A stretch of DNA of 64,000 bases, from the NCBI GenBank assembly GCA_951813285.1, contig OX638355.1, positions 4,712,437 through 4,776,436 on the forward strand, in the 5' to 3' direction. Below are positions 1 to 64,000 of this stretch, piece after piece. The DNA is from Terriglobia bacterium. Lineage in GTDB: Bacteria; Acidobacteriota; Terriglobia; Versatilivoradales; Versatilivoraceae. Every line of letters starts with the position of its first letter. The stretch's first letter is position 1. The notes beneath the pieces were generated by a model, which saw only the letters and a list, made by a program, of their open reading frames with translations, was not told where the DNA came from and ran no database searches. Made by a program: the position numbers and the translations under genes.

Positions 1-1900
1 ACAGGAGTTCACCGACGACGACGAAGAGATTTTGGTGTTGTTCGCGTCGCAGGCGGCAACGGCCATCGCCAACGCGCGTGCCTTCCGCGACGAGCATCGG
101 GCCCGGGCCGATCTGGAGGCGCTGATCGACACGTCGCCGGTGGGCGTCGCGGTTTTCGACGCCAAGAGCGGTCGAGTGGTGTCGTTCAATCAGGAGGCGA
201 AGCGGATTGTCGGGAGCCTGCGCATGCCGGACCTCCCGATTGAGCAGTTGCCGGACGTCATCACGTGTCGGCGCGCCGACGGAACGGAAGTGACCTTCAA
301 GGAGTTTCCCCTATCGCAGGCACTGAGTCGGGCCACAACGGTGAGAGCCGAGGAAATCGTCCTCGAGGTTCCCGACGGGCGAAGCGTCACGACGCTAATC
401 AACGCCACGCCGATCCGTGCCGAAGACGGCACGGTCGAGTCCATGGTGGTCACGCTCCAGGATTTGGCGCAGTTGCAGGAGATGGAGCAGCTGCGGGCGG
501 AGTTTCTGGGTATGGTGAGTCACGAACTGCAGGCCCCGCTGATGTCCATCAAGGGCTCCACATCCACGGTGCTGAGCGTGTTGCAGACCCCGAGCTTGGC
601 CGAGTTGCTCCAGTTCTTCCGCATCATCGACGAGCAGGCCGATTACATGCGTAGCCTGATCAGCGACCTGCTGGATGCCAGCCATATCGAGACGGGCACT
701 CTGGCCGTCTCCCCGGAGCCTGCGGAGGTGGTCGGCCTGGTGGACCAAGCCAGGAAAACATTCCTGACCGGAGGAGGTCGGCACGCCGTCGAGATCGACC
801 TGCCGTTCGATCTCCCCCGGGTGATGGCCGACCGGCAGCGCATCGTCCAGGTTATGAACAATCTCCTGTCGAACGCCGCCCGCTTCTCTCCCGAGTCCTC
901 TCCGATCCGAGTTGCTGCGGTCCATCAGGGGGTTGAGGTGGCGATCTCGGTATCGGACGAAGGCCAGGGAGTGCCGCCGGATCTGTTGCCGCGCCTGTTC
1001 CGCAAGCACGTGCGAATGGGCGGCGATCGCGGGATCGGAGGGTCCGGCCTGGGTCTGGCCATCTGCAAGGGTCTGGTGGAAGCTCACGGGGGACGCATCC
1101 GGGCCCAGAGCGCCGGGTCGGGTCTGGGCACGAGGTTCACCTTCACGATTCCGGTGGCCGAGGACGCCGGCGCCAGCTCGGCCGGGCTCGCTTCCCATCC
1201 GCCCCGAGCCGGAGGGGAGGGTGTGCCCGTCCTGGTGGTCGACGACGACCCGCAGACGCTCCGCTACGTTCGGGAGGCCCTCGCGGCGGCCGGTTACTCC
1301 CCGCTATTGAGCAGCGACCCGAGGGAAGTGCCCCGTCTGATTAAGACGAAGAAACCCCGGCTGCTTCTATTGGATCTGATGCTGCCCGGGATGGACGGGA
1401 TCGAATTGATGCAGCACGTCTCCGAAATTACCGATCTGCCGGTCATCTTCGTCTCTGCTTACGGCAGGGACGAGACGATTGCCCGGGCGCTGGAGCTGGG
1501 CGCCGCCGATTACGTGGTCAAGCCCTTCTCACCGACGGAACTGGTGGCGAGAGTCCGGGCGGCGCTACGCCGACACCACGAGCCGCCCGAGCCCTTCCGG
1601 TTGAGGAGTCTGACCATCCACTACGAGGACCGCCGGGTGAGCGTGGCGGGCCGCACGGTGCAGCTGACGGCCACCGAATACGAAGTGCTGCGGGTACTCT
1701 CGGTCAACGCGGGACGAATCATGACCTATGCGTCCCTGCTGCGCCAAGTGTGGAATCAGTCGGAAGCGGGTGACCGGCGGTCGCTACGCGGCATCGTCAA
1801 GCAGCTCCGGCGCAAGCTGGGCGACGATGCGTCCAAACCCACCTACATTTTTAACGAGCGCCAAGTCGGCTACCGCATGGCCAAACCGGACAAGGGCTGA
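1..1900 (+). CDS. Hybrid sensor histidine kinase/response regulator with C-terminal OmpR-type winged-helix DNA-binding domain; 5' end lies outside the window
   Basis: ORF 32..1900 is in frame from base 1. It aligns with the full-length paralog at 34840..37311 (GAF end 'LVLFAxQAATAIANAR', PAS, HisKA 'SHELQAPLMSIKGS', HATPase 'GSGLGLAICKGLVEAHGG', REC 'VLVVDDDP...LLLLDLMLPGMDG', Trans_reg_C 'LTATEYEVLRVLSVNAGRIMTY...YRM'). Confidence 0.85.
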   Translation, partial: QEFTDDDEEILVLFASQAATAIANARAFRDEHRARADLEALIDTSPVGVAVFDAKSGRVVSFNQEAKRIVGSLRMPDLPIEQLPDVITCRRADGTEVTFKEFPLSQALSRATTVRAEEIVLEVPDGRSVTTLINATPIRAEDGTVESMVVTLQDLAQLQEMEQLRAEFLGMVSHELQAPLMSIKGSTSTVLSVLQTPSLAELLQFFRIIDEQADYMRSLISDLLDASHIETGTLAVSPEPAEVVGLVDQARKTFLTGGGRHAVEIDLPFDLPRVMADRQRIVQVMNNLLSNAARFSPESSPIRVAAVHQGVEVAISVSDEGQGVPPDLLPRLFRKHVRMGGDRGIGGSGLGLAICKGLVEAHGGRIRAQSAGSGLGTRFTFTIPVAEDAGASSAGLASHPPRAGGEGVPVLVVDDDPQTLRYVREALAAAGYSPLLSSDPREVPRLIKTKKPRLLLLDLMLPGMDGIELMQHVSEITDLPVIFVSAYGRDETIARALELGAADYVVKPFSPTELVARVRAALRRHHEPPEPFRLRSLTIHYEDRRVSVAGRTVQLTATEYEVLRVLSVNAGRIMTYASLLRQVWNQSEAGDRRSLRGIVKQLRRKLGDDASKPTYIFNERQVGYRMAKPDKG

Positions 1901-1911
1901 GGACCTTCTTC

Positions 1912-2098
1912 TCTGCCGGATTCGGGTCAATTGCTTATGCTGGCCGAAGTATCGAATGGACCGGCGACACCTCTTACAGGCATCCCGGCGTTCCTGAAGG
2001 GCGGCGTTATAAAGCTCTTGGGCCATTTCAAGGAAACGATCCAGGAAGCGGGCTTGCTTTCGATTCGGCAGGCATCGGTAGTGGTAAGTGCGAATCAT
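1912..2098 (-). pseudogene. IS200/IS605-family TnpB (OrfB) N-terminal fragment of about 60 codons, truncated where it meets the stop codon of the upstream kinase gene
   Basis: Translation 'MIRTYHYRCLPNRKQARFLDRFLEMAQELYNAALQERRDA...IRYFGQHKQLTRIRQ' matches the TnpB N-terminal signature (YxYRLYPxxxQ...VYNxxLxxRxxxY...SYxxQxKxLTxLK). Homology stops where the ORF runs antisense into the kinase C-terminus. Confidence 0.4.
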
Positions 2099-2148
2099 GA
2101 CCGAAGGACCTCACTGGTAACAACTTAATCCGTGGGGTAGTTGGGCGC

Positions 2149-2436
2149 CTATTCTTTCTCGTTTTCAGGCTTGGTCGTTGATGGAAAGCGTCGCGGATTG
2201 TGCATCTTGAGAGCAACGAGAAGTTGCTTCTGGAGATTCGAGATCTGGTCCAGCCGCCTCACGATCTCCCCGTACTGCGCTTCAGGCCTGATCGTTGATG
2301 GAAAGGGTCGCGGATTGCGCATCTCGAAAGCAAAGAAGAGTTGCTTGTGGAGATTCGAGATCATGTCCAGCTGCCTCACGATCTCCTCGTACTCCGCGCT
2401 TTGAAGGATTACTACATTTTTCACCATTGGTCTCAT
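2149..2436 (-). CDS. Hypothetical small protein (95 aa) made of two tandem 39-aa repeats
   Basis: ORF with high GC3. The protein has the internal duplication 'EYEEIVRQLDMISNLHKQLFFAFEMRNPRPFPSTIRPE' / 'QYGEIVRRLDQISNLQKQLLVALKMHNPRRFPSTTKPE'. The plus-strand alternative is Cys/Trp/Arg-rich and less protein-like. Confidence 0.3.
   Translation of the reverse strand: MRPMVKNVVILQSAEYEEIVRQLDMISNLHKQLFFAFEMRNPRPFPSTIRPEAQYGEIVRRLDQISNLQKQLLVALKMHNPRRFPSTTKPENEKE
2150..2400. repeat. Direct tandem duplication, 2 copies of about 118 bp at roughly 85% identity
   Basis: Direct alignment of 2150-2268 against 2283-2400. Mismatches are mixed transitions and transversions, not adenine-specific. Confidence 0.8.
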
Positions 2437-2476
2437 TCAGGGTCCCCAAAGGGTGTGACTGCCAATGGGCAAGCAG

Positions 2477-2761
2477 TCACGGCTTCCTGGAGATAGCGCC
2501 TCCAGGCCCCTCGGGGGAGGCTCGCAATTGACGTTTTCGCTCCCGATAGATGGCATCGCCTTGCTCGGGCTCATCGAGAGGCACTATCTGGAGTCTAAGG
2601 CCGAGGCACTGAAGGAGCGCCTCAATCGAGTTCACCTGCGGAGTGGCCCCCCGGCGCATGTTTCGGACGGTATCGGCGGTACCCGTGGCCAGCATCGAGA
2701 GGCTCCGGTCAGGGACGCCGGAACGGTCGATGAGATCGAGCAGGCGTTGTCTCAAGCCCAT
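2477..2761 (-). CDS. XRE-family helix-turn-helix protein (about 94 aa from internal Met; the ORF could extend to 2989)
   Basis: 'RSLSMLATGTADTVRNMRRGATPQVNSIEALLQCLGLRLQIVPL' fits HTH_XRE (Cro/C1) helix2-turn-helix3 plus the following helix. The N-terminal extension to 2989 is low-complexity Arg/Ser. Confidence 0.4.
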   Translation of the reverse strand: MGLRQRLLDLIDRSGVPDRSLSMLATGTADTVRNMRRGATPQVNSIEALLQCLGLRLQIVPLDEPEQGDAIYRERKRQLRASPEGPGGAISRKP

Positions 2762-3621
2762 GTCGGAGTCAGAAGCAACCGTACCGTCTCCCCGCTCGCA
2801 TGCCGGCGTGCGGCCATACCGGTTCGATCGAGCCCGTGACACTGCCCGAGTCATTCCATGGCGGCTCGCCGCTGGCGTGCTTGCTCCGCTGTTGATGTCG
2901 GAAGACCGAGGCAGGGAGCCGCGTCTGCCTTGGCGGGATTGCTTTGTCAACAGTCGGAATTCCCGAGCCTTGCCCGGTTCCGACGGCACCCGATCGGAGT
3001 CCGGAGATGGCGGCCTTCTACTCCTCAGCCGAGGAGGGAACCGGTAATTGATAGATCGCAGGACAGAATAGACGACACAAGTGATTTCTGGGTGATGGTG
3101 GCCACGATTGTGGTGATAATATGGTGAGGGTCTGCAAGAAAACGTAATTTGTAACGCTCGGACAGCGCGGTGGGCTTTGAATTCGGCTCTTCCAGGGAGC
3201 CGGTGTTTTCAGTCTTGCAGGCCAAGCAAGTCAAAAACTCCCTACTAAGTACATGCCCTACATGCCGTGCTGAAAGGGACGGCAAAAGTGACCGTTGTAT
3301 CGAGGGCACAGCCAGGCGGCCGGGGGCCAAACCAGCCGCGCGAGAACGGGCTCCGCATGGCAGGCCGACTCTTCCCTGAGTCGTATTGATATGGTGAGAA
3401 GAGAAGCACTGGCGGCCACCCGAGAGGCATCAACGATGCTCACGGGGCCCGTATCGTGAATCGGCCCGCACTTAGGACTGTGTGGCCGAAGACAGCAGCC
3501 AGAGGGTTACATGGACTGTCGTCCCGCGCACATGAGTGTTGCCGGCTCTATGAAATATGTTAAGGAGATTAGCGTTTGCGGGGCTGCCTTCCGAGTTACG
3601 GTGAAAAACGCATGCATCCTT

Positions 3622-3806
3622 GAGCCTTTTGCAAAATTCGTCGTGCAGCGCTGGGGACGTTGTTGAATTACTGGAAAAACTTCGATCAGCCGTTCCTGAA
3701 TTGCTCTGATTCAATGACGTCTCCTAAGCGCTCTTTAGAGTAATTCCAGTAATTCAACAACGTCCCCTATTCACGTCCCCTACCTGCGGAATTTTGCAAA
3801 AGCCTC
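3622..3806. mobile_element. MITE-like element, family A (inner TIR GGGGACGTTGTTGAATTACTGGAA, outer TIR GAGCCTTTTGCAAAATTC)
   Basis: Perfect inverted termini at 3653-3676 and 3744-3767, plus outer inverted 'gagccttttgcaaaattc'/'ggaattttgcaaaagcctc'. Family recurs five more times in the window. Confidence 0.6.
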
Positions 3807-4125
3807 CCTTGAAAGCAGAATTTCCGGCAAGAGTTTTCAGTGACAGCAATCCCGTGACAGTGCCCCTGCCAAGGTCGCGCTCACAACAACCCGTGTCTCC
3901 CACCAGACGAAGCTGCTCCAGACTAACAAATCCCAACGCACTGTGCGGAGGAACCCGGTTGTAGTGGATCCGCCAGGCCTCAATGCTGTGCCGGGCATCG
4001 GCCAGATTCACAAACCACTGCACGTTCAGGCAGGCATCCCGAAACTTGCCGTTGAAGCTCTCCAACCGTGCATTCTGGATCGGCTTGCCTGGCTGGATGT
4101 AGCGCAACTCCACTCCGGTCCGCCG
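3754..4125 (-). pseudogene. IS3-family transposase (OrfB, DDE integrase core) C-terminal remnant
   Basis: 'SRRTGVELRYIQPGKPIQNARLESFNGKFRDACLNVQWF...ARHSIEAWRIHYNRVPPHSALGF' is the conserved C-terminus of IS3/IS2 OrfB. In-frame stops lie immediately upstream (about 4126-4140), so only about 120 codons remain. Local GC is lower than surrounding genes. Confidence 0.65.
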
Positions 4126-4913
4126 AGACTACAAAGCCTGACCTTATCCAAAACCACTGTGCCGGCGAATGGTGAGGCAAAAGCCCTTGCCAGTTCTTGC
4201 AAGACATCACCATATTCTCACCACATTCGCGGTCATAATCACTCAGAAATCACCTGTGTTGTCTATACTCTGCGCTGTGTCAAAAACAGACAACAGCAGA
4301 AGCAATTGATCACGCACCGTCCGGGTGGTCCACTGTCAGTGGATTGCCATACCCGGAATATTCCTGGTGACGGCAGTGTGAATTCATCGGGAACGTCAAG
4401 AAAAGCTTTTCAGGCCGGATGGCAAATCCGCCATGTTGATCAGCCTGTGAACCATGGCGAACGAGAACCGGACACCCACACGCGCTGCCTGCGCAGGCTG
4501 GACGGCATTCTCTCGAAGACCGCTGCCCTCGCGACGTGTGACTTTGAGGTGCCCGAGTCACAAGAATGATTATCGTAAACAGCTCGTGGCAACTGATTCA
4601 TTGTAGCGTCGGCACTCCCACACAATTCAATCTCTGTGTGGAAGCCCCTGGTCGATTGATTCAGGTGCGCACCGGATACAATATCCCGGGGACACGTCGG
4701 TTCATCTGGACAGGTCGTCGAACAACCATACAAGGACCTTATTGCGAGGACGTGTTTCGTCTGGGTGTCTCTCTGCTGTGGGCACGTGTGGAGGATGGCG
4801 GCGCCCCTGTAGAGATCTGTTTTCGGAGTGGTTTCTGAGCGTCGTTTCGGACTGGAAGCGCGTTCAGGCGGCTTGTTCACGAATCCTCAGAGGCAGCGGC
4901 CGGTTCCCTCTGG

Positions 4914-6404
4914 GTGTTTCGAGGCAGCGGCTCCGAAGGCGCGGTCGAGTCGGTGGTCGTAACCATGCAGGATCTGGCCCCTCAGGAGGAGACGGAACGG
5001 TTGCGCGCTGAATTTCTGAGCCTGGTAAACCACGAGTTGCGAGCCCCGCTGACCTCGATCAAGGGCTCGACCGCGACCGTGCTGGGCGCCGAGCCGGCCC
5101 CGGACACGGCCGAAATGCTGCAGTTTTTCCGAATCATCGACCAGCAAGCAGACCACATGCGAGGTCTGATCAACGACCTGCTCGATGCGGGACGCATTGA
5201 GACAGGGGCGCTTTCGGTCTCGACAGAACCGGTCGAGGTGGCGAGCCTGGTGGAGCAGGCGAGAAACACCTTTCTGAGTGGAGGCGGGCGGCACACCATC
5301 CTGATCGACCTGCCACCTGACTTGCCCAGGGTGCTGGCCGATCAGCGGCGAATCGTCCAGGTTCTCAACAACCTCTTCTCGAACGCGTCGAGGTACTCAC
5401 TCGAGTTGCTTCCGATCCGGGTCGCCGCTGCTCGGGACGACGTGCACGTGTCGATTTCAGTCTCCGACGAAGGCAGGGGGGTACCGCCGGAGCAGCTGCC
5501 GTACCTGTTCCGCAAGCAGACGCGGATGGGCAGCGAGGGGGGGATCCGTGGGAGTGGTTTAGGCCTGGCCATTTGCAAGAGCTTGGTGGAAGCCCACGGG
5601 GGACGGATTCGGGCCGAGAGCTGCGGGGTGGGCGTGGGCATGCAGACCACCTTCACGATACCGGTGGCCGAAGAAGGCGGCGTGGCCGGGAGCCTTCCGA
5701 GCTTGCCTCGGGAAGAGAGGACGGACACGCGTATTCTGGTCGTGGACGACGACCCGAAAACGCTCGGCTACGTTCGGGACGCCCTGGCATCGGAGGGTTA
5801 TGTCCCGTTGGTGACTGGAGACCCTCGCGAGGTGCCCAATCTGATCAGGACGGCGAAACCCCGGTTGGTTCTTCTCGACTCGATGCTGCCGGGAACCGAC
5901 AGAATCGAATTGATGAAACGCCTCCCCGAGATGGCCGGTTTGCCGGTGATCTTCATCTCGGGCTACGGAAGGGATGAGACGATCGCCAGGGCTCTGGATA
6001 CGGGGGCTACCGATTACATTGTCAAGCCCTTCTCGCCGACGGAGCTGGCGGCGAGAGTCCGGGCGGCCCTGCGCAAACAGTACGCCCCCCCCGAACCCTT
6101 CCGGCTAGGGGATCTGTCTATCGACTTCGAGCAACGCCGGGTGATGGTGGCCGGGCAGGCAGTCAAACTTACGCCCACCGAATACGATCTGCTGCGCGTG
6201 CTCTCGGTCAACGCCGGACGGGTCACGACATTCGATTCGTTGTTGCGCCAGGTATGGGGAGACCGTCAACCAGGAAACGTCGTGCTGTTGCGCACCTATG
6301 TGAAGAGGCTCCGTCGCAAGCTCGGCGATGGTGCAGTCAGCCCTGCCTATGTCTTCAACGAGCGCCAAGTCGGCTACCGCATGCCGAGGCCACACGATCT
6401 GTAA
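4914..6404 (+). CDS. N-terminally truncated paralog of the hybrid histidine kinase/OmpR-type response regulator (keeps HisKA-HATPase-REC-wHTH; lacks GAF and most of PAS); possibly a pseudogene
   Basis: GTG-start ORF. Homology to paralogs begins at 'GAVESVVVTMQDLAP' inside the PAS domain. Upstream sequence is IS3 remnant and non-coding low-GC DNA. Confidence 0.6.
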   Translation: MFRGSGSEGAVESVVVTMQDLAPQEETERLRAEFLSLVNHELRAPLTSIKGSTATVLGAEPAPDTAEMLQFFRIIDQQADHMRGLINDLLDAGRIETGALSVSTEPVEVASLVEQARNTFLSGGGRHTILIDLPPDLPRVLADQRRIVQVLNNLFSNASRYSLELLPIRVAAARDDVHVSISVSDEGRGVPPEQLPYLFRKQTRMGSEGGIRGSGLGLAICKSLVEAHGGRIRAESCGVGVGMQTTFTIPVAEEGGVAGSLPSLPREERTDTRILVVDDDPKTLGYVRDALASEGYVPLVTGDPREVPNLIRTAKPRLVLLDSMLPGTDRIELMKRLPEMAGLPVIFISGYGRDETIARALDTGATDYIVKPFSPTELAARVRAALRKQYAPPEPFRLGDLSIDFEQRRVMVAGQAVKLTPTEYDLLRVLSVNAGRVTTFDSLLRQVWGDRQPGNVVLLRTYVKRLRRKLGDGAVSPAYVFNERQVGYRMPRPHDL

Positions 6405-6544
6405 CCCTTGGACTCGCTTTACCTCGTTTCACTAAGCAAAGCCTCTCCACTCTGAAAAGGTTCAGACGGCCTGCGTGCGGTCGGACCTGTTCGAGCGGCA
6501 CCAAGGACGCTCAAGGCGTTCCGCATCGCGAATCGATCTGCACT

Positions 6545-6893
6545 CAGGAATTCGAAGGCGAGGGCAGCGGCCAGAGGGCGACATGGACGGTGCTGCCGCG
6601 CACATGAATGTTGACGTCGCGGTCAACGGGACACATCCAGTGCAGCTCCCGGCGAACGGTATCCGCGATCAAACCCTTGCAGGCTCCGTCGCTGTCGATC
6701 AGGATCTGGATAGCCTCATGCAGCGCCTCGGCCTCATAGCGGTCCCGCTGAGCCGTGTAGGAGTCAGCTTCTGCGTCGTCTGAGGGGAGAAAAAGGCGTC
6801 GACCAGTAGAGCCGCCAGTTCCTGGGGTTTAATCTCCACGGTTACCGAGACCAGCGGCACCACGTCGTGCAACCAAGCTCCGGGCTCCCCCAC
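6545..6893 (-). pseudogene. Small ORF split between two frames (frameshift near a T5/C4 homopolymer at about 6775-6790); function unknown
   Basis: GTG-start frame 'MGEPGAWLHDVVPLVSVTVEIKPQELAALLVDAFF' has high GC3. It continues after a one-base shift as '...DDAEADSYTAQRDRYEAEALHEAIQILIDSDGACKGLIADTVRRELHWMCPVDRDVNIHVRG', also high GC3, with no start codon of its own. Confidence 0.2.
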
Positions 6894-6953
6894 TAACGCT
6901 ACGTCGGCAGCAATGGTGATTGTCTGGATTCAATCACAACTAGCCACTGACCA

Positions 6954-8510
6954 CTATCCACTATTTGCTTCGCCACCGGCAGTTTCATCCTGCCTCAGGG
7001 TCAGGCCCTGCACGGACGACTTCGGCGGACGGGGGAAGCAGTAAGCCAGCAGCCCCGCCAAGGCCAACCCGACCAGGAACGGCAAGGGCACCACCCAGAC
7101 GAAGGAGAGGCTCTTTTCCATGCCGAACCACTCCTTCCCGAAACAGATGAAGAGGCTGGCCAGCGTCCCGGCCAGGAAACCCAGCAGGGCGGCCTGTTTC
7201 CCGGCGCGCCGAAACAGGATGCCGGCGAAGAACAGCACCCCCAGGGGCCCCACGAAAATGTGGTTCAGGCGTCCGGTGAGCTCGACCAGGTTCCAATCGG
7301 TGCGAGTGGCCATCAGGGCCGTACCGACCGCGGTGGCAATACCCACCAACCCCGCCAGCAGCGAAACCGCTCGATCCGCCCACAGGCTCCGCACCTGGGC
7401 CTTGAAGAGGCCGAACCTCTGGAAGAAGTCGGAGACCACCACTCCCGAGATGGAGTTGATGCCGGAACTCAAGCTGGACATGGCAGCCGCCAGCAAGGCG
7501 GCCAGCAGCAGCCCCGACACCCCGGCCGGAAGCTCTTCCACGATGAATATGGGCATCACCCGGTCGGCCCTGGCGGCGATCTCCTCCTGAAAGGCCTGAA
7601 TCGGAGCGGCCGACTGGCTGGCATAGAAGGCGAAAAGGGACAAGCCGCAGAACAGCAACGCCAGCATGATCACGAAGTTGAAGCCGGCAAACATCCACAC
7701 GCTCTTGCGTGCGGCCGACAGATCGGGGCAGCTCAGATAGCGCTGCACCGCCACCTGGTCTCCGCCCAGGGTGCAGATGTTCCAGAAGAAGTTGCCCATG
7801 ACGATTCCAACCACGGTGATGCGAACGGTCAGGTCCCAGCTGAAGGTCTGAATTTCAGTCCGCCCCGCTTCGGAAAAGGTCTGCCACCAGGTCGCCGGAC
7901 CGCTCCCCAGCGAGAATCCGATCAGCACCGGAATGGCCAGGGCGCCGCCCAGCAGAATCATCAACTGCAGGTTGTCGGTCCAGACCACCGTGCGCAGCCC
8001 GCCGGCGGTGGTATAGAAGGTGGTCACAAGGCCGGTGGCCACGATGGTGACGTAGAGATCCCAACCGGTGATCTGGGCCACGGCGAAGCTGCAGGTATAG
8101 ATGATCAGCCCCATCCAGATAATGGTCCGCAGCACGAAGAGAAAGGAGGCAAGGCTGCGAAAGCTCACGTCGAAGCGCTTCTCCAGGTACTCGTAGACGC
8201 TGGTGATGGGAAGTCGCCGCAGCACCGGAATCAGAACGCGGTTGGCCACCGGGACGAACAGCGGCATGGCGATGATGCCGGACAGGTAGGCGATGCCGTA
8301 GCGCATCATCTCGCCCGGCACGGAGAGGAAGGTGATGGTGGAGAGCAGGGTGGCCATCATGCTGCCGCCCAGCAGCGCCCAGTGCATGCTGCGGCCGCCC
8401 AGCAGATATTCCTCCCGCGAGGTCTGGCGCCGGGAGAAATAGATGCCGATCCCCGACAGCAATGCCATGTAGACGACCACCACCGCCAGGTCCAACGTCG
8501 TCAGTTGCAT
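6954..8510 (-). CDS. Sodium:solute symporter family (SSF/SLC5-like) transporter
   Basis: 518 aa, about 13 TM helices. Motifs 'YLLGGRSM', 'TVVWTDNLQ' are typical of SSS-family permeases. Confidence 0.9.
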   Translation of the reverse strand: MQLTTLDLAVVVVYMALLSGIGIYFSRRQTSREEYLLGGRSMHWALLGGSMMATLLSTITFLSVPGEMMRYGIAYLSGIIAMPLFVPVANRVLIPVLRRLPITSVYEYLEKRFDVSFRSLASFLFVLRTIIWMGLIIYTCSFAVAQITGWDLYVTIVATGLVTTFYTTAGGLRTVVWTDNLQLMILLGGALAIPVLIGFSLGSGPATWWQTFSEAGRTEIQTFSWDLTVRITVVGIVMGNFFWNICTLGGDQVAVQRYLSCPDLSAARKSVWMFAGFNFVIMLALLFCGLSLFAFYASQSAAPIQAFQEEIAARADRVMPIFIVEELPAGVSGLLLAALLAAAMSSLSSGINSISGVVVSDFFQRFGLFKAQVRSLWADRAVSLLAGLVGIATAVGTALMATRTDWNLVELTGRLNHIFVGPLGVLFFAGILFRRAGKQAALLGFLAGTLASLFICFGKEWFGMEKSLSFVWVVPLPFLVGLALAGLLAYCFPRPPKSSVQGLTLRQDETAGGEANSG

Positions 8511-8555
8511 CCTTCGCCCCTTCGGTCGCGGCTCGGCCGCGCATCGCTCAAACTG

Positions 8556-9347
8556 CTAGGTTTGCCTGGCCCGGGCCTCGGCATGGACCTCGCGAATCTG
8601 GCTAACCAGCTCCCGGGAGCGGTGCCGGACCATGGTCGAGATCTCCGAGCAGATCAGGAAGGAAAACCCCCGATCGATCCAGAAGCCGGCCTGCTCCAGG
8701 GTCCCCACCACCATGCCGCAGTTCTTGCCCATGTCCCGGGCCTGGCTCCACACCCGCTGGATGGCCGCCACCACCTCGGGGTGGTCGGTATGGCTCCAGC
8801 GGCCCATGTTCAGGGAAAGATCGTAGGGACCCAGCATGGCCGCATCGATCCAGTCGTGGGGAATCAACGAAGCCATGTCCTCGATTCCGGCGGGGCTCTC
8901 GAACTGAGTCGTGATGAACAGGCTGGACTCCACTTCATCCCAACCCTGGCGGTCCAGACCGCGATTGGCCAGAATGGCGGGTCCGCCGGGGCCTCGGCGG
9001 CCCATGGGGGGAATGAAGGCTCCCTCGCGAATGGCCCGGATCTGGTCCTGATTTTCCGTCCAGGGAACCATCAGGCCGGCCGCCCCCATGTCCATGTACT
9101 TCCGGATCAGGTGATAGAGGGCGGCTTCCGGACGAATCAAGAGCGGGAAATCGAGCAGTCGCGCGGTGCGGCAGAGCTCTTCGGCGGTGCGCAGGTCGGC
9201 CGAGCTGTGCTCCATGTCCAGGACGGCGAAGTCCAGGCCTTCGGACTTGAAGATCTCCAGGTATCCCGGCCAGTGATCGAAGGTCAACAGGATACCCAGG
9301 GTCAGCTCTCTTCGGTGGACTTTGGATTTCAAACGGGTAGCCAGCAA
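8556..9347 (-). CDS. HpcH/HpaI aldolase family protein (2-keto-3-deoxy-acid aldolase-like)
   Basis: 263 aa. N-terminal 'RELTLGILLTFDHWPGYLEIFKSEGLDFAVLDMEHS' matches the HpcH/HpaI fold signature. Confidence 0.85.
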   Translation of the reverse strand: MLATRLKSKVHRRELTLGILLTFDHWPGYLEIFKSEGLDFAVLDMEHSSADLRTAEELCRTARLLDFPLLIRPEAALYHLIRKYMDMGAAGLMVPWTENQDQIRAIREGAFIPPMGRRGPGGPAILANRGLDRQGWDEVESSLFITTQFESPAGIEDMASLIPHDWIDAAMLGPYDLSLNMGRWSHTDHPEVVAAIQRVWSQARDMGKNCGMVVGTLEQAGFWIDRGFSFLICSEISTMVRHRSRELVSQIREVHAEARARQT

Positions 9348-9596
9348 GGGTCCTCCTTTGTTTTCGGGACTTTGAGGCGGGCTGAGGTGAGGCGGCGCCA
9401 GCCGTGGGCGGTTCAGGGGGCCGCCGGAACGGCGCCTGCCCGGCCGCCCCTTCCGGGAGCCGCACGGATTCCGTAACCGAAGGCGGGCTGAAAAGGCCGT
9501 ATTCTACCCAGTTTGCCCGGGGACATTCCAGTGAAATAGAATGTTTGGAACAGTTGAGAGATCCTGTACACTGAGGACCCGTTCGGGGAGGTAACC

Positions 9597-10379
9597 ATGG
9601 CCGTGCTGGAACAATTTTCCCTCAAGGGCCGGATCGCGCTGGTGACCGCCGGCGCCGGGCCCCAGTTCGGCAGCAGCCTGTCGGAAGGCCTGGCCGAAGC
9701 CGGAGCCACGGTAATCGTGGCCTCCCGCTCCCTTCAGCGGAACCTGGACTTCGCCCGCAGGTTGAAGGAGCGGGGCCATGACGCCCACGGCATGCAGGTC
9801 GACATCTGCGAGACCGACTCCATTCAGCGCCTGCACGACCGCATCCTGCAGCAGTTCGGCCGCCTCGACATCCTGGTCAACAGCGCCCTGGCCCGGGTGG
9901 GCGGCGGCTTCGAAACCCAGACCTCGGAGGACTGGCTGGAAAGCGCCAAGGGGGACATGGTGGGTCTGTTCACCATCTGCAGGGCCTTCGTTCCCGACAT
10001 GGTCCGGCAGAAGCGGGGATCGATCATCAACATCGCCAGCATCTACGGCGTGGTGGCCAACGACCCCACCCTCTACGAAGGCACCGGCATGCTGCAGGCG
10101 CCGACCTACAACTTCGTCAAGGCGGGCATGATCAACTTTACCCGCCACATCGCCAACTACTACGGGAAGCAGGGGGTGCGGGCCAACTGCATCTCCCCCG
10201 GAGGCTACTTCAACCATCAGCCCAAGCCTTTTCTGGACAACTACTGCAAGCGAGTCCCCATCGGGCGCCTGCTCGACAACGAGGACATCAAGGGGGCGGC
10301 GGTCTTCCTGGCCTCCGACGCTTCGGCCTACGTCACCGGAATCAACCTCATGCTGGACGGAGGTTGGACCACCCTGTAA
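9597..10379 (+). CDS. SDR-family oxidoreductase
   Basis: 'GRIALVTAGAGPQFG' Rossmann motif, catalytic 'YNFVK', 'NIAS'. Shine-Dalgarno GGGGAGG 7 nt upstream. Confidence 0.9.
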   Translation: MAVLEQFSLKGRIALVTAGAGPQFGSSLSEGLAEAGATVIVASRSLQRNLDFARRLKERGHDAHGMQVDICETDSIQRLHDRILQQFGRLDILVNSALARVGGGFETQTSEDWLESAKGDMVGLFTICRAFVPDMVRQKRGSIINIASIYGVVANDPTLYEGTGMLQAPTYNFVKAGMINFTRHIANYYGKQGVRANCISPGGYFNHQPKPFLDNYCKRVPIGRLLDNEDIKGAAVFLASDASAYVTGINLMLDGGWTTL

Positions 10380-10408
10380 CCGACCTGTCAACCCCCACGG
10401 AAATCCCC

Positions 10409-11725
10409 ATGACCCTGGAAAAATCCGCCCGCTGGTTTGAAGAGAACAAGAAGTTTCTGGCCGGAGGCGTCAGCAGCGACGTGCGCAAGGCCGAGCTCCC
10501 CCACCCCCTCTACTTCGAGTCGGGCTCGGGAAGCCGGATTCGAGACGTGGACGGCAACGAGTACATCGACTACGTGCTTGGACAGGGGCCGCTGCTGCTG
10601 GGCCACAGTCCCCGCCCGGTGCTGGAGGCCGTCCACCGGCAACTGGACCGTGGCCTGGTCTTCGCCGGTCAACACCAGGCCGAGGCCGAACTGGCCCGGC
10701 TGTTGACCGAGGCGATTCCCTGCGCCGAGAGGATCCGGTTCAACAGCACCGGCTCCGAGGCCGTGATTACGGCCCTGCGGGCGGCCCGGGCCTACCGCGG
10801 GCGCAACCTGGTGGTCAAGTTCGAGGGGCAATGGCACGGCTGGTACGACAGCCTGTTCGTCTCGACGGCTCCGGGGCCCGCCCAGCAGGGCGACCGCAGC
10901 AGCCCCAACCCGGTCTTGCCCAGCAAGGGCCAGGTGGCCAACGCCGCCGACAACCTGGTCATCATGCCCTGGAACGACCTGGAGCTTCTGGAGGACCTGT
11001 TTGCCCGGCGCGGCCACGAGATCGCAGCCATCCTGACCGAGCCGGTGATGTGCAATTCTGGAAGCCTCATGCCCCGGCCCGGATTCCTGCAAGGGTTGCG
11101 CAACCTCTGCGACCGCTACGAGTCCGTCCTGATCTTCGACGAAGTGATTACCGGCTTCCGCCTGGCCCTGGGAGGAGCCCAGGAGATCTTCGGCGTCACC
11201 CCCGACCTGGCCACCTACGCCAAGGGCATCGCCAGCGGCTTCACCTTGAGCGCAGTGGTGGGCAAGGCCGAAGTCATGGACCTGATTTCCAGCGGCCAGG
11301 TGGTGCATGCCGGGACCTACAACAGCAATCCGGTGGTCATCGCCGCCGGTCTGGCCACCCTGCAGACCCTCACCGGCGACCGGGAAGCCGTCTACTCCCA
11401 CCTCAACCGCCTCGGCGGCCGCTTGCGCGAAGGGCTGGCGGAGCGGCTGGGACGGGCTGAAGTCCCTGCCCTGGTGGGCGGCCTGGGACCGGTGGTGCAG
11501 GTCAGCCTCACCGACCGGGAAGCCCTCAACGACTACCGCGAATGGGCCACCCGGGACGACCGCACCTACCAGGGCCTGGTCACCGACCTGGTCTACAAGG
11601 GAATCCGCACCACCGGCCGGGGCACCTGGTACGTCTCCACTGCCCACACCGACGCCGACGTGGATGAGACGCTGGATGCGTTTGCGCGGGTTCTCGAGGA
11701 GTTCAGAAACGCCCCTCAAGCCTGA
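10409..11725 (+). CDS. Class-III PLP aminotransferase (glutamate-1-semialdehyde aminomutase-like)
   Basis: 'FLAGGVSSDVRK...YFESGSGSRIRDVDGNEYIDYV', 'IFDEVITGFR', 'TYAKGIASGF'. I prefer the ATG at 10409 over the TTG at 10364, which overlaps the SDR stop. Confidence 0.85.
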   Translation: MTLEKSARWFEENKKFLAGGVSSDVRKAELPHPLYFESGSGSRIRDVDGNEYIDYVLGQGPLLLGHSPRPVLEAVHRQLDRGLVFAGQHQAEAELARLLTEAIPCAERIRFNSTGSEAVITALRAARAYRGRNLVVKFEGQWHGWYDSLFVSTAPGPAQQGDRSSPNPVLPSKGQVANAADNLVIMPWNDLELLEDLFARRGHEIAAILTEPVMCNSGSLMPRPGFLQGLRNLCDRYESVLIFDEVITGFRLALGGAQEIFGVTPDLATYAKGIASGFTLSAVVGKAEVMDLISSGQVVHAGTYNSNPVVIAAGLATLQTLTGDREAVYSHLNRLGGRLREGLAERLGRAEVPALVGGLGPVVQVSLTDREALNDYREWATRDDRTYQGLVTDLVYKGIRTTGRGTWYVSTAHTDADVDETLDAFARVLEEFRNAPQA

Positions 11726-12845
11726 GGAAATCGATGGGCCAGCCGGTTTTCCCCTCCAGGGCCAGGTCGGCCAGGACTTCCCCCACCACGGGCGCGAACT
11801 TGAACCCGTGACCGGAGAAGCCGGCCCCGAACAGCACCTGCTCGTAATGGGGATGGCGGTCGATGATGAAGTGGCCGTCGGGCGTCATGGTGTAGAGGCA
11901 GGTCTTGGCGGCCGGCATCTGGTCCAGCGGAGGACGGTCGGGGTCCAGCAGGCCCGGGACAAACCGGGCGATATCCCGTACCAGGGGAGCCAGTTCGGCT
12001 TCCGTCACCGGGGGAACCTGAACGGGGAATGCCGGCAGGGGGTCGCCCTTCTCGTGATAGGCGATCTTGACGCCGGCGCCTCCGATTTCGGGAAAACCGT
12101 AGAAGGCCCCGGGAGCAAAGACGAAGATGGGGAAAGAGCCGGGTTGAAACCATTGCGGCCGGTGGGGTCTGAACCAGGTCAGCACCTGGCGTCTCACCAG
12201 CAACGGCAGCTTCAAGGCCCTCAGGATGGCGCCGCTCCAGGCCCCGGCGGCGACCACCAGCCGCTTGGCCCGAATCTGTCGGTCGCGGGTGCTCACCCGA
12301 ACCTCCCGTCCCTCGACCGACCACCCCAGGACTTCCTGGTCCAGCCTCAGCTCTGCCCCCAGGCGGCGAGCTCCCTGTAAAGCACAGCCCACGGCAGCAG
12401 ACACGTCGATCAGGCCGGCCCGGTCGTCCAGCAGCCCGGTAAAGTTCCCCGGGGGATTGAAGGCGGGAAAGCGCCGCCGAATCTCCTCCCCGGACAGGGA
12501 CTGAACCGGCAATCCGTGAACGGCAGCACTTTGCTGAACCCCGTGGATCAGAGGGCTGCCGGCCTCTCCCAGGCTCAGCACCCCCGTCCAGGTCAGCAAC
12601 TCGGGGCGGCCTTCCGCGGCCAGGCGCTCCCAGAGCTCCAGGGCCCGCTTCATCAGCGGCACGTAATCGGGATGTTCCGTGTAGATGGTGCGAAAGGCCC
12701 GGGTCTCGCCGCCGTGGCTGCCCTGATCATGGGGTGGGGAGAACCGGTCGAAGCCGATCACCGAAGCGCCCCGGCCGGCCAACTCCAGGGCGGTGAAGCT
12801 TCCCATGGCCCCCAGGCCGACAATGGCCACGTCGTAACCTGGCAT
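11703..12845 (-). CDS. FAD-dependent oxidoreductase, monomeric sarcosine oxidase / N-methyltryptophan oxidase (MSOX/SolA/pipecolate oxidase) family
   Basis: 'YDVAIVGLGAMGSFTALELAGRG' dinucleotide-binding motif and overall MSOX-like length and architecture. Confidence 0.85.
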   Translation of the reverse strand: MPGYDVAIVGLGAMGSFTALELAGRGASVIGFDRFSPPHDQGSHGGETRAFRTIYTEHPDYVPLMKRALELWERLAAEGRPELLTWTGVLSLGEAGSPLIHGVQQSAAVHGLPVQSLSGEEIRRRFPAFNPPGNFTGLLDDRAGLIDVSAAVGCALQGARRLGAELRLDQEVLGWSVEGREVRVSTRDRQIRAKRLVVAAGAWSGAILRALKLPLLVRRQVLTWFRPHRPQWFQPGSFPIFVFAPGAFYGFPEIGGAGVKIAYHEKGDPLPAFPVQVPPVTEAELAPLVRDIARFVPGLLDPDRPPLDQMPAAKTCLYTMTPDGHFIIDRHPHYEQVLFGAGFSGHGFKFAPVVGEVLADLALEGKTGWPIDFLRLEGRF

Positions 12846-13005
12846 GCTTGCGATCTTGTCGGCTCCCGGATTTCTCTGTGCTGGATGGCTTGAGTCGAAA
12901 CAACGTTGACGGACGAGGCGGGAAATGTGGATTTCGGATTGTAGATTCTTGATTTGAGGCTAAACCAGTCGTCCTTACCCCCAAATCCACAATCGGAAAT
13001 CAACA

Positions 13006-13025
13006 GAGCCTTTTGCAAAAGGCTC
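13006..13025. terminator. Perfect palindrome GAGCCTTTTGCAAAAGGCTC (8-bp stem, TGCA loop) downstream of the minus-strand OCD-family gene
   Basis: Self-complementary 20-mer 74 nt downstream of the OCD-family stop. The same 'gagccttttgcaaaa' half-site is also the outer TIR of MITE family A, so it may be a repeat module rather than a dedicated terminator. Confidence 0.25.
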
Positions 13026-13098
13026 AACAATCAACGATTCCCTTTGTGGATATCTCTTTTCCCTTTTCGCCCGCATTTTGCGTCGAGGCACGGCCTCG

Positions 13099-14080
13099 CT
13101 AGCTGAAAGCCACCCTCCGGCCCAATCCCTTGGCCAGCGCCTGCTCGTAGATGCTGGCGGCCACGGTGGTGTCCTGAACCCCCAGGCCGATCCCGTCGAA
13201 GAGGGTGATCTCGTCCTCCCGCCGGCGGCCCTTCACCTGGCCCAGAATCACCTGCCCCAGGCTGCCGGCGTAGCAGTCCTTGCTCAGGATGCCCTGCTCC
13301 ACCGCCTGGCTGGCCTCGCCCCGCTGCAGGCAGTGCTCCACCTTGTCGGCAAAGAGCCGGCAGCGCGGCAGCAGATCCGGCTCACACTCGATCTTGGTGT
13401 GCAGGTCGGCCCCCATGCAGGAGAGGTGGGTCCCTTCCCTCACCCACTCGCTCCGCACGATGGGCGCGGTGCTGTTGGTGGCGGTGCAGATCACGTCGGC
13501 TTCCCGACAGGCTCTTTCGGCATCGGTCACCTCGATCGGGACCGGCGTTTCCTCGGCCAAGTCCGCCGCCAGCCGCTCGGCCTGGTCTTTCCGGATATCG
13601 AAGAGCAGGATGCTCCGGAAGGGCCGCACCCGGCTCAAGGCCCGCACGCACTGGCGCCCCAGTTGGCCTGAGCCGATGACCGCCAGCACGGCCGCCTCCC
13701 GCGGGGCCAGGTGCTTGGCCGCCACCGCCGCGGCCGCGGCTGTCCGGTACATGGTCGCCAGCACCGATTCCACGATCAGCAGCAGCTCGCCGGTGTCCGG
13801 ATCGTAGAGGTTCATGGTGCTGAAGATGGTGGGCAGCCCGCGCTCGACGTTGCCCTTGCGCTCCTGTCCCATCTTCATGGAGAACTTGTGGGTGGCCTTG
13901 GTGTAGCCGGTCAGGCAGGCGGCAATGCCTCCGGGCAGATCCACGATGCACTTGGGGGGAAGCAGGTCCTCTCCCTTTTCGAACTGGGCCAGGCACGTCT
14001 CGATCGCTGGCACGATCTCCTGCAGGTCGATCTGCGCCGCCACTTCCCCGCGAGTCAGAACGATTGTTTCTCTAGCCATG
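13099..14080 (-). CDS. Ornithine cyclodeaminase / mu-crystallin family protein
   Basis: From the internal ATG 'MARETIVLTRGEV...'. The upstream part of the listed ORF overlaps the next gene and is low complexity. NAD-binding 'LAVIGSGQLGRQ' and overall OCD-family similarity. Confidence 0.85.
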
Positions 14081-15225
14081 GAATCATCCTTTCGAAAGCG
14101 GACTCGATCCGGTCCATCGAGGTGGCGTAGCTCAGCCGCAGGCCGTTGCGGCAGGATTGCCCGAAGGTGTCCCCCGGGATGGCGCAGACCCGGATCTCCT
14201 GCAGCATCCTGAGCGTGAACCGGGCCCCGTCTTCCCCGGCGGGCAGCGAAGGCATGATGTAGAAGGCACCCTGCGGACGGTAGCCCTGCAGGTGGCGGCA
14301 CTGCTCCAGCAGCTCCACGATGCGGTTCCGGCGCTTCCGGTATTCGCCTACCATTCGATCGACACAGCCCTGGTCACCCTGCAAAGCCGCCACGGAGGCC
14401 CACTGTCCCGGCGTGTTCCCCACCGTAGTGGTATAGGTGTGGTAGCGCCTCAAGGTCTGGAGGTTCTTGCGGCTGGAGATCAGCCATCCCACTCGCATGC
14501 CCGGCATGCTGTAGGTCTTGGAAACACTGCTGGCCACGATCAGGTGATCCAGATCCACCTCGCAGTTGAGGACGCTGGAAGGCTCCATCTCGTCCAGGAT
14601 CAACCGGTCGTAGACCTCGTCGCTAATGACGGTAATCCCCCGCTTGGCGGCGGCCTGACAGATGGCCTCCAGGGTCGAGGGAGGATAGACGGTGCCGGTG
14701 GGGTTGCCGGGGGAGTTGAGGATGACTGCGCAGGTCCGGGGCCCCATGGCGTCGATCACTTCCTGGGGATCCACCTGGTAGCCCTGCTCGGCAGTGGTGA
14801 CGATGCGCCGGACGCTGCCTCCGGCCAGACCCACCAGCGGCTGGAAGAGCACGAAGCTGGGCTCGATGACGATCACCTCGCGCCCCGGCGCCGCCAAGCT
14901 GGTCACCGCCAGGAAGATGGCCTCCCCGGCTCCGGTGGTCTCCAGCAGGTTCTCCTCCACCAGTTTCCGGCCGCTGGCTCGCCCGTAAATCCCGGCCAGA
15001 GCAGAAAGCAGCTCCGGCAGGCCGGCATCCAGGGTGTAGTGGGTCTTGTCCTGGCGCAGTGCCTCCACGTGTGCCTCGACGATGTGCGGGGGCGTGGGAA
15101 AGTCGGGCTGCCCGATGGAGAGGTGGATGACGTCCTCCATGGTGGCCGCCAGGTTGAACATCCGGCGAATTCCCGAAACCGGCAGCGCCGACAGCGCGGG
15201 ATTCCATTGAAGGGATGGAGTCATG
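14055..15225 (-). CDS. Class I/II PLP-dependent aminotransferase (aspartate aminotransferase-like)
   Basis: From 'MTPSLQWNPALSALPVSGIRRMFNLAA'. PLP-lysine region 'SVSKTYSMPGMRVGW'. The longer upstream extension is Arg-rich and spurious. Confidence 0.85.
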
Positions 15226-15589
15226 GTCTGAAGGTAATGTCCTGGCTTTGGGTGGGCTGACGGCCCCCTTCGTATCAGCCTTCGGCTGGTCTTCCTCCCT
15301 GTTGGGCTGGCGTTTGCCCCCCTCCGCATCAGCCTTCGCCTGTCGGCTCGGCTTCTGCGACTCCCCTCAAGGGGAGAGTGACGGAGCCGCTTGAGGGAGG
15401 TTCGAGTAACAGCCCGCCCCAGAATGCCCCAAGCCGTCCCCCCAAGTCGAGCGTTTTTGGATTGGGGCGCGTTCGAGGGGGCTTTTCCTGGGGGTGTGGT
15501 TGACGTGGTTCGAGAGAAGCTGTGCGTTGGGGGAAGGGCGCACCTGGTTCGCCGCCTTCGCGGCTGACGGAGTGCAGAATTCACACCCC

Positions 15590-15951
15590 CATGGGCTGAC
15601 GCCCACGGCTAAGTACACTGGTTCATAAGTATTGCCACGTATACGTAGCTGCCAAGTCGAGTCTCGCCAGTAAGGTTTCCAGGGTGAACTTTAATAGACC
15701 AGCCAGAATACGTATTAGTACTTATGTGCAGGGGTATTAAGTGCTGGCGAGGCTACGGCGCTCTATAGGGAAGACCTGTAGAAAGCGTTTCGATGGGTAA
15801 CCGACGTCAACCGCGGCTACGCCGCTCTCCCCCAAACCACAACACTGCCGGGGGATAGGATTCTTAAATAATCATCTCCCGGGCGCCAGCCCGGGGTTCG
15901 AGACAAGCCGCGAATGCGGCGCCCGCACTTAGCCGTGGGCGTAAGCCCATG
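15590..15951. repeat. About 360-bp intergenic element bounded by inverted repeats CCATGGGCTGACGCCCACGGCTAAGT / ACTTAGCCGTGGGCGTAAGCCCATGG
   Basis: Terminal inverted repeats at 15590-15616 and 15926-15951. Internal modules (ggctacggcgctctataggga, agccgcgaatgcggcg, agccgcgtaggcggcg) recur at 25190-25340 and 57800-58000. Confidence 0.5.
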
Positions 15952-15995
15952 GAAACGGCGCCCCCACCCCCAAGCCGCGTAGGCGGCGACAGCAA

Positions 15996-17705
15996 TCATT
16001 CCGAGTCCGCATCGCTCACGGGGATGCGCTCCAAGACAAAGTCCTCGATGCGGACTGTCTTGGAGAACGCACCCAGGTGGGTGGTCTCGACGCGTACCAG
16101 CTCGGCTCCCTCCAACCAGTTTTCAGGTAGCGGCGGGCTGCCCTCGGGGAGCCGGAATTCCAAGGACCGTCGACCGACCCGCAGCATGGAGACAATACCT
16201 GACCAGGGGTGGGGATTGGCCAATGTGGCGGGGAAAAAATGGTTTCGACTTCCCAGGAGCGCCTCCCGCCGGGAAGGGTGGACCAGCAGGTAGCATACGA
16301 TCATCCCGGCATCCAAAGTGAGCCTATGTTCGGACTCGCTGAGCAGGATGTTGAATCCCTGTTCCGATGGTCGGTAGATAAGACCGGTCACCGCCCGGAT
16401 GCGGCCGTGATCGGAGCCTCGGACATAGGAGTTCGCCGGGACTGGCCGCATGGTTGCCATCCGGTTCCGTTGCACCACGAACTCCACCTGGGCCTGGTAG
16501 ACCGTGGGGGCGCCGGCATGGCGGTCGTAGTGTTCCCGACGGATCGCAAACAACTCCAACGGAAGTTGCCAGGATGGAGCATACCTGTTGAGGACTTTTA
16601 CTCCGCCCAGCGATCCTTCCAGCATTGCCACCCGGTCCCAGTCCGAAAACTCGTCGATGTAAGACCGATATCGTGGGGACAGGTCAGGGTGGAAACGGGA
16701 ACTCCGCCAGCGATGACGTGCCAGGGCTTTGCCGGACGGTAAGACCTGCTCCGCGGATATGCCCGCGGGGATGGCAACCAGACCCGCGGGCAGCGAGTCC
16801 ACGGCAAGACCTCCCCTGAGAAACAGCCAATCGTCACCTTCGCGTTTCGTCCCTCGATGAAACTTGAGGCTCTCGACCTCGACCCGCGCCGCGACCTGCT
16901 CCGGGTCAAGGATGGCCCGGGTCACGGGGGCTTCTGTCGTCCAGAAATCCCAGGACCACAGAGTCATGAAGAGAATCATTCCGGGAAAAACCGAAGAGGC
17001 CAGGATCAGGCTTCGCTTCGTCCGCCGGGTCAAATACTGATGGCAGACCGCCGTCACGGCTACTGCCAGAAGGAACAGGGAAAATCCAATGGCCGCCGAA
17101 TCTTCAAGGGATCTATCCCAAAGGTCCCGACGATTATGGGTGAGATACAGACGGATTGTGTACTGTACGATTGCCAATCCAACAGCCGCGACAATTCCCA
17201 GGAACAACATGCGGGCCAGGTTGGGGGTCAAGGACGCCAGCATCATGAGAACGGAGAGAACCAGCAACTGGAGCACGACAATTTGTGGAACCGAGCGGAA
17301 GGCATCCAAAAGGGTCACGCCGTTGGAAAGGAGCATCAGGAACTGTAACACCAGGGTCGGAAGGATCACCGCGAGCAGCAGCAAGAGGGACTTGCTTGCC
17401 AGCACGCGGGCCCCGGAAACAGGACGGCTCAGCCAGAAGGCTGTACTGCCGACGGTTGAGTCCCTCTGTATCAGTTGCGAGACGATCAGCACCAGCAAGC
17501 CAAGTTCAAGAGCCGCCAGAAGCCAGGCCAAGCCGGCAAGCAAGACGCCCAACATCATTTCAATGGCAGGAGGAGAACTCGGAAGCCGCGGAAAAACTGC
17601 AATGAGGAGCAATTGCAGGATTGCGACGCTCCACCACCCCGCAAGAGGGAAAAGCAGTCGAAGGTCCCGGAAATCCTTGCCGATGATGTGAAACGTCCGT
17701 TTCAT
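15996..17705 (-). CDS. ABC-2-type transporter permease with a large C-terminal domain of about 330 aa and unknown function (paralog 2)
   Basis: 6-7 N-terminal TM helices with 'VGSTAFWLSRPVSGARVL' shared with its upstream paralog. A 4-bp ATGA overlap with the upstream gene implies translational coupling. Confidence 0.7.
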   Translation of the reverse strand: MKRTFHIIGKDFRDLRLLFPLAGWWSVAILQLLLIAVFPRLPSSPPAIEMMLGVLLAGLAWLLAALELGLLVLIVSQLIQRDSTVGSTAFWLSRPVSGARVLASKSLLLLLAVILPTLVLQFLMLLSNGVTLLDAFRSVPQIVVLQLLVLSVLMMLASLTPNLARMLFLGIVAAVGLAIVQYTIRLYLTHNRRDLWDRSLEDSAAIGFSLFLLAVAVTAVCHQYLTRRTKRSLILASSVFPGMILFMTLWSWDFWTTEAPVTRAILDPEQVAARVEVESLKFHRGTKREGDDWLFLRGGLAVDSLPAGLVAIPAGISAEQVLPSGKALARHRWRSSRFHPDLSPRYRSYIDEFSDWDRVAMLEGSLGGVKVLNRYAPSWQLPLELFAIRREHYDRHAGAPTVYQAQVEFVVQRNRMATMRPVPANSYVRGSDHGRIRAVTGLIYRPSEQGFNILLSESEHRLTLDAGMIVCYLLVHPSRREALLGSRNHFFPATLANPHPWSGIVSMLRVGRRSLEFRLPEGSPPLPENWLEGAELVRVETTHLGAFSKTVRIEDFVLERIPVSDADSE

Positions 17706-19465
17706 TCCCGCTCAATACTCCCGTTTGTGCCGCCGCCGGCTTCGGTCGGCGTCGCCTCCGGAGAGGACCGGGCAATTCGTTCCAACACCAGGTCCTCCAA
17801 GTGGATCGACCTGGAAATCCAACCCAGGTCGCGGCTTTCGATCCGGATCAGTTCGGCCCCGTCATACCAATCCGGACCGATCGGTGGGCCGTTATGAGGC
17901 GGACTGAAATTAAGCCTCAAACGCCGGACTCTCAGCATCGGGAAGCCACGGGACAGATGGGGTGGCATCGACAAGAAGGCCCCCGAATCCCACCCCACCA
18001 GCGCCTGCCGCCTGGACCGATTGATCAGGAGATAGGTAACCTGCCTGCGAACGTCCTGCATGAGCCGATGGCCGATCTCATTGATGTGGACGATCGAGTG
18101 GCCGCGGTTGGATGTGTCAACCGAGAGAATCGCCGCCCGGTCCGAGCCCCTGTCGTAGCCTGCTCCCTCCTCCAACCTCATGGCAGCGATCGCGTTCCTT
18201 TGGATCAGGAAATCCACCTGGGCGGTATATGCCATCCCGACCTCCCGATGGCGGTCGTAGAGATCCTTGCCGAACGCAAAGAGCTCCCAGTCGTGCAGCC
18301 CAACGGGGCCGTCGAAATCCAGTAGGGTTATCCCTCTTATAGTCTGTCTCAGCGCGGCGGCTCTCTCCCCGCTTACATATCCACCGCCCCAACGGGAGAC
18401 ATCGAAGGCATAGTTGCTCTGACTGACGTGACTGGCCAGATGCTCTCCGGAGGGCAAGACCAGCTTGGCAGATATCTGGGCCGCAATGGCGGCAACATCG
18501 GACGGCAGAGGTGACAGCGCAATGCTCCCCTTGAGAACCATCGTCTTGTCTCCCTTCAAGCCGAAGAGAGACAAAGGGGCCCGCGTTGAAGCGAGCGCCA
18601 GACTCTCCCGTTCGACCCTGGCTCCGACTTGTGCAGGGTTCAGGATTGCCGTGTCGAGCCCAGGTGGGGTTGTCCCCAAAAGCTGCTCCCAATTCCCCAT
18701 GGAAGAGATAAGGAGAGCCAGTAAGACCCCCGTCACCAGAAAAATCCTGCTCCAGGTCGTCCTTCGAGTCAGATATTGGCAGCCAACCACGCCCCCGGAT
18801 ATGACAAACAAGACCAGTGCGGTACCGACAAAAACGGTGTCGTAGCTGGGAGGCGGAACGGGCCGCGCCACCGTGATTTCATCGCTCAGAAAGGTTTCCA
18901 TCCCCAGGAAGAAAAGCGACCAGGCGCCAAGCGCTAAGAACCACAGCAGAGGCAGACCGAGAAACGCCAGGCCACCGGCCAGGATCGCTCTGGCCAGACT
19001 GGTGGTCACAGCCGCCAGCATCATGAGAAGAACCACCGCCAGCAGTGCCAGAAAGAAGATCTGCGGAACGGAGCGGAGGGTGTCGTAAGGGGTGACCCCA
19101 CAATTAATGAGGAGGCCGACTTCCACCAGGAGCGAGGGCAGGATGACGGCCAGCACAAGGAAAAGGACCTTACCGATCAGTAGCCGCACTCTCGAAACGG
19201 GCCGGCTCAGCCAGAAGGCGGTGCTGCCAACGGTGCAATCTTTCTGCACCAGTTGGGCAACGATCACTGCCAGCAGGCAGATCTTGAGGACTGCCAACCA
19301 CCCGGCAAAGGAAGAGAGAGAGAAGACAAGTCCTCTCTCAACGGGAAAAAGATGGGGAGCGTACCCGACCAAGACCGCCTGCAGGACCACCAGGCCCAGC
19401 CACAGGCCCAGATAGGGACGCAGACAGCGAAGGTCCCAAGCCGCCAAGTGCAGTATCAGGTTCAT
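17702..19465 (-). CDS. ABC-2-type transporter permease with a large C-terminal domain of unknown function (paralog 1)
   Basis: Same architecture as 15996..17705 and clearly paralogous in both the TM and C-terminal regions. Confidence 0.7.
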   Translation of the reverse strand: MNLILHLAAWDLRCLRPYLGLWLGLVVLQAVLVGYAPHLFPVERGLVFSLSSFAGWLAVLKICLLAVIVAQLVQKDCTVGSTAFWLSRPVSRVRLLIGKVLFLVLAVILPSLLVEVGLLINCGVTPYDTLRSVPQIFFLALLAVVLLMMLAAVTTSLARAILAGGLAFLGLPLLWFLALGAWSLFFLGMETFLSDEITVARPVPPPSYDTVFVGTALVLFVISGGVVGCQYLTRRTTWSRIFLVTGVLLALLISSMGNWEQLLGTTPPGLDTAILNPAQVGARVERESLALASTRAPLSLFGLKGDKTMVLKGSIALSPLPSDVAAIAAQISAKLVLPSGEHLASHVSQSNYAFDVSRWGGGYVSGERAAALRQTIRGITLLDFDGPVGLHDWELFAFGKDLYDRHREVGMAYTAQVDFLIQRNAIAAMRLEEGAGYDRGSDRAAILSVDTSNRGHSIVHINEIGHRLMQDVRRQVTYLLINRSRRQALVGWDSGAFLSMPPHLSRGFPMLRVRRLRLNFSPPHNGPPIGPDWYDGAELIRIESRDLGWISRSIHLEDLVLERIARSSPEATPTEAGGGTNGSIERE

Positions 19466-19484
19466 TTCGCCCTCCTATGCCCAC

Positions 19485-20390
19485 CTAGCCGTAGAGTCGA
19501 AAGGTCCGGGCCAGCGCCAGGAAGATGGCCTTCAGGGACATGGGACGCACCGTCAAGTCCTTTATACCCGGCAGGGAGTTCCGAATGGTCTGCTCGCCGC
19601 CTTCCTCCCGGTAGCGGCAGTCCACGAACCGAACCACTTGGCCCGCCCTCTCCGCCAGCAGCCAGGAATCGGGAAGGGTCTCCGGTATTTCCCGGCCCGG
19701 CTCCAGGGTGGCCTCGCATTGACGGAAGCGGGCCTGCAGTGAGGCAGTGGGCTCCGCCAGCCGCCTCTCTCCCTTGTCGATCACGCCCACCCAGTCGGCC
19801 AGGCGCTCCACCTCGTCGATGTCGTGGGAGGCCACCAGAATGGTCCATTGGCTGCGGCCGCTCAACTCCAGCAGGCCGCGAATGAACTCGTCCCGGACCA
19901 GCGGGTCCAGGCCGGTGAAAGGCTCGTCCAGGATGACCAGCTCGGGCCGGTAGGAGAGCGAGGAAAGCAGCGAGGCCTTGACCTTCATGCCCCGCGAGAA
20001 GGTCTTGATCTTCCGGTTCAGCGGCAGCTCGAACTGGCGGCTCAACTGCCGGCACAGATCGGGGTCCCAGGTGGGATACATGGGGCGGCAGAAGTCGATC
20101 AACTGCTGAACGGTCATCCATTCCAGCATTTGCTGGTTCTCGGAGACGTAGCCGATCCGGGCCAGTTGGGCCGGGCCCAGCCTGAGAGAATCGGTTCCGA
20201 GCATCCGGGCTCTGCCGCTGGTGGGGCGGATCATGTTCATCAGCATCTTGATCACGGTGGTCTTTCCGGCTCCGTTGGGTCCCAGAAAGGCGAAGACGCT
20301 TCCCTCCGGGACCTGCAGCGACAGGTTGCGCACGGCCGTCGTCTTGCCGAATCGCCGCGTCAGCTCGTGGGTCTCAATGATGGCGTTCAT
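19485..20390 (-). CDS. ABC transporter ATP-binding protein
   Basis: Walker A 'GPNGAGKTT', ABC signature 'LSSLSYRPEL', Walker B 'ILDEP'. Confidence 0.9.
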   Translation of the reverse strand: MNAIIETHELTRRFGKTTAVRNLSLQVPEGSVFAFLGPNGAGKTTVIKMLMNMIRPTSGRARMLGTDSLRLGPAQLARIGYVSENQQMLEWMTVQQLIDFCRPMYPTWDPDLCRQLSRQFELPLNRKIKTFSRGMKVKASLLSSLSYRPELVILDEPFTGLDPLVRDEFIRGLLELSGRSQWTILVASHDIDEVERLADWVGVIDKGERRLAEPTASLQARFRQCEATLEPGREIPETLPDSWLLAERAGQVVRFVDCRYREEGGEQTIRNSLPGIKDLTVRPMSLKAIFLALARTFRLYG

Positions 20391-20812
20391 TTCGAGCCTT
20401 CCTTGCCGGGGTTCTCCCGGGCGTTGACCGAAACTTCCGAAAGGCCGTTCCAGTGGTCCTGAACGGCGTCCAGGACCTGCTCCAGCGTCAGCGACAGCCT
20501 TCTGGCCTCCACTACCAGGGCTTCCGCTTCATGGTCCAGCAGCGCCGAGCGCTCCCGCGGGGAGGCCTCCGGCAGGCGGCCCACCATGGTGCCGACTCCC
20601 GGCTTGACCTCCAGCAGCCCCTGGTCCACCAGCCGCGTCACCACCTTCTGAGCCGTGTTGGGATTGATCCGCAGCTCCTGGCTCAGCTTGCGGACCGAAG
20701 GAAAGCGGTCTCCCGGCAGCATCTGGCCCGAGATGATGGCCTTCTGGACGGCGTAGACCAGTTGCTGGTAGATCGACAGGCCCGTTCGGAACTGTACGGT
20801 GAATGGCAACAT
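20387..20812 (-). CDS. GntR-family transcriptional regulator, short YtrA-like subfamily (141 aa)
   Basis: N-terminal wHTH 'SIYQQLVYAVQKAIISGQMLPGDRFPSVRKLSQELRINPNTAQKVVTRLVDQGLLEVKPGVGTMV' with a short C-terminal domain. ATGA overlap with the ABC ATPase. Confidence 0.85.
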   Translation of the reverse strand: MLPFTVQFRTGLSIYQQLVYAVQKAIISGQMLPGDRFPSVRKLSQELRINPNTAQKVVTRLVDQGLLEVKPGVGTMVGRLPEASPRERSALLDHEAEALVVEARRLSLTLEQVLDAVQDHWNGLSEVSVNARENPGKEGSK

Positions 20813-20849
20813 ATGTGTACTATGAGTACTAGTACACGTGATGTCAAGA
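20813..20849 (-). promoter_or_regulatory. Candidate promoter/operator of the gntR-ABC operon: TTGACA -35, GTAC-rich palindrome GTGTACTA..GTACTAGTAC..GTACAC ending at the start codon
   Basis: Minus-strand reading is cTTGACAtcacgtgtactagtactCATAGTacacatatATG. A perfect -35 lies 17 nt from a weak -10. Three GTAC tetramers form nested inverted repeats typical of GntR operators. There is no Shine-Dalgarno, so a leaderless or short-leader mRNA is possible. Confidence 0.35.
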
Positions 20850-21133
20850 AATATTTTGGAAAGTCCTGCTCATTTTCGGACCGCGGACGACAGGATTCCG
20901 CGGGGTTCAGCTATCCGCTTCGGATGGTTGGGGTCTACGTAGGTTCCGACCGCGGCCTCCCTTGCTTGTACTCACCCAGCGCTGACTCATCCCAGTGGCA
21001 GATCTTTGGCGTCGTCCGAATGTCGGCTATAATTGACAAATAGAACGTCCTCATCCTGAAGCTCAGCGACGGTCCGGGCAGCGGCAAGCCGCCAAACGCG
21101 GAGATCCGACAAACCGAGAGGGACCGTGCGAGT

Positions 21134-21249
21134 AGGGGACGTTGTTGAATTACTGGAATAACTTGAAGAAAGCGAGTAGGGAGCGTTTTCAATCAAAAGC
21201 AATTCAGGAACGGCCGATCCAATATATTCCAGTAATTCAACAACGTCCC
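21134..21249. mobile_element. MITE-like element, family A (116-bp form), inserted in an ankyrin-repeat gene
   Basis: Termini GGGGACGTTGTTGAATTACTGGAA ... TTCCAGTAATTCAACAACGTCCCC. The ankyrin reading frame begins immediately at its right end. Confidence 0.6.
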
Positions 21250-21261
21250 CGGCGCAACACT

Positions 21262-21487
21262 CAAGGCCGGCGCCGACCTCAACGCACGGGAGCCCTCTCG
21301 GGGCCGCCCCCCCCTGCACCTCGCCGCTGATTCCAATTTCGATCCGGCAATTGTGTCGTTTCTTCTGGAGGCGGGAGCGGACCCAACGGTTCAAGACAAC
21401 GAGGGCAAGATACCGGTGGATCTCGCCGAGGGCAACCGCGGGCTCAAGGGAACCATGGCCTATCGGAAGTTGAAGGAGGTGCGGTGA
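21262..21487 (+). pseudogene. Ankyrin-repeat protein gene fragment; only the C-terminal part remains after MITE insertion
   Basis: In-frame translation '...KAGADLNAREPSRGRPPLHLAADSNFDPAIVSFLLEAGADPTVQDNEGKIPVDLAEGNRGLKGTMAYRKLKEVR*' holds about 2 ankyrin repeats. It has no start codon and abuts the MITE. Confidence 0.45.
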
Positions 21488-21499
21488 ACGCTGGCGCGT

Positions 21500-21961
21500 T
21501 TGACCGATGATTTGGGAGTCACCATGAAACGTGAATCGGCCGGCGCTTACCAGGTCGCCTGGATTTTGGTTGTCGTTATGGGAGGCTGCGAAGCCCTATC
21601 GGCAGGCGGCGTTGAAGCAAACGAGGGCCCGAGCTGCCAAGACTGGAATACGAAGAGATTTTTCGCGTCCGCGTCGCTAGAGAAGGTGACCGCCTGCCTC
21701 GAAGCGGGGGCCGATCCCAACGCACGGGCAAGTTTTTCACGTGAGACGCCCTTGTACCCGGCAAAGAAACGGACCGAACCCAATCCCGAGGTGATTGCCG
21801 CCCTGGAACAGGCCGGAGCGGAATCGCCTTGGATCGAGATCATGTTTTTCAAGTATGTGTCACTGCCAATCGTGACGGCGTTGGCGGTTAGTGCATTCAG
21901 ACGGTGGCGCCGCACAGCCCGTCCAACCCCCTCAGGGCAGGAAACGATCCAGCCCGTCTGA
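21500..21961 (+). CDS. Ankyrin-repeat protein with N-terminal signal peptide and C-terminal TM helix
   Basis: 'SLEKVTACLEAGADPNARASFSRETPLYPA...PEVIAALEQAGAE' are ankyrin-like repeats. N-terminal hydrophobic 'VAWILVVVMGGCEA'. C-terminal 'IEIMFFKYVSLPIVTALAVSAF'. The real start may be the Met at 21524. Confidence 0.6.
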   Translation: MTDDLGVTMKRESAGAYQVAWILVVVMGGCEALSAGGVEANEGPSCQDWNTKRFFASASLEKVTACLEAGADPNARASFSRETPLYPAKKRTEPNPEVIAALEQAGAESPWIEIMFFKYVSLPIVTALAVSAFRRWRRTARPTPSGQETIQPV

Positions 21962-22741
21962 GCAGTGCTTCATGCGTTTGAAGGCCTCGATCATGTCGGT
22001 GATGTCGTGGCCGGGGCAGACCATTCGGAATCCCTGGGCGGCCCGCTCTTCCGCTTCGCTGGGGCTGTTGGTGACGTAGCCCGCGGCCACGCCGGTCTCC
22101 CTGGAAGCTTTCAACACCTCCTGCACCAGCGCCTCGGCCTCCGTCGAGGGCCGGAATTCCCGGGTCGGTTGCTGGCCCAGGGCTTCGGCCCCCACCGCCC
22201 GTTCCAGGTCGTAGGGACCGATCAACACGCAGTCCACGTCGGGCACCGCCATCATCTCCCTCACGTTCCGGACCCCGCTCGGGGTCTCCACCATCACCAC
22301 CGTCAGTATCTGGTCGTTGGCATTCTCGGTGTAGTCGAAATAGCTGTGGCCGGCGTGGTAGGCGGTCCGCAGGCCGGTGGCCGAGCGGTTTCCCCTGGGC
22401 GGGAACTTGGCCGCACGCACAATGCTCTCGCACTGCTCGGCCGTCTCCACCATGGGAATGATGACCCCCAGAGCCCCCAGGTCCAGCACCCTCCCGATCC
22501 AGGCCGGATCGGGTCCCAGCGGCCGCACCAGGGGAACCGTATTCCGATGGACGAAGGGCGCCATGGAGGCGTTGATGCTCGACTCCGACCAGGCCCCGTG
22601 CTGCCAGTCGATCCACACGAAGTCGAATCCGTGCTGGACGGCCTCCTCGGCGATCTCGGGTGACGGGTAGTAGAGAGAAGGACCGGAAATGATCCCGCCC
22701 TCGAGCAGCTTCTTACGAGCCAGATTGACTTTCATCGACAT
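21932..22741 (-). CDS. HpcH/HpaI aldolase family protein (second copy)
   Basis: 'GFDFVWIDWQHGAWS', 'VIIPMVETAEQ' and 'VMVETPSGVRNVREMMAVPDVDCVLIGPYDL' are hallmark HpcH/HpaI segments. Confidence 0.85.
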   Translation of the reverse strand: MSMKVNLARKKLLEGGIISGPSLYYPSPEIAEEAVQHGFDFVWIDWQHGAWSESSINASMAPFVHRNTVPLVRPLGPDPAWIGRVLDLGALGVIIPMVETAEQCESIVRAAKFPPRGNRSATGLRTAYHAGHSYFDYTENANDQILTVVMVETPSGVRNVREMMAVPDVDCVLIGPYDLERAVGAEALGQQPTREFRPSTEAEALVQEVLKASRETGVAAGYVTNSPSEAEERAAQGFRMVCPGHDITDMIEAFKRMKHCSDGLDRFLP

Positions 22742-22755
22742 TACCTTTCCTTGAT

Positions 22756-22903
22756 GAGCCTATTGCAAAAATTCGTCGTGCAGCGCTGGGGACGTTGTTG
22801 AATTACTGGAATAACTGGTAAAGACCGCGTAGGAGACATTATTGAACCAAAGCAATTCGGGAAGGGTTAATCGAAGTGATTCCAGTAATTCAACAACGTC
22901 CCC
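22756..22903. mobile_element. MITE-like element, family A (with left outer TIR GAGCCTATTGCAAAAATTCG)
   Basis: Same termini as 3622..3806. Internal 'caattcgggaagggttaatcgaagtgattcc' is related to the 52468 copy. Confidence 0.6.
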
Positions 22904-22968
22904 TATTCCACGGCGCACTGTCCCTTCGTGGATAACTCCTTTGGTCATTCCGGGATAGCCCAAGTGAG

Positions 22969-23913
22969 TCAGCAACTCACTCCCTTGCCCTCGGAACCGA
23001 ACACGGCCAGACGGTCCTCGTCCCCGGTCTCCCGGCTTTCCGGCGACACGTAGTGATACTGCACGGCCCAGCGCTGCCGGTCGGTGCGGTTGGCGGGAGT
23101 GCCGTGAGGCAGGAGCGCATCGAACACCAGGCAGCCGCCGGCCCTCATGGGAATGGCCACCCGGGGGAGCCTTGCGATCTCGCTGTCGCAGATCTGCCAG
23201 TCACGCCTCATGAAGTGTGCTCGGGCACCTTGTTGATGCCCCCCTTCGATCACCTGCATGCAGCCGTTTTCGGGAGTGGCCCGGTCCAGGGCGATCCAGA
23301 CGCCTACGATTGGAGTGGTCTGTGTGAGGTTGAAGTAGGCGCGGTCCTGGTGCCAGGGCTTCTCCCTTCCGCCGGGAGGCTTGATCAGCGCCATGTCCTG
23401 GTAGAGTCCCGGCTTTCCTCCCAGAATCCGGCCCAGCACCCGCATGAGAGAGGGATCCTCCGCCAGAGCCTTGAGGCCCGGGTTCTCCTCCCGGGTGAAG
23501 CCCATGAACTTGCGGACAAAACGCATCCGGGTTGCCGCCTCGAGCGACGGCAGGCGTTTCCCGGAGTGCCCCAGGGCCAGATCTGCGAATCGCGGGCCCT
23601 TGGGCGCGGCAAAGGGCTTTCCCTGCAGCTCCGGCAACTGCTGCCTGACCGCACCCTCGAAATAGACCGACTCGCAATCCGGCCGCGGGCTGGTGCCCAA
23701 TCGGTAGAGCTCCTGCCTGGCCGCCTCCACGCGGGCCATCGAAAAAGCCTCGTGAACCACCAGGTACCCGCGTTGCCGAAAGAGGGCCAGCTCCTTCTGG
23801 TTGACGGCTTCAAAACCCGTGATTCCCTCCGCCACTGTCTGATACCGGTACAGATCGGGATCGTATGCGGGTATTTCGGGCTCGAAGACCACTCGCAGTT
23901 CAGGTCTGCTCAT
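22969..23913 (-). CDS. Phytanoyl-CoA dioxygenase (PhyH) family Fe(II)/2-oxoglutarate oxygenase
   Basis: 314 aa. 'KPWHQDRAYF' (HxD) and 'GCLVFDALLPHGTPANRTDRQRWAVQYHY' (distal His, Arg) fit the PhyH fold. Confidence 0.85.
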   Translation of the reverse strand: MSRPELRVVFEPEIPAYDPDLYRYQTVAEGITGFEAVNQKELALFRQRGYLVVHEAFSMARVEAARQELYRLGTSPRPDCESVYFEGAVRQQLPELQGKPFAAPKGPRFADLALGHSGKRLPSLEAATRMRFVRKFMGFTREENPGLKALAEDPSLMRVLGRILGGKPGLYQDMALIKPPGGREKPWHQDRAYFNLTQTTPIVGVWIALDRATPENGCMQVIEGGHQQGARAHFMRRDWQICDSEIARLPRVAIPMRAGGCLVFDALLPHGTPANRTDRQRWAVQYHYVSPESRETGDEDRLAVFGSEGKGVSC

Positions 23914-23961
23914 GAAATCATTCCTGCGTTCAACAACGTCCCCCTCGCTCCCAGCGCTCGC

Positions 23962-25068
23962 TCAAGCCAACCGATGAGACTCCACCACCAGCCGCTCCAG
24001 CTCGCCCCGATCGGGGACGCAGCCGATCCCCGGCCCCGGCAGAGCCCGGATCCGCCCGGGAGCGGAAAGCTCGATTTCCGGCACGGAAAGGTCCTTCCGG
24101 TAGAAGCGGCTGGAGGGAAAGATATCGGCGGGATAGCCGATGTTGGGGAGGGTGGCCAGGGCAATGCAGTGACAGGCCCCCACCGCCGACTCCAGCATCC
24201 CCCCCACCCAGCAGGGAATTCCACCCTTCTCGGCTTCACGCAGGATTTGAACCGCCGGGGTTAATCCACCCACGCGCGCGGGCTTCAAGTTGATCCAGCC
24301 GCAGGCGCCGAGGTCGATTGCCTGGCGGGTGCGTTCCCGCGAGACGATGCTCTCGTCCAGACACAACGGGGTCTTCAGGCACCGCTGCAGCTCGGCGTGG
24401 TCCAGCAGATCGTCGTGGCGTAGCGGCTGCTCGATCATGGCCAGGCCCAGCGAGTCCAGGGCCTGAAAAACGGGCAGGTCCCGCAGTCGGTAGCCGCTGT
24501 TGCAGTCCACGTGCATCACCAGCTCCGGGAAAGCCTCACGCACGCTGCGAACCATCTCCACGTCCCAGCCGGGCCTGAACTTAAGCTTGACCCTGGGAAA
24601 GCCGGCCTCGACCGCGCCGCCGATGGTTTCCAGCAGCTCGGGGACGGTGTCCATCACCCCGAAATCGGCCCCCACCTCGATGGTGTCGCCCCGGCCGCCC
24701 AACAGTTGCCAGAGTGGCATTCCCCGCCTTTTGGCTTCCAGGTCCCACCAGGCCAGATCCAGGCCGGCCTTGGCGAAAGGGTTGCCCTTGAAGGGGGCCA
24801 ACTGCTGCTGCAGGGCCTCTCCCGAATCGATCTCCCGCCCCAGGAGCCGCGGCGCCAGCCAATCCCGAATCAGGGCAAAGACCCCTCCGGCCCACTCCGG
24901 GGAATAGAGGGGAGATTCCCAGGGCGTTGACTCCCCCCAGCCCTCCAACCCTTCAGCCGACATCCTGACCAGCACGCTCTCGATCACGTGCCCGTCGCCA
25001 TAGGCCGTGCGGAAGGGGTAGATCACCGGCATAGCCACCCGGTGGAGTTCGATGGCTTCGATTCTCAT
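23962..25068 (-). CDS. Enolase-superfamily enzyme (o-succinylbenzoate synthase / N-acylamino-acid racemase / dipeptide epimerase-like)
   Basis: From internal 'MRIEAIELHRVAMPV'. 'KLKFRPGWDVEMVRSVREA', 'MHVDCNSGY', 'MIEQPL', 'CLDES' carry the metal-ligand D/E/D pattern of the MR/MLE family. Confidence 0.85.
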   Translation of the reverse strand: MRIEAIELHRVAMPVIYPFRTAYGDGHVIESVLVRMSAEGLEGWGESTPWESPLYSPEWAGGVFALIRDWLAPRLLGREIDSGEALQQQLAPFKGNPFAKAGLDLAWWDLEAKRRGMPLWQLLGGRGDTIEVGADFGVMDTVPELLETIGGAVEAGFPRVKLKFRPGWDVEMVRSVREAFPELVMHVDCNSGYRLRDLPVFQALDSLGLAMIEQPLRHDDLLDHAELQRCLKTPLCLDESIVSRERTRQAIDLGACGWINLKPARVGGLTPAVQILREAEKGGIPCWVGGMLESAVGACHCIALATLPNIGYPADIFPSSRFYRKDLSVPEIELSAPGRIRALPGPGIGCVPDRGELERLVVESHRLA

Positions 25069-25610
25069 GGTGCTCCTGGTACGTCCCGCCGGGCGGATCA
25101 TACGAGAGGGAAACAACGCATCTTCATGGCCTGTCGGGAACAAGGGCCATGTCGTGCAAAACCGGTTTTCTACTTATCGAACATGGATGCACAGGATAAA
25201 CAGTCGGCTTGTGCTTCACGTGGGCTCACCGGCATTTGCTGCCGCCGCCTACGCGGCTCGACACCCATACACGACGTTTCCCATGGGCTGACGCCCACGG
25301 CTAAGTGCTGCCGCGGCTTCGCCGCTCTCAAGGAAGCCGGCTAAAGCAGCATATTCTCAGGTAAGTCCGGCCCCCGCCCTGTCGTGCGGATCATTCGAGG
25401 GTGAAACAATCAGAAATTGAAAATCCTTTCGCGACCTTGGCATCCCTTCGCGGTTCACCTCAATGCCTTAGTGGCCCTTCGTCGTTCTTCGTGGCCCTTC
25501 GTGGATATCTCTTTTCCTTTTGTCTTTTCTCGTTTGTTTCAAATAAGAAGGCACCGGAACGAGGTCTTGGGCAGGGCCGGAAACCCTCCTGGGGAAAAGG
25601 GGCAAATCCC

Positions 25611-25638
25611 TTGACTCGGGGTCAAAATACAGTATTCT
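25611..25638 (+). promoter_or_regulatory. Candidate sigma70-like promoter (TTGACT-N16-TATTCT) with a TTGAC..GTCAA inverted repeat over the -35, about 150 nt upstream of the FG-GAP gene
   Basis: 'cccTTGACTcggggtcaaaatacagTATTCTgtg'. It is the only AT-enriched patch in this intergenic region. Confidence 0.25.
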
Positions 25639-25782
25639 GTGCGCGATTTACAACCTGCATCTGACCCGCATTCGATCCTCCCCAAGGGATTCCGTGCAAC
25701 GGCCCCGCCGGAGAGTCCCGGTTGCCGCTCCGGAAGAGCCATTCCCCAAGGAGGACCCGTTTCCACCGGAGGAGCCGGACCC

Positions 25783-28581
25783 ATGAAACACGCCCTGCGA
25801 GCCGCCGCGACCGCCGCCATTCTGACACTGGCCCTCTTTTCGACGTCCCTGCCGGCCGGAGAACCCATCCTCTGGGTGGAGGATTCCTTCGAGGACTTCG
25901 CCGACGGCCGGTTGGACGCGGCGGGACAGAACCTCTACGTCAGCCGGGACGGCGCCCTTCGCACCATCCACCGCTTCGATCTAAATAGAGACGGGCATCT
26001 GGACCTCATCTTCAACAGCACCCACGACAACTTCACCTACATTCCGGCCACGCTGGGCCTGTTGGAGTCCCCGCGGCGAGTTCGCCGGGCCGAGCTGGCG
26101 GTGGAGGGGAGCCTCAGGGTGGTGCTGGAGGACCTGAACCGCGACGGCCACCTGGACGCCCTCTTCTGCCCCAACCGCAGCGGGCTCCAGAACCCCAGGC
26201 GACTGCTCACCATCCTGTGGGGAGGCAAGGACGGCTGGTCCAACCGGAGAAGCCATGGCCAACTGCCGGTCTACGGCGCGCTGGCCGTGGCCGCGGCCGA
26301 CCTGGACCGGGACGGTTGGCCCGACATCGTCACCCTCAACCAGACCGCCTGGCTTCCCGGCCAGCCTGAAGGAAACATCCTGAGAATCTTCTGGGGGAGC
26401 CCGGAGGGGTTTCTCCTGACCGACACCGCCGAGCTCGGCATCCCCCAGGCACTGGACCTGGCTACCGGAGATTTCGACGGCGACGGGTTCAAGGAAGCGG
26501 CCGTGTTGAGCGAGCGCGGAGTGGCGGAGGTGGTCCGAGGCCGGGCGGCCCCGGGGTCGCCTCGGGAGCTGAACCGACAGGAGGTGCCGCTCCCGGGCAA
26601 GGAGGGCCTGTGCCTCACGGCCGCCGATGCCGACGGCGACTCACGCATCGACCTGCTGGTGGGCACCGATCGGGGTAGAGTCTACTTCGTGGGCGGAAAA
26701 GCCGGAACCGGCTGGGGAGAGCCCCGCACCTGGGCCGCTCCCAACGCCTCCCACATTGCCGTGGGTTACCTCAACGGAGACAGGCATCCCGACCTGGTGT
26801 TGACCGACTTCACCCTGGCCCGGGCCGGAGGGGGGGAAGCCGCCGGGGCCTCCGAAAGCGTCGCGAAGCCTCTCCAGATTCTCTGGGGCTCGGCCGAAGG
26901 GTTCGACGCCGGCCGCTCCACCGGCTTGGCCATTGCCTACGCCCGGTCCAGCGCGGTGGGGGACCTGGACGGAGACGGCCACCAGGACCTGTCGGTAGCG
27001 GTCCACCAGAGCTCGAAGCAGTTCGAAACCAACTCACTGGTCTTCTTCGGGACCGGCAGCAGCGTGCTGGACCAGCATCCCTTGACGCTGCGGACCATCG
27101 GCGCCACCGGCACCGCCATCGTTCCACCCGGCGGCTCCCTGCCGGGCCGGGTCCTCTTCTGCAATAGCCTGGGCGGCACCGTGGCCGAACGGGTGCCCTT
27201 GCACGTCTACTGGGGAAGTTCCGAAGGTTTCTCCGCCTCTAACCGTTGGGAGATCCCCTTCCAGAGCGGCTATGAAGCCAGCGCCGCCGACCTCAACCGC
27301 GACGGCTATCCGGACCTGATCGTGCTCAACTCCCAGCACGCCGGCGACGCCGCCGCAATGGATCCCACCGCCGGGGCCAATATCTTCTGGGGCGGACCTG
27401 GCGGCTTCGACCTGGAGGGCCGGCGAACCGTCCTGCGGGAGCGCAACCTCGGCTCCAGCAACGTGGCCGACCTCAACCGCGACGGCTACCTGGACCTGGT
27501 ACTGGGTGCCTTCGAAGCCAAAAAGGGAAAGAACTATCTTGTGATCCGATATGGATCCGAAGAGGGGTTTCTGCCGTCCGGCCGGCTGGCGCTACCCTTC
27601 GACTATCGCACCGTCGGCAGCCTGGTCGCCGATCTCAACGGGGACGACTGGCTGGACACCGCCTTCGTCTCCTCGCAGCAGAACCGCCTCCACATCCTCT
27701 GGGGCGGCCCGGAGATGTTCTCCCCGGAGCGCCGCAGCCAACTCCGCATCCCCTTCCCCATCAGCCTGGAAGCCGCCGACTTCAACGGGGACGGACAACT
27801 GGACCTGGCGGTGGGCAGCTACAGGGACCCGGTGTCCCACCACCACGACATGGGACTGTCGATTTTCTGGGGCCAGGACGGACAATTCCGATCCTCCAAC
27901 GCCCAATGGCTTCCCGGATTCACCCCCATCGGCATGGCCGTGGCCGATTTCGACGGCGACGGCCACCTGGACCTGTTCTCGCCCCACTACCTGGCGGAGC
28001 TGACCCGCGAGTCGGTGGCCTCCTACCTCTATTGGGGAGGCCCCCAGGGGTTCGGCACCCGCAACCGCACCATCCTCATCACCGACTCGGCCCACGACGC
28101 CATGGCCGGGGACTTCGATCAGGACGGACGGCTGGACCTGGCCGTCTCCTGCCACACCCGGGACGGGAACCACCATACCGACTCCAAGGTCTTCTACAAT
28201 GACGGGAATCGGTTCCGCAATCCCCGGGTGGAAACCCTGCCCACCATCGGAACCCACTGGATGTGGATTCAGGACGTGGGGCACATCCATCATCGCCAGT
28301 GGAAGCAGGTCTACCGCTCCTCGGTCTTCGCCTGGGACCGGGAGGTCTCGGCGGGCCGGCTGACCTTCCGGGCCGAGCAGGCCCAGGGAACGGGGTTGAG
28401 CTTCCAGGTCCGTTCCTCACCCGACTCAAAGGGACTGGCCGAGCAGGCTTGGCGCTCTCTGCAGGAGGGAGCCTTCGATCTGAATCTCGGAGACCGGCGC
28501 CTGCAGTACCGGGCCGTGCTGGAATCGGGCAACGGAGATCTCTATCCGGTCGTGGACCGGGTCGAGGTCCAACTGAAGTAA
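25783..28581 (+). CDS. Secreted FG-GAP/VCBS-repeat protein (integrin-alpha-like beta-propeller, CRTAC1/ASPIC-like)
   Basis: Start at 25783 'MKHALRAAATAAILTLALFSTSLPAGE' (signal peptide; GGAGG 10 nt upstream). More than 8 repeats of the DxNxDGxxD type ('DLNRDGHLD','GDFDGDG','ADFNGDGQLD','ADFDGDGHLD'). Confidence 0.85.
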   Translation: MKHALRAAATAAILTLALFSTSLPAGEPILWVEDSFEDFADGRLDAAGQNLYVSRDGALRTIHRFDLNRDGHLDLIFNSTHDNFTYIPATLGLLESPRRVRRAELAVEGSLRVVLEDLNRDGHLDALFCPNRSGLQNPRRLLTILWGGKDGWSNRRSHGQLPVYGALAVAAADLDRDGWPDIVTLNQTAWLPGQPEGNILRIFWGSPEGFLLTDTAELGIPQALDLATGDFDGDGFKEAAVLSERGVAEVVRGRAAPGSPRELNRQEVPLPGKEGLCLTAADADGDSRIDLLVGTDRGRVYFVGGKAGTGWGEPRTWAAPNASHIAVGYLNGDRHPDLVLTDFTLARAGGGEAAGASESVAKPLQILWGSAEGFDAGRSTGLAIAYARSSAVGDLDGDGHQDLSVAVHQSSKQFETNSLVFFGTGSSVLDQHPLTLRTIGATGTAIVPPGGSLPGRVLFCNSLGGTVAERVPLHVYWGSSEGFSASNRWEIPFQSGYEASAADLNRDGYPDLIVLNSQHAGDAAAMDPTAGANIFWGGPGGFDLEGRRTVLRERNLGSSNVADLNRDGYLDLVLGAFEAKKGKNYLVIRYGSEEGFLPSGRLALPFDYRTVGSLVADLNGDDWLDTAFVSSQQNRLHILWGGPEMFSPERRSQLRIPFPISLEAADFNGDGQLDLAVGSYRDPVSHHHDMGLSIFWGQDGQFRSSNAQWLPGFTPIGMAVADFDGDGHLDLFSPHYLAELTRESVASYLYWGGPQGFGTRNRTILITDSAHDAMAGDFDQDGRLDLAVSCHTRDGNHHTDSKVFYNDGNRFRNPRVETLPTIGTHWMWIQDVGHIHHRQWKQVYRSSVFAWDREVSAGRLTFRAEQAQGTGLSFQVRSSPDSKGLAEQAWRSLQEGAFDLNLGDRRLQYRAVLESGNGDLYPVVDRVEVQLK

Positions 28582-28611
28582 CCGCGGCTACGCGGCGGAA
28601 AGGATGCCACC

Positions 28612-29679
28612 ATGAACGCCAGCAGAGGGTTGGGCGGGGCGATTCTGTTTCTGCTTGGATTGGCGGGTCTCTGCACCATTCCGGGGTGCTCCCCCGCCCC
28701 GGACCCTTTGGCCCCCGGGACCGAGCTTCACTGGAGTAAATCCACGCCGCTTCCCGAGCCGCGGGCCGGTCATGCCGCCGGCCTGCTGGACGGCAAGTTC
28801 GTGATCGCGGGCGGCACCTGGTGGGAGGGGGAAATGGGCAACTGGACCCAAAAGATCTTCTCGGCAAGCACCCACGCCTTCGATCCCGAGACCGAGGCCT
28901 GGGAGCGGCTGCCGGATGCCCCCTTCCCCTTCGGCTACTCGGCCTATACCGTGGTGGAAAACCGGCTTTACGTTCTGGGGGGCTTCGACGGCCGGCAGGA
29001 GATCGGCAAGATCCTGAGGCTATCCAGGAATGGGGACGGATACCAGTGGGAGGTCTTCGGCGAGCTGCCCCGGACCCGCCTGTTCGGATGGGCCGGAAGT
29101 TCCGGGTCTTCCCTGTTCCTGCTGGGCGGGGTGGAGCGCTTCGAACCCACCGACGAGGCGGGCACCTGCTGCACCTCCAAGACGGCCACCAACAGCTTGA
29201 GCGTTCTGGACACGGCCGCGCCCGAAAAAGGCTGGCGGGAGCTATCGCCCTATCCCGGTGGCAAACGGTGGCTGTTTGCTGCCGAGGGCGACGGAGAGAA
29301 CATCTGGCTGTTCGGCGGGATCGACTCTCCCGAGGCGGGGGTGCCGCCATTCCAGTTCAACCAGGCCCTGCAATACGACCTCAAGCAGGACCTCTGGGAG
29401 GAACTTCCTCCCCTGCCCGAGGACACCCTGGAGGCCAGGCCGCTGGTTCCGCTCCATGTTCCGGGGAGAATCCTCTTCATGAGCTTTGCCAAGACGGTGT
29501 GGCAGCTCGACCTGCAAACCCTGGAGTACAGCCAACTCACACCCATGCCCGAAGAAGCCTTCGTGGATCGGTTCGCCTGGCATGAGGGCCGCATCATCGG
29601 CGCCGGGGGAGAGAACAAGATCGAGTCTCCCCGGCGGCGGTCGGAATGGACTTTCATCGGCGAGTTTCGGGCGGAATAG
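28612..29679 (+). CDS. Kelch-repeat beta-propeller lipoprotein; same fold as NanM/YjhT (N-acetylneuraminate mutarotase)
   Basis: Lipoprotein-type signal 'LLGLAGLCTIPGCS'. Six blades with GG doublets ('VIAGG','LYVLGGFDG','LFLLGG','IWLFGG','IIGAGGEN'). About 355 aa, matching NanM size. Calling it NanM-like is an inference. Confidence 0.7.
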   Translation: MNASRGLGGAILFLLGLAGLCTIPGCSPAPDPLAPGTELHWSKSTPLPEPRAGHAAGLLDGKFVIAGGTWWEGEMGNWTQKIFSASTHAFDPETEAWERLPDAPFPFGYSAYTVVENRLYVLGGFDGRQEIGKILRLSRNGDGYQWEVFGELPRTRLFGWAGSSGSSLFLLGGVERFEPTDEAGTCCTSKTATNSLSVLDTAAPEKGWRELSPYPGGKRWLFAAEGDGENIWLFGGIDSPEAGVPPFQFNQALQYDLKQDLWEELPPLPEDTLEARPLVPLHVPGRILFMSFAKTVWQLDLQTLEYSQLTPMPEEAFVDRFAWHEGRIIGAGGENKIESPRRRSEWTFIGEFRAE

Positions 29680-29770
29680 CCGTTGGGGAAAAAGATACCC
29701 ACGAAGAGACACGAAGAATGACCCCCGGGAAAGAGACCCGGGAGCGGCCCACGGAATCGGAAAGAAAAAA

Positions 29771-30952
29771 ATGACCGAAGGCACCCTGCCCTCCTCAATC
29801 ACCGAGAAGCTGCTGGCGGCCGTCAACCCGGAGCGCCTGCTGCAGACGGCCACGGACCTGGTGGAGGTGCCCAGTCCCACCCGAAGCGCCGGACCCGCCG
29901 CCAACCGCCTGGCCGCCATTCTCCGGGAGGACGGATTCAAGGTAGAACGTCCGGAGGCAGACTGGGCCGAATCCCCGGCGGTGGTGACCCGGCTGGACAG
30001 CGGCAGGCCCGGGCGCACCCTGCAGTTCGATGGGCACCTGGATACGGTCCACCTGCCCTTTGTGCCTCCCCGCTTCGAGCAGGGCGTGCTGCACGGCTCC
30101 GGGGCCTCGGATATGAAAGGGGGGATTGCCGCCTTCGTGGAGGCCCTGCGGGTGCTCCGGGAGACCGGCAGCCTGTCGGGCGGCGGCATCCTGCTGACCG
30201 CCCACGACCACCACGAGGGCCCCTGGGGGGACGGCCGCCAGGTGCGAGCCCTGATCGATGCCGGCTACACGGGAGACGGGGTGCTGCTTCCGGAATACCT
30301 GGGGGATCGGCTGGCCCTGGCCGGGCGAGGGTCGGGCATCTTTGAAATCACCATCAGCCGGGAGGAGCCGCCCGTCCACGAGGTGCTGCGTCCGGAGGGG
30401 CTGCCCGACGTGCTGGGGACCGGGGTGGAGTTGGCCGCCCGCTTCGCCCGCTGGCAGCAGGAGCTCGAGCAGCAGCGCGACCCCTACGCCGGCCACGACT
30501 CGATCTTCATCGGTAAATTCCACTCGGGCGAAATCTACAACCAGTCTCCGCGGGAATGCCGTCTCAACGGCATCCGCCGCTGGGTGACTCCGGGCGTGGG
30601 ACCCCGGGTGGAGGCCGACTTTCGCCAGCGTCTGCAGGATCTGGCCCGGGAGAGCCGCACCCGAATCACGGCAGACTACCACTTCATGGCCGAAGCCTTC
30701 CGCATCGATCCCGCCGAACCCCTGGTCTCGGCGCTTCAGTCGGCCCACACGGCCGCCGCCGGCAAGCCGCTGCCCCTTGGAGGCAAGCCCTTTGTGGACG
30801 ACGGCAACGCCTTCTGCAACCGGGCCGGCATCCCCGCCCTGACCCACGGCCCCCTGGCCCGGGGCGCCCACACCACCAGCGAGACGGTCACGCTGGACGA
30901 GCTGGTCCGCGTGGCCCGGGTCTACGCCCTGACGGCTGCAACCTATTGTTAG
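29771..30952 (+). CDS. M20-family metallopeptidase / deacylase (ArgE/DapE/ACY1-like)
   Basis: From 'MTEGTLPSS'. 'GHLDTVH', 'GASDMKGG', 'HDHHEG' metal-binding motifs of the M20 family. Confidence 0.85.
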   Translation: MTEGTLPSSITEKLLAAVNPERLLQTATDLVEVPSPTRSAGPAANRLAAILREDGFKVERPEADWAESPAVVTRLDSGRPGRTLQFDGHLDTVHLPFVPPRFEQGVLHGSGASDMKGGIAAFVEALRVLRETGSLSGGGILLTAHDHHEGPWGDGRQVRALIDAGYTGDGVLLPEYLGDRLALAGRGSGIFEITISREEPPVHEVLRPEGLPDVLGTGVELAARFARWQQELEQQRDPYAGHDSIFIGKFHSGEIYNQSPRECRLNGIRRWVTPGVGPRVEADFRQRLQDLARESRTRITADYHFMAEAFRIDPAEPLVSALQSAHTAAAGKPLPLGGKPFVDDGNAFCNRAGIPALTHGPLARGAHTTSETVTLDELVRVARVYALTAATYC

Positions 30953-31003
30953 GGGTTGGTGGAAAGTGGGGAGTCTGCGTTTCTCTATGTGAGGTCGGTG
31001 TTG

Positions 31004-31237
31004 GCCCCCCTCCTGATCGACTGCGGGCTGCGCCCTTGTCTCTCCGACTCCCCCTCAAGAGGGGAGTGATACTTGAGGCCTGCACCAGGCCTCTTGCCCG
31101 ATTCCTGGGCAGGATGTAAACCATGTTCCCGGTCTACCGCATAGACTCCGTTCCCTCTTCATCACACGGATATCACTCCCCCCTTGAGGGGGAGTCGGAG
31201 AAGCCGAGCCGCAGGCGAAGGCTGATGCGGTGGGGGG
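31004..31237. repeat. Hairpin-TIR repeat, family R copy 1 (TIR TCTCCGACTCCCCCTCAAGGGGGGAGTGATA at both ends, inverted)
   Basis: Left 31040-31070 and right 31172-31202 are reverse complements. Each contains the CTCCCCC-tcaa-GGGGGAG stem-loop. The first about 130 bp match 52233-52365 and 58010-58244 (reverse). Confidence 0.55.
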
Positions 31238-31376
31238 TTCGCACAAGGCGAGCCACAGGCGAGATCTTGTGCGCCGCTGCGGGGTTCGCACGAGGTGAGT
31301 TGCCAAGCGAAAACCTGTGCATCGATGTTAATTCTTCTCATAAATCACAGGGTGGAAAGCCCCGCCGGCTTGCCCA

Positions 31377-32489
31377 TCAGGCGCTGACCTTGAGGCGGTG
31401 GGCCTTGACTCTGCCCTGGCCGTCCTCGATGGTCCAGTAGGCGGCCAGGATGGTGCCGTCCTGCAGGGGCAGCAGCGACGCCTGGCCGAACCGCAGGGAC
31501 TGGAACATCTCGTGGATCACCTGGCCGGAATCGGTCGCCAGAGACTGACCGGCGTTCCAGATGAACTTCTCCTCCAGCGTCTTCCAGCGGTCTCCCGCCA
31601 GGTCGACGATCCGGATGCAGATGCCCAGATCCCCCTCCCGGTGGCAGTGGATGGTCAGCAGCAGGTCGTCGCCCAGCCACATCAGGTTGGATGCCTGGGC
31701 TTGATGACCGGTGTTGATCGGGTCCAACCAGGTGTGGCCGTTGTCCCGGGAGATGGCCACGTAGTTGGGCAGGTGTTTGGAGGCCGGAAAGTCGTAGGCC
31801 CAGGTAATGGCCACCACCCGCCCTGGCTGCATCTCGCAGATCCGTGACTCCCAGGCCGTCACTTCCCTGCCGGGGAGGTCGAAGAAGCGACCTCTGTCGT
31901 CCCAGGTTTCCCCGTTATCCCGGCTCCTGAACAGGACGCCGTACTGGCCGGAGGGATTGGAGCCGTCGGGCATCTTGAAGACGCCGGCCACGGCCAGCAG
32001 GTCACCCTCCGCGGTCTGAATGCAGGGACCCGAGATCTCCAGCAGTTCCGGGTGGCTGCGGGGAATGACCCGAGGGACTGTCCAGGTCCTGCCGTCGTCC
32101 TCGGAGAAAGAAACGATGTCATCTCCCGGCAGGATGCCTCCGGTCTCTTCGATGCTGATCCCCTGCTCCAGGTCGTGCCGGTAGAAGCAATAGCCGACCG
32201 CGATCAAGCGACCGTCCCGCAGCCGGGTGGCCTTCAGGCATTCGCTGGTCACCACCGGGTCCAGCGATTTGTCGTAGAGCGGCCCCTGCAGAGTCCAGCT
32301 TCGCCCGCCGTCCCGGGACCGCGAGACATGGGTGGTGGAGTTGGGCGACTCGAAGGCTTCTCCAAGGACGAACAGATTCAGCAGCTCCCCGTCGGACAAC
32401 TCCACCAAGCCGGGGAAAATCCCGTGGCGACTGTGGACTTGAGGCCTGGGATTGTCGTAGATGGTGACGTCTTCAATGACCTCGATCAT
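31377..32489 (-). CDS. BNR/Asp-box repeat protein, sialidase-like (GH33-like) fold, no signal peptide
   Basis: Four Asp-boxes 'SRDGGRSW','SEDDGRTW','SRDNGETW','SRDNGHTW'. 370 aa with no N-terminal hydrophobic segment. Confidence 0.8.
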   Translation of the reverse strand: MIEVIEDVTIYDNPRPQVHSRHGIFPGLVELSDGELLNLFVLGEAFESPNSTTHVSRSRDGGRSWTLQGPLYDKSLDPVVTSECLKATRLRDGRLIAVGYCFYRHDLEQGISIEETGGILPGDDIVSFSEDDGRTWTVPRVIPRSHPELLEISGPCIQTAEGDLLAVAGVFKMPDGSNPSGQYGVLFRSRDNGETWDDRGRFFDLPGREVTAWESRICEMQPGRVVAITWAYDFPASKHLPNYVAISRDNGHTWLDPINTGHQAQASNLMWLGDDLLLTIHCHREGDLGICIRIVDLAGDRWKTLEEKFIWNAGQSLATDSGQVIHEMFQSLRFGQASLLPLQDGTILAAYWTIEDGQGRVKAHRLKVSA

Positions 32490-32715
32490 GGATGGGTCCT
32501 CTCGAAAGGGGTGGGAGGGAATCTTCCGCTCCGGGCAAACCGGCGGAACCGGAAGGCCCCCGAGCGGGCCGCGGCGCGGTTTGCCAACGGGACAGCCATG
32601 GTGTATGGTTTTCCGTCGAGTGTCAATCGAAGTTTAGGGGCTTCGAGGGAGACAGAGCCGGACAGGTCCGAGGAACGAAACCTCCCATTTCATCGCACTG
32701 AGGAGACAGCCGCTC

Positions 32716-33468
32716 ATGAATCCGTATTCACAGTATCACCAGGAATTTTTCAGAAACGGTTTCGTCAGGCTCAAGGGCTACCTGACGCCCGAGGAGGTGC
32801 GGAACCTGGAGAAGAATCTAAAGCGCTACTTGGGCGAGATCGCCCCCGGCCTGCCCCCCACCGACGTCTTTTACGAGATCCAGGGGCGCGCGGAAACCCT
32901 CAAGCAGATGCAGAAAATGGAGGCGCACGACCCTTTCTTCCAGTCCATTACCGCTCTCCCCAAGTTCGCCAGGCTGGCCGAAGCGCTACTGGACACGCCG
33001 GTCGTTCTCCGAGGGGTAGAGCTCTTCAACAAGCCGGCGGGTATCGGAAAGCCCACGCCTCCCCACCAGGACGGATACTATTTCTGCCTGGTCCCCAGCC
33101 AGGCCGTGACCCTGTGGTTCCCGCTGGATCCGGTGAGCGAGGAGAACGGGTGCATCCGCTACGTCCGGGGCTCGCACCGCAAGGGCATCCGTCCTCACCG
33201 GGTGTCGAACATCCTGGGTTTTTCCCAGGGACTGAGCGACTGGGGGCCCGAGGATGAAGCCGCCGAAGTCAAGGCGCTGGCTTCGCCGGGAGACCTGCTG
33301 GCCCACCACTGCGACATGATTCACCGCGCCGATGCCAATCCCAGCCGGATCTCCCGCAGGGCTCTGGCCATCGTCTACGACGCCGCCTCCGCCACCATCG
33401 ACCAGGCAGCCCAAGCCCGCTACAAACAGTCCTCGACGGCTCAGCGGGTCGAGATACAGTCCCGGTGA
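32716..33468 (+). CDS. Phytanoyl-CoA dioxygenase (PhyH) family protein (second copy)
   Basis: 'PHQDGYYF' (HxD), 'HHCDMIHRADANPSRISRRALAIVY' (distal His, Arg). Confidence 0.85.
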   Translation: MNPYSQYHQEFFRNGFVRLKGYLTPEEVRNLEKNLKRYLGEIAPGLPPTDVFYEIQGRAETLKQMQKMEAHDPFFQSITALPKFARLAEALLDTPVVLRGVELFNKPAGIGKPTPPHQDGYYFCLVPSQAVTLWFPLDPVSEENGCIRYVRGSHRKGIRPHRVSNILGFSQGLSDWGPEDEAAEVKALASPGDLLAHHCDMIHRADANPSRISRRALAIVYDAASATIDQAAQARYKQSSTAQRVEIQSR

Positions 33469-33483
33469 AATTCCCCGAACCGC

Positions 33484-34611
33484 CTACTCCACTCTCAGAC
33501 GGGCAAAGCGGATCTGGGTGACGGATACCTCGGTGCACCAGAAGGTCGCCAGGATATCGCCGTCGTCCAACACGGTCGCCATGGGAGCCCCGAAGGCAAT
33601 GCTGTCATGGGACCGCGGGTAGGACTCGGGCGCATCGGTTCCGATCTTGTCGCGGCCGGTGGCGTCCCAAACCTGGATCTGGTTGTCGAGGTCCCAGGTG
33701 AGGCCTCCGTCCTGGGAGCAGGCCGCGAAAAACCCGGGAGGGTCGGTCTCCCGCACCGTATAGACCACCGCCATGCGGCCCCCGCCCACATCCACGGCCC
33801 AGTTGGTCTGTCCGGGGATGTTGGTCGGGACCGGCTCCGACCACTCCCGCCCGTCCGGGGTGCCGGTGGAAGCGTACAGCGTCAGGTTGCTCCCGGACTT
33901 GAGATCGGCCGTCCAGAACAGGGCAAACAGGCTGTCGTCGCGCTGCCGGATGACTCGCCCGTGCCAGTGGCCCTTACCGGTGTCCGATCCGACCCCGAAG
34001 ATCACCGGATCCCCCCAGCTTCGACCTTCATCCGAGGAAAAGAGCCCCACGGTCCTGGGCTTGTAGGGACCGGGGTCTTGGTAGGCGTGCCACTGGTCGA
34101 ACGCCTGAAACCAGTCTCCGTTCGACAAGACCACCGCGGAGCAACTGGGGGTGATCACCATGCCTTCGGGAACCCGTAGAACCCGTGGCCCCGTCCAATT
34201 GGCGCCCTTGTCGGCGGACCGGTAGAAGAGAGTGTCGGCAGGGAAAATGCCGCCGGTCTGCTCGTTGAACAACGGATGGGCCGGATCGGACCGGTCCCAG
34301 CGCTGGGCCGTCATCAGCAGGGAGCCGTCGGGCAGACAAGTGCACATGGGGGCGTGGTAGGAGTAGGCCCGGTCGTCCCCGGAGGCGTCATGGATCAGTC
34401 CCTCGGTCTGCCAGCTCCGCCCTCCGTCGCTGGAGCGCGCCTGTACCATCGCCGAGTCCACGCTGTAGAGGGCCTGGCCCCGTTGAAAGGTGCAGAGCAG
34501 CTCCCGCGGCGTCACCTGGACCAGGTAGCTGTGGCAGGCGAAATGGAACTCGTAGCCCGGATTGGTATTGCGGTAGACCACCCCCTGGTCGACCAGACGG
34601 ATGCTTGCCAT
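33484..34611 (-). CDS. BNR/Asp-box repeat protein, sialidase-like fold, no signal peptide (second copy)
   Basis: 'SSDGGRSW','SADKGANW','SSDEGRSW','SQDGGLTW' Asp-boxes. Confidence 0.8.
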   Translation of the reverse strand: MASIRLVDQGVVYRNTNPGYEFHFACHSYLVQVTPRELLCTFQRGQALYSVDSAMVQARSSDGGRSWQTEGLIHDASGDDRAYSYHAPMCTCLPDGSLLMTAQRWDRSDPAHPLFNEQTGGIFPADTLFYRSADKGANWTGPRVLRVPEGMVITPSCSAVVLSNGDWFQAFDQWHAYQDPGPYKPRTVGLFSSDEGRSWGDPVIFGVGSDTGKGHWHGRVIRQRDDSLFALFWTADLKSGSNLTLYASTGTPDGREWSEPVPTNIPGQTNWAVDVGGGRMAVVYTVRETDPPGFFAACSQDGGLTWDLDNQIQVWDATGRDKIGTDAPESYPRSHDSIAFGAPMATVLDDGDILATFWCTEVSVTQIRFARLRVE

Positions 34612-34839
34612 GAAATTTCTCCCCCGCGGGCGTCTCTCATCGATCGGACCGACTCATGAGTCCGTCCCCTGACCGCAGTCGGCAAAACACTCGGAGGGGG
34701 CGGTTGCTATCGGCGCCTGCACGATATAGGTCCTTTGCTGCCGGGGGACAGGAAATTCACCGGGGTTCGAGCATGGACGCAAATGGTTCGTCCGAGCCCA
34801 CCCGATCTCCACACACGGCGCTTATGACGACCAGGCTCG

Positions 34840-37311
34840 CTACACTTCGCCCGGCCTCGCCATACGGTAGCCGACCCGGCGTACGTTAAAGATGTAGGCG
34901 GAATTCTGCGCGTCATCGCCGAGCTTGCGACGGAGCCTCTTCACATAGGTGCGAACCAGGCGAGGATCGCCTTGCTCCCGCTTGCCCCACACTTGGCGCA
35001 GCAACGACTCGAAGGTGACGACCCGTCCCGCATTGACTGAAAGTACTCTGAGCAAATCGAATTCGGTGGCTGTCAACTCCAGCGGATTCCCGGCCACCTT
35101 CACCCGTCGTCCCGCGTAGTCGATCGCGACCTCCCCCAACCTGAAGGGTTCAGGCGGCTCGGCTACTCGGCGCAGGACCGCCTGGACTCTCGCCACCAGC
35201 TCCGTCCGCGAGAAGGGCTTGACGATGTAGTCGGAGGCGCCCTTCTGCAGGGCCTTGGCGACGGTCCCGTCCCTTCCATAACCGGAGATGAAAATGACCG
35301 GCAGACCGGCTATCTCCGGAACTCGCTCCATTAACTCAATGCCATCGGTTCCGGGCAGCATCAGGTCCAGCAGGACCAATTCGGGCTTCTTGGCATTGAT
35401 CAGATGGGGCACCTCCTGAGGGTCGCCCGTCACAAAGGGTATGTAGCCCGCGGCCGTAAGAGAGTCTCGAACGAAACGCAATGTCAGCGGGTCGTCGTCC
35501 ACCACCAGGATGCGTGTTCGCTCCAGTCTTTCCCGAGGCGAACGTGTGGGATTCAGGGCGAAGCCGTTAGTGGCACGGATGGCGGTCTCCTCGGCTATCG
35601 GAATCGTGAACGTGAATCGTGCGCCCAAACCTGTTCCACCGCTTTCCGCCCGGATGCGGCCCCCATGGGCTTCCACCAGTCCCTTGCAGATGGACAGCCC
35701 CAAGCCCGACCCCCTGATCCCGTCTTCGCCGCCTCCGACACGGGCGTACTTGCGGAACAGATTCGGCAACTGATCCGGAGGTATGCCCCGACCTTCATCC
35801 GAGATCGAGACGGCCACGTACAATCCATCCACTACGGCCGAGACCCGGATGGGCGCAGAGTCGGAAGACTGCCTCGACGCATTGGAGAAGAGGTTGTTGA
35901 GAACCTGGACGATGCGACGATGGTCGGCCAGCACCCGGGGCAGGTCTGGCGGCAGGTCGATCAGGAGGGCGTGCCGGCCACCGCCACTCAGAAAGGTATT
36001 CCTGGCTTGCTCCACCAGGTCGGCCACCTCTGCCGGCTCAGGCGTGACCGACAGAGTGCCCGCCTCGATACGCCCGGCATCCAGCAGGTCGCTGATCAGG
36101 CCGCGCATGTGATCGGCCTGTTGTTCGATGATGCGGAAAAACTGAATAATCTCGGCAAGGTCCGGGGCCGGAGAGGCGTCCATCACGGTGGCGGCCGAGC
36201 CCTTGATGGAAGTCAGCGGCGCTCGCAGTTCGTGACTCACCAAGCTCAGAAACTCGGCCCGCGACCGCTCCAGCTCTTCCAGCGGCGCCATGTCCTGAAT
36301 GACAACCACCACCGACTCGACCGCGCCGTCCCCGGAACGGATGGGCGTGGCGTTGACCAACGTGGTGACGCTCCCGCCGCCCGGAACTTCAAACACGGTC
36401 TCACTGGCACGCAGCATCGTACCTCTGCTCAGCACATGCGCCGCCGGATACTCTTCCAATGAGAATTCACTACCGTCGGCGCACCGGCACTTCATGACCT
36501 CCAGCAACTGTTCCGCGGACTGACCTGCGGGGCTCAGATCCTCGACAATTCGCCTCGCCTCCCGATTGATCAACACCGGCTGTCCGGTCCGCGCATTGAA
36601 AACCGCAACGCCTATAGGCGAGGTGTCAACCAGGGCCTCCAGATCGGCCCGGGCCCGATGCTCCTTACGGTAAGTGCGCGCGTTGGCGATCGCCGTGGCC
36701 GCCTGGGCGGCGAACAACACCAGAACATCCTCGTCTTCGCTGGAAAACTCCCGTCCGCCGGCCTTGCCGGCCAGATAGAAGATGCCGACACTCACCCCCC
36801 GATGACACAACGGCGTTCCCAGAACGGTCTTCGGCAGGATCGGGTGCCGGGAAAGACCAAGCGACCGGACGTAGCCATGCATGTCAGTTGATCTCAAGGC
36901 ACCCTCACGGTCCCGGAGGTGTTCGAACAACCGGAGCCCGTCGGCCCATTCCGTCATCTGGTGGCGCTCTTCCTGAGTGAAGCCGGAAAAAACGACCTCC
37001 TCCAACTGTCCCGAGTCCCCGATGGTCGCGATAACACCATAACGGGTGCCGATCAGCGCGCGGGCGCCTTCTACAATCTCGGACAAGACCGTGTCGAACT
37101 CAAGGCTTGCGCTGATGCGCAGGCTGGCCGCGCTTAGCTTGGAGATGCGATCCCGCAGGACCGCGACCTCCTGCATCAGTTCGTCGCGACTCTTCAATTC
37201 CCTTCTCCTTTGGATACCGGAGCCAAACCCGGCTCCTGGCCGCCGCTCCCTGTCTCGAAGCAGACACCGGAGTCGAGGCCCGCCAAGCTCCGCTGGCGCC
37301 AAGACCAGCAT
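34840..37311 (-). CDS. Full-length cytoplasmic hybrid sensor kinase / OmpR-type regulator (coiled-coil-GAF-PAS-HisKA-HATPase-REC-wHTH)
   Basis: 823-aa ORF with no TM segments. All domains readable. The real start may be the internal Met at about 37176 ('MQEVAVLRDRISKL') because the first 45 residues are Arg/Gly-rich. Confidence 0.85.
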   Translation of the reverse strand: MLVLAPAELGGPRLRCLLRDRERRPGAGFGSGIQRRRELKSRDELMQEVAVLRDRISKLSAASLRISASLEFDTVLSEIVEGARALIGTRYGVIATIGDSGQLEEVVFSGFTQEERHQMTEWADGLRLFEHLRDREGALRSTDMHGYVRSLGLSRHPILPKTVLGTPLCHRGVSVGIFYLAGKAGGREFSSEDEDVLVLFAAQAATAIANARTYRKEHRARADLEALVDTSPIGVAVFNARTGQPVLINREARRIVEDLSPAGQSAEQLLEVMKCRCADGSEFSLEEYPAAHVLSRGTMLRASETVFEVPGGGSVTTLVNATPIRSGDGAVESVVVVIQDMAPLEELERSRAEFLSLVSHELRAPLTSIKGSAATVMDASPAPDLAEIIQFFRIIEQQADHMRGLISDLLDAGRIEAGTLSVTPEPAEVADLVEQARNTFLSGGGRHALLIDLPPDLPRVLADHRRIVQVLNNLFSNASRQSSDSAPIRVSAVVDGLYVAVSISDEGRGIPPDQLPNLFRKYARVGGGEDGIRGSGLGLSICKGLVEAHGGRIRAESGGTGLGARFTFTIPIAEETAIRATNGFALNPTRSPRERLERTRILVVDDDPLTLRFVRDSLTAAGYIPFVTGDPQEVPHLINAKKPELVLLDLMLPGTDGIELMERVPEIAGLPVIFISGYGRDGTVAKALQKGASDYIVKPFSRTELVARVQAVLRRVAEPPEPFRLGEVAIDYAGRRVKVAGNPLELTATEFDLLRVLSVNAGRVVTFESLLRQVWGKREQGDPRLVRTYVKRLRRKLGDDAQNSAYIFNVRRVGYRMARPGEV

Positions 37312-37495
37312 CCTGACCCCATGAGTTCATGATAATAACACTAAAATGACTGAATTATTCACACTATTGGCATTCAGTTTTATTGCACAATCAGAAACAA
37401 GGCTGGAAAGGAAGGGTCGCGCTACGTCGATGCCTTGCAGTTACTGGACCGCACGGAAGAAGAGCTGCGGGAAGCCGAGGCCGAGAGAAAAACAG

Positions 37496-37708
37496 GGGAC
37501 GTTGTTGAATAATTGGAAATGCCGGGCGGGGTGATTCTGAAATGCCTTGGATTCGACTGGAAGGGCTCGAAACCTCGTCGTTTGACGGGATGTGCTGAGA
37601 ACCAGGACCGTTCAGCCGGGCCTGACCGAGCACCGGCTGCTCCTTTGCTGCCGGCCAGGGCTCACGCACGGGAAAAAAGTGATTCCCGTAAGCCAACAAC
37701 TTCGCCAT
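37496..37708. mobile_element. MITE-like element, family A long subfamily (about 210 bp); right terminus degenerate
   Basis: Left terminus GGGGACGTTGTTGAATAATTGGAA. The interior is about 75% identical to the 38392..38603 copy. Confidence 0.5.
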
Positions 37709-37736
37709 ATTTTATCCCCGCCAAAATCGGTTTGGG

Positions 37737-38198
37737 TCACGACGTGAGGATCTTGTAAAGCAGGCCGAACATGGGAATGAACAGCAGGCTGATGAGCGTC
37801 CAGATGATCTTGGTGAGGTTGTTCATCTCCGCTCGGAGAGCGGTGAATTGAGCTTGCAGACCCTTGATCTGAGTTTGCATCTCAGACCGGAGCTCGGTGA
37901 TCTGAGTTTGCACGTCGGACCGGAGCTCGGTGATCTGAGTTTGCACGTCGGACCGGAGCTCGGTGATCTGGGCTCCGATGGCGGTGGTGACGTTCTGGCC
38001 ACTCAAGTGACGTATCTCCTCGATGGCGGGATGGATCAACTTGGGGTCCGCGCCGCTGTCGATCAGGACCCGATGAATTGCGCTGGTTTGAGGTTTTGAC
38101 GAGGTCGGCACTAGCTTTCTCCCTTTCCGGATGGGGTGATTCCGCTCACCCAACCCGTGGAAACGATTCAATGCGAAGAGGGAGAAAGGTGCGGCCAC
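37737..38198 (-). CDS. Small coiled-coil protein with C-terminal TM anchor (DUF1640/XhlA-like architecture) and 3 tandem 11-aa repeats
   Basis: 'QITELRSDVQTQITELRSDVQTQITELRSEMQTQIKGLQAQFTALRAEMNNLTKIIWTLISLLFIPMFGLLYKIL'. A GTG start at 38111 preceded by AGGGAGAAAG is an alternative and would give 124 aa. The DUF1640 assignment is from memory of the family pattern. Confidence 0.5.
   Translation of the reverse strand: MAAPFSLFALNRFHGLGERNHPIRKGRKLVPTSSKPQTSAIHRVLIDSGADPKLIHPAIEEIRHLSGQNVTTAIGAQITELRSDVQTQITELRSDVQTQITELRSEMQTQIKGLQAQFTALRAEMNNLTKIIWTLISLLFIPMFGLLYKILTS
37869..37967. repeat. 33-bp direct tandem repeat x3 inside the coiled-coil gene (copies 2 and 3 identical)
   Basis: ctgagtttgca(c/t)(g/c)tc(g/a)gaccggagctcggtgat repeated at 37869, 37902 and 37935. 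Confidence 0.85.
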
Positions 38199-38391
38199 GC
38201 CGGGGACGGCCGGGGCCGATCGGCACCGGCGAAACCATACCTTGAACAGTATACCCTGACAGGCCCGCTATTGACGCCATGAATCCTTGCCCGGCGGCCC
38301 CGACTCAGTCTCGAGGCCACCGGGAACAATCAGGCAACCAATAGGGTTGCCGCCGACTTAGGGGGACAGCGCGAGATGGCCCGGGAGAACC

Positions 38392-38603
38392 GGGGACGTT
38401 GTTTTATTACTGGAAAAATCGGGTGGAGCGACTCTGAAATGCTTTGGAAATGGACGGGAAGGGTCGACACCGGGTAGTGTGACAGGGCGTGCTGGGAAGC
38501 AGGTTCGTTCAGCCGAGTTCGACGAAGCGTCGGCTGGTCGTTATCCGCCGGCCAAGGCGTAGATGTCGGAATAGAGTTATTCCAGTAATTCAACTACATC
38601 CCC
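38392..38603. mobile_element. MITE-like element, family A long subfamily (212 bp), both termini intact
   Basis: GGGGACGTTGTTTTATTACTGGAA ... TTCCAGTAATTCAACTACATCCCC. Confidence 0.6.
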
Positions 38604-38727
38604 CGTACTTGCCGGAGACGCTTGAACCACCCCTCCCACCGAGCACCCATCCAGTCCCTTCTCCCCACCGCTTCAGGTATACTGGACGCCATTCACCCAT
38701 CGGAACCGAACTCACCGAGGAGACACC

Positions 38728-39336
38728 ATGCTCTCGCGTATCCCCATCCTGGTGGCGCTTGCCGCCCTTTCGCTCGGCTTGGGCTGTCAATCGCCGACGC
38801 CGGAACAGTCGGGCGCCGTCGACGTACTGGACGACTTCGAAAAGGACTTTTTCGTTGCTTTCGGAGACCCGGCCTCCTGGAAGGCCGAGGGGGGCGTCAT
38901 CCAGTGCAACGGTACGCCCAACGGGTATCTCTCCACCCGGAAGTCCTACTCCAATTACGTTCTGACGCTGGAGTTCCGCTACCCCGAGCAGGCCGGCAAC
39001 AGCGGCGTGTTCCACTACATCTCCGGGGAGCACAAGGTGTGGCCGGCCTGCGTGGAGGTCCAGGGCCTCTATTCGCGGCTGGCGCAGATCTTTCCCTTGG
39101 GGGGCGCCGAGGGTCCCCGAAGCGACGGCGACGAGGAGGCGCGCACCCGGGCCCGCAAGCCGCACACCGAGTGGAACCGGCTCGATATCACCTCGCGGGA
39201 CGGCGTGATCGGCGCCAAGCTCAACGGAGTCTTCATTGGAGAGAGCGGGCCCTATCCAGTGCGCCAGGGGCCGATCGGCCTCCAGTCGGAAGGGGCGCCG
39301 GTGCATTTCCGCAATATCGAGATTCGGGAGTTTTGA
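38728..39336 (+). CDS. DUF1080 (3-keto-disaccharide hydrolase / LamG-like) domain lipoprotein
   Basis: Signal plus lipobox 'LSLGLGCQS'. 'W..EGGVI','NSGVF','WN.L.I...GVIGAKLNG','GPIGLQSEGAPVHFRNIEIRE' match the PF06439-type pattern. Confidence 0.8.
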   Translation: MLSRIPILVALAALSLGLGCQSPTPEQSGAVDVLDDFEKDFFVAFGDPASWKAEGGVIQCNGTPNGYLSTRKSYSNYVLTLEFRYPEQAGNSGVFHYISGEHKVWPACVEVQGLYSRLAQIFPLGGAEGPRSDGDEEARTRARKPHTEWNRLDITSRDGVIGAKLNGVFIGESGPYPVRQGPIGLQSEGAPVHFRNIEIREF

Positions 39337-39342
39337 GATTTC

Positions 39343-40809
39343 TCAGGCCAGCAGTGCTTTCACCACGTGGGCGGACTCGACCCCGGTGAGCTTGGCGTCC
39401 AGGCCCTGGTGGCGGTAGGTGAAGCGTTCGTGGTCGATGCCGAACAGGTGCAGGATGGTGGCCTGGTAGTCCCGAATGTGGACCGGGTCTTTGACGATGT
39501 TGTAGGAGAAGTCGTCGGTCTCCCCGTGAACCACGCCGCCCTTTACGCCGCCCCCGGCCATCCACAGGCTGTAGCAGCGGGGATGGTGGTCTCGTCCGTA
39601 GTTGGTGGGCGTCAACTCGCCCTGGGAGTAGATGGTGCGGCCGAATTCTCCGCCCCAGATGACCAGGGTGTCTTCGAAGAGCCCGCGCTCCTTGAGGTCC
39701 TGAATCAACGCCCATGAAGCCTTGTCTACGTCCCTTGCCTGCGCCGGGAGCACTTCGGGGGCCGAGGAGTGAACGTCCCAGCCGCGGTGGTAGATCTGCA
39801 CGAAGCGCACGCCCCGCTCCACCAGCCGGCGGGCCATCAGGGCGGCGTTCTGGAACTTGCCCGGCTGCCTGGCCTCCTCCCCCCAGCGCTTGAAGGTGCT
39901 TTTCGGCTCGCTGGAGAGGTCGCTCATCTCCGGCACCGAGGACTGCATTCGGAAGGCCATCTCGTACTGCTCGATACGGGCCAGGGTCTCCGGGTTCCCC
40001 ACTTCCTGGTGCCGCATCCGGTTCAACTCGCCGAGACCGTCCAGCATCTTGCGCCGCACCTGTCGGGAGACTCCCCCGGGGTCCTTCAGGTAGAGCACCG
40101 GCTCGTCTCCTCCGCGCAGCCCCACGCCGGCGTACTTCGGGGAGAGGAATCCCGAGCTCCACAGCTTGGCCGAGATAGCTTGAACTCCTGCCTTGGGATG
40201 GCTTTTCTCGGCGTTCATCACCACGAAGGTGGGCAGGTCCCGGTTCATGCTTCCCAGGCCGTAGGAGATCCAGGAGCCGATGCATGGTCGTCCGGGAATC
40301 TGGCGGCCCGTCTGGATGAAGGTGATGGCGGGCTCGTGGTTGATGGCCTCGGTGTGCATGGAGCGAATGATGGCGATGTCGTCGACCATGCTGGCCGTAT
40401 GGGGCAGCAGCTCGGAGATCCAGGCGCCGCTGCCGCCGTGCTGCTTGAAGTCGAAGACGGAGGGAGCAATGGGAAAGCGCGCCTGGCCCGAGGTCATGGT
40501 GGTCAAGCGCTGACCCCGGCGTACCGATTCCGGAAGGTCCTTGTCGTACCACTCCCTCATTTTGGGTTTGTAGTCCAGCAGGTCCATCTGCGGCGGCGCC
40601 CCCATCATGTGCAGGTAGATGCAGCGCTTGGCCTTGGGGGCGAAGTGGGGCAGGTGGGCCAGCCCGCCAACCGTCTCGGCCGTGCCGCCGGCCTCCAGGA
40701 GATCTTCGGCCAGGAGGCTGCCCAGGGCGATTCCGGCGATCCCCTTGGCTCCCCGCCGGAAGAAATGGCGCCGGGTTTCCGTCAGGATGGCTTCCTGGTG
40801 TGGATGCAT
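39343..40809 (-). CDS. DUF1501 (sulfatase-like) protein with Tat signal
   Basis: Twin-arginine 'TRRHFFRRGAKGIAGIALG'. Conserved DUF1501 segments 'FVQIYHRGWDVHS','WGGEFGRT','GRDHHP'. Confidence 0.9.
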   Translation of the reverse strand: MHPHQEAILTETRRHFFRRGAKGIAGIALGSLLAEDLLEAGGTAETVGGLAHLPHFAPKAKRCIYLHMMGAPPQMDLLDYKPKMREWYDKDLPESVRRGQRLTTMTSGQARFPIAPSVFDFKQHGGSGAWISELLPHTASMVDDIAIIRSMHTEAINHEPAITFIQTGRQIPGRPCIGSWISYGLGSMNRDLPTFVVMNAEKSHPKAGVQAISAKLWSSGFLSPKYAGVGLRGGDEPVLYLKDPGGVSRQVRRKMLDGLGELNRMRHQEVGNPETLARIEQYEMAFRMQSSVPEMSDLSSEPKSTFKRWGEEARQPGKFQNAALMARRLVERGVRFVQIYHRGWDVHSSAPEVLPAQARDVDKASWALIQDLKERGLFEDTLVIWGGEFGRTIYSQGELTPTNYGRDHHPRCYSLWMAGGGVKGGVVHGETDDFSYNIVKDPVHIRDYQATILHLFGIDHERFTYRHQGLDAKLTGVESAHVVKALLA

Positions 40810-40906
40810 CTCGAATCCCTCCCATTGGAAGACGGGGTCCGGTGACCGGGAGGCTCCCTTGGCTCCAGTCGCCCTCCGGGGCTGTCGCGTCCCGGCAGGG
40901 ACACCC

Positions 40907-43900
40907 CTACTTGTTCAGGACCTCGTCCAGGTTCATCAACTGGCTGGTCAACATGGTCCAGACGGCCGACTCGGCGGCCGGCAGCGCCTCATCGGGCGCC
41001 GACTCTCCGGTGGCCAGCAGTTTCCCGGCCTCCCGGCCGGCCGATCCGTAATACTCGACAAACTCCCGGTAGGTCCGCCGGGCTACCTCTCGTTCCACCG
41101 GTCTCAGCTCGCGGGCCAGCAGCCGGGTGGTGATGAAGTCCAGCCGCCGGTCGAAGTCGGCGCCGGCGTCGCGCATGGCCCGCTGAGCCAGATAGCGGGC
41201 AGCTTCCATGAACTGGGTGTCGTTCATGGTGACCAGCGCCTGCAGCGGCGTATTGGTTCGTTCCCGGCGCACGGTGGCGTGCTCGCGGGTGGGCGCGTTG
41301 AAGATTTCCATGGAGGCCGGAGGCGCCGAGCGTTTCCAGAAGGTGTAGAGGCTGCGGCGATAGAGCTTGGAGCCGCTGTCCGGCCGGTAGGTCCGGGTAT
41401 TGCTGGTGGGCATGGCCACCCTCTCCCAGACCCCGTCCGGCTGGTAGGGCTTGACGCTTGGCCCCCCGATCTTGCGAACCAGCAGACCGCTGGCCGCCAG
41501 GGCGTAGTCCCGGAGCATCTCGCCGTCCATGCGGAAGCTGGGCCCGCGGGACAACAGCAGATTGCGCGGATCTTTCTCGAGCTTCTCGGGGGTGAGCACC
41601 GCCGCCTGGCGATAGGTGGCCGAAGTCACCAGGGTGCTAAAGAAGCGCTTGATGTCCCAGCCCGAGCGGCGAAACTCCACCGCCAGCCAGTCCAGCATCT
41701 CCGGATGGGAGGGACGCTTCCCCTGGGAGCCGAAGTCGTCGCTGGTTTCCACCAGCCCCGTGCCGAACACTTCCTGCCAGTAGCGGTTCACCACCACCCG
41801 GCCCGTCAGCGGATTGGAGGGGTCTATCAGCCAGCGGGCCAGTCCCAGCCGGTTGCGGGGCCAGGAGGCCGGCATGGGGTGCAGAGCCGAGGGCGTCCGG
41901 GCCTTCACCAGCTCGCGCGGCTGATCGTAGTTGCCGCGGTAGAGGATACGGGCCTCGGGTTGGCTGTCGGCTCTCTCCTGCATGACGTGGGTGATCCCGC
42001 CTCGCCGCCGCACCTCTCGCCACTCCTTCTCGATCTCCCGGGCGCGGGCTATCAGCCGGCGATAACGGTCGTCCTCGACAGTCAGGTAGTAGAGGCGCAA
42101 GGCCGACCGCTCCTCGGGGGACAGCGCCTGGGTTTTCTTGTGCCGGGCGCTTTCCAGACTGGACCAGAGCGAAACTACCTTGGCTTCGCGGGCCGAGATC
42201 GCACGATTGAAGATTCTGAGATCGGCGATGCCGCCCCCTGAAAAGCTGCTCACCTCGGGAACGGCGAGGTCCCCGACCTTGGTCAGACCCCGGCCCAGAT
42301 AGAGCGGCTGGTCGGTCCGGATACTGCCCTCGACCCGAGTGAAATACTCGCTGCCCTGGGACTCGATGGTCTCGCCGTTCCAGTAGAGCCCCAGACCGGC
42401 CCGCTCTCCGGAGCCGTCATAGGTCAATACAATGTGAGTCCACTCACCCGGAGGCAGCCGCCGGGTGTTGATGGGACGGATCTGCACCGAGCTGGCCGGT
42501 TTCTCGGGGGCCGGCTTCTCTCCCGTCAGGGTGAGGACGAGCTGCCGCGAGCGGCTGATCAAGGTCCAGCCGCGGGAGTGATCGTCAGGGTCGGACTGGC
42601 CCATCACGGCAAAGGTCCCCACCACCTCGGGCTGGTAGTACCACAAGGCGATGGAAAAGGGCGTGTCGGTGTCGAGTTCCAGGCTGGGCAGCCCCGCCCA
42701 CGATTCCTCCCCGAACCGCAGCGAGCGCTGGTTCCTTGTGGGCCCCTCGCGCACCTTTGCTCCCTCACGGAGGACGACCTTCTTTCGTTTTCCCTCGATC
42801 TCCGCGGAGGCCTTGCGGCCCAGCCGGAGCCGCAACAGCTCCGCCGATGCTTCCAGCGGCGCCTGCAGCGAGCGGTGACGGTCGGCTGCCAGCCAGTCGG
42901 AGAAGGCCCCGTCGACGGAAGTGGCGCGGCTCTCGATCCCTTCTTCCACTTCAGCGGCTTCCCGGCGAAGCCGGTGCCAGCGGTCCAGGTCCTGAGCCTC
43001 CGGAACCACCAGCACCGGCGGAGGATCGGAGATGTTGCCGTCCATCACGTACTGGGTGGTGTTCCTGAAGAAGGCCGTCAGGGCGTAGAAGTCCCGCTGG
43101 GTAATGGGATCGAACTTGTGATCGTGGCAGGTGGCGCATCCCACGGTGAGGCCGAGGAAGACCAGGCCGGTGGTATCGGCCCGGTCCTTGGCGTAGATGG
43201 CCTCGTACTCTTCGGGAATGACCCCGCCCTCGTTGGTGGTGATGTTGCATCGATGAAAGCCGGTGGCCACCAGCCGCTCCAGGTCGGCTTCGGGCAGCAT
43301 GTCGCCCGCGATCTGTTCGACCGTGAACTCGTCGAAGGGCTTGTTCCGGTTGAAGGCCCGGATCACCCAGTCGCGGTAGGGCCACATCTCCCGATAGTTG
43401 TCGATGTGGATGCCGTGGGTATCTCCGTAGCGGGCCGCGTCCAGCCAGTAGCGGGCACGGTGCTCGCCCCAGTGCTTCGACTCCATGAGGCGGTCGACCA
43501 GGGTTTCGTAGGCGCTGTCGGAATCGTCGGCCAGGAAGGCGGCCAGGGTTCCCGGGTCGGGAGGCAGTCCCGTCAGATCCAGGGCCAGTCGGCGGGCCAG
43601 GGTGTTCTTGTCGGCTTCGGGAGCCGGCGCCAGACCCTCGGCTTCCAGACGGGCCAGGACGAAGCGGTCCAGCGGGTTGCGGACCCAGGAGGAGTCTTTC
43701 ACCGGAGGCGGTTCGGGCCTGCCGATGGGCTTGAAGGACCAGTGCCGGTCCCAGGCGGCTCCCTGCCGGATCCACTGCCGGAGCGTGTCGATCTGTTGGC
43801 TGTTCAGAGGCCTCTTGGAGTGGGCGGGCGGCATCCGCAGGGCCGGCTGGGGATGGGAGATGCGCTGGTAGAGCAGGCTGGCCTCGGGATCGCCTGGGAC

Positions 43901-44143
43901 GATCAGGCTTCCGCTGGGCCGCTGCGAGAAGGCTCCCTCCCGGGTATCGAACCGCAGATCCACCATCCGCGTGGCCGCATCGGGCCCGTGGCACTCGAAG
44001 CAGTGGTTGGAGAGGATGGGACGAACGTCCCGCTGGAAGTCGACGGTGGCTGCGCCCGACGGGGGCGGTTCGGCCGGGGAGCGTTCCACCCCCAGCAACA
44101 CCATCGCCGCCATGACCACAACGGCACCCGTTACGACCTTCAC
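40907..44143 (-). CDS. DUF1549/DUF1553 protein with N-terminal planctomycete-type cytochrome c motif (PSCyt) and LamG-like region
   Basis: Signal peptide, 'CFECHGP' (CXXCH) near the N-terminus, 1078 aa. Canonical partner of DUF1501 immediately downstream. Confidence 0.9.
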   Translation of the reverse strand: MKVVTGAVVVMAAMVLLGVERSPAEPPPSGAATVDFQRDVRPILSNHCFECHGPDAATRMVDLRFDTREGAFSQRPSGSLIVPGDPEASLLYQRISHPQPALRMPPAHSKRPLNSQQIDTLRQWIRQGAAWDRHWSFKPIGRPEPPPVKDSSWVRNPLDRFVLARLEAEGLAPAPEADKNTLARRLALDLTGLPPDPGTLAAFLADDSDSAYETLVDRLMESKHWGEHRARYWLDAARYGDTHGIHIDNYREMWPYRDWVIRAFNRNKPFDEFTVEQIAGDMLPEADLERLVATGFHRCNITTNEGGVIPEEYEAIYAKDRADTTGLVFLGLTVGCATCHDHKFDPITQRDFYALTAFFRNTTQYVMDGNISDPPPVLVVPEAQDLDRWHRLRREAAEVEEGIESRATSVDGAFSDWLAADRHRSLQAPLEASAELLRLRLGRKASAEIEGKRKKVVLREGAKVREGPTRNQRSLRFGEESWAGLPSLELDTDTPFSIALWYYQPEVVGTFAVMGQSDPDDHSRGWTLISRSRQLVLTLTGEKPAPEKPASSVQIRPINTRRLPPGEWTHIVLTYDGSGERAGLGLYWNGETIESQGSEYFTRVEGSIRTDQPLYLGRGLTKVGDLAVPEVSSFSGGGIADLRIFNRAISAREAKVVSLWSSLESARHKKTQALSPEERSALRLYYLTVEDDRYRRLIARAREIEKEWREVRRRGGITHVMQERADSQPEARILYRGNYDQPRELVKARTPSALHPMPASWPRNRLGLARWLIDPSNPLTGRVVVNRYWQEVFGTGLVETSDDFGSQGKRPSHPEMLDWLAVEFRRSGWDIKRFFSTLVTSATYRQAAVLTPEKLEKDPRNLLLSRGPSFRMDGEMLRDYALAASGLLVRKIGGPSVKPYQPDGVWERVAMPTSNTRTYRPDSGSKLYRRSLYTFWKRSAPPASMEIFNAPTREHATVRRERTNTPLQALVTMNDTQFMEAARYLAQRAMRDAGADFDRRLDFITTRLLARELRPVEREVARRTYREFVEYYGSAGREAGKLLATGESAPDEALPAAESAVWTMLTSQLMNLDEVLNK

Positions 44144-44232
44144 CGGCTTGCCTCCTATTAAGACATGGATCCCGGTATTCTAGCCGATTCCGGAGGAAAA
44201 TCTCCAGACCCGCTGTTCTGGCCGGTTCCCCG

Positions 44233-45165
44233 TCAGTGAACCTTCTCAGGGCTCATGATCTGCTCCAGGACGTCCATGCCCACCTGCCGGCTCCAGGCCT
44301 TGGTCAAGCGGTCGAACAGCGGACCCGGCTTCCCGTCGGCGATGGTCAGCCCGTTCACCCTGGTGACCGGGGCGATGCCATAGGGAGTGGTGGCCAGGAA
44401 GGCCTCGTCGGCGTTCACCACGTCGTGAACCTGCAGATTCTTCTCAATGAAAGGAATCTGCAGCTCCCGGGCCAGCTCGCTCGCGTTGAGCAGGCTGATG
44501 CCGCCCAGGATGTTGCGGCTGGTGGGCGACAGCAGCCTTCCGTTCTTGGCGATCAGGAAGTTGGCGCCGCTGGCCTCGCTGATGTTGCCGTCCAGGTCGA
44601 GCAGCACGGTGATGGCCTCGGGGTCGACCAGGCGGGCCTCCTGCTCCGCCAGCCACCAGTGCAGCCGGCTGCGGTTCTTGACCTTGGGATCGAGGCATTC
44701 GGGGGGCACGTGCCGAATGGAGGGAATGACCACGTGGGCGCCCTCCCGAAACAGCGGTTGCCAGGTGGCGAACTGCATGGGATAGGTGTGGATGCAGAAG
44801 GTCGGCGCCTGGTGCACCGCCCCCTCGGGCAGCCCGCCGTAGACGGCATTCTCCCCGGGGGTGATGAAGTAGACGATGGCCAGGTCGTCCGACTGGCCGA
44901 TTCCCTGCAGGTTGTGCTCCAGCAGCTCCAGGGTGACCTCGCGGGTCTCCTCATGAGTCAGCAGCGGCTGGATGCGGGCGTACTTGCAGGATGCATAGAA
45001 GCGGGTCAAATGATCGTCCAGGCGGAAGGGTTTGTGACCATAGGTCCGGACCAGGTCGGTCACGGTGGCCCCCAGGATGATGCCCCAGTCGTAGTAGGCA
45101 ATCCTGGCTTGAGAGGCCGGAACGATGGCGTCTCGAAAATAGACGACGGGTTCGAAAGCCGGCAT
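44233..45165 (-). CDS. Class-IV PLP aminotransferase (branched-chain / D-amino-acid aminotransferase family)
   Basis: 310 aa. Fold-type IV pattern 'EAFLATTPYGIAPVTRVNG'. Confidence 0.85.
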   Translation of the reverse strand: MPAFEPVVYFRDAIVPASQARIAYYDWGIILGATVTDLVRTYGHKPFRLDDHLTRFYASCKYARIQPLLTHEETREVTLELLEHNLQGIGQSDDLAIVYFITPGENAVYGGLPEGAVHQAPTFCIHTYPMQFATWQPLFREGAHVVIPSIRHVPPECLDPKVKNRSRLHWWLAEQEARLVDPEAITVLLDLDGNISEASGANFLIAKNGRLLSPTSRNILGGISLLNASELARELQIPFIEKNLQVHDVVNADEAFLATTPYGIAPVTRVNGLTIADGKPGPLFDRLTKAWSRQVGMDVLEQIMSPEKVH

Positions 45166-45263
45166 GGCGTCCTCACTTTCTCACACAGTGGCGTTGGTTG
45201 GTTAATCGGATAGCTTCGATTCTTGTCTCACAGGGATGAACAGGATGGATCCACCGAATCCGG

Positions 45264-46016
45264 TCAGTAACTGAGAAAGCCGCCGTCCACGATCAACGTG
45301 GTTCCGTGCACGAAGCTGGCGTCGTCGGAGGCCAGAAAGGCGGCGGCGGCGCCGATCTCCTCCGGCAGCCCGCGGCGGGCCAGCGGAGTTTTTCGAACAT
45401 AGGTGCGGTCCACCCCCAGATCATCCAATTCCTGGCCGAGCTGCTGGTTCTTCTCGACCACGATGTCGCCCGGCGCGATGCCCACCACCCGGATGCCGTG
45501 GGAAGAAAGGTCCAGGGCCATGGCCTTGGTCAGCCCCTCCATCCCGCCCTTGCTGGCGCAGTAGGCGGCCGCCCAGCTCTGGGCCGCGTAGGCCCCTACC
45601 GAGGAGATGTTGATGATGACGCCCTGGCCCCGGGAGGCCATGTGGCGGGCGGCGAGCTGAGAGCAGAGAAAGGTCCCCTTCAGGTTCACATCCAGGATGT
45701 TGTCCCAGGCCTCCTCCGAACACTCCAGAAAAGGCGTGAGCGCGGGCAATCCGGTCACGGCGGCATTGTTGACCAGGATGTCGATCTGCCCGTAGTGGCG
45801 GAGCGTCTCCTCGAACAGCCGCTCAACCTGAAGCCGGGAAGAGACGTCACAGGCCAGGGCCCGGCCGCCCAGCTCTCCCGCCGTTCGTTCGGCCACCGCC
45901 AGGCGGCGTTGAGCCAGCATCAAGCGGGCTCCCTCCCGGGCGAAGCACTTGGCGATTCCCTTGCCGATTCCGGTACCCCCTCCGGTGATGACGGCCACCT
46001 TGTCCTTGAGTTTCAT
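45264..46016 (-). CDS. SDR-family oxidoreductase (3-oxoacyl-ACP reductase-like)
   Basis: 'KVAVITGGGTGIGKGIA','NNAA','YCASKGG'. Confidence 0.9.
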   Translation of the reverse strand: MKLKDKVAVITGGGTGIGKGIAKCFAREGARLMLAQRRLAVAERTAGELGGRALACDVSSRLQVERLFEETLRHYGQIDILVNNAAVTGLPALTPFLECSEEAWDNILDVNLKGTFLCSQLAARHMASRGQGVIINISSVGAYAAQSWAAAYCASKGGMEGLTKAMALDLSSHGIRVVGIAPGDIVVEKNQQLGQELDDLGVDRTYVRKTPLARRGLPEEIGAAAAFLASDDASFVHGTTLIVDGGFLSY

Positions 46017-46089
46017 GGTGTCCTCTCCCGCAGCCTTTGTTCAGGCCCCGGTGGCGGCGGTTGCGCCTCCAAGGGCGGCTCGCCCATCC

Positions 46090-47163
46090 TCAGGCTTCGG
46101 AAGCCAGGGCCGCGATGTTCTCGCCCGGGTAGATGCGGGGCGTGGCCCGCATCAGCATCAACACACCCTCGGCGGGAGCCGTGATCTCCTCGACCACCCT
46201 TCCGTCCAGGCTGCGGATAATACCCAGCAGGTCTCCCCGGCGCACTCGCGCACCGATCTCCAGGGCGCCGAAAAACAATCCACCCTGCCGGCACTTGATG
46301 GCCACGTCCATGTCTCCGGATCCCCCCAGCAGCCAGGGGCGATAGCCCGCGGGTAGGCCCGCGCCCTCCAACACCGTCATGTCGAGAAACTTCAACAGGT
46401 TGGCCAGCCCCTGGGTGTAGCAGTCCACGTCCTCGGGCCGCACGTGGCCGGCTCCATAGGCCTCGGTATAGAGAGAAGGGATGCCCAGCTCCAGGGTAGC
46501 CGAGAGGGTTCTCCCCGGAGATGTGTTGGGATGGGCCCAGACCACCGGGGCTCCAAAGGCGAGGGCGGCTTCCCGGGCGACGGCGGCCTGCTTTCCCAGC
46601 ATGGAGTAACCGCAAAGCGTCAACATGTGATAGTTGCGCCCCGAACTGTGCAGGTCGATGTAGAAGCTGGCATGGCGCAACACCCGCTGCAGCACGGCCT
46701 GGGCCAGCCGCTGGCTGAAGCTGCCATCGGCGCTGCCCGGAAACACCCGCGCCATATTGAGGGAGTCGACGGGATTGCAGCGGATGCCGAGCCAGAAAGC
46801 CGTCAGGGTGACAATGGGCACGGCCACGAAAGTCCCTACCAGCCTGCCGGGATCGAGGGCCTCATAGGTCCGGTAGATGGCTTCCATCCCCTCGTATTCG
46901 TCGCCATGAACCCCGGCCGTCACCACCAATGTGGGTCCGTCCTGGCGGCCCCTGGCAGTCAGGACGGGCATTGACAGCCTCCGGCCATCGAACTGCAGGG
47001 CCATCTCGGCGGCGATGCGTTCTTCCGGGCAAAACCCGCTGGAGGCCAGAAAGCTCTGCCGGGCCAGGTCTCCCAGTCCCTCGGGCAGATCCACCGAAAA
47101 GGAACGGATTCCCTTGGATTCCCTGGCGATGGCTTCGATGTCGAATTCAGGCGGTCGGCTCAT
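46090..47163 (-). CDS. Succinylglutamate desuccinylase / aspartoacylase (AstE/AspA) family zinc deacylase
   Basis: From 'MSRPPEFDIE'. 'VVTAGVHGDEYEG' and 'IDLHSSG' are the zinc-ligand motifs of this family. Confidence 0.8.
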   Translation of the reverse strand: MSRPPEFDIEAIARESKGIRSFSVDLPEGLGDLARQSFLASSGFCPEERIAAEMALQFDGRRLSMPVLTARGRQDGPTLVVTAGVHGDEYEGMEAIYRTYEALDPGRLVGTFVAVPIVTLTAFWLGIRCNPVDSLNMARVFPGSADGSFSQRLAQAVLQRVLRHASFYIDLHSSGRNYHMLTLCGYSMLGKQAAVAREAALAFGAPVVWAHPNTSPGRTLSATLELGIPSLYTEAYGAGHVRPEDVDCYTQGLANLLKFLDMTVLEGAGLPAGYRPWLLGGSGDMDVAIKCRQGGLFFGALEIGARVRRGDLLGIIRSLDGRVVEEITAPAEGVLMLMRATPRIYPGENIAALASEA

Positions 47164-47182
47164 TGGACTCCTATTAGATCCT

Positions 47183-48172
47183 TCACTCCTCCAAGGCCAC
47201 CGGGGCGCCCTGTCTCCAGGACTGAATAATGGCCTCGACAATACGCATGGACTGAATAGCCTCGCGGGCCGGGCTTTCGGGTGGACGGCGACCGTCCACC
47301 GCATCCAGGAAAGCCTGGTGCTCGTCGGCCATCAAGGGGTCCCGCTCCAGGTCGAAGGTGCGGACGGTTTCCGACTCGGTATCGCGATTGCCCAGTCGCA
47401 GCGAATTGGAGCGCATGTCGAAAAGAGCCCAGCCCCGGTCCCCGATCACTTCGCAGGCGCCGCGGTCGGGATGCTGCACGTAGTTCATGTGAATGGTGGC
47501 GATCAGCGGTTCCTGGTACTCCAGGGTGACGGCCATCAGATTGGGATTGGACTGCAGCGGCAGTTCTCCGCCCCGGCAGCCGGCGGCATAGACCCTGACC
47601 GGCATCTTCCCCAACCACCAGTAATAGAGGTCGGGCTGGTGGGCGTAGTCCATGGCGATGGCCCCCTCCACCTCGGCCTGGTGCCGAGAGATGGAGTTCA
47701 TCAGGGTGAGATAGGTCCCCACGTGGAAGTGCAGCGAGAGGATGCGCCCGAAGGCTCCTTCCCGGATGAGCTCCTTCAGGTGCTGCATCACCGGATGGAA
47801 GTGGTAGGTGAACCCCACGCTGAAGACCCGGCGACCGGCCTCGGCCGCCTCGAGCATTCGCTTGGCTTGAGCCAGGCTGTCGCTCATGGGCTTTTCGCAA
47901 AGCACGTGGCACCCGACCTGGAGCGACCGAATCGCCATTTCGGCATGCAATCGGTGGGGTGTGGCGATCACCACCATTTCCGGGCGAGTGGCCAGCAGGC
48001 TCTCGAAGGACGTATGGGTCGGAACCTCGCCCACTTCCCGCAAGGCCCGCTGCAGGTGGTCGGGATGGGATTCGCACAGCTCCACCGCGAGCTCCGGCCG
48101 GGCCGACAACACGCGGGCGTGCCGGCGTCCGATGGATCCGCAGCCGACCACTGCAATGCGCCTCTGGGCCAT
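47183..48172 (-). CDS. Gfo/Idh/MocA-family NAD(P)-dependent oxidoreductase
   Basis: 'RIAVVGCGSIGRRHA','VLCEKPM'. Confidence 0.85.
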   Translation of the reverse strand: MAQRRIAVVGCGSIGRRHARVLSARPELAVELCESHPDHLQRALREVGEVPTHTSFESLLATRPEMVVIATPHRLHAEMAIRSLQVGCHVLCEKPMSDSLAQAKRMLEAAEAGRRVFSVGFTYHFHPVMQHLKELIREGAFGRILSLHFHVGTYLTLMNSISRHQAEVEGAIAMDYAHQPDLYYWWLGKMPVRVYAAGCRGGELPLQSNPNLMAVTLEYQEPLIATIHMNYVQHPDRGACEVIGDRGWALFDMRSNSLRLGNRDTESETVRTFDLERDPLMADEHQAFLDAVDGRRPPESPAREAIQSMRIVEAIIQSWRQGAPVALEE

Positions 48173-48191
48173 TCTCCGTCTGCCTTTCAGA

Positions 48192-49253
48192 TCAGATCTC
48201 GTCGACGTTGATGAGAGGCATGGAGGCGCCCTCCAGCATGGCGTCGATGGATTCCAGGTGCTTGAACCCGCCCCCGGTGACCAGGCACACGACCCTCTCG
48301 TCCGCCTTCACCAGCCCCTGGCCCACCGCCAGTTCCAGGCCGGCCAGCGCTGTGGCCCCGGCAGGCTCGGTATAGATGCCTTCCTCCCGGATGAGGCGGC
48401 GCTGCCAGGAGTAGACGGCCTCATCGGACATCATCTGGCCCGACCCCTGGCTGGCCAGCACCGCGTCCAGGGCCACCTGGGCGTCCAGCACGGCGGCCAC
48501 CTGCAACCCGGAAATCTCACTGGTGCAGGTGACCGCCTGGGCGCGAGTCTCGTTCCTGCTCAGCGGCCCCACCACCGTGGCGCATCCCTGCGGCTGGGAG
48601 GCGTGCATCCTTGGAACCCGGTCGATGCGCCCCTCCTGGAACCACTCCCGATACCCCTGATAACACTGGTAGAACAGGCCGCCCCCTCCGATGGGCCCGA
48701 AGACGTGATCGGGGGCGCCGCCGAGCTGCTCGCAGATTTCAAAGGAGATGGTCTTCACCCCGGCCATCTGCCGCGGGCTGATGCAGGTGGCCGAGATCAG
48801 CAACACGGCCTCGCTGGTCCGGGCTCGGGCCTTGAGCCGTTCCACCACCGAGTTGGTCCCGGCCTCGGTGACCCCGAACTTCCGGACCCGGATCACCCGG
48901 GCGCCGTAGGCCTCGGCCTGCACCAGCTTCGCGCGCGAGGCCGTCTCCAGCACATACAGGTCCAGCTCAAAGCCGAAGCGGGCCGCGTAGGCCGCCAGGG
49001 CCGAGCCGGTATTGCCGGAGGAGGTGGCCAGCATCCGGTCGCGGTCCTCCTCGATCATCAATGAGGCGGCCATGCTGGCGAAACGGTCCTTGTAGGATCC
49101 CGAGGGGTTCTGGAACTCCAGCTTGAAGTAGAGGTGGTCCAACCCCAGGGATGGGCCGATCTGGCGGCTGCGAACCAGGGCGGTGTCGCCCTCTCCCAGG
49201 GAAGAGATGTTGCTTCTGTCCTTCAGGGGCAGGTTGTCGAAATATTTCCACAT
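48192..49253 (-). CDS. PLP-dependent enzyme of the tryptophan-synthase-beta fold (threonine synthase-like)
   Basis: 'FQNPSGSYKDRFA' with PLP-lysine, 'SSGNTGSALAAYAA', 'VTGGG'. Confidence 0.8.
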   Translation of the reverse strand: MWKYFDNLPLKDRSNISSLGEGDTALVRSRQIGPSLGLDHLYFKLEFQNPSGSYKDRFASMAASLMIEEDRDRMLATSSGNTGSALAAYAARFGFELDLYVLETASRAKLVQAEAYGARVIRVRKFGVTEAGTNSVVERLKARARTSEAVLLISATCISPRQMAGVKTISFEICEQLGGAPDHVFGPIGGGGLFYQCYQGYREWFQEGRIDRVPRMHASQPQGCATVVGPLSRNETRAQAVTCTSEISGLQVAAVLDAQVALDAVLASQGSGQMMSDEAVYSWQRRLIREEGIYTEPAGATALAGLELAVGQGLVKADERVVCLVTGGGFKHLESIDAMLEGASMPLINVDEI

Positions 49254-49419
49254 GTGAGTTGACTTGGCAGGCCGGCGGCGCCGGTCCCGGAGTCCCCGCC
49301 ATCATAGAAGCGAGACCTGCCGCCATCAACTAAAAAAGATTGGGGAGGGTAGGACCACGGGCCCTCCTTGCTCCCCCAAAGCCTTTGGCATACTATTTCC
49401 GCAGGCGTCGGGAGAACTC

Positions 49420-50235
49420 ATGAACGAGGACGGCTCCACATCGGGCCGGGTTGAAGTCAACGGCGTCCGACTGGCCTATAGCCTGTGCGGCCAGGGAGCC
49501 GGTGTCGTCTTGCTGCACGGCTGGATGTGCAACCGGTCCTTCTGGCAACGCCAGTGCCGGGAGTTGGCGGGCCGGAACTTCCGCTGTCTGGCTGTCGACT
49601 TCCGGGGGCACGGCGACTCGGAAGCGCCTGCCCGAGGCTATTCCATTGGGCAACTGGCCGCCGACGTGAGCGCCATGATGGCGGCCCTGGAGTTCGGGCC
49701 GGCCGTCATCGTGGGCCATTCCATGGGCGGCATGGTGGCCCAGCACTTCTGCCTGGAACGGCCGGAGCAGACCGCCGCGATGGTGCTGGTGGCGACCATC
49801 GCCTCCGATGTAGAAGACCGGCTGATCTCGAAGAGAATCGCCTCCGATGCCACCCGGATGGGCTTCCAACGTGCTTTCGACCGCCATTTCGACGCCTGGT
49901 TTGCTCCCGGCGCCCCGGAGTCGGTTCGCGGCTGGGTCAAGCGGCAGATGCGGTCCACCTCCGACGAGCTGGGCCTGCAACTGGTCGGCGACTACAGCCG
50001 CTTCGACCTGACCGGCCGGTTGGGAGAGATTCGGCATCCCACCCTGGTGATCGGCACCCGAGCGGACGACTCGGCCCCTCCCGCACAGAGCCTCCGCCTG
50101 GCCGAACTGATCCCCGGTGCCCGACTGGCCCTGATCGAAGACTGCGGACACTTCCCCATGCTGGAGAAACCGGAACTGCTGAGCCGGGCGCTGCTGCCCT
50201 TCCTCGAGGCGCAGGCCGGCGTCGGAGAGGATTGA
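49420..50235 (+). CDS. Alpha/beta-hydrolase fold protein
   Basis: From 'MNEDGST' (GGGAG Shine-Dalgarno). 'VVLLHGW','GHSMGG' nucleophile elbow, C-terminal 'DCGHFP'. Confidence 0.85.
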   Translation: MNEDGSTSGRVEVNGVRLAYSLCGQGAGVVLLHGWMCNRSFWQRQCRELAGRNFRCLAVDFRGHGDSEAPARGYSIGQLAADVSAMMAALEFGPAVIVGHSMGGMVAQHFCLERPEQTAAMVLVATIASDVEDRLISKRIASDATRMGFQRAFDRHFDAWFAPGAPESVRGWVKRQMRSTSDELGLQLVGDYSRFDLTGRLGEIRHPTLVIGTRADDSAPPAQSLRLAELIPGARLALIEDCGHFPMLEKPELLSRALLPFLEAQAGVGED

Positions 50236-50237
50236 CC

Positions 50238-51590
50238 ATGTCGAGCGGCCCCTGGCGTGAGGAGCACGACTTCCTGGGCCCGGTCCAGGTCCCGCGGGAA
50301 GCCCTTTATGGAGCCCAGACCCAACGCGCCCTGCACAACTTTCCACTGTCGGGGGAGCGCTCCATCGGCGACTATCCGACCCTGGTGGAGGCGCTGCTGC
50401 GCATCAAGTGGGCGGCTGCCGAGGCCAATCGGACGGCCGGGTTCCTGGACGCCGAGGTCGCCGCGGCCATCGTTCGAGCGGTTCGGGAACTGATCGACGA
50501 AGGGGCCTGTCGCCATTTCCCCATCCATCGCTTCCACGGAGGAGGAGGCACTTCGGCCAACATGAACGCCAACGAAGTGCTGGCCAACCGGGCCGAAGAG
50601 CTCCTGGGAGGGGGCCGGGGGCAATACCATCTGGTCCATCCCAACGATCACGTCAACCTCCACCAGTCCACCAACGACGTCTACCCCACCGCCTGCCGCA
50701 TGGCCGTGATCGCTTCCCGGCCCCCGCTGGCCGATGCCCTTGAAGGACTGAGGCAGGTCTTGCGAACCCAGGCCTCCCGATTCCAGGACGAGCCCCGGGT
50801 GGCCAGGACCTGCCTTCAGGATGCGGTGGCCGTCACTTTCGGGGACCTGTTCGGAGGCTATGAAGCCACCCTTGCCCGAGCCGCCGGCCGGATCGCCCGC
50901 GACGTGGACGAGCTGCACGTCATTAACCTCGGCGGCACCATCGTGGGGCGCTCGCAGGATGCTCCCGAGGTTTATCGGGATCGGATCCTTCCCAGCCTTC
51001 GGGAAATCAGCGGCGACCCGGCCTACCGCTTGGCGCCCGACCTCTTCGACGCCGCCCAGAACCCGGACGGGATGGTGGCAGTCTCCACCGCCCTGGAGAT
51101 GCTGGCCCGGACCCTCATCAAGATCGCCAAGGACCTGCGGCTGCTCAGTTCAGGCCCCGAGGCGGGCCTGGGAGAGATCCGGCTCCCTGCCGTTCAGCCC
51201 GGCTCCTCCATCATGCCCGGCAAGGTAAATCCGGTGATTCCGGAGTTCGTCGTTCAGTGCTGCTTTCAGGTCATCGGAAACCATGCGGCTTGCGCCGGCG
51301 TCCTGGACCACGGCGAACTGGACCTGAACATCTGGGAGAGCCTCCTGCTCTTCAATGTGCTGGATTCGATGGGCTTGCTGGCAAACGCCGCCCAAACCCT
51401 GGCCGAGCGCTGCCTGGCGGGAATGACGGTGGCGCCGGAACGCAACCGGTCCAACGCCGACTCCATCATCCCCCGATTGACCGAGCTGGTGAAGAAACGA
51501 GGCTACTCGGCGGTCAGCCGCGTGTGCCGGGAGGCCGGGGGGGACCCGCGGAAAATCCGAGATTTGTTGAAGAAAGAAGGCTGGAACTAG
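50238..51590 (+). CDS. Aspartate ammonia-lyase / class II fumarase family (lyase_1) protein
   Basis: From 'MSSGPWREEHDFLGPVQVP'. 'TSANMNANEV','GSSIMPGKVNP' signature. Confidence 0.85.
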   Translation: MSSGPWREEHDFLGPVQVPREALYGAQTQRALHNFPLSGERSIGDYPTLVEALLRIKWAAAEANRTAGFLDAEVAAAIVRAVRELIDEGACRHFPIHRFHGGGGTSANMNANEVLANRAEELLGGGRGQYHLVHPNDHVNLHQSTNDVYPTACRMAVIASRPPLADALEGLRQVLRTQASRFQDEPRVARTCLQDAVAVTFGDLFGGYEATLARAAGRIARDVDELHVINLGGTIVGRSQDAPEVYRDRILPSLREISGDPAYRLAPDLFDAAQNPDGMVAVSTALEMLARTLIKIAKDLRLLSSGPEAGLGEIRLPAVQPGSSIMPGKVNPVIPEFVVQCCFQVIGNHAACAGVLDHGELDLNIWESLLLFNVLDSMGLLANAAQTLAERCLAGMTVAPERNRSNADSIIPRLTELVKKRGYSAVSRVCREAGGDPRKIRDLLKKEGWN

Positions 51591-51663
51591 CCCGGAGGGC
51601 CGCCGGACGAGATAGGCGGACCTCCCCTCTTGCCGCCTGGCGGCTCAATCAGGAGAAAGTCCT

Positions 51664-52122
51664 ATGAAATTCCAAGACCCATCCCCCACCGAAGCCACCC
51701 GAGCGCCGCGGGAAGAAACAAGCCCAACGGAAATTGTGACCGTGCGTCCCAGCCGGGAGGTGATGTCCAAGCAGCGTCTTCCCTATTTCTTTGGAGTCTC
51801 GGAGGAAACTTCCGGAGCACGGGGAATTTCCATGAGCCTGGTGGTCATCCCCCCCGGCGGTGCGGCCGAACCCCACTACCATCGAGGCTTCGAAACCGCC
51901 ATCTACATGCTGGAAGGAAGTGTCGAGACCCGTTACGGCAAGGGGCTGCGCCGCAAGGTCACCCACCGCCCGGGAGATTTTCTCTTCATTCCGCCCGGCG
52001 TGCCTCACCAACCGGTCAACCTCAGCGACCGGGAGCCGGCCAGGGCCATCGTGGCCCGCAATCACCCCAGCACCAACGAAGAGGTGGTCTTCTACGATCC
52101 GGGGGCGGAGGATGTGGGCTGA
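51664..52122 (+). CDS. Cupin-domain protein
   Basis: 'PHYHRGFETAIYMLEGS...GDFLFIPPGVPH' two-motif cupin signature. Confidence 0.7.
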   Translation: MKFQDPSPTEATRAPREETSPTEIVTVRPSREVMSKQRLPYFFGVSEETSGARGISMSLVVIPPGGAAEPHYHRGFETAIYMLEGSVETRYGKGLRRKVTHRPGDFLFIPPGVPHQPVNLSDREPARAIVARNHPSTNEEVVFYDPGAEDVG

Positions 52123-52232
52123 GGCGTCAGCGCCCTCGTACTCTTCCGTAAAGGTGCATCACGAGACCCGCCCGAAGCCCTTGTACGACGCCGCCAACAG
52201 GCCGCTGATATTCCGCACGGGACGCCGCGTTT

Positions 52233-52465
52233 GCCCCCCTCCGGATCGACTGCGGGCGGAGCCCTTGTCTCTCCGACTCCCCCTCAAGGGGGGAGTGATT
52301 CTTGAGGCTTGCAAAGGGCCTATTGCCCCATTCCTGGGCACGATGTAAACCATGTTCCCGGTTTAATGTGTGGACCATGCCCACCCGGGAGCGCGGGCGT
52401 CCCGCCCGCTTCCTTATTCCTGCAATCAGCCTGCGGTCCACGCCACTCTCTTGCAAGGAGGGCAC
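52233..52465. repeat. Hairpin-TIR repeat, family R copy 2 (about 230 bp)
   Basis: About 90% identical to the reverse complement of 58010..58244. Abuts MITE family A copy at 52468. Confidence 0.55.
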
Positions 52466-52467
52466 CG

Positions 52468-52540
52468 CTGGGGACGTTATTGAACAAGAGCAATTCGGAA
52501 GCGGTCGATCAAAGTTATTCCAGTAATTCAACAACGTCCC
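52468..52540. mobile_element. MITE-like element, family A short form (73 bp; termini intact, interior deleted)
   Basis: GGGGACGTTATTGAACAAG ... TTCCAGTAATTCAACAACGTCCCC. Confidence 0.5.
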
Positions 52541-52762
52541 CTACTCCCCTCAGCACGAGAGGTTGCTGCACCACAAGCTGGCTCGGGCGGCGATCCGCTA
52601 CGGGCTTGCGGATGCCCAGGATTACAGGACGCCGGACTCCCAAAACCAAATCCTGTATATCCTGTTAATCCATGTGAATTATTCTTGTAAATCACGAGTC
52701 GGGAATTGCACGCCCGAACCGCCAAGCGAAGGCAGATGGCGTAGGGGGTGCCCCCCGGGGTC

Positions 52763-54655
52763 TCAGTGGCTTCGGAAGACCCGCAGGACGTCCTCGATCT
52801 CTCCAAGAATGGCCGGGGCGTCGATGGTGGAAGGAACGGTGTAGTCGCGCCCGTCGGCCAGGTCCCGAAGGGTGCGGCGCAGGACCTTGCCGGAGCGGGT
52901 CTTGGGCAGGCGCTGGACCAGCAGGGCTTTCTTGAAGCTGGCCACGGCTCCGATGTCCGACCGGACTTCCTGAATGATCTCGGCTTCGATGGCCTCCCAC
53001 TGGCGCTCCACCCCGGCCTTCAACACCACGAACCCCAGGGGGATCTGACCCTTGAGCGCGTCCCGGGCGCCGACCACGGCGCACTCGGCCACGTCGGGAT
53101 GGCCGGAAACCACCTCCTCCATTCTGCCGGTGGAGAAACGGTGGCCGGCCACGTTGATGACGTCATCCACCCGCCCCATGACGAAAAGGTACCCCTCCTC
53201 GTCCTTGAAGCCACCGTCGGCGGTGAAGTAGTAGCCGGGGAAACGGCTGAGATAGGACTCCAGAAAACGCCGGTCGTCATTCCACAGGGTCGGCAGGCAG
53301 CCCGGGGGCAGCGGAAGCTTGACGGCGATCAGCCCCTCCTTGCCGGGTCCCAGGACCCGGCCCTCGCCGTCGAGCACCTGGATGTCGTATCCGGGAACGG
53401 ACCTGCCGGCAGAGCCGGGCTTGAGCGGATGGGGAGAGAGCCCCATGCAGTTGGCAGCCATCGGCCACCCGCTCTCGGTCTGCCACCAGTGATCGATGAC
53501 CGGTATCCCCAGAAGGCGGCCGGCCCAGTGAAAAGTGTCCGGGTCCAGCCGTTCGCCGGCCAGGAAGAGATAGCGCAGGCAGGAGACATCGTGGTCCTTG
53601 AGGTGCTCCCCCTCCGGATCTTCCTTCTTGATGGCCCGGAACGCGGTCGGGGCCGTGAACAGGACCTTCACCCCGTGCTGGGACACCACCCGCCAGAAGG
53701 CTCCCGCATCCGGCGTCCCCACCGGCTTGCCCTCGTAGAGCAGGCTGGTGCAGCCGTGCATCAGGGGGCCGTACACCGTATAGGAATGGCCCACCGCCCA
53801 ACCGATGTCGGAAGCCGCCCAGAAGACGTCTCCCGCCTGTACGTCGTAGATGTTGTCCAGGCTCCACCGCAAGACTACCGCGTGTCCGCCGTTGTCTCTC
53901 ACCACGCCCTTGGGTTTCCCGGTGGTCCCCGAGGTGTAGAGGATGTAGAGGGGGTCGGTGGCCTCCAGGGGCAGGCAGTCCACCGGATCGGCCGCGGCAA
54001 CCATTTCCTCCCAGTCCAGGTCTCGTCCCGGCTGGAGAGCGGCCCGCGACTGCGGCCTCTGGTAGACCACGCAGACCGCCGGCTTGTGCTCGGCAAGGTC
54101 GATAGCCGCGTCCAGCAGGGGCTTGTAGGGAATGACCTGCTGCACCTCGATCCCGCAGGAAGCAGTCACGATGGCCTTGGGTCGGGCGTCGTCGATCCGG
54201 ATGGCCAGCTCCTGGGAAGCGAAGCCGCCGAAGACCACCGAGTGCACCACGCCGATGCGGGCGCAGGCCAGCATGGCCACCACCGCCTCGGGGATCATGG
54301 GCATGTAGATGATCAGACGATCTCCTTTTTCCAGGCCGGCGGCACGCAGCGCTCCGGCGAAACGGGAGACCTCCTGCTGCAGTTCCCGATAGGAGATCCG
54401 GCGGACGACGCCGGTGACCGGGCTGTCGTAAATCAGGGCGGCCTGCTCCGCCCGCCCGTTCTCCACCTGTCGGTCCACTGCGTTGTAGCAGGTGTTGAGC
54501 CTGCCGCCCTTGAACCAGTGGACGAACTGCCCCCGGGAGACATTCAGGACACGGTCCCACTTGCGATCCCAATGCACGGCCTCGGCCGCCTCGGCCCAGA
54601 AGGCCTCAGGTTCCTCCAGGGAATGCCGATAGAGGGTTTCGTAGGTTGATTTCAT
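52763..54655 (-). CDS. Acyl-CoA synthetase of the acetyl/propionyl-CoA synthetase family (PrpE-like propionate--CoA ligase)
   Basis: From 'MKSTYETLYRHSLEEPEAFWAEAAE'. AMP-binding 'YTSGTTGKPKGV'. About 630 aa as in PrpE. The ORF as listed extends about 39 codons further upstream. Confidence 0.85.
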   Translation of the reverse strand: MKSTYETLYRHSLEEPEAFWAEAAEAVHWDRKWDRVLNVSRGQFVHWFKGGRLNTCYNAVDRQVENGRAEQAALIYDSPVTGVVRRISYRELQQEVSRFAGALRAAGLEKGDRLIIYMPMIPEAVVAMLACARIGVVHSVVFGGFASQELAIRIDDARPKAIVTASCGIEVQQVIPYKPLLDAAIDLAEHKPAVCVVYQRPQSRAALQPGRDLDWEEMVAAADPVDCLPLEATDPLYILYTSGTTGKPKGVVRDNGGHAVVLRWSLDNIYDVQAGDVFWAASDIGWAVGHSYTVYGPLMHGCTSLLYEGKPVGTPDAGAFWRVVSQHGVKVLFTAPTAFRAIKKEDPEGEHLKDHDVSCLRYLFLAGERLDPDTFHWAGRLLGIPVIDHWWQTESGWPMAANCMGLSPHPLKPGSAGRSVPGYDIQVLDGEGRVLGPGKEGLIAVKLPLPPGCLPTLWNDDRRFLESYLSRFPGYYFTADGGFKDEEGYLFVMGRVDDVINVAGHRFSTGRMEEVVSGHPDVAECAVVGARDALKGQIPLGFVVLKAGVERQWEAIEAEIIQEVRSDIGAVASFKKALLVQRLPKTRSGKVLRRTLRDLADGRDYTVPSTIDAPAILGEIEDVLRVFRSH

Positions 54656-55371
54656 GGTCGGGCTCGATTTCTTGAGTCGAAACGACATTGACAGACGAGT
54701 CAAGTGTCTTAAATTGTGGATTGTCGATTTCTGATTGTTGATTGGCGGGGATGAGAACTGACTTTGCCTCAAATCTAAAATCTACAATCCACAATCAACA
54801 ATTCATTTCTTGAGCCTTTTGCAAGATTCGTCGTCGGGCGATCCTTATTCGGATCGAGGGTTTTTCCTCCCGAGTCCCTCAAGGATCCGGTGACACTGAA
54901 CCGGTTTGCCGTCTGAAGCTCAATGGCCACAAAAGGCACAAAAACACAAAAAGAACCATCGGATGGGCAAGTCTCGAAATCAAGAAACTCGTTTTGTGCC
55001 TTTTGTGCTTTTTGTGGTTTCTGTTGTCTCTTGTGCTTATCGTGGTGAATGCTGGAGCCTGCAGCACATCATCCTTGCCGCCTCAATGTCATTCCCGATT
55101 GCGATATTTGCAAAAGGCTCATAATAAACATGGATACACAGGATGCACAGGATAACCAGTACGGGACGCTGCTGCACGAGAAGCCGGCTCCGGCAATGAT
55201 CGTGTGCGGATTTGCGGATGCTCAGGATTACCAGCTAGCCGTTTCCTGAAAAAATCCTGTGCATCCATGTGAATCAAAACCTGTTCCGAGCCTCCATAAA
55301 ACCGTTGGCTGCGGAATTTTGCAAAAGGCTCTGTCTTGTCGGTCCGAGGTCTGCGCCTTCCGCGAACCGGT

Positions 55372-57282
55372 TCAAATCCAGATCTCGACCAGGGTCTTGC
55401 CCAACCAGGCGCCGAAATAGGCCAGAGCCAACATGTAGCCGAATTGCAAAATGGCCAGCCGCCAGCCGCCGGTCTCCCTCCGGACGACGGCCACCGTGGA
55501 CATGCACTGGAGGGCGAAAGCGAAAAAGATCAGCAGGGCGACCGCTGCCCCCGGGGTCAGATCCTGCTTCAGGGCCTGCTGCAAACCAGGGGAGCCTTCG
55601 TCTCCTCCCTCCTCTGCCGCCTCGATTCCGTAAATGGTCCCCAGGGTGCCCACGATCACTTCTCGCGCCGCCAGGGAGGTGATCAACCCGATCCCGATTT
55701 TCCAGTTGAAGCCCAGGGGCTCGATGACCGGCTCGACAGCCTTTCCCATCTTGCCGGCCAGGCTGTGGGAAATTTCCGGCGCCTCGCCGTCGGTGCGAGG
55801 CACACTGGCCAGAAACCAGAGCACCACCGTCACCAACAGGATCACGGTCCCGGCGCGCTTGAGAAAGATGAGCGAACGGTCGGCCAGCCGCAGGCCGATG
55901 GACTGCAGGGTGGGCCAGCGGTAGGGAGGGAGCTCCAGGGTGAAAGGCAGGGGACTCCGCCGTTTCAGGAGGGTGGACTTCAGCAGCCGGGCGGTCGCCA
56001 CCGCGGCCCCGAAACCCAGCAGGTAAAGTCCGATCATGGCCGCGGCCCGTGTGCCCAGCAACGGCCCCAACAGAGGCTTTTCCGGCAGGAAGGCGGCGAT
56101 GACCAGCACATAGACCGGCAGCCTGGCCGAGCAGGTCATGAACGGGGCGATCAGTATGGTCGCCAAGCGTTCCCGCCGGCTCTCGATGGTGCGGGTGGCC
56201 ATGATGGCCGGTATGGCGCAGGCGTAAGCCGACAACAGGGGGATGAAGGCCTTGCCCTCCAGACCCACCCGAGCCATGGTGCGGTCGGCAATCACGGCCG
56301 CCCGGGCCAGGTATCCCGAATCCTCCATCACTCCGATCAAGAGAAACAGGAAGAGGATCTGGGGGAGGAACACCAGGACGGAGCCCACCCCGGCCCAAAC
56401 CCCTTCCAGGAGCAGGTCGCGGAACCAGGAATCGGGCAGCAGGGTGCCTATCCAGAGGCCCGAGGCGGCTATGACGGCTTCGGTGCCGTCCATCAGGGGC
56501 TGGGCCAGCGTGAAGATACTTTGAAAGACAGCCATCACCACCAGGAGAAAAATCAGCGGCCCTCCCAGGGGATGCAGCAACACCGAGTCCAGGCGGCGGG
56601 TCCAAACGGCGGCGGCGGGCGCCTGGTAGCCCGACTGGCCGGTGGCATGGACCGCCCAGCGGCGGCGGCCAGGGATATCCTGAAGCACCGGCAGCTCCAG
56701 CCGCTGGGGGGCCGCGGAGCGACGGGACAGGAAGGCGCGGATGGTCTCCAAGCCCTCACCCCTGGCGGCGCTGGCCAGGACCACCGGAACCCCCAACCGC
56801 TCGGACAGGCGCCGGCCGTCCACCATTCCGCCCCGGCTGTGCAGGTCATCGGACATGTTCAGGACAACCAGGGTGGGGATTCCCAATGCCAGGATGGGGG
56901 CGGCCAGGCTCAGGTTGCGGTTCAGATTGGTGGAGTCGACCACCAGCAGGACGGCGTCCGGAGAAGGCAGGCCCGGCATCTCGCCCAGCAGCACCCCTCG
57001 GGCCACCCGCTCGTCCTCCGATCGGGCCGTGAGGCTGTATATGCCCGGCAGGTCCACCAGGGTGATCTCCCGGCCGCCCTCGACTCTGACCCTGCCCAGG
57101 CGCTTTTCTACCGTGACCCCCGGATAGTTGGCCACCTTCTGCCGGAGCCCGGTGAGCCGGTTGAAGAGCGTGGATTTTCCGCAATTGGGGGCGCCAACCA
57201 CGGCGACCAGGGAGAAGGCGCCGGAGGTCTTTGGCGTAGCGGGCGGGGCTTTGGCGGCCGAAGCAGCCTGGAAATCAGACAT
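55372..57282 (-). CDS. feoB: Ferrous iron transporter FeoB
   Basis: N-terminal G-domain 'GAPNCGKSTLFNRLTG','DLPG','NMSD', followed by a polytopic membrane domain. Confidence 0.9.
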   Translation of the reverse strand: MSDFQAASAAKAPPATPKTSGAFSLVAVVGAPNCGKSTLFNRLTGLRQKVANYPGVTVEKRLGRVRVEGGREITLVDLPGIYSLTARSEDERVARGVLLGEMPGLPSPDAVLLVVDSTNLNRNLSLAAPILALGIPTLVVLNMSDDLHSRGGMVDGRRLSERLGVPVVLASAARGEGLETIRAFLSRRSAAPQRLELPVLQDIPGRRRWAVHATGQSGYQAPAAAVWTRRLDSVLLHPLGGPLIFLLVVMAVFQSIFTLAQPLMDGTEAVIAASGLWIGTLLPDSWFRDLLLEGVWAGVGSVLVFLPQILFLFLLIGVMEDSGYLARAAVIADRTMARVGLEGKAFIPLLSAYACAIPAIMATRTIESRRERLATILIAPFMTCSARLPVYVLVIAAFLPEKPLLGPLLGTRAAAMIGLYLLGFGAAVATARLLKSTLLKRRSPLPFTLELPPYRWPTLQSIGLRLADRSLIFLKRAGTVILLVTVVLWFLASVPRTDGEAPEISHSLAGKMGKAVEPVIEPLGFNWKIGIGLITSLAAREVIVGTLGTIYGIEAAEEGGDEGSPGLQQALKQDLTPGAAVALLIFFAFALQCMSTVAVVRRETGGWRLAILQFGYMLALAYFGAWLGKTLVEIWI

Positions 57283-57538
57283 TGTCCCCCTCTTCCCCCA
57301 CCTGCGTGGAATCCCTCAGTATCAAGCGCCGGGCAGTAGCGCGTCTGAGAGCGACCTCCGAGCCGTCCACCCGGAAGATCATGGGGTCCCCGCCGGGAGC
57401 CGCCCGCCCGGCGCTCACGCGAACACCGGGCAGAAAACCCAGCTCCATCAGTCGCTGCGCCACTTCCGCGGCGACCTCCAGGCGATCCAGGATCCCTTCC
57501 TCGCCTCGCTTCAAATCCGACAGTGTCCTGGCCGGCAT
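57275..57538 (-). CDS. feoA: FeoA-domain protein
   Basis: From 'MPARTLSDLKRGEEGILDRL'. SH3-like FeoA pattern. An 8-nt overlap with feoB implies coupling. Confidence 0.75.
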   Translation of the reverse strand: MPARTLSDLKRGEEGILDRLEVAAEVAQRLMELGFLPGVRVSAGRAAPGGDPMIFRVDGSEVALRRATARRLILRDSTQVGEEGDNV

Positions 57539-58009
57539 TCTGTCCCCAACCTCAACCGCGCCCAAGGTGGTTGACCCTTATTTCCCGCAAGACAGGGCCA
57601 TTCTACACCCATTGGGCAAACAGACCGGAGCCTCAAGTCACATCACCGGTAGGACCGGGTCAGCGCCTGCCCCCCACCGCATCAGCCTTCGCCATTCGGC
57701 TCCCCCTCAAGGGGGGAGTGATACTCGATTTTCTTGAAGGACGTTTCATGAGATTGGGGAGTAGACTCCCGGAGATAGTCAATTGAAAAATCCTAGCCAC
57801 GGGCAGTGCCGTGAGTTAGGGGAGAGCCGCGAATGCGGCGGTTGGCGTGGGTCGTCCGAGGAAACGTCTCCTGCAAGCCATCCTTATAGAGCAGCGTAGC
57901 TGCGGTCTCGTGTAGCCCCGGGCGGGAGCCCGGGGTCCTGTGAGTTCTGCGCCAACCTAGCCGCGTAGGCGGCGGATTGAGAGCTGCGTCCCCGAACGCG
58001 CGGCCAGTG

Positions 58010-58244
58010 GTGCTCTCCCTGTAGGGGAGTGCCATGGACCGCGGGCTGATTGCAGGAATAAGGATGCGGGCGGGACGCCCGCGCTCCCGGGGGGGCATCG
58101 TCCACACATTAAACCGGGAGAATGGTTTACATCCTGCCCGGGAATCGGGCAAGAAGCCTGGTTCAGCGCTCAAGAATCACTCCCCCCCTTGAGGGGGAGT
58201 CGGCGAGACAAGGGCAGAGCCCGCAGTCGAGCCGGTGGGGGGCC
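58010..58244. repeat. Hairpin-TIR repeat, family R copy 3 (inverted relative to copy 2)
   Basis: Reverse complement matches 52233..52465 over about 225 bp, including the CTCCCCCTCAAGGGGGGAGTGATTCTTGAG hairpin. Confidence 0.55.
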
Positions 58245-58272
58245 AACGCGGCATCCCGATGGTGGGGTGCAG

Positions 58273-58764
58273 CTACCCCCTGGGCGGTGGTCCCAACCCC
58301 ATGGCGCGGCGCCAGGCCGATATCTGTCCCAGGTGGTTCATTTCGTGGGAGGTCATCATCATCGTCACCATGTCGCCCATGGTGGGGAAGAATTTGCGCC
58401 GTCGTTCGTCGGGGAGAGGGGTGGCGAACCAGGCCGGGTCGGCTTTGAGCACGGCGGCGGTAACGCGCTCATGCTGAGCCGTCAGGAAGGCAAGCAGGTC
58501 CTCCTTGGAGGGATAGCGGGAAGGGTCTCCCGAGGGAACCCCGCCGGTGGCGAAGATCTGAGCCCATCCCTGCGGAGCCTGTGACTCGAGACCGAACATT
58601 CCTGCCAGGCGGTCGGACGTCATGGCCAGGTGACCGAGCGACCAGGCGGGATGATTGACCACGCCGGCCGGCTGCTCGACCATCTGCCGAGGGGTCAGGT
58701 CCCCGACCAGCCTGGCGGCGACGTTGAGATTGAATCGATAGAGGTAGGTCACATGCTGAATCAT
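58273..58764 (-). CDS. DinB/YfiT-like (DUF664, DinB_2) four-helix-bundle metalloprotein
   Basis: From 'MIQHVTYLYRFNL'. '...HPAWSLGHL...' and 'HEMNHLGQI' are the His motifs of the DinB_2 family. Confidence 0.75.
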   Translation of the reverse strand: MIQHVTYLYRFNLNVAARLVGDLTPRQMVEQPAGVVNHPAWSLGHLAMTSDRLAGMFGLESQAPQGWAQIFATGGVPSGDPSRYPSKEDLLAFLTAQHERVTAAVLKADPAWFATPLPDERRRKFFPTMGDMVTMMMTSHEMNHLGQISAWRRAMGLGPPPRG

Positions 58765-58980
58765 CGGGTTCTCCTGCAGCGTTGGAAAGTAAAACGGAGG
58801 CGACGGCCGCCCGCCCCACCGGGAACGCCGAATCGGGCAGGGGCTCAACCCGGGCGCGTTCCTGGAGGCAAGGCGCTGAAGGGGGGCATTGCGCCCAAGG
58901 GCCGCCACAAAGGGCGGCCTCAGGCAAACCCTTGGAGGAAAAGGAGGTCGATACCGGTTTCCTCAGCTAATCCGAACCGG

Positions 58981-59439
58981 TCAAACCGCCTGTGCCGAGG
59001 GAGCGCTCGCCGCGCCTTGGGCAATTCTGACTTTGGCCAGGATTTTGACCAGCCGTTCCACGTCGTCCTGCTCGGCAATGATCTGGTCTTCCAGCAGGTA
59101 GGCCGTGGGCTGGTGGCCACAGACATCTCGGGCCAGGCTGTAGGTTTCCACGGCTTGAGTTTCCAGTTCCAGATCCATCTCCAGCATCTCGGTCAGGTCG
59201 ATGGACTGGTGGATCTCACCTACCTCGACGGTCGGGACGCCGCCCAGATAGACAATCTTTTCGCCCCAAGTCTTGGCATGGGTGAGGGCTTCCTCCGCCT
59301 GCTTGTTGAACAGCTCTTCGAACACCTCCTTGTCCGGACCCGTCAGCAGCATGCTGTGCTGGTTGTATTGGACCACAGCCGTGTACTCCAGGGAAACGGC
59401 CTGGTTGAGGATTTCGATCAGTTTGTGATGATTTGCCAT
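58981..59439 (-). CDS. bfr: Bacterioferritin-like ferritin-fold protein
   Basis: 'IEILNQAVSLEYTAVVQYNQHSMLL...EALTHAKTWGEKIVYLGG...EMLEMDLELETQAV' aligns with the Bfr di-iron site pattern (E..H ... E..H). Confidence 0.8.
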   Translation of the reverse strand: MANHHKLIEILNQAVSLEYTAVVQYNQHSMLLTGPDKEVFEELFNKQAEEALTHAKTWGEKIVYLGGVPTVEVGEIHQSIDLTEMLEMDLELETQAVETYSLARDVCGHQPTAYLLEDQIIAEQDDVERLVKILAKVRIAQGAASAPSAQAV

Positions 59440-59572
59440 GGCTCACTCACCTCCCATTGAATTTCCGGACTGCCCGGCGGCAGTCGGGCCTTCGGTCGCG
59501 TTAACGGCTGCGAGTCGGTCGATGCACCCTGGAGCGAGTGTTTTCGGTCCGACTGACTCTGCCGATAACTAA

Positions 59573-59661
59573 GTTCAGTCTAACCGGAACATTGCGGCAA
59601 GTCAACCTTTAAGTTATTGAAAATATTATATTTAAAGAACTTGAATGTCAATATCAATATC
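59573..59661 (-). promoter_or_regulatory. Candidate bfr promoter (TTGACT-N17-TAGACT on minus strand) with an upstream Fur-box-like GATATTGATATTGACATTC hexamer array
   Basis: Minus-strand read is gatattgatattgacattc...ggTTGACTtgccgcaatgttccggtTAGACTgaac...gggaggtgagtgagccATG. Three GATATT-type hexamers resemble the (GATAAT)3 Fur model. Confidence 0.3.
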
Positions 59662-59815
59662 GCCTGAAGCGGGACCGGTCGCTTGCAGGAGGCCGAATGG
59701 CGGTCAGGACCGGCCTTGCGCCCCAGACCGATTGAGAGTAGATTCACTGTCCCCGAAAGAGCCGGCGGCGGCCGCGCGCCGGTGGAATGCCATCACCCGG
59801 AACCGGAGGGTACTC

Positions 59816-60520
59816 ATGTCCTTGACCAACCTGCTTTTTCAACTCCGTGAATTTGACACAGCCCTGATTGCCAACACCATTGCCTACACCGATAACACCC
59901 CCCCGCACGAATATTACATGGAGGGCTCCATCCAGTCGGTCACGCCGTCCCTGGGCCCGACGGTGGGTATAGCCATGACCTGTGAACTGGACAGCAGCAC
60001 GCCCCACAACCGAGAAAACCCGGAACCCTACCTGCGCCAACTAGACCAAATCTGCCAGACTCAAGAACCGGTGGTTTGGGTTGTGAAAACGGTGGGCACG
60101 CGACCCGATCATGAGTGTGTGGTGGGTGATGGGATGGCCAAGATTCTAGATGGTGCGGGGTGTGTCGGTGTGGTCACCGACGGCGGCGTGCGGGACGTGG
60201 CCGGTCTCCTCAGCATCCCCTTTGCGGCCTACTGCAAGGGCAAAACCATTCATCACTGCGCCCTCAATTTCGGCAAGATCAATGAGCCGGTCGAAATCGG
60301 AGGCATCACCATCCGAACCGGAGACGTCATCCACGCCAACGATGAGGGGGTCATTCGGATTCCTCCCGGCTGCCTGGAGTCGCTTCCGTCCCTGGCCCTC
60401 AAGATGCGTTCCTTTGAGCAAGACGCACACCGCTTTCTCCGTCAAACCGACCTCAGTCCACGGCAAAAAAGTCAGCGAGTGAGCCAGCTTTTTGGGGAGT
60501 ATGGGCTCGGAAAGCGGTGA
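59816..60520 (+). CDS. RraA-family protein (RNase E regulator / 4-hydroxy-4-methyl-2-oxoglutarate aldolase-like)
   Basis: From 'MSLTNLL' (GGAGGG Shine-Dalgarno). 'GCVGVVTDGGVRD' and 'GDVIHANDEGV' are RraA/DlpA family motifs. Confidence 0.8.
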   Translation: MSLTNLLFQLREFDTALIANTIAYTDNTPPHEYYMEGSIQSVTPSLGPTVGIAMTCELDSSTPHNRENPEPYLRQLDQICQTQEPVVWVVKTVGTRPDHECVVGDGMAKILDGAGCVGVVTDGGVRDVAGLLSIPFAAYCKGKTIHHCALNFGKINEPVEIGGITIRTGDVIHANDEGVIRIPPGCLESLPSLALKMRSFEQDAHRFLRQTDLSPRQKSQRVSQLFGEYGLGKR

Positions 60521-60526
60521 GCCAAG

Positions 60527-61324
60527 CTACACTTCGGCCAGGGCTTTCATCATGGTGACGGGGTCCTGCTTGAGGAAGGCGTGGGTGGCCCGATCGGTAT
60601 CCAGTTCCGCCACCAGCAGCATTTCCCGGCCCAGCTCGGAGGCTTGAATCACCAGCCCGTCGGGTCCGATGATGAAGGAGCGGCAGTTGTTGTTGGCATG
60701 GCACATGTTGGCGGAAACGAAGTAGATGGTGTTCTCTCCGGCCCGGGCCATCAGCAGGGCCTCCTGAATGGGCCGTTTCCAGGCCATGTCGCTGTACAGG
60801 TGGTTGAATTGGGGGTGAAAGACAATAGTGGCGCCGGCCTTGGCCAGTTCCCGAACGTTTTCCGGGAACCGGAACCCTTCGAAGCAGATGACGATGCCCA
60901 TGCAGATGTCGTCAAAATAGAATAGGGTGGGTCCGGTCCCCGGGGAGTAGCCTTCGGCATCCTTGGGGGTGAGCCGGCTCTTGTGATGGACCGCCAGGGT
61001 CTCTCCCTCCCGGTTCAGAATCACGGCGCTGTTGAACGGCTTGGCGGACCCGTTGGGCGTTTCGGTGCCCACGATCACCCCCATGTTCAGTTGGCGGCAA
61101 CGCCCGGCAATCTCCTCCAGCGCCCCTTCCAGGGCCCGGGCGGGACAGGCGGCCTCGGAAGCCAGCAGGCCGACCCGGTAGCCGGAGAGCTGGGTCTCGG
61201 GGAAACAGAGCAGTTCCACTCCTTCCCGAGCGGCCTTGTCCATGGTCTCAACCACCTTGGCCGTGTTGACCGCCACATCGGTGGTCTGGGGAATCTGCGC
61301 TGCGCCCACTTTGATCTTGCTCAC
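60527..61324 (-). CDS. Carbon-nitrogen hydrolase (nitrilase superfamily) protein
   Basis: Catalytic 'CFPE' (Glu), 'HHKSRL' (Lys), 'GIVICFEGFRFPE' (Cys). Confidence 0.85.
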   Translation of the reverse strand: MSKIKVGAAQIPQTTDVAVNTAKVVETMDKAAREGVELLCFPETQLSGYRVGLLASEAACPARALEGALEEIAGRCRQLNMGVIVGTETPNGSAKPFNSAVILNREGETLAVHHKSRLTPKDAEGYSPGTGPTLFYFDDICMGIVICFEGFRFPENVRELAKAGATIVFHPQFNHLYSDMAWKRPIQEALLMARAGENTIYFVSANMCHANNNCRSFIIGPDGLVIQASELGREMLLVAELDTDRATHAFLKQDPVTMMKALAEV

Positions 61325-61354
61325 TGCTTCCCTCCCGCTCCGCCTGCAACTCCA

Positions 61355-62302
61355 TCAAGGGTAGATTGTATGGCCGGCGACGCTGAGACCGATCTCGAAC
61401 AGCGTCTTTCCGGCGGTAATGTAGGCGGTCCGCTTGCCGGGTCCGCCGAAGGTGAGGTTGGTGATGACGTCTTCGGGAACGTCGATAAAGCCCAGTAGCT
61501 CCCCCGTTGGGCTCACTACGTAGATTCCCGGCGGATTCAGGCCGGTTTCGCCCTCTCCCCTGGGCATCTTGATCCCGGCCGCGGCCCAGAGATTCCCCTG
61601 GGCGTCCACGCGGAGTCCGTCCGCGCCCCGGCCCGGGGAGAAATCGTAAACCACTCTCTGATTGGCCAGCCCATCGTCGTCCTGAATGTCAAAGGCCCAG
61701 ATCTTTCTGTTGCCGCCGGGCCGGTGGTTGCTGTCCACCACGTAGAGCGTCCTGTCGTCAGGCGAGAGGGTGATGCCGTTGGGACGCTGTATGGCCGGTT
61801 GTTGCAGCACCCGCACCACCGAGCCGTCGAGGTCGATCCGATAGACCCCTTCTTCGGTCATCTCCATGATGGATCGGTCGCCGTAGCAGGGGTCGGTAAA
61901 GTAGATCCGTCCGCGACCGTCGATGACGAGGTCGTTGGGACTGTTGTATCGCCGGCCCTCGAAGCGGTCGGTAAGCACCTCGACCTCGCCGCTTTCCATT
62001 TCCGTCCGTACCAGCCGCCGCCGTCCCCCGGGGCCCGATTCACTCCCTTCGCAGCTCACCAGGCGGCCCTGCCGATCGAACATGTTTCCGTTGGTGCGGC
62101 CGCTGTCCTCCCGAAAGACCGAGAGAACCCCGTCGGCGGAAACCTTCATGATGCGGTTGTTGGCGATATCGCTGAAGAAGACGTTGCCCTCGGCATCCGC
62201 GGCCGGACCCTCGGTGAACGCAATGATGGCCGCCGAAGTCAACTTGGAGCTGGCCGCCACCCAGTCCGAGTCCTGGGGACGGCGAGAAGGGTTGTCAGAC
62301 AT
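61355..62302 (-). CDS. SMP-30/gluconolactonase/LRE-like six-bladed beta-propeller protein
   Basis: From 'MSDNPSRRP'. Repeated 'EGPAADAEGNVFFSD','NGNMFDRQGRL','PNDLVIDGRGRIYFTD','PNGITLSPDDRTLYVVD'. Confidence 0.8.
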   Translation of the reverse strand: MSDNPSRRPQDSDWVAASSKLTSAAIIAFTEGPAADAEGNVFFSDIANNRIMKVSADGVLSVFREDSGRTNGNMFDRQGRLVSCEGSESGPGGRRRLVRTEMESGEVEVLTDRFEGRRYNSPNDLVIDGRGRIYFTDPCYGDRSIMEMTEEGVYRIDLDGSVVRVLQQPAIQRPNGITLSPDDRTLYVVDSNHRPGGNRKIWAFDIQDDDGLANQRVVYDFSPGRGADGLRVDAQGNLWAAAGIKMPRGEGETGLNPPGIYVVSPTGELLGFIDVPEDVITNLTFGGPGKRTAYITAGKTLFEIGLSVAGHTIYP

Positions 62303-62457
62303 GAAACCTCCTGAATCCTGGCCGGCGCCCACCCGATGCCGGGCCGAACCTGCAGACACTCTCATTCAACAGGGAATCGGGGCCAAAGGCCACAATTATG
62401 GGACGCCACCGAGGCAATGGCAAACCAAACTTCTCCCCGGACGGCCCTGGAAAACGT

Positions 62458-63576
62458 CTATCGATAGATCCTCGGAACCCTTGGACCGATCCGGCACAGC
62501 GCCTCGTAGGGAATGGTGGAGCAGGCGGCGGCGAACTCCCGGGCCGTGATCTCCTCGCTTCCCTGCCGGCCGATCAGGCAGACTTCATCCCCCACGGCAG
62601 CGTCCGGCACCGGGCCGACATCCACGGCGGTCAGGTCCATGCTGATCCTGCCGGCAAAGGGGAGGCGGCGGCCCCCCAGCAGGACGTTGCCCCCGGACAC
62701 CAGCAGCCGGTTGACTCCATCCGCATAGCCGACCGGGAGGATGGCGATACGGGTGTCTCCGGGAGTCACGTAGTCGCCCCCGTATCCAACCGGGGTCCCG
62801 GCCTTCACCGTCTTGACCTGCATGATCGAGGTCTTGAAGCTCAGCGCCGGACTCAGGGTCAGCCGAGCCGGTCCGCTCAACGGATTGATGCCATAGAGCA
62901 TCAGCCCGGGGCGAACCGCATCGTGCCAGGCCTCTTGAAAAGCGAGAATGCCAGCGCTGTTTGCCATGTGGTTGCGGCATTCCGCCGGTGTCTCGGAGGG
63001 CAATTCCGACAACACCTGCCTGAAGCGGCCGATCTGGCTGCGGTTGGCTGGATGGCCGGGCTCGTCGGCCGAGCTGAAATGGGTATAGAGACCCTGGCAG
63101 CGGACCCATTCCAGGGCCAGGCAGCGGCCGATCACCTCGCCAGCCCTCTCGAAGGGTACACCCAGGCGGGTCATCCCGGTGTCGATCTTGATGGCGTAGC
63201 GGGCCGGGGTCTTCAGGCGGCGGGCCTCACGGGCCAACCGCAGCAGCATGTCTTGGTCATACACCGCCGGAGTCAAGTCCCGGCGAATGATCTCGGCCTC
63301 CTCCCCCGGCCAGAACCCGTTGAGGATGAGGATGGGCGATCCTATGGCGGCCCGCCTCAGCTCCAGGGCTTCCTCCAGAATGGCCACCGCCAGCGAGTCG
63401 ACCCCCGCCTCTTGCAGGCAGCGCGCCACCGGCACCGCCCCGTGACCGTAGGCGTCGGCCTTCACCACGGCAATGACGCCAACGCCCTCCTCAAGAAGAG
63501 CGCGCAGGGTTTGGAGGTTGGCCCGGATGGCAGTCAGATCGACCTCTACCCAGGTCGGTCTGCCCGATCGATTCAT
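62458..63576 (-). CDS. alr: Alanine racemase
   Basis: From 'MNRSGRPTWVEVDLTAIRANL'. PLP-lysine 'AVVKADAYGHG'. C-terminal 'RISMD...EITA.E.A....TI.YE..C'. Confidence 0.9.
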   Translation of the reverse strand: MNRSGRPTWVEVDLTAIRANLQTLRALLEEGVGVIAVVKADAYGHGAVPVARCLQEAGVDSLAVAILEEALELRRAAIGSPILILNGFWPGEEAEIIRRDLTPAVYDQDMLLRLAREARRLKTPARYAIKIDTGMTRLGVPFERAGEVIGRCLALEWVRCQGLYTHFSSADEPGHPANRSQIGRFRQVLSELPSETPAECRNHMANSAGILAFQEAWHDAVRPGLMLYGINPLSGPARLTLSPALSFKTSIMQVKTVKAGTPVGYGGDYVTPGDTRIAILPVGYADGVNRLLVSGGNVLLGGRRLPFAGRISMDLTAVDVGPVPDAAVGDEVCLIGRQGSEEITAREFAAACSTIPYEALCRIGPRVPRIYR

Positions 63577-63595
63577 GGCCTGGCCCGGGGTGGAC

Positions 63596-64000
63596 CTACT
63601 CCTGCAGGAGGCTTTCAAAGCGAGTGTACTCTTTGAGGAAAACCAGGTCTACTTTGCCTGTAGGACCGTTTCGCTGCTTGCCGATGATCAGCTCGGCAAC
63701 TCCCTGGTTCTCGTCGGTCTTCTTGTACAGCTCTTCACGGAAAATGAAGGCCACCAGGTCGGCGTCCTGCTCAATGGAGCCGGACTCTCTCAGATCCGAA
63801 AGCTGGGGGCGGTGATTCCCGGTTCGCTGCTCAGGGGCACGGCTGAGCTGGGAGAGTGCGATCACCGGAATCTCCAGTTCCTTGGCCAGCGCCTTCAGAC
63901 CCCGAGAGATGCTCGATATCTCCTGTTGGCGATTTTCAAAACGCCCTCTTCCTCCCGAAACCAGCTGCAGGTAGTCCACGATCAGCAGATCCAGCCCGCT
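63596..64000 (-). CDS. dnaB: Replicative DNA helicase DnaB, C-terminal portion (gene continues beyond the window end)
   Basis: 'DYLQLV...[33 protein letters not shown]...[25 protein letters not shown]' is the DnaB RecA-like C-terminus. The ORF is open at position 64000. Confidence 0.85.

Follow-up and report, generated by a model that had tools for sequence, protein, structure and literature searches.

Two sialidase-fold proteins without the catalytic tyrosine and their gene neighborhood in Ca. Versatilivorator: a possible route for an acidic amino sugar

Nine genes in five transcription units

The 64,000-nucleotide stretch of contig OX638355.1 analyzed here, hereafter the window, is 92–96% identical in DNA to a genome of Ca. 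Versatilivorator (Acidobacteriota). Because of this identity, the PVC genomes proposed for comparison in the preliminary description were the wrong set. Nine genes, organized in five transcription units of mixed orientation, lie between positions 21932 and 34611. The first operon encodes an enolase-superfamily enzyme of the OSBS/N-succinylamino-acid racemase (NSAR) subgroup (23962–25068, − strand), a PhyH-family Fe(II)/2-oxoglutarate dioxygenase, PhyH1 (22969–23913, −; Pfam, 115 bits), and, as its last gene, an HpcH/HpaI-family class II (pyruvate) aldolase (21932–22741, −; Pfam, 94 bits). The enolase-superfamily protein, starting at the Met of MRIEAIEL, scores 257 bits against TIGR01928 (cut-off 200.65). 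A sugar-acid dehydratase identity was rejected for it on this assignment. PhyH1 carries its HxD motif as HQD, and its best relatives in the PDB are EvdO2, PHYHD1, and SnoK. The aldolase misses all equivalog cut-offs widely (94–116 bits vs. 369–441).

On the opposite strand follow a secreted FG-GAP/VCBS repeat protein of 933 aa (25780–28581, +; Pfam FG-GAP_3, 194 bits), with a signal peptide after the Met at 25780, an exported, lipoprotein-like Kelch beta-propeller with an N-terminal signal/lipobox-like sequence (28612–29679, +), and a cytoplasmic M20 deacylase of the ArgE/DapE family (29771–30952, +; Pfam), whose NCBIfam subfamily matches are all under the cut-offs. Two sialidase-fold proteins, BNR1 (31377–32489, −) and BNR2 (33484–34611, −), flank a second dioxygenase gene, PhyH2 (32716–33468, +; Pfam, 107 bits), which is divergent from BNR1 and convergent with BNR2. 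A mobile-looking repeat is found within one operon. These families had already been named in the preliminary description, and Pfam and NCBIfam searches confirmed all nine genes at the positions given. Of the three PhyH genes announced, however, a phmmer self-scan of the whole window retrieved two only. The absence of canonical nanA, nanK, and nanE was borne out: no sizeable ORF of the window matches DHDPS/NanA, ROK/NanK, or NanE. Nor does the window contain men genes.

A hybrid GAF-PAS histidine kinase/receiver/OmpR-type DNA-binding protein (34840–37311, −; Pfam), syntenic within the clade and with two paralogues in the window (32–1900 and 4914–6404), is a candidate regulator of the gene set.

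The Kelch protein had been likened to the sialic-acid mutarotase NanM. It is no orthologue (57 bits vs. 416) but does not cluster away from NanM either; an unpermuted hhalign alignment covers 74 columns. Conversely, when permuted, it aligns in a single register with residues 19–359 of NanM (279 columns, E 7.7e-15), and the GE..K..R motif of NanM (E209/R215) falls on the invariant E334/R343 of the Kelch protein, whose AF2 model has a pLDDT of 90. On these alignments, it is best described as a circularly permuted, near full-length homologue of NanM that keeps the Glu/Arg motif.

Sialidase-fold proteins without sialidase residues

BNR1 and BNR2 match Pfam BNR_2, and no NCBIfam family was matched by either protein. 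They can be assigned with confidence to the six-bladed sialidase fold. The two cytoplasmic paralogues share 27% identity (BLASTP, full length) and belong to separate conserved families. Members of the uncharacterized BNR1 family from at least eight phyla are 55–63% identical and share about 55 invariant residues, and BNR2 is conserved to a similar degree. As first described, BNR1 has no signal peptide, a propeller strand already spanning residues 2–11.

Inspection of the active-site residues refuted canonical sialidase chemistry for the BNR proteins. Compared with the GH33 exo-sialidase NanH of Salmonella typhimurium (PDB 1DIL), which differs from them also by its signal peptide, the nucleophile Y342 is replaced by the invariant Q336 in BNR1 and by Ala in BNR2, a W-x-x-D insertion takes the place of the second Arg (R246), and no Arg is found at the aligned position of the RIP motif, which is itself missing. 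NanH E231 aligns with BNR1 E214. BNR2 lacks both Glu in addition to the Tyr and the second Arg, a His standing where NanH has the Glu partner. Hypervariability of position 336 across the superfamily contrasts with the conservation of E151, E214, W230, R284, and an F-G motif; sequence and secondary-structure register tentatively place these conserved residues in the pocket. By their residues, BNR1 and BNR2 are not canonical sialidases. Secreted BNR paralogues in BNR1 loci of other genomes keep the Tyr.

By analogy with GH93, BNR1 most likely uses the invariant E151 and E214 for a carboxylate-based hydrolysis or hydration. Similarity to GH93 exo-arabinanases (PDB 3A72) is marginal and local at the sequence level (E 0.014). 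Dfer_1899 of Dyadobacter fermentans (PDB 5HX0), a structural-genomics target, is devoid of the R21 segment and of W230, and is not an orthologue; as it has no known function, none can be transferred to the BNR proteins.

A larger gene set and its recurrence in other genomes

The genes are co-conserved. All nine are syntenic in 16 loci of a Versatilivoraceae-related clade, down to 73% BNR1 identity, and this arrangement is not due to chance. In other phyla the same families recur. Among 52 non-redundant BNR1 loci or groups, a Na+/solute symporter (SSF) gene occurs in 20, adjacent and co-directional in 11, followed by SDR (17), GFO (14), class III aminotransferase (14), PhyH (10), PALP (9), AstE (8), class IV aminotransferase (8), Kelch, enolase superfamily, HpcH (three adjacent), and M81 (7 each), FG-GAP (6+4), and DHDPS (6) genes. 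Any single partner is found in a minority of loci only (13–38%). Cross-phylum matches of the aldolase, Kelch, PhyH, and enolase proteins are at the family level (50–100 bits) and not at the orthologue level. PhyH2 homologues scoring 130–226 bits lie near BNR1 in four loci; FG-GAP orthologues (760–800 bits) adjoin BNR1 in two, one of them from Opitutales, and about 10 non-redundant groups contain other FG-GAP proteins. HpcH/HpaI-family aldolase genes are located directly 3′ of BNR1 orthologues in six loci, and an M20 gene immediately 3′ in one Lacunisphaera contig.

Most of the recurrent partners of BNR1 have orthologues elsewhere in the window, in two outer sub-clusters (6954–15584 and 44233–49253). 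The first begins with an SSF symporter gene (6954–8510, −; Pfam SSF), whose product scores 680–735 bits against those encoded next to BNR1 in eight loci. Its best solved relatives, SiaT (5nv9, 189 bits) and SMCT1 (188.8 bits), assign it by sequence to the SiaT/SMCT/SMVT anion branch; the SiaT ligand residues are partly kept only, T58, Q82, and R135 not being conserved. It is followed by a second HpcH/HpaI-family class II aldolase (8556–9347, −; Pfam, 73 bits), with NCBIfam HpaI, GarL, and RhmA matches all under the cut-offs, an SDR oxidoreductase (9597–10379, +; Pfam; about 245 bits to SDRs of distant BNR1 loci), a HemL/GntE-like class III aminotransferase (10364–11725, +; Pfam, NCBIfam; 375–413 bits to its counterparts there), and an FAD amine oxidase of the N-methyl-L-tryptophan oxidase (MTOX)/sarcosine-oxidase type (11703–12845, −; 373 bits against NCBIfam PRK11259, cut-off 257), with a 372-bit homologue in one distant BNR1 locus. 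An ornithine cyclodeaminase (OCD)/mu-crystallin family, ketimine reductase-like gene (13099–14301, −; Pfam, NCBIfam; true start probably near 14070) and a class I/II aminotransferase gene (14055–15584, −; Pfam) have no counterpart in distant BNR1 loci, and their membership of the gene set is therefore uncertain.

The second sub-cluster encodes a class IV aminotransferase of the BCAT/D-amino-acid type (44233–45165, −; Pfam; about 390 bits to those of five BNR1 loci), an SDR oxidoreductase (45264–46016, −; Pfam; about 265 bits to distant SDRs), a DoeB-like AstE/AspA-family N-acyl deacylase (46090–47304, −; Pfam, weak NCBIfam DoeB match; about 250 bits to AstE proteins of 11 distant loci), with a true start probably downstream of 47183, a GFO/IDH/MocA oxidoreductase (47183–48172, −; Pfam), and a threonine-synthase-like fold-type II PLP enzyme (48192–49253, −; Pfam PALP), with NCBIfam ThrC-like matches under the cut-offs and about 270 bits to the PALP proteins encoded directly 3′ of BNR1-aldolase pairs in four loci.

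The interval 21932–34611, as initially delimited, cuts a larger unit, the functional set extending over approximately 6.9–49.3 kb of the window. We tentatively regard the nine genes as the middle third of a catabolic gene set with dispersed members, a reading to which we give slightly less than an even chance. Such a set around cytoplasmic sialidase-shaped proteins without the catalytic Tyr was previously undescribed.

Distant BNR1 loci often contain genes for TonB-dependent receptors, sulfatases, GHL10, GH106, and AXE1 proteins; M81/MlrC and RidA genes are also found, as are GntR/FCD and DHDPS genes, the latter under the NanA cut-offs (110 bits vs. 281). The four BNR2 orthologue loci come from metagenomic and MAG contigs, two being labeled Ardenticatenales and Thermomicrobiales at NCBI. 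Enolase-superfamily and DHDPS genes are each present in three of the four and PhyH genes in two, with acid-sugar-dehydratase-type enolases, 2-hydroxyacid dehydrogenase, PIG-L deacetylase, Amidohydro_2, and GntR/FCD genes as further neighbors. The enolases beside BNR proteins elsewhere are of the dehydratase type, whereas that of the window is of the NSAR/OSBS type.

Candidate substrates and comparison with known systems

Our best reading is a pathway analogous to nan without orthology to it, and among the substrates initially considered, "another acidic sugar" fits best. With a confidence just below even, we propose that the gene set harvests and degrades a carboxylate-bearing, N-acylated amino sugar of the ulosonic- or aldonic-acid type from an extracellular glycan; most likely, an imported acidic amino sugar is degraded rather than ordinary sialic acid. 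Family membership suggests the following steps. The polymer would be acted on outside the cell by the secreted FG-GAP protein and, elsewhere, by secreted Tyr-containing BNR paralogues, TonB-dependent receptors, and sulfatases. The NanM-homologous Kelch protein may equilibrate the anomers of the released keto-acid sugar, and the symporter, operonic with BNR1 in many genomes, would import it. BNR1 and BNR2 would then perform non-sialidase chemistry on the imported small molecule. The M20 and AstE deacylases might remove N-acyl groups and the OSBS/NSAR-type enzyme epimerize an N-acyl alpha-amino-acid-like center. The GFO and SDR oxidoreductases, the class III and IV aminotransferases, and the ThrC-like PLP enzyme could take off amino groups to give a 4-hydroxy-2-oxo acid, which the HpcH aldolases, in the place of NanA, would cleave into pyruvate and an aldehyde. 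The two PhyH dioxygenases may contribute some hydroxylation or oxidative deamination. Of the dioxygenase and aldolase chemistry predicted earlier, the aldolase part is supported, and the dioxygenase part is associative only.

That the nearest solved relatives of the symporter carry carboxylates or anions favors the acidic amino sugar. Conversely, the MTOX-like oxidase, OCD, NSAR, M81/MlrC, and D-amino-acid-type aminotransferase would suit an amino-acid or peptide substrate equally. The minority occurrence of each partner, the family-level rank of the cross-phylum matches, the type of the enolase, and the unconserved SiaT residues also count against it.

It is possible, though doubtful, that the substrate is not a sugar but an unusual amino acid, an N-acyl-D-amino acid, or a small peptide-like compound. 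NSAR and the M20, AstE, and M81 enzymes would deacylate and racemize it, PhyH would hydroxylate the amino acid at C4, an aminotransferase would supply the HpcH aldolase with a 4-hydroxy-2-oxo acid, and the BNR proteins would act as binding proteins or as propeller enzymes other than glycosidases, in keeping with their missing sialidase residues. The enolase and the amine oxidase, both over their cut-offs, the M20 deacylase, OCD, the GntE/GntC-like PLP enzymes, the ThrC-like PALP, the DoeB-like AstE, and the M81/MlrC and RidA genes of distant loci agree with such a substrate; however, the homology of the Kelch protein is specifically to NanM, glycan-related genes and Tyr-keeping secreted BNR proteins are common in BNR1 loci, and BNR2 orthologues lie within sugar-acid oxidation modules (galactonate-dehydratase-like enolase, Amidohydro_2, DHDPS, PIG-L).

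A narrower version of the acidic amino sugar proposal, which we consider unlikely, is a non-orthologous replacement of nan acting on a nonulosonic acid, either of the sialic acid/KDN type or a bacterial 5,7-diamino legionaminic or pseudaminic acid. The parallel to nan at the superfamily level (sialidase fold, NanM homologue, SiaT-branch symporter, YjhC-family GFO oxidoreductase, pyruvate aldolases, and GntR/FCD and DHDPS in distant loci) is consistent with it, and a di-N-acyl diamino sugar would be a fitting substrate for two deacylases with two aminotransferases. KDN is also a substrate of NanM (PMC8141875), and an enrichment in "GH33" genes as well as encounters with sialylated mesohyl have been reported for sponge symbionts (PMC8163846). 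Against it stand the absent Tyr, RIP Arg, and second Arg, the unkept SiaT ligand residues, the sub-threshold NanA scores of distant DHDPS proteins, and the absence of a NulO-specific marker; such a pathway was not found in the literature.

Mere shared ancestry of neighbors within one Acidobacteriota family, the BNR proteins being degenerate non-enzymatic sialidase relics, would agree with full synteny limited to the clade, with five mixed transcription units, and with the mobile-looking repeat, but is improbable given the conservation of BNR1 and BNR2 and the same partner families around both in unrelated genomes, with partner orthologues in the window. Finally, that BNR1 and BNR2 are true cytoplasmic GH33 exo-alpha-sialidases feeding Neu5Ac into a modified pathway, as their fold, Asp-boxes, BNR_2 matches, and "sialidase" names in public annotation might suggest, is hardly credible, being already contradicted by the residue analysis and by the lack of any NCBIfam match.

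The acidic amino sugar proposal can be compared with known systems. In Geobacillus kaustophilus, an N-succinylamino-acid racemase and an M20 desuccinylase convert D- to L-amino acids. The window similarly has an OSBS/NSAR enolase outside a men operon and an ArgE/DapE-type M20 deacylase nearby. However, the operons of these two genes diverge, that of the racemase also encodes a PhyH dioxygenase and an aldolase, and no GNAT succinyltransferase was found. With the non-phosphorylative sugar-acid pathways (RhmD/RhmA, GudD/GarL), the common point is an HpcH-family aldolase cleaving a 2-keto-3-deoxy acid, and BNR2 orthologues elsewhere adjoin dehydratase-type enolases, lactonase-type Amidohydro_2, and DHDPS; in the window, the enolase is not of the dehydratase type and the aldolase falls short of the equivalog cut-offs.

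The nan system of Escherichia coli (nanCMS, nanT, nanA/K/E, yjhBC, NanR) resembles the gene set by its periplasmic Kelch-propeller anomerase, carboxylate-sugar transporter, GFO/IDH/MocA oxidoreductase, N-deacylase, and pyruvate-releasing aldolase for C–C cleavage, and distant BNR1 loci share with it GntR/FCD regulators and DHDPS-family lyases. None of the parts in the window is orthologous, however: the Kelch protein is a circular permutant, the transporter belongs to the SSF family and has other ligand residues, the aldolase is a class II HpcH and not a class I NanA, NanK and NanE are missing, and the sialidase-fold proteins, which are devoid of the catalytic Tyr, reside in the cytoplasm. Conversely, aminotransferases, a ThrC-like PLP enzyme, PhyH dioxygenases, and NSAR are found in the window in addition to the nan-like parts.

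Organization of the locus and of the surrounding region

Gene models were built from a GC3-based gene call combined with Pfam and NCBIfam scans, which resolved five transcription units within 21932-34611. A minus-strand operon encodes an enolase-superfamily enzyme (23962-25068), the PhyH-family protein PhyH1 (22969-23913), and an HpcH aldolase (21932-22741). Divergent from it, a plus-strand operon carries the FG-GAP (25780-28581), Kelch (28612-29679), and M20 (29771-30952) genes. The remaining units are BNR1 (31377-32489, minus strand), PhyH2 (32716-33468, plus strand), and BNR2 (33484-34611, minus strand), next to which, on the same strand, lies a gene for a hybrid GAF-PAS kinase/receiver/OmpR protein (34840-37311). 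Longest-ORF calls are too long for three of these genes (23962-25143, 25639-28581, and 29486-30952); their likely true starts are Met 25068 for the enolase, Met 25780 for the FG-GAP protein, a start followed by a signal peptide, and Met 29771 for M20. In the translations, the FG-GAP protein has a signal peptide and the Kelch protein a signal/lipobox-like N-terminus, and none was found in BNR1, BNR2, M20, both PhyH proteins, the enolase, or the aldolase.

The whole window holds two PhyH genes, not the three announced in the preliminary description. The absence of canonical nanA, nanK, and nanE was borne out: a Pfam scan of the sizeable ORFs throughout the 64 kb revealed no DHDPS, ROK, or NanE domain. 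The proposed comparison with PVC genomes was misplaced, as the window DNA is 92-96% identical to a chromosome of Candidatus Versatilivorator (Acidobacteriota, Terriglobia). At 39343-44143, this Acidobacteriota genome carries DUF1501 and PSCyt1/PSCyt2/PSD1 genes, although these are often taken as planctomycete markers, and they probably misled the initial taxonomic placement.

The enolase-superfamily assignment stands. The protein passes the cut-off of the OSBS/NSAR subgroup (TIGR01928, 257 vs 200.65 bits), two activities that are indistinguishable by sequence, and is therefore not an acid-sugar dehydratase; no men genes were found near it. As it is of the OSBS/NSAR type, a classical dehydratase/aldolase pair formed by the enolase and the aldolase can be dismissed. 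The HpcH/HpaI aldolase itself scores 94 bits against a Pfam cut-off of 25 and lies far below the NCBIfam cut-offs of the equivalogs HpaI, GarL, and RhmA, which makes this an assignment to the family and not to a substrate.

The window encodes further candidate partners on both sides of these nine genes. On the minus strand are an Na+/solute symporter (SSF, 6954-8510), a second HpcH aldolase (8556-9347), an MTOX-like amine oxidase (11703-12845), a class IV aminotransferase (44233-45165), an SDR (45264-46016), AstE (46090-47304), a GFO/IDH/MocA protein (GFO, 47183-48172), a ThrC-like PLP enzyme (PALP, 48192-49253), and an SGL lactonase (61355-62365); another SDR (9597-10379) and a class III aminotransferase (10364-11725) are on the plus strand. 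Several of them match neighbors of BNR1 in other genomes at orthologue grade (SSF, 680-735 bits; class III aminotransferase, 375-413; class IV aminotransferase, about 390; PALP, about 270; AstE, about 250; SDR, 245-265). The nine genes thus lie in the middle of a scattered set, which is broken up by an ABC/GntR module, the hybrid kinase, and the DUF1501/PSD1 pair.

More small-molecule enzymes are encoded downstream: a Lyase_1 protein of the fumarase/aspartase family (~50240-51587, plus strand), a cupin (51616-52119, plus), an RraA-like aldolase (59645-60517, plus), a CN-hydrolase (60527-61324, minus), and an alanine racemase (62458-63618, minus). Three paralogous GAF-PAS histidine kinases, sharing mutual scores of 750-877 bits, flank the sub-clusters (32-1900 and 4914-6404, plus strand; 34840-37311, minus strand), which is suggestive of a dedicated sensor family.

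The intergenic regions contain a MITE/REP-like element of ~113 bp with terminal inverted repeats GGGACGTTGTTGAA (12 matches vs 0.5 expected), present at 3654-3766, 21136-21249, 22789-22902, and 52471-52540 and as solo ends at 23929-23942 and 37496-37509. The copy located between PhyH1 and the aldolase accounts for their 227-bp gap. A 23-bp motif, CCCTT(C/T)GTGGATATCTCTTTTCC, for which no occurrence is expected by chance, is found at 13040-13062 in the DAO/OCD region and at 25495-25517 between the divergent enolase and FG-GAP genes and, in degenerate form, near 22925-22947; it may represent an operator or a piece of another repeat. Our search of the intergenic regions for a shared operator returned only the MITE-like repeats and this twice-present motif, and no defensible regulon signal.

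Two cytoplasmic sialidase-fold families lacking the catalytic tyrosine

BNR1 and BNR2 are full-length paralogues sharing 27% identity. AlphaFold, given 37 orthologues, modeled BNR1 with high confidence (pLDDT 93.8, pTM 0.92). The six-bladed beta-propeller with Asp-box repeats of GH33 is present, so that the sialidase fold proposed in the preliminary description is real. For residue mapping we used the Salmonella typhimurium sialidase NanH, whose sequence is identical to PDB 1dil and carries R37, D62, E231, R246, R309, Y342, and E361 at the expected positions. When BNR1 and BNR2 were aligned to PDB sialidases with HMMER, from single sequences or profiles, the result was mostly blade-shifted Asp-box matches, useless for this mapping; a protein of locus L006 that may be a true sialidase, tried as a bridge to the PDB, matched only through its GDSL-esterase domain.

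With hhalign, the BNR1 family aligns in register with NanH over residues 52-293 and 67-309, respectively, pairing NanH E231 with the invariant E214 and R309 with R293, and leaving R246 in a non-conserved segment. We also aligned NanH, BNR1, BNR2, and the paralogue subfamilies of related loci with MAFFT. In this alignment the nucleophile Y342, at the start of blade 6, corresponds in BNR1 to Q336 (within FGQ), invariant in the 37 orthologues, and in BNR2 to an alanine (A342); three other paralogue subfamilies retain the tyrosine. In BNR1, BNR2, and one group of paralogues, a W-x-x-D insertion takes the place of the second arginine (NanH R246), which the secreted paralogues retain. At the (F/Y)RIP arginine column stands I24 or a gap, with an invariant R21 three residues upstream, and the equivalent of R309 in BNR1 is ambiguous between R293 (hhalign) and R284. 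Judged from sequence alignment, neither protein thus has the arginine triad of GH33, though a cluster of non-equivalent arginines is conceivable. The glutamate partner column (NanH E231) is E214 in BNR1 and H217 in BNR2, and the acid/base Asp position falls at ~E44-E47 by spacing only. With the tyrosine, the RIP arginine, and the second arginine missing, the sialidase reading of BNR1 and BNR2 fails on the very catalytic residues by which the preliminary description had proposed to judge it. A carboxylate-based mechanism analogous to that of GH93 is possible. BNR2 has its own invariant set (Y85, R104, R107, D172, H217, R287, D316, H335, and D336).

In a sample of 76 diverse members of the wider family, almost all share E151, E214, W230, R284, and the F-G motif, and residue 336 is hypervariable. 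Across sequences P0121-P0270 it takes the identities Q, A, Y, F, L, K, E, H, C, S, and W, more than any of the otherwise conserved pocket positions, and it looks like a subfamily-defining specificity determinant.

These analyses define two widespread, well-conserved cytoplasmic sialidase-fold families without the catalytic tyrosine. JGI and NCBI pipelines name proteins of the BNR1 and BNR2 types "sialidase" or "exo-alpha-sialidase". Enrichment of GH33 has been reported in sponge-symbiont MAGs, Acidobacteriota included (PMC8163846), and surveys of sialic-acid foraging based on GH33-like hits, such as those of environmental or sponge-symbiont MAGs, may over-count these families.

Gene neighborhoods of BNR1 and BNR2 in other genomes

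A genome scan identified 80 BNR1 loci in Acidobacteriota, Planctomycetota, Verrucomicrobiota, Kiritimatiellia, Lentisphaeria, Chloroflexota, Latescibacterota, Gemmatimonadota, and Acidimicrobiia, with 55-63% BNR1 identity between phyla. The complete nine-gene order is found in 16 loci with BNR1 identity >=73% and is lost beyond. To count neighbors, all flanking ORFs were clustered de novo, the clusters annotated with Pfam, and the loci collapsed to 52 groups at 85% BNR1 identity; this procedure replaced single-sequence phmmer, which undercounts divergent FG-GAP, Kelch, and M20 neighbors. The most frequent neighbor is the SSF symporter, present in 20 of the 52 groups and adjacent and co-directional in 11. 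It is followed by SDR (17 groups), GFO/IDH/MocA and class III aminotransferase (14 each), PhyH (10), and PALP (9). AstE/AspA, class IV aminotransferase, a secreted protein without Pfam hit, and a TonB-type OMP each occur in eight groups; Kelch, enolase superfamily, M81/MlrC, and HpcH aldolase in seven, the aldolase lying directly downstream of BNR1 in three, one of which is a Kiritimatiellia contig. FG-GAP proteins form two clusters (6 and 4 groups), and DHDPS (6), sulfatase (5), RidA (5), and GntR/FCD (4) complete the list. A conserved acidobacterial block has the order DHDPS, BNR paralogue, MBL, class III aminotransferase, GFO, BNR1, HpcH aldolase, PALP, M81, SDR, AstE, SDR, GFO, RidA, with a non-contiguous Kelch gene further downstream.

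In eight non-redundant groups, the secreted protein without Pfam hit, of ~500 aa (L084:11111-12748), directly adjoins BNR1. It has homologues at loci L021, L027-L031, L063, L071-L073, and L078, is missing from the window, and may be an unrecognized glycoside hydrolase. Loci of the Terriglobales type encode, beside the Tyr-less cytoplasmic BNR1, two more BNR subfamilies with signal peptides (8171-9961 and 16213-17349 of L006, with equivalents at L024, L042, L048, L052, and L083), in which the tyrosine, the glutamate, and the second arginine are kept. This suggests a division of labor between the outside and the inside of the cell. A search of the 86 loci with NanH detected no canonical GH33.

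BNR2 orthologues (44-68% identity) come from metagenomic or MAG contigs of other lineages, the few with an NCBI taxon label belonging to Ardenticatenales and Thermomicrobiales. In three of the four contexts examined, BNR2 lies directly downstream of an enolase-superfamily gene; these enolases resemble galactonate/mannonate dehydratases and not NSAR. Other recurrent neighbors in the four contexts are PhyH, 2-hydroxyacid dehydrogenase, Amidohydro_2, DHDPS, PIG-L deacetylase, a Rieske protein, GntR/FCD, and SSF, MFS, or ABC transporters. At loci L088 and L090, BNR2 orthologues are accompanied by a triplet of Rieske protein, DHDPS, and PIG-L deacetylase and by an NHL/SGL-like propeller of 710 aa. 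As these neighborhoods carry enolase, PhyH, and DHDPS, the association of PhyH, enolase superfamily, BNR, and aldolase noted at the outset does recur, at the level of families, in genomes unrelated to this one and in a setting of sugar-acid oxidation.

A permuted NanM relative, the symporter, and the candidate substrates

The Kelch protein had been described as having the size and architecture of NanM. It scores far below the cut-offs of both NCBIfam NanM models (57.5 vs 416 bits for TIGR03547, 54.4 vs 256 for PRK14131). It is also below that of TIGR03548, a cyclically permuted mutarotase family (35 vs 243 bits), yet collinear with it (52-265 to 5-201). Unpermuted, BLASTP and hhalign gave only an out-of-register match of 74-96 residues; the offset between Kelch 192-266 and NanM 48-121 led us to suspect a circular permutation. 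We therefore moved the N-terminal blades of a 37-sequence Kelch family alignment to its C-terminus. The permuted family aligns with NanM 19-359 over 279 columns (hhalign E 7.7e-15, probability 98.4%). A scan of 21 cut points gave a single register, with a plateau of score exactly where the entire NanM turns collinear, which argues for a specific permutation and not repeat noise. In the permuted alignment, the NanM motif GEAKPGLR faces Kelch GGENKIESPRRR, and the invariant E334 and R343 fall on its Glu and Arg. In mature NanM numbering these are E209 and R215, reported to be catalytic by Severi et al. 2008. A review places the NanM site, from mutagenesis, in the center of the propeller. Like NanM, the Kelch protein is a six-bladed propeller with export to the periplasm. 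On these alignments it is a circularly permuted homologue of NanM, outside TIGR03547 and TIGR03548, so that the resemblance holds through permuted homology and the Glu/Arg motif and not through collinear full-length homology or family cut-offs. A tblastn search of plasmids with Kelch yielded nothing informative. The protein plausibly acts as an anomerase. NanM also accelerates KDN anomerization (PMC8141875), so the fold is not limited to Neu5Ac, and the permuted relative with its catalytic motif points to an anomerase for a keto-acid sugar other or broader than Neu5Ac.

The best solved relatives of the SSF symporter are SiaT (5nv9, 189 bits) and SMCT1 (188.8 bits), followed by SMVT and NIS, with glucose transporters much lower; this ranking places it in the anion/carboxylate branch. 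We take T58, S60, T63, Q82, and R135 to be the Neu5Ac-binding residues of Proteus mirabilis SiaT, a numbering that agrees with the 5nv9 sequence. In a gap-free alignment S60 and T63 are kept, and T58, Q82, and R135 are replaced by Leu, Ile, and Trp. By its predicted ligand contacts, the symporter is not a SiaT orthologue.

From this gene content we infer a pathway in which an extracellular glycan would be processed and the released sugar anomerized in the periplasm, imported by SSF, and converted in the cytoplasm by BNR. Deacylation, racemization, removal of the amino group, and oxidation would follow, and cleavage by a class II aldolase would yield pyruvate as the last step. The balance of evidence is toward an N-acylated amino sugar acid as substrate: Kelch is homologous to NanM, some BNR paralogues are secreted and bear the tyrosine, genes for TonB receptors, sulfatases, and GH-like proteins are present among the neighbors, and sugar-acid modules surround BNR2. 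These same features speak against an amino acid or peptide, which nevertheless stays a serious rival because of the amino-acid-type enzymes present (NSAR, M20/AstE/M81, the MTOX-like oxidase, and a D-amino-acid-type aminotransferase). Among amino sugar acids, a nonulosonic acid is particularly appealing, as every part parallels the canonical sialic-acid catabolic system (nan) at the superfamily level, but no specific marker supports it.

More speculatively, and in our estimate improbably, the set centered on BNR1 would represent the first pathway for breaking down bacterial N-acylated amino-ulosonic acids, for example legionaminic- or pseudaminic-type 5,7-diamino nonulosonic acids. Such a route would combine a permuted NanM-like periplasmic anomerase, a symporter of the SiaT branch, and a cytoplasmic enzyme of sialidase fold, devoid of the tyrosine, which acts on the imported sugar by opening, hydration, or deglycosylation. 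The two N-acyl amino groups would be handled by two deacylases and two aminotransferases, and the HpcH class II aldolase would replace NanA. Literature searches on Versatilivorator, on Dfer_1899 (PDB 5HX0, a structure with no assigned function), on the catabolism of legionaminic or pseudaminic acid, and on novel degradation of nonulosonic acids gave no description of this system.

Neither the two BNR families nor the permuted relative of NanM nor the recurrent gene set appears to have been characterized. The gene set unites an SSF symporter, BNR1, an aldolase, PLP enzymes, deacylases, and oxidoreductases across at least eight phyla of soil, freshwater, marine, and sponge-associated bacteria, and is now concrete enough for testing with a few recombinant enzymes. 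All its parts belong to known superfamilies, and its logic resembles that of known acidic-sugar pathways.

Follow-up and report, generated by a model that had tools for sequence, protein, structure and literature searches.

The window, i.e., the whole 64-kb stretch of DNA analysed, to whose coordinates all positions below refer, carries exactly six copies of a short repeat module. With a covariance model (CM) run with the filters off, these copies scored 50–84 bits, and the next-best match reached 11 bits. Four of them lie on the plus strand and two on the minus strand, and all six are intergenic according to Pfam-supported gene calls, which bears out the dispersed non-coding repeat proposed in the first-pass annotation. 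The three long copies described there were recovered by alignment at the places given: c1 at 31000–31237 (+), c2 at 52218–52471 (+), and c3 at 58004–58258 (−). The mutual identity of 85–90% ascribed to them did not hold, because c1 diverges. Copies c2 and c3 are 84–89% identical along ~250 nt, whereas c1 has only its first ~137 nt in common with them (90% to c2); past that point its 3' part closes with a second, inverted module.

The "230-bp family" is a mosaic around a core module of 53–67 nt, with the order 5'-C6-(A/T)CC-(P1 hairpin)-GA-(P2 CTCCCCC-TCAAG-GGGGGAG)-TGAT. A single MITE-like family of ~230 bp with hairpin termini is not supported: the unit is this module, variably combined with other small modules. 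Copies c2 and c3 contain one module each, a second module end being absent from both, and comparison of the copy flanks found no target-site duplications. In c1, the two inverted hairpins noted earlier are present, but they are not terminal; they face inward, tail-to-tail, and the outer ends are C6 tracts. The 7-bp G/C hairpin CTCCCCCTCAAGGGGGGAGTGAT was matched at 31048, 31172 (−), 52277, and 57700, with no match in 100 shuffles; in c3 it is longer by one G, and a shortened variant lies at 15360–15382. The companion sequence CCGCATCAGCCTTCGCC also exists (15324, 31214 (−), and 57677), but it does not always accompany the hairpin as had been supposed. It is type B, one of two alternative versions of the P1 hairpin, and the long copies have type A (GGATCGACTGCGGGC..GCCCTTGTCTCTCC) beside their hairpin.

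Module 1 (15317–15382, +; type-B P1; CM 73.7 bits) is flanked on either side by a minus-strand gene and lies upstream of an aminotransferase gene; it counts as intergenic because the Pfam aminotransferase domain starts only at residue 151 of the long ORF. Its P2 is one pair shorter (CTCCCC/GGGGAG). A degenerate half-module fragment (C5..GTATCAGCCTTCGGC; 15256–15295, +), assigned to repeat search family D14 and 65% identical to the reference, lies directly upstream. Modules 2 and 3 are the left and right halves of c1, an inverted doublet of type A and type B. Module 2 (31005–31070, +; type-A P1; 74.9 bits) starts 53 nt past the stop of an M20 peptidase gene (Pfam M20, 29486–30952), and module 3 (31172–31237, −; type-B P1; 83.5 bits) has the same orientation as a BNR gene ending at 31377. 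The 101-nt linker aligned between them (31071–31171, +) has its first ~66 nt (ACTTGAGGCC..GGATGTAAACCATGTTCCCGGT) in common with c2 and c3. Counterparts of this doublet with its linker, 90–92% identical, were found at loci L103, L070, and L022, and the arrangement is also present in L072.

Module 4 (52234–52299, +; type-A P1; 83.4 bits) belongs to c2 and lies 112 nt past the stop of a cupin gene (Pfam cupin, 51664–52122). It is followed by the c2 extension (52300–52471, +), which alignment showed to be 84% identical to 58004–58196 (repeat match I6); in the extension, a linker-like segment precedes a distinct repeat that contains the hairpin GCGGGCGTCCCGCCCGC (52393–52409) and a T-rich tail. 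Module 5 (57670–57722, +; 50.4 bits) is of type B with most of P1 deleted, has dinB-like and feoA genes as neighbours, and is antisense to both (Pfam DinB_2, FeoA). Module 6 (58176–58242, −; type-A P1; 80.9 bits), in c3, starts 31 nt past the stop of a DinB-family gene, its P2 having one extra G; the c3 extension (58004–58175, −) is homologous to 52300–52471 and contains a hairpin at 58066–58082. Modules stand alone, form inverted A+B doublets (c1), or are fused with further small repeats (c2 and c3), and by analogy these mosaics resemble BIMEs. For the other repeat family, attC sites were considered and rejected on reading, the GTT/AAC boxes being in the wrong order.

Module anatomy and covariation

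Read along the G-rich strand, the module has the order CTCCCCCC-TTGA-GGGGGAG-(TC + hairpin P1')-G-GTGGGGGG, i.e., a pyrimidine arm, a purine arm, and, as its third tract, a G-rich mirror image of the purine arm in which A is matched by T or A. At the level of sequence, this three-tract layout is the signature of the BoxC/PIT/TM repeats (Holder 2015). What the first-pass reading missed is that a single intrastrand-triplex motif of the BoxC/PIT/TM type unites C6 tract, hairpin, and companion. The first two tracts of the G-rich strand pair as hairpin P2. Since the third mirrors the purine arm, T/A standing opposite A, it could fold into the major groove and complete a purine-motif triplex (G*G:C, T*A:T, A*A:T); the third tract of module 4 is C6TCC, the A*A:T version. 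Such a triplex should fold whenever the G-rich strand unwinds. That P1-type modules form it is suggested by analogy with an E. coli TM sequence, which gave a triplex in vitro by CD/NMR (Holder 2015, PMC4666352). G-quadruplex and i-motif structures were rejected, as there are too few tracts per strand.

A detector using the triplex rules alone matched four of the six modules (module 3 at 31176–31236, module 4 at 52235–52295, module 5 at 57671–57718, and module 6 at 58180–58241) and nothing else in the 64 kb. It gave no matches on five shuffles and also recovered the E. coli BoxC copy adjoining ycjD; the two window modules outside its matches have one P2 defect each. Loop 1 measures 5–6 nt, within the TM definition, and loop 2 measures 22–35 nt (22 nt in module 5) and folds as hairpin P1, at full length a strongly covarying 35-nt hairpin of three tiers. 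The ITxF definition of a TM allows loops of 1–6 nt (Holder 2015, PMC4666352); because loop 2 exceeds this, the window module is a variant and no plain TM member, and the published TM search would not find it. The ends of P1 lie side by side, so the third strand could still fold back. Counting somewhat against the triplex reading, ViennaRNA z-scores for the two hairpins were no more than modest (−0.9 to −2.4).

Secondary structure is conserved, with strong covariation in P1. Two-sided changes, in 208 cells, were seen for nine of the 12 P1 pairs, and the covariation score is 0.314, compared with 0.111 for shuffled and at most 0.091 for slid alignments. P2 and C6ACC are nearly invariant, and 81 aligned modules have the head C6(A/T)CC. 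At column 7, A was found in 69 modules, T in 10, and G in 2, so that the G-rich strand has T or A, the bases allowed opposite A:T, in 79 of 81. In divergent copies, the purine-arm A and the third-tract T/A shift in mirror, and in the L032 variant all three positions have changed jointly (TTCCCCC..GGGGGAA with C6AT). On the C-rich strand, pairs of the A.C/C.A kind outnumber those of the G.T/T.G kind (26 vs. 5); therefore, wobble is tolerated on the G-rich strand.

A transcribed structured RNA, whether a 3'-UTR stabiliser, a terminator, a small RNA, or a small peptide gene, would account for the strong P1 covariation and for the fact that four of the six modules directly follow a gene of the same orientation. 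In c2 and c3, a terminator-like hairpin follows 95–110 nt further along, and the reverse module has one stop-free frame that is read through in hsdS-DUF559 ORFs elsewhere. Nevertheless, we regard this explanation as most unlikely. G.U pairs make up less than 1% of P1 cells, and the wobble-tolerant, G-rich strand is antisense to the upstream gene in four of the six copies, i.e., opposite to the mRNA-sense strand in the four gene-downstream copies. Two modules are antisense to both flanking genes, an arrangement in inverted doublets and arrays characterises DNA repeats, and RNA, according to work cited by Holder 2015 (PMC4666352), does not form purine-motif triplexes. The repeats had no Rfam 15 match at the gathering threshold, only chance-level matches appearing at E up to 10; in the window, the Rfam search found Acido-Lenti-1 alone, which is unrelated to the repeat. 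As to termination, P2 has no U-tract, being followed by TGAT(A/T)CTTGAGG, and no terminator-like site was found in 30800–31500. A loose terminator scan of c2 and c3 flagged P2 and the hairpins at 52393–52409 and 58066–58082, with weak T-rich tails. The small RNA considered in the first-pass annotation is accordingly unlikely, given the lack of an Rfam family, the near absence of G.U pairs in P1, and wobble tolerance on the G-rich strand. Its view of the "conserved small ORF" as mere DNA conservation is most likely correct for the window; however, the same module stands in-frame, by stop-free read-through, within an hsdS-DUF559 ORF in L031, L099, and L091, and the stop-free frame may therefore owe something to more than chance.

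Distribution and bracketing of DUF559 genes

The exact P2 22-mer was found in at least 119 module-bearing genome blocks of 8 kb. The MAGs concerned belong to Acidobacteriota, Nitrospinota, Nitrospirota, Gemmatimonadota, Latescibacterota, Binatia, and Alpha- and Gammaproteobacteria, many of them from sponges; that the hairpin is common to many phyla had escaped the earlier reading. A hairpin scan of viral contigs gave no matches. Doublets of A+B type also occur in L009, L037, L072, and L208. The spacer between the M20 and BNR genes, the site of c1, ranges from 235 to 1494 nt in five syntenic relatives: it holds a fused or deleted doublet in L123, a module without P2 in L125, no module in L122, and different repeat content in L120 and L121. 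A clean empty site was not found among these relatives, the spacer being too rearranged, and an all-against-all locus search yielded no usable presence/absence pair. A literature search on sponge MITE, REP, and RAYT elements and on the repeat sequence itself found nothing relevant.

As imperfect palindromes of 20–40 nt that are extragenic and multi-copy, with a mosaic organisation and with inverted doublets, head-to-head as well as tail-to-tail, that have characteristic linkers, the modules could be taken for REP/BIME elements moved by a RAYT (HUH Y1) or for MITEs of an ordinary IS encoded elsewhere. We consider this very improbable. The GT[AG]G head of REPs is absent, the modules having C6(A/T)CC instead, and tblastn with approximate queries detected neither a RAYT nor an IS200-type gene, whether in the window or among the 119 blocks, the best match, a weak one, being a RadC-like ORF. 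All ORFs of these blocks were also clustered; the largest cluster consisted of repeat read-through ORFs, and the clusters common to several module-bearing loci, which are unannotated, are not obviously transposases. The lack of target-site duplications and the single-ended c2 and c3 speak against MITEs, and the mirror-symmetric third tract has no role in either model.

The modules bracket genes for another kind of nuclease. ORFs of PF04480 (DUF559) with 71–75% identity are module-bracketed in Nitrospira, Binatia, Latescibacterota, Arenicellales, and Versatilivorator (five phyla), the modules being inverted, with module(−) upstream and module(+) downstream. The bracketed unit recurs at many loci, one of them L072 from the closest genus, where the DUF559 gene spans 1812–2165. 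In a set of 80 DUF559 loci drawn from assorted metagenomes, a TM was detected within 130 nt upstream in 50 of 72 and downstream in 56 of 74, compared with an expectation of 0.058 per interval; its orientation was minus in 49 of 68 upstream cases and plus in 57 of 76 downstream cases. Flanking inverted repeats scored at least 40 in 40 of 66 loci (shuffled mean, 15). The DUF559 gene occupies different positions within the pil operon in two related genomes, and its 3'-end fragment is duplicated next to a solo doublet in L208 and next to BoxC in E. coli K-12. A G-run directly adjoins the DUF559 start codon in L072, L208, and L031. The bracketing could also reflect homing of the gene into module doublets or regulation of the gene by the modules.

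In E. coli, a BoxC copy lies alongside ycjD, itself a DUF559 gene, and 3346 of 5426 genomes have the K-12 ycjD arrangement. In one O157:H7 genome, a TetR/RND efflux cluster adjoins fabI, the break being ~40 nt from the BoxC copy. This polymorphism was dropped as a clue, since it was uninformative on mechanism.

These observations suggest that the modules are probably DNA-level intrastrand-triplex elements rather than genes, non-autonomous and possibly processed by a DUF559 nuclease encoded elsewhere. It is nearly an even question whether those in the window depend, as non-autonomous partners, on a small selfish unit with the layout module(−)-DUF559-module(+). In this scheme, the DUF559 protein, a Vsr-like PD-(D/E)xK endonuclease, would nick modules that it recognises in their folded state; modules would then be copied, deleted, and shuffled in the course of repair, gene conversion, or recombination. 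By tblastn, no DUF559 gene was found within the window, and the six modules would therefore rely on a copy elsewhere in the genome (cf. L072); no DUF559 remnants were found flanking them.

Alternatively, the modules may be passive, structure-prone DNA of BoxC/TM type without a dedicated enzyme, spread by slippage, recombination, and horizontal transfer, an explanation that we find rather doubtful. Surroundings would then be destabilised simply through polymerase stalling by the modules, and the DUF559 link would be secondary, with a homing-type selfish gene settling on doublets or with modules acting as insulators or expression signals. E. coli TMs are tied to instability and have no mobility genes nearby (Holder 2015, PMC4666352), which agrees with passive DNA, as do six window modules with no DUF559 gene in the window and the decayed, fused, and truncated modules among relatives. 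The G-run at the DUF559 start codon fits a ribosome-binding or regulatory signal. However, the 23-nt P2 and C6ACC are near-identical across many phyla while P1 drifts with compensation, which points to recognition by a common factor. Moreover, ~70% of DUF559 loci, from many habitats, are bracketed on both sides and in mirror orientation, which chance hardly explains, and the duplicated DUF559 3' fragments beside modules are also hard to obtain by chance.

We propose, tentatively and with less than even confidence, that DUF559 of the YcjD type is the missing enzyme of the BoxC/TM repeats, and that the two together make up widespread small selfish elements, of which orphan modules and doublets may have been scattered and exchanged between phyla, conspicuously among sponge symbionts. 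The link of BoxC/PIT/TM repeats to genome instability is known, and the DUF559 bracketing supplies a concrete candidate enzyme, which E. coli ycjD makes accessible to experiment at once. Should the link prove correct, a new kind of mobile or selfish element would be established, and a large nuclease family of "unknown function" would gain a physiological substrate. The TM class itself is extended by structured-loop forms beyond the reach of earlier searches, one variant being common, near letter-for-letter, to bacteria of many phyla, many of them sponge-dwelling. In addition, the modules break assemblies and generate spurious ORFs in GC-rich MAGs.

Relation to known repeats and nucleases

The BoxC/PIT/TM repeats, or TMECO triplex motifs, have been known in E. 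coli since the 1990s and occur in hundreds of bacterial genomes. In 2000, Hoyne and Maher reportedly described potential intrastrand triplex (PIT) elements, the same as BoxC of E. coli, with loops of 0–10 nt. TM repeats are always intergenic, show no strand bias, form inverted pairs always of type A with type B, are extremely conserved in more than 260 genomes, and lie at unusually rearranged loci (Holder 2015, PMC4666352). According to the same paper, the E. coli motifs have no mobility genes in their vicinity; its text is silent on DUF559 and ycjD (Holder 2015, PMC4666352). The modules resemble these repeats in the C-rich arm, the G-rich arm, and the mirror G-rich tract with T/A opposite A; they are likewise intergenic, multi-copy, found on both strands and in inverted A+B pairs, strongly conserved across distant bacteria, and situated in hypervariable spacers. 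They differ in loop 2, a covarying hairpin of 22–35 nt as against 3 nt (TTA or CCG) in E. coli, in an arm of 7 rather than 10 nt, in the conserved TGAT and TCAA(G), and in being joined to other small repeats; in addition, here an exact 22-mer is common to MAGs of many phyla, many from sponges.

With the REP/BIME/REPIN-RAYT systems, the modules have in common a short imperfect palindrome with a conserved single-stranded head, the occurrence as singlets, inverted doublets, and mosaics with set linkers, and a repeat-flanked small nuclease gene with many orphan copies elsewhere. However, the head is C6ACC instead of GTAG, the flanked gene encodes a Vsr-like PD-(D/E)xK protein (DUF559) instead of an HUH Y1 protein, and the module additionally has an invariant hairpin and a mirror tract. 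As a rule, REPINs are lineage-specific, whereas the modules are common to several phyla. Rickettsia palindromic elements (RPEs) are similar as small palindromes standing in-frame in coding genes, as the module does in L031, L099, and L091, but all six window copies are intergenic; they have no known sequence similarity to RPEs, and RPEs are not known to have triplex symmetry.

The Vsr/DUF559 fold family includes at least one selfish homing nuclease, a group I intron enzyme being listed in it (Steczkiewicz 2012, PMC3424549). The DUF559 gene resembles Vsr-like homing endonucleases in occupying different sites in related genomes; unlike them, it has no intron or intein, and its flanks are structured repeats, many copies of which are gene-free. 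The proposal of DUF559 as the missing enzyme would, by analogy, parallel the REP-RAYT partnership, with an unrelated nuclease and a putative triple-helical DNA substrate.

Repeat copies in the window and their construction

The three long copies of a repeat of about 230 bp claimed by the first-pass annotation were all present, and repeat comparison and alignment re-placed them at 31000-31237 (+, c1), 52218-52471 (+, c2), and 58004-58258 (-, c3). The likeness reported among the three held for c2 and c3, which were 84–89% identical over ~250 nt, whereas c1 matched them in its first ~137 nt only (90% identity with c2). The end of c1 beyond this common part was found to be a second, inverted module, i.e., a repeat core with a C6 tract and the hairpins P1 and P2. 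The 23-nt hairpin had four matching places in the window and none in 100 shuffles, and R1, a covariance model of the module, detected exactly six modules (50–84 bits; next-best match, 11 bits). The observation of a repeat family was confirmed. Its MITE reading was partly supported; neither an empty site nor a TSD was recovered. According to Pfam-supported gene calls, all copies in the window were intergenic: c1 is flanked by the M20 peptidase and BNR genes, which are convergent; the neighbours of c2 are genes for a cupin and for acetyl-CoA synthetase; c3 directly follows a DinB-family gene; and of the two short copies, one lies upstream of an aminotransferase gene and the other upstream of feoA.

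Lining up 220 hairpin instances from the genome-scan blocks revealed a common module of 60–80 nt with the order C6-(A/T)CC, P1, GA, P2 (CTCCCCC TCAAG GGGGGAG), and TGAT. P1 is built in three tiers, with a basal 4-bp stem, a conserved TC/TC internal loop, a middle stem, and an apical stem-loop, whose apex tolerates insertions. Its two main versions are type A (GGATCGAC..GGGC..GCCC..GTC..TCC) and type B (GCATCAGCC..GCC..GGC..GGCT..TGC); the latter is the previously noted "companion" CCGCATCAGCCTTCGCC, located at 15324, 31214 (-), and 57677. In some taxa P1 is replaced by simple hairpins. Modules with a simple P1 (AAATCCGC..GCGGATTT) followed by tandem GGGGGAGTGAT-like units were observed in Arenicellales (L119, 1182-1800 and 4718-4830) and Poriferihabitaceae (L086, 5400-5700).

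Copy c1 is a tail-to-tail doublet consisting of module A (+), a 101-nt linker, and module B (-). The same doublet occurred in a Versatilivorator chromosome (90–92% identity) and, with shorter linkers, in loci L009, L037, and L208, while head-to-head doublets with ~30-nt linkers were found in other MAGs. In c2 and c3, module A is followed by the start of the linker and then by a different repeat with the hairpin GCGGGCGTCCCGCCCGC and a T-rich tail. Since c1 and c2/c3 are put together differently, the proposed single 230-bp family is instead an assembly of smaller parts. The GCGGGCGTCCCGCCCGC repeat (52393-52409, +; 58066-58082, -; also in L001 and L120-L122) is terminator-like, in c2 and c3 shares the direction of the gene upstream, and recurs in relatives independently of the module.

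The spacer bearing c1 varied from 235 to 1494 nt across five syntenic relatives: it contained a fused doublet in L123, a module without P2 in L125, no module in L122, and different repeat content in L120 and L121. Collapsed modules were seen in L123 (4225-4300) and L209 (2345-2440), where C6(A/T)CC and half of P1 are followed by a reverse-complement tail GGTG6, without P2, a form suggestive of recombination between the halves of an inverted doublet.

Other repeats were also observed. Another family, with inverted arms GGGGACGTTGTTGAATTACTGGAA ... TTCCAGTAATTCAACAACGTCCCC ~140 nt apart, was located at 3633-3777, 21115-21260, 22768-22913, 37475-37716, 38372-38613, and 52470-52551. One of its copies adjoins c2, and in unrelated MAGs (L036, 5080-5460; L023, 2580-2960; L057) head-to-head module doublets have related arms (GGGGTTGTTGAAAAAC / GTTTTTCAACAACCCC) on either side; therefore, the two families may travel together. 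The Acido-Lenti-1 RNA motif (RF01687) was detected at 25281-25326 (+, 46.8 bits) and, between module 5 and c3, at 57890-57935 (-, 41.4 bits). The region holding the first of these (25210-25547) is multi-copy in Versatilivorator loci, with five copies in L025 and others in L022, L096, and L038. The segment 54812-55331, between the acetyl-CoA synthetase gene and feoB, was 95% identical over 520 nt to another Versatilivorator genome (L070, 4138-4648), above the 87–91% overall DNA identity of gene-bearing syntenic blocks, and could represent either a further repeat or a conserved non-coding element. A coding segment of ~1.6 kb was present in three diverged copies (71–79%; 242-1900, 4935-6404, and 34840-36754; families D2, D4, and I1-I9), one of them inverted, which are probably paralogous genes. 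Four tandem 33-nt units TGATCTGAGTTTGCACGTCGGACCGGAGCTCGG with 93% identity (family D12) occupied 37811-37970.

Distribution across genomes

A scan of one genome per species with the query CTCCCCCTCAAGRGGGGAGTGA yielded matches in at least 119 eight-kb blocks, and R1 identified 203 modules in 724 kb of matched blocks. The matches listed included MAGs labeled as Acidobacteriota (Ca. Versatilivorator, Acidobacteria, and Terriglobia), Nitrospinota, Nitrospirales, Gemmatimonadota, Latescibacterota, and Binatia, as well as Arenicellales, Poriferihabitaceae, Pseudohongiella, and other Gammaproteobacteria, Hyphomicrobiales, and Rickettsiales. Several matching genomes are closed chromosomes; thus, binning errors cannot explain the spread. 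Among the matches listed, the best for the window repeats and nearby spacer were loci of a Ca. Versatilivorator sp. chromosome, none of the listed genomes being that of the window. Sponge metagenomes make up the SB06xx and PNGco sample series; however, the isolate name of one matching bin points to a lake, and we therefore do not claim that the motif is sponge-restricted.

Hairpin covariation and the triplex rule

In an alignment of 81 distinct modules, 92% of the pairing cells paired. Nine of the 12 P1 pairs had changed on both sides, in 208 cells, and the covariation score was 0.314, compared with 0.111 for shuffled alignments (0/500 reached 0.314) and at most 0.091 for slid controls. P2 was invariant across this set; in the L032 lineage its closing pair changed from C:G to T:A. 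Hairpin folding energies (z from -0.9 to -2.4) were not persuasive by themselves.

On the G-rich strand, the module reads CTCCCCCC-TTGA-GGGGGAG-[TC, P1', G]-GTGGGGGG, and its last tract mirrors the purine arm with T opposite A. A purine-motif intrastrand triplex requires such a mirror tract. The mirrored third tract also defines the repeats named BoxC, PIT, or TM (triplex motif) (Holder et al., 2015, PMC4666352). A detector using nothing but this rule found four of the six modules in the 64-kb window and nothing else (five shuffles gave 0), and also the E. coli copy CCCTCGCCCC-TCT-GGGGAGAGGG-TTA-GGGTGAGGGG between ycjD and fabI. A triplex also fits the third-tract base opposite an A:T pair, which was T or A in 79/81 modules, the joint change of all three tract positions in L032, and, in divergent copies, the shifts of the arm's A, which are mirrored by shifts of the third tract's T/A.

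The evidence points to the G-rich DNA strand folding on unwinding, rather than to RNA folding. Mismatches of P1 on the C-rich strand were A.C/C.A in 26 cases and G.T/T.G in 5, counts that are not phylogenetically independent, which points to the G-rich strand as the one tolerating wobble; in 4/6 copies this strand lies antisense to the gene upstream. No Rfam family matched the repeats, P2 is without a U-tract, and work cited by Holder et al. (2015, PMC4666352) indicates that RNA does not form purine-motif triplexes.

DUF559 genes and relation to known triplex repeats

An ORF of ~120 aa encoding PF04480 (DUF559, Vsr-like PD-(D/E)xK) was bracketed by modules in five lineages, namely Nitrospira (L031), Binatia (L099), Latescibacterota (L091), Arenicellales (L119), and Versatilivorator (L072), with protein identities of 71–75%. 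For a further sample, 80 DUF559 loci were drawn from assorted metagenomes; with two exceptions, they were only 48–64% identical to these five. In many of them R1 found a module (-) whose end coincides with the gene start and a module (+) starting past the gene end. Flanking inverted repeats scored ≥40 in 40/66 loci (shuffled mean, 15), and the rule-only detector found the motif within 130 nt upstream in 50/72 loci and downstream in 56/74, in mirrored orientation, against a background of 0.34 per kb, or 0.058 expected per interval of this kind. Modules bracket DUF559 genes far above chance, and of all the results this association is the one to follow up.

The link is supported by E. coli ycjD, which has the BoxC copy, a degenerate BoxC at the stop codon, and a ~40-nt duplicate of the ycjD 3' end beside both (K-12, L206, 2300-2420); by the sponge acidobacterium L208, where a solo doublet is accompanied by a 27-nt piece of the DUF559 3' end (1745-1775 vs. 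2320-2347); and by the different pil-operon positions of the gene in two related genomes. Module-DUF559-module(s) arrangements interrupt the central conserved region of a type I restriction S-subunit gene in three phyla (L031, 6842-7723, -; L099, 3275-4141, +; L091, 3808-4659, +). The ORF stays open over ~290 codons (HsdS-N, "ITPPLRGSRQ..", DUF559, "PPPHQPSPVGS..GGSD", HsdS-C), with the modules in frame as predicted translated linkers, which correspond to the small ORF noted in the first pass.

We infer that the predicted DUF559 nuclease may recognise and nick the folded module, after which repair or recombination would duplicate, delete, or shuffle modules and so produce orphan modules, doublets, and hypervariable spacers; the six copies in the window would then depend on a DUF559 gene elsewhere in the genome. 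Alternatively, the gene may home into module doublets, or no enzyme may be involved. The modules might instead serve the gene as expression signals, consistent with a G-run abutting the start codon in L072, L208, and L031. Searches by tblastn with RAYT and IS200 queries revealed no such gene in the window or in the 119 blocks listed. Holder et al. (2015, PMC4666352) reported no mobility functions near TMs and mentioned neither DUF559 nor ycjD. The full-text literature, with incomplete coverage and an earlier report possible, gave no paper tying DUF559, COG2852, PF04480, or YcjD to an intrastrand triplex.

As DNA repeats of the triplex-motif class, the modules are intergenic, structured, and conserved, and a triplex of the P1 type is predicted for them from sequence. 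They match published TM repeats (PMC4666352) in being always intergenic and on both strands, in A+B inverted pairs, in extreme conservation, and in rearranged loci. However, loop 2 is a covarying hairpin of 22–35 nt here and 3 nt in the known class, and the published search covered loops of 1–6 nt only (Holder et al., 2015, PMC4666352). Because P1 would bring its own two ends together, the third strand may nevertheless be able to fold back. The element is a variant, with a structured loop 2, of a repeat class that is known but unexplained, and its spread across phyla is unusually wide.

What the first reader, a model, noticed from the sequence alone, without database searches (positions are those of the whole stretch)
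37496..38603. Small coiled-coil membrane-anchored protein gene with a 33-bp x3 tandem repeat, bracketed by two direct MITE-A copies
The two long-subfamily MITE copies lie in the same orientation, 1.1 kb apart, around a single small gene (37737-38198). The gene encodes QITELRSDVQT 11-aa repeats plus a C-terminal TM helix, in the style of DUF1640/XhlA. Repeat copies 2 and 3 are identical at DNA level, so the expansion is very recent and length variation is possible. Direct repeats also allow excision of the whole unit.
Basis: seen in the sequence. Interest (0 to 1): 0.5.

Follow-up and report, generated by a model that had tools for sequence, protein, structure and literature searches.

The report
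Variable-length membrane-anchored stalk protein between old repeats
A real small gene for a membrane-anchored coiled-coil protein, whose stalk length changes through in-frame DNA repeats, sits between two old copies of a 230-bp palindromic repeat that in related sponge-associated Acidobacteriota separates single genes in a variable genome island; this is interesting but mostly ordinary genome dynamics.

Summary
There is a 33-bp x3.2 tandem repeat at 37865-37970, and two units are identical. It lies inside a minus-strand gene flanked by two co-oriented copies of a TIR-bearing element, here called E.

Corrections:
- The gene most likely starts at GTG 38111, giving 124 aa rather than 153.
- The E copies are about 230 bp long and only 72% identical to each other, so they are old.

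The protein has a conserved 47-aa head, a stalk of 11-residue and 7-residue repeats, and a C-terminal TM helix. The head is under purifying selection (pN/pS 0.18). More than 400 homologues exist, in 'Candidatus Versatilivorator' (Acidobacteriota) and related Acidobacteriota MAGs where the organism could be read. Their lengths step by 11 and 7 residues, from 95 to 179 aa. At the syntenic locus the lengths are 124, 131, 138, 142, 149 and 157 aa, so repeat-number variation is confirmed.

The architecture and the hendecad consensus match bona fide DUF1640 proteins. Formal membership fails: PF07798 scores 14 bits against a 33.5 cutoff, and the ATKxD neck is absent. XhlA is not supported.

E-G-E is not a recent composite transposon. 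In relatives, co-oriented E copies punctuate a hypervariable island between the hydrolase and histidine-kinase genes. That island holds 1-3 copies of the gene plus unrelated single genes. A conserved leader can pair with the ribosome-binding site.

The parts
37737..38111 (-). Gene G: 124-aa tail-anchored head-stalk-anchor protein (GTG start at 38111, TGA stop at 37737-37739)
   Evidence: The ORF is listed. The product is identical to P0015 from a 5,108,082-bp contig. The start codon position is conserved as ATG in 28 homologous loci. Head pN/pS is 0.18. AF2 gives helix 9-18 and helix 23-123, with pLDDT 81.7.
37971..38111 (-). Head domain, aa 1-47 (MPTSSKPQTSAIHRVLIDSGADPKLIHPAIEEIRHLSGQNVTTAIGA)
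   Evidence: The head is nearly invariant across 39 family members. It is conserved in distant relatives as xSAIFRALRSxDxDPxLAxEAxEExRxxAGxNVIxxIGA. A head-only hhalign against DUF1640 heads gives probability 49.6%, P=1.7e-4, and the alignment is colinear.
37865..37970 (-). 33-bp x3.2 in-frame tandem repeat encoding three hendecads: QITELRSDVQT x2 (identical DNA) and QITELRSEMQT
   Evidence: TRF result. Family D12.
37809..37864 (-). Membrane-proximal stalk: heptad-type unit QIKGLQA, then QFTALRAEMNNLTK
   Evidence: Alignment. Relatives differ here by 21-bp units: L146 has +1 and L140 has +2.
37755..37808 (-). C-terminal transmembrane helix IIWTLISLLFIPMFGLLY, followed by KILTS
   Evidence: This is read directly from the sequence as 18 hydrophobic residues. 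It is nearly invariant in the family.
38112..38253 (-). Conserved non-coding leader: TATACT box (38253-38248), anti-SD CUUUCUCCCU (38188-38179) and SD AGGGAGAAAG (38124-38115)
   Evidence: Alignment of 23 related loci (25 rows including two distant relatives). The consensus fold has 95% of cells paired but little covariation. The single-sequence MFE is -64 kcal/mol, z = -2.4. The promoter and the regulatory role are inferred.
38254..38382 (-). Distal 5' region of the module, between E and the TATACT box
   Evidence: It is present in L002, L003, L005, L146 and L150. About 105 nt of it are absent in L001 and L140.
38383..38613 (-). Upstream copy of element E (core 38392-38603, TIR-bearing, in gene orientation)
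   Evidence: The RNA fold has z = -4.4. Positional counterparts, ending 268-281 nt before the start codon, occur in L003, L005, L142, L148 and L150. It is absent in L001, L002 and L140.
37489..37713 (-). Downstream copy of element E (core 37495-37706), starting 30 nt after the stop codon; the TIR proximal to the gene is degraded
   Evidence: It is 94% identical to the counterpart in L146/L147. The same offset, about 33 nt after the stop, is seen in 12 or more gene copies.

Best explanation
Shown.
- The region holds one functional gene, G. Its product has a small conserved N-terminal head, an alpha-helical stalk and a C-terminal membrane anchor.
- The stalk is encoded by in-frame 33-bp (11-residue, a-d-h hydrophobic pattern) and 21-bp (7-residue) tandem units.
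- In the family these units are gained, lost and homogenised. Stalk length therefore differs between paralogues and between orthologues at the same chromosomal site, while the head and anchor stay almost invariant.

Inferred.
- Unit turnover happens by replication slippage or unequal recombination.
- With no signal peptide, the head and stalk are cytoplasmic, and the stalk acts as a spacer that sets how far the head stands from the membrane. This matches what has been described for the DUF1640/MCUR1 head-neck-stalk-anchor family.
- G is a monocistronic module with its own conserved upstream region. That region includes a TATACT box and a leader of about 135 nt in which an anti-SD stretch can pair with the ribosome-binding site, which would gate translation.

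Shown.
- The two flanking repeats are old copies (72% identical) of a palindromic element E of about 230 bp. E shares its terminal inverted repeats with a 115-bp MITE scattered in the window.
- In relatives, E always has the orientation of G and sits at two fixed offsets: about 33 nt after a G stop, and 217-281 nt before a G start.
- In relatives, E punctuates a hypervariable island between the 3-keto-disaccharide hydrolase gene and the hybrid histidine-kinase gene. That island holds 1-3 G copies and unrelated single genes.

Inferred.
- The window carries the minimal E-G-E state of this island. It was produced by duplication and collapse of [leader-G-E] modules and by occasional gain or loss of E, not by a recent composite transposition.
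For: Gene reality:
- Head pN/pS is 0.18 over 406 pairs.
- 415 homologues have a near-invariant head and anchor.

Repeat variation:
- Family lengths are 113, 124, 135, 146, 157, 168 and 179 aa, plus series offset by 7. Lengths in the fetched loci run from 95 to 157 aa.
- The syntenic locus DUF1501-HYD-G-HK holds 124 aa (window), 138 (L140), 131 (L142), 149 (L002), 142+113 (L003), 157+139+120 (L005/L149) and 139+135+120 (L150).
- L146, the relative with by far the most similar downstream E (94%), differs by exactly one 21-bp unit.
- Hendecads 1 and 2 carry lineage-specific shared substitutions: SDV/SDV, SEV/SEV and SDL/SDL.

Architecture:
- AF2 predicts one long helix.
- PF07798-positive proteins (P0157, P0160, P0167, P0202; 45-55 bits) have the same layout and the 11-mer EIAELRAEMKA or EITELRTELKT, compared with QITELRSEMQT here.
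- Stalk length matters for MCUR1 (PMC8224590).

Leader.

Element E:
- 20 of the 25 long copies tallied in the first set of loci are G-adjacent at fixed offsets.
- 21 of 21 long copies in six 20-kb loci lie inside the island and are co-oriented.
- L148 has eight co-oriented copies, one per gene.
- E-filled and E-less junctions have clean boundaries.
Against: - Neither expression nor the transcript ends are known.
- The leader hairpin rests on conserved sequence with almost no covariation (3 pairs).
- The -35 region is not recognisable.
- Topology and oligomeric state are inferred, not tested.
- Homology to DUF1640 is not established: PF07798 is sub-threshold, the head hhalign gives only 50% probability, and the full-profile hhalign aligns only one repeat.
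- Tandem G arrays without any E (L009, L011, L139) show that E is not needed for duplication.
- Uniform E orientation around unrelated genes (L148) is not explained by module duplication alone.
Confidence: 0.7

Rival explanations
1. E-G-E is a composite, MITE-flanked mobile unit. In this reading the gene is cargo between two MITEs that a transposase acting in trans can move or excise, and the unit arrived here recently.
For: - There are two co-oriented TIR elements around a single gene.
- Presence/absence of E occurs with clean boundaries, and CCG(R)TTTT lies on both sides at one junction.
- The gene family occurs at several loci per genome.
Against: - The flanking copies are 72% identical, and the inner TIR of one is degraded.
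- The site is syntenic in at least 8 relatives, and the E copies sit at the same offsets in them.
- No consistent target duplication appears around E or around E-G-E.
- Paralogues are 65-85% identical, so none is a recent copy.
- No transposase with matching ends was found. The IS1595 and IS1634-like elements nearby have unrelated TIRs.
Confidence: 0.05
2. E is a site-specific recombination site. The hydrolase-to-kinase interval would then be an integron-like array lacking an integrase (CALIN-like), in which single-gene cassettes, G being the commonest, are inserted, excised and shuffled.
For: - In L148 eight co-oriented E copies each separate one gene: G, EVE, G, ankyrin, a 330-aa protein, an 82-aa protein and VOMI.
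- All 21 long E copies in six 20-kb loci lie inside the island and share one orientation.
- Nine E copies not adjacent to G are also co-oriented.
- Island content differs between relatives.
- E is an imperfect palindrome.
Against: - No tyrosine recombinase lies within +/-10 kb in six loci (gene tables).
- The E ends do not fit attC R''/R' (RYYYAAC...GTTRRRY). GTTGTTG is on the left and CAACAAC on the right.
- E is about 230 bp, longer than typical attC sites.
- The same TIR belongs to a 115-bp MITE with mixed orientation.
- G modules carry their own promoter-like region.
- No identical cassette was seen in two different array positions.
Confidence: 0.1
3. G is the toxin of a type I toxin-antitoxin-like module or a similar stress module: a small membrane protein whose translation is held off by an SD-sequestering leader and released by RNA processing or by an sRNA.
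For: - The protein is small and membrane-anchored.
- A long conserved leader has 10 perfect anti-SD:SD base pairs.
- The gene is multi-copy, forms tandem arrays and is restricted to one lineage.
Against: - At 124 aa, with a conserved soluble head and a long coiled coil, it is unlike known type I toxins, which are usually under 60 aa.
- No antisense RNA or promoter was detected.
- The head-stalk-anchor layout matches DUF1640 better.
Confidence: 0.05
4. G is a phage XhlA-like or holin-associated lysis protein left behind by a prophage.
For: It has a coiled coil plus a C-terminal TM, as XhlA does. There are weak PHROG hits to hemolysin (E=0.075) and to an Rz-like spanin (E=0.0036).
Against: - All hits are sub-threshold coiled-coil noise.
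- No phage or lysis genes occur near any of about 35 copies.
- The locus is a conserved chromosomal site.
Confidence: 0.02

Closest known systems
DUF1640 / CCDC90-like family (Pfam PF07798; MCUR1, CCDC90B and prokaryotic homologues)
   Same: - The order of parts is the same: small N-terminal helical head, coiled-coil stalk, single C-terminal TM anchor.
- Bona fide bacterial members retrieved here have stalks of tandem 11-residue repeats with almost the same consensus (EIAELRAEMKA or EITELRTELKT, against QITELRSEMQT) and of variable number.
- The head pattern xxLxxxGxxPxxxxxxxE aligns colinearly.
- Stalk length is functionally relevant in MCUR1 (PMC8224590).
   Different: - The PF07798 score is 14.1 bits against a cutoff of 33.5.
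- The hallmark beta-layer neck [aliphatic]-A-T-K-x-[DE] (PMC4786415) is replaced by GQNV(I/T)TAIGAQ.
- The head is shorter.
- Homology is not proven: hhalign gives 50% for the head and aligns only a repeat with full profiles.
MITEs and other intergenic palindromic repeats (Correia/NEMIS, ERIC, REPIN-type elements)
   Same: - E is non-coding, 115-230 bp, with perfect to near-perfect terminal inverted repeats of 24-28 bp.
- It is multi-copy.
- It shows presence/absence polymorphism with clean boundaries.
- It lies just after stop codons.
- It is hairpin-forming, with z = -9.3 for the short form.
   Different: - No consistent target-site duplication was found and no autonomous partner was identified.
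- All long-form copies seen (46 in the window and fetched loci) have one orientation and cluster in one island next to one gene family. That is atypical for transposing MITEs.
Chromosomal integron cassette arrays / CALINs (attC clusters lacking an integrase)
   Same: Co-oriented imperfect palindromes each follow a single, mostly small gene in a strain-variable array at a fixed chromosomal site.
   Different: - The attC R''/R' consensus is absent and the element is about 230 bp long.
- No integrase was seen within 10 kb.
- The G cassettes carry their own promoter-like region.
- The TIR is shared with an ordinary MITE.
Contingency-type in-frame tandem repeats in bacterial coiled-coil proteins (e.g. 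M proteins, alpha C protein, trimeric autotransporter stalks)
   Same: In-frame DNA repeats change the length of a fibrous segment without touching the terminal domains. The repeats evolve in concert.
   Different: Those proteins are surface-exposed and under immune selection. This protein has no signal peptide, so its stalk is predicted to be cytoplasmic.

Membership tests
DUF1640 / CCDC90-like (PF07798) | Pfam HMM score at or above the gathering threshold (33.5 bits) | tested here: not met
   The window protein scores 14.1 bits, E=0.043. The best distant relative, P0152, scores 32.8 bits, and that match is in the coiled-coil region only.
DUF1640 / CCDC90-like (PF07798) | Head - neck - coiled-coil stalk - C-terminal TM anchor architecture | tested here: met
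   AF2 gives helix 9-18, a turn, then helix 23-123 that includes the hydrophobic C-terminal 18 residues. PF07798-positive proteins have the same order of parts.
DUF1640 / CCDC90-like (PF07798) | Beta-layer neck motif [aliphatic]-A-T-K-[polar]-[D/E] at the start of the stalk (Hartmann et al. 2016, PMC4786415) | tested here: not met
   The motif is absent from the window protein and from all 39 aligned members, which have GQNV(I/T)TAIGAQ at that position. It is present in 15 of 18 DUF1640-type proteins retrieved.
DUF1640 / CCDC90-like (PF07798) | Detectable profile-profile homology of the head domain | tested here: inconclusive
   The head-only hhalign gives probability 49.6%, P=1.7e-4, with 28 colinear columns. 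The full-length hhalign aligns only 15 repeat columns. The PDB profile search hits 6h9l_A ('Uncharacterized protein') at E=0.004, within the coiled-coil region.
XhlA haemolysin (PF10779) / phage lysis accessory proteins | Significant profile match and a lysis-cassette neighbourhood (holin, endolysin) | tested here: not met
   PF10779 is not among the best 25 of 38 Pfam matches at E<=1, all of which are below their cutoffs. The PHROG hemolysin hit has E=0.075. No phage genes occur in the neighbourhoods.
MITE (miniature inverted-repeat transposable element) | Terminal inverted repeats and multiple dispersed copies | tested here: met
   The 24-nt TIR gives 10 hits in the window against 0 expected. 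Short copies have perfect TIRs. Long copies occur in at least 12 loci.
MITE (miniature inverted-repeat transposable element) | Target-site duplication flanking each copy | tested here: inconclusive
   No consistent duplication was seen at 18 long and 4 short copies. At one junction type, CCG(R)TTTT lies on both sides of E.
MITE (miniature inverted-repeat transposable element) | Insertion polymorphism (filled versus empty sites) | tested here: met
   L002, L140 and L001 lack the upstream copy. G-G junctions occur with E (L005, L150) and without E (L003, L146, L150).
MITE (miniature inverted-repeat transposable element) | Autonomous partner element with the same TIRs encoding a transposase | tested here: not met
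   None was found in the window or the loci. The IS1595 and IS1634-like elements nearby have unrelated ends. Whole genomes could not be scanned.
Integron attC site / CALIN | R''(RYYYAAC)...R'(GTTRRRY) boxes, length about 55-140 bp, integron integrase nearby (for a complete integron) | tested here: not met
   The ends are GGGGACGTTGTTG...CAACAACGTCCCC and the length is about 230 bp. No Phage_integrase-family gene occurs in six 20-kb loci.
Known RNA families (Rfam 15) | Covariance-model match of E or of the leader | tested here: not met
   No match with E<=1 was found in 37300-38800. RNAalifold on 15 E copies gives no covariation support.

The most novel reading that the evidence does not exclude
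The long E elements may not be transposing MITEs. They could be directional recombination or insulator sites that organise the hydrolase-to-kinase interval of these sponge-associated Acidobacteriota into an integron-like array without an integrase. In that array single-gene cassettes would be exchanged: the variable-stalk protein G, an EVE-domain gene, an ankyrin-repeat gene, a VOMI gene and others. The window would show the minimal one-cassette state.
Probability: 0.1. Interest if true: 0.75.

Novelty: new variant of a known kind. Interest (0 to 1): 0.38.

Why it matters
The finding gives a clean natural example of a head-stalk-anchor membrane protein whose stalk length is tuned in 11- and 7-residue steps while head and anchor stay fixed. 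The protein family is uncharacterised and is not captured by Pfam, NCBIfam or PHROGs. It is expanded in 'Candidatus Versatilivorator' and related Acidobacteriota MAGs. If stalk length sets the reach of the head, as proposed for MCUR1/DUF1640, the paralogue series is a ready-made ruler experiment. The co-oriented E repeats also mark a hypervariable island. Its organisation of one repeat per gene deserves a genome-wide look. Otherwise the features are ordinary: slippage-prone repeats, old MITE-like elements and tandem duplication.

Tried and rejected
- **Pfam, NCBIfam and PHROGs** on the protein gave only sub-threshold coiled-coil or apolipoprotein-type hits.
- **PDB profile search** found apolipoproteins through their 11/22-mer periodicity, and 6h9l at E=0.004. 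This was not taken as homology.
- **Foldseek of the AF2 model against PDB** returned nothing, because a single long helix is uninformative.
- **Full-length hhalign against DUF1640** collapsed onto one repeat.
- **Rfam** had no match for E or for the leader.
- **RNAalifold on 15 E copies** showed no covariation, so a structured-RNA gene reading of E was dropped.
- **A coding reading of the upstream ORF extension** (153-204 aa gene calls) was rejected, because the region has 1-nt indels and all loci share the ATG at the position of 38111.
- **A coding reading of the ORFs inside E** was not pursued, because E copies differ in length by numbers not divisible by three.
- **The metagenome scan with a 17-mer from E** returned 120 loci that were all chance matches. 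The pattern was too short, and the scan was wasted.
- **Look-up of the window's own protein** in the contig index found no record.
- **IS elements next to E** (IS1634-like in L012, IS1595 in L148) were checked as possible autonomous partners. Their ends are unrelated.
- **A search for a target-site duplication** was inconclusive.
- **Literature searches** for 'Versatilivorator', and for MITEs in sponge Acidobacteria, found nothing relevant.
Full report
**1. Observation**

TRF reports a single array in the region: 37865-37970, period 33, 3.2 copies, 95% matches. The repeat finder shows that units 37898-37937 and 37931-37970 are letter-for-letter identical and that the first unit differs at three positions (family D12).

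The 24-nt end sequence GGGGACGTTGTTGAATTACTGGAA occurs 10 times in the window at 3 or fewer mismatches, with 0 expected. These hits define the following copies:
- three 115-bp elements with perfect inverted ends (3653-3767, 21135-21250, 22788-22903);
- one shorter derivative (52470-52541);
- two long, co-oriented copies at 37495-37706 and 38392-38603.

The two long copies are spaced 897 bp start to start and are only about 72% identical.

Two corrections apply. First, homology among long copies extends 6-10 bp beyond the GGGG/CCCC ends (consensus GGAAAGTAA|GGGG...CCCC|TGTTTTCC). The elements are therefore about 230 bp, at 37489-37713 and 38383-38613. Second, the ORF 37737-38198 is only the maximal reading frame.

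**2. The gene**

In 28 homologous gene copies from related genomes, the codon equivalent to 38111 is ATG; it is GTG in the window. It is preceded by AGGGAGAAAG. The sequence upstream of it carries 1-nt insertions and deletions, so it is non-coding. The 124-aa product is identical to P0015, recorded on a 5,108,082-bp contig.

The word-indexed search found 415 homologues. Genome hits name the organisms as 'Candidatus Versatilivorator' and related Acidobacteriota MAGs; the lineage is given. Several isolate names suggest sponge-microbiome studies, but that is my own reading of the names and was not verified.

Across 39 members the first 47 residues and the last 35 or so are almost invariant. Nei-Gojobori counts over 406 pairs give pS 0.30 and pN 0.05 for the head, a ratio of 0.18. 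This is a real gene under purifying selection.

AlphaFold2, run with the family alignment, predicts a short helix (9-18), a turn at SGADP, and one continuous helix from 23 to 123 that ends in the hydrophobic stretch IIWTLISLLFIPMFGLLY (pLDDT 81.7). The 11-mer QITELRSDVQT places hydrophobic residues at positions 2, 5 and 9, which is the a-d-h pattern of hendecad coiled coils. The periodicity background is taken from PMC4786415. The membrane-proximal units QI(N/K)GLQA are heptads.

**3. Repeat-number variation**

Among the 120 best homologues, lengths fall on ladders of 11 residues (113, 124, 135, 146, 157, 168, 179) and on ladders offset by 7. In the fetched loci the range is 95-157 aa.

The chromosomal site is conserved: PSCyt - DUF1501 - 3-keto-disaccharide hydrolase - G - hybrid histidine kinase/response regulator. 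At this site the protein length is:

| Locus | Length of G (aa) |
|---|---|
| Window | 124 |
| L140/L141 | 138 |
| L142 | 131 (+88) |
| L002 | 149 |
| L003 | 142 + 113 |
| L005/L149 | 157 + 139 + 120 |
| L150 | 139 + 135 + 120 |
| L148 | 124 + 135 |

The relative whose downstream E is by far the most similar is L146/L147, with that copy 94% identical. It has the same three hendecads, including the identical SDV pair, and differs by exactly one 21-bp unit, giving 131 aa against 124. Length variation through the repeats is thus confirmed between lineages.

The identity of the two units does not by itself show a very recent duplication. The identical pair is shared with L146. Other relatives each carry their own homogenised pair (SEV/SEV in L140, SDL/SDL in L001). 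That is the signature of concerted evolution.

**4. Family assignment**

Pfam, NCBIfam and PHROGs give only sub-threshold hits of the coiled-coil or apolipoprotein type. PF07798 (CCDC90-like, DUF1640) scores 14.1 bits against a cutoff of 33.5. A profile search of PDB sequences finds apolipoproteins through their 11/22-mer periodicity, and 6h9l_A ('Uncharacterized protein') at E=0.004. Foldseek finds nothing.

The exhaustive profile search gave two kinds of result:
- More distant full-length relatives with the same head (xSAIFRALRSxDxDPxLAxEAxEExRxxAGxNVIxxIGA), other repeat types in the stalk, and the same anchor.
- Many proteins that are bona fide PF07798 members, scoring 45-55 bits.

The PF07798 members have exactly the same layout, and their stalks are built from tandem 11-mers such as EIAELRAEMKA or EITELRTELKT.

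A head-only profile-profile comparison aligns residues 8-35 of G colinearly with residues 7-34 of the DUF1640 heads, with probability 49.6% and P=1.7e-4. A full-length comparison collapses onto one repeat. The hallmark neck motif of DUF1640, [aliphatic]-A-T-K-x-[D/E] (PMC4786415), is absent from G.

My conclusion is that G works like a DUF1640 head-stalk-anchor protein and may be a divergent branch of that superfamily, but it fails the membership tests. XhlA has no support. For MCUR1, the stalk length is reported to be important for positioning the head (PMC8224590, citing Adlakha et al. 2019). That is the basis for the inferred spacer function. With no signal peptide and a C-terminal anchor, the head and stalk should be cytoplasmic; this too is an inference.

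**5. Upstream region**

A block starting at about 38290 is conserved in all loci. It contains an invariant TATACT (38253-38248) and a leader of about 135 nt. In the leader, CUUUCUCCCU (38188-38179) can pair with the SD AGGGAGAAAG (38124-38115), enclosing a small hairpin.

The consensus fold has 95% of cells paired in 20 sequences, but there are only three compensatory pairs. The single-sequence fold has z = -2.4. Translational gating is therefore a reasonable prediction and not a demonstrated feature. No sigma-70 consensus promoter was found.

**6. The flanking elements**

Mapping E and G in all fetched loci shows the following:
- The long element always has the orientation of G.
- It sits at fixed offsets. 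It starts about 33 nt after a G stop codon and ends 217-281 nt before a G start codon.
- In the first tally, 20 of 25 long copies were G-adjacent in this way.
- In tandem arrays one E lies between consecutive G copies. L005/L149 read E-G-E-G-E-G-E.
- Arrays without any E also exist (L009, L011, L139; the G1-G2 junctions of L003, L146 and L150).

Filled and empty junctions have clean boundaries, and CCG(R)TTTT lies on both sides in one junction type. No consistent target duplication appears elsewhere.

The upstream copy is missing in L002, L140 and L001. In L001 the downstream copy has collapsed to a TIR-TIR hairpin of about 36 nt. E has no Rfam match and no covariation support. No autonomous partner was found. 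Neighbouring IS1595 and IS1634-like elements have unrelated ends, and one of them has inserted into an E copy.

The window's two copies are only 72% identical to each other, whereas the downstream one is 94% identical to its counterpart in L146. They are old and inherited, not a fresh pair of insertions. E-G-E is not a recently arrived composite transposon.

**7. Wider pattern**

In six 20-kb loci, all 21 long E copies lie inside the interval between the hydrolase and the kinase (or BNR) genes, and all share one orientation. L148 has eight of them, each separating one gene. In order these are G, an EVE-domain gene, G, an ankyrin-repeat gene, three further small genes including a VOMI-domain one, and then an FGE-sulfatase gene. 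The non-G intervals carry no trace of the G leader.

The interval is thus a hypervariable island, and the window shows its minimal state. Module duplication and collapse explains the G part of the island. It does not explain the uniform orientation of E around unrelated genes.

An integron-like reading is not excluded, but several facts speak against it:
- E does not fit the attC consensus.
- E is about 230 bp long.
- No recombinase lies within 10 kb.
- E shares its TIR with an ordinary 115-bp MITE of mixed orientation.

I give this reading about 10%.

**8. Verdict**

It is a new, uncharacterised variant of known kinds: a DUF1640-like head-stalk-anchor protein with slippage-prone hendecad and heptad repeats, together with MITE-like palindromic repeats. 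It is of moderate interest. The most promising follow-up is a genome-wide census of E and a long-read census of repeat and module copy number.

Noticed in passing
L148:7629-15469 (ENA ERZ25766727 ctg356050; syntenic with window 37489-38613): Eight co-oriented long E copies each separate one gene, in a cassette-array-like layout: G, an EVE-domain gene, G, an ankyrin-repeat gene, a 330-aa gene, an 82-aa gene, a VOMI-domain gene, then an FGE-sulfatase gene. No recombinase lies within 10 kb.
   Followed up: partly
window 38109-38111: The window's gene starts with GTG, whereas all 28 homologous copies in related loci have ATG at this codon. This is a single A>G change, which may lower translation initiation.
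   Followed up: partly
window 25281-25326 (+) and 57890-57935 (-): There are two matches to the Rfam family Acido-Lenti-1 sRNA (RF01687), at 46.8 and 41.4 bits against a gathering score of 37. This is consistent with an acidobacterial origin.
   Followed up: no
window 3653-3767, 21135-21250, 22788-22903, 52470-52541: These are short (115-bp, one 72-bp) members of the same TIR family. They have perfect 24-bp inverted ends, mixed orientation, and an internal sequence unrelated to the long form. Copies 3653 and 22788 also share 20 bp of left flank.
   Followed up: partly
window 1-1889, 4935-6400 and 34841-36754: There are three paralogous hybrid histidine-kinase/response-regulator genes (GAF-PAS-HisKA-HATPase-REC-Trans_reg_C), 71-79% identical at DNA level. 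The copy next to G is inverted relative to the other two.
   Followed up: no
window 31000-31237, 52218-52471, 57686-57728, 58004-58258; also L003:~2400 and L148:~7460: A second palindromic repeat family is built around CTCCCCCTCAAGGGGGGAGTGAT. It has direct and inverted copies (84-90% identical) in the window and occurs in the same island in relatives.
   Followed up: no
L001:3001-4737 versus L145 and L140: In the MAG SB0661_bin_38, G is followed directly by the BNR_2 gene and the histidine-kinase gene is missing. Other genomes have G copies on both sides of the kinase (L142, L145). The gap may therefore be a G x G recombination deletion.
   Followed up: no
L012:~3585-5668: An IS1634-like transposase element (604 aa; ends CCCATCTTTAACA/TGTTAAAGATGGG) has inserted into the right TIR of an E copy downstream of G. 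CTAA lies on both sides.
   Followed up: partly
L005:2270-2480 (and L149:9317-9508): A different small ORF lies between two E copies upstream of the G array. It has an N-terminal TM followed by a coiled coil (VNTDTIAIIVAILGVGLALWSAIDSRHKDTRQDMAALRQEIHADIAVFNARIDALYQVLF...).
   Followed up: no
window 2164-2397: There is a 117-bp x2 tandem duplication (87% identical) near the first histidine-kinase paralogue.
   Followed up: no
window 25974-28156: There is a run of 9-11 diverged repeats encoding FG-GAP/VCBS-type Dx[DN]xDGxxD calcium-binding motifs within a large gene.
   Followed up: no
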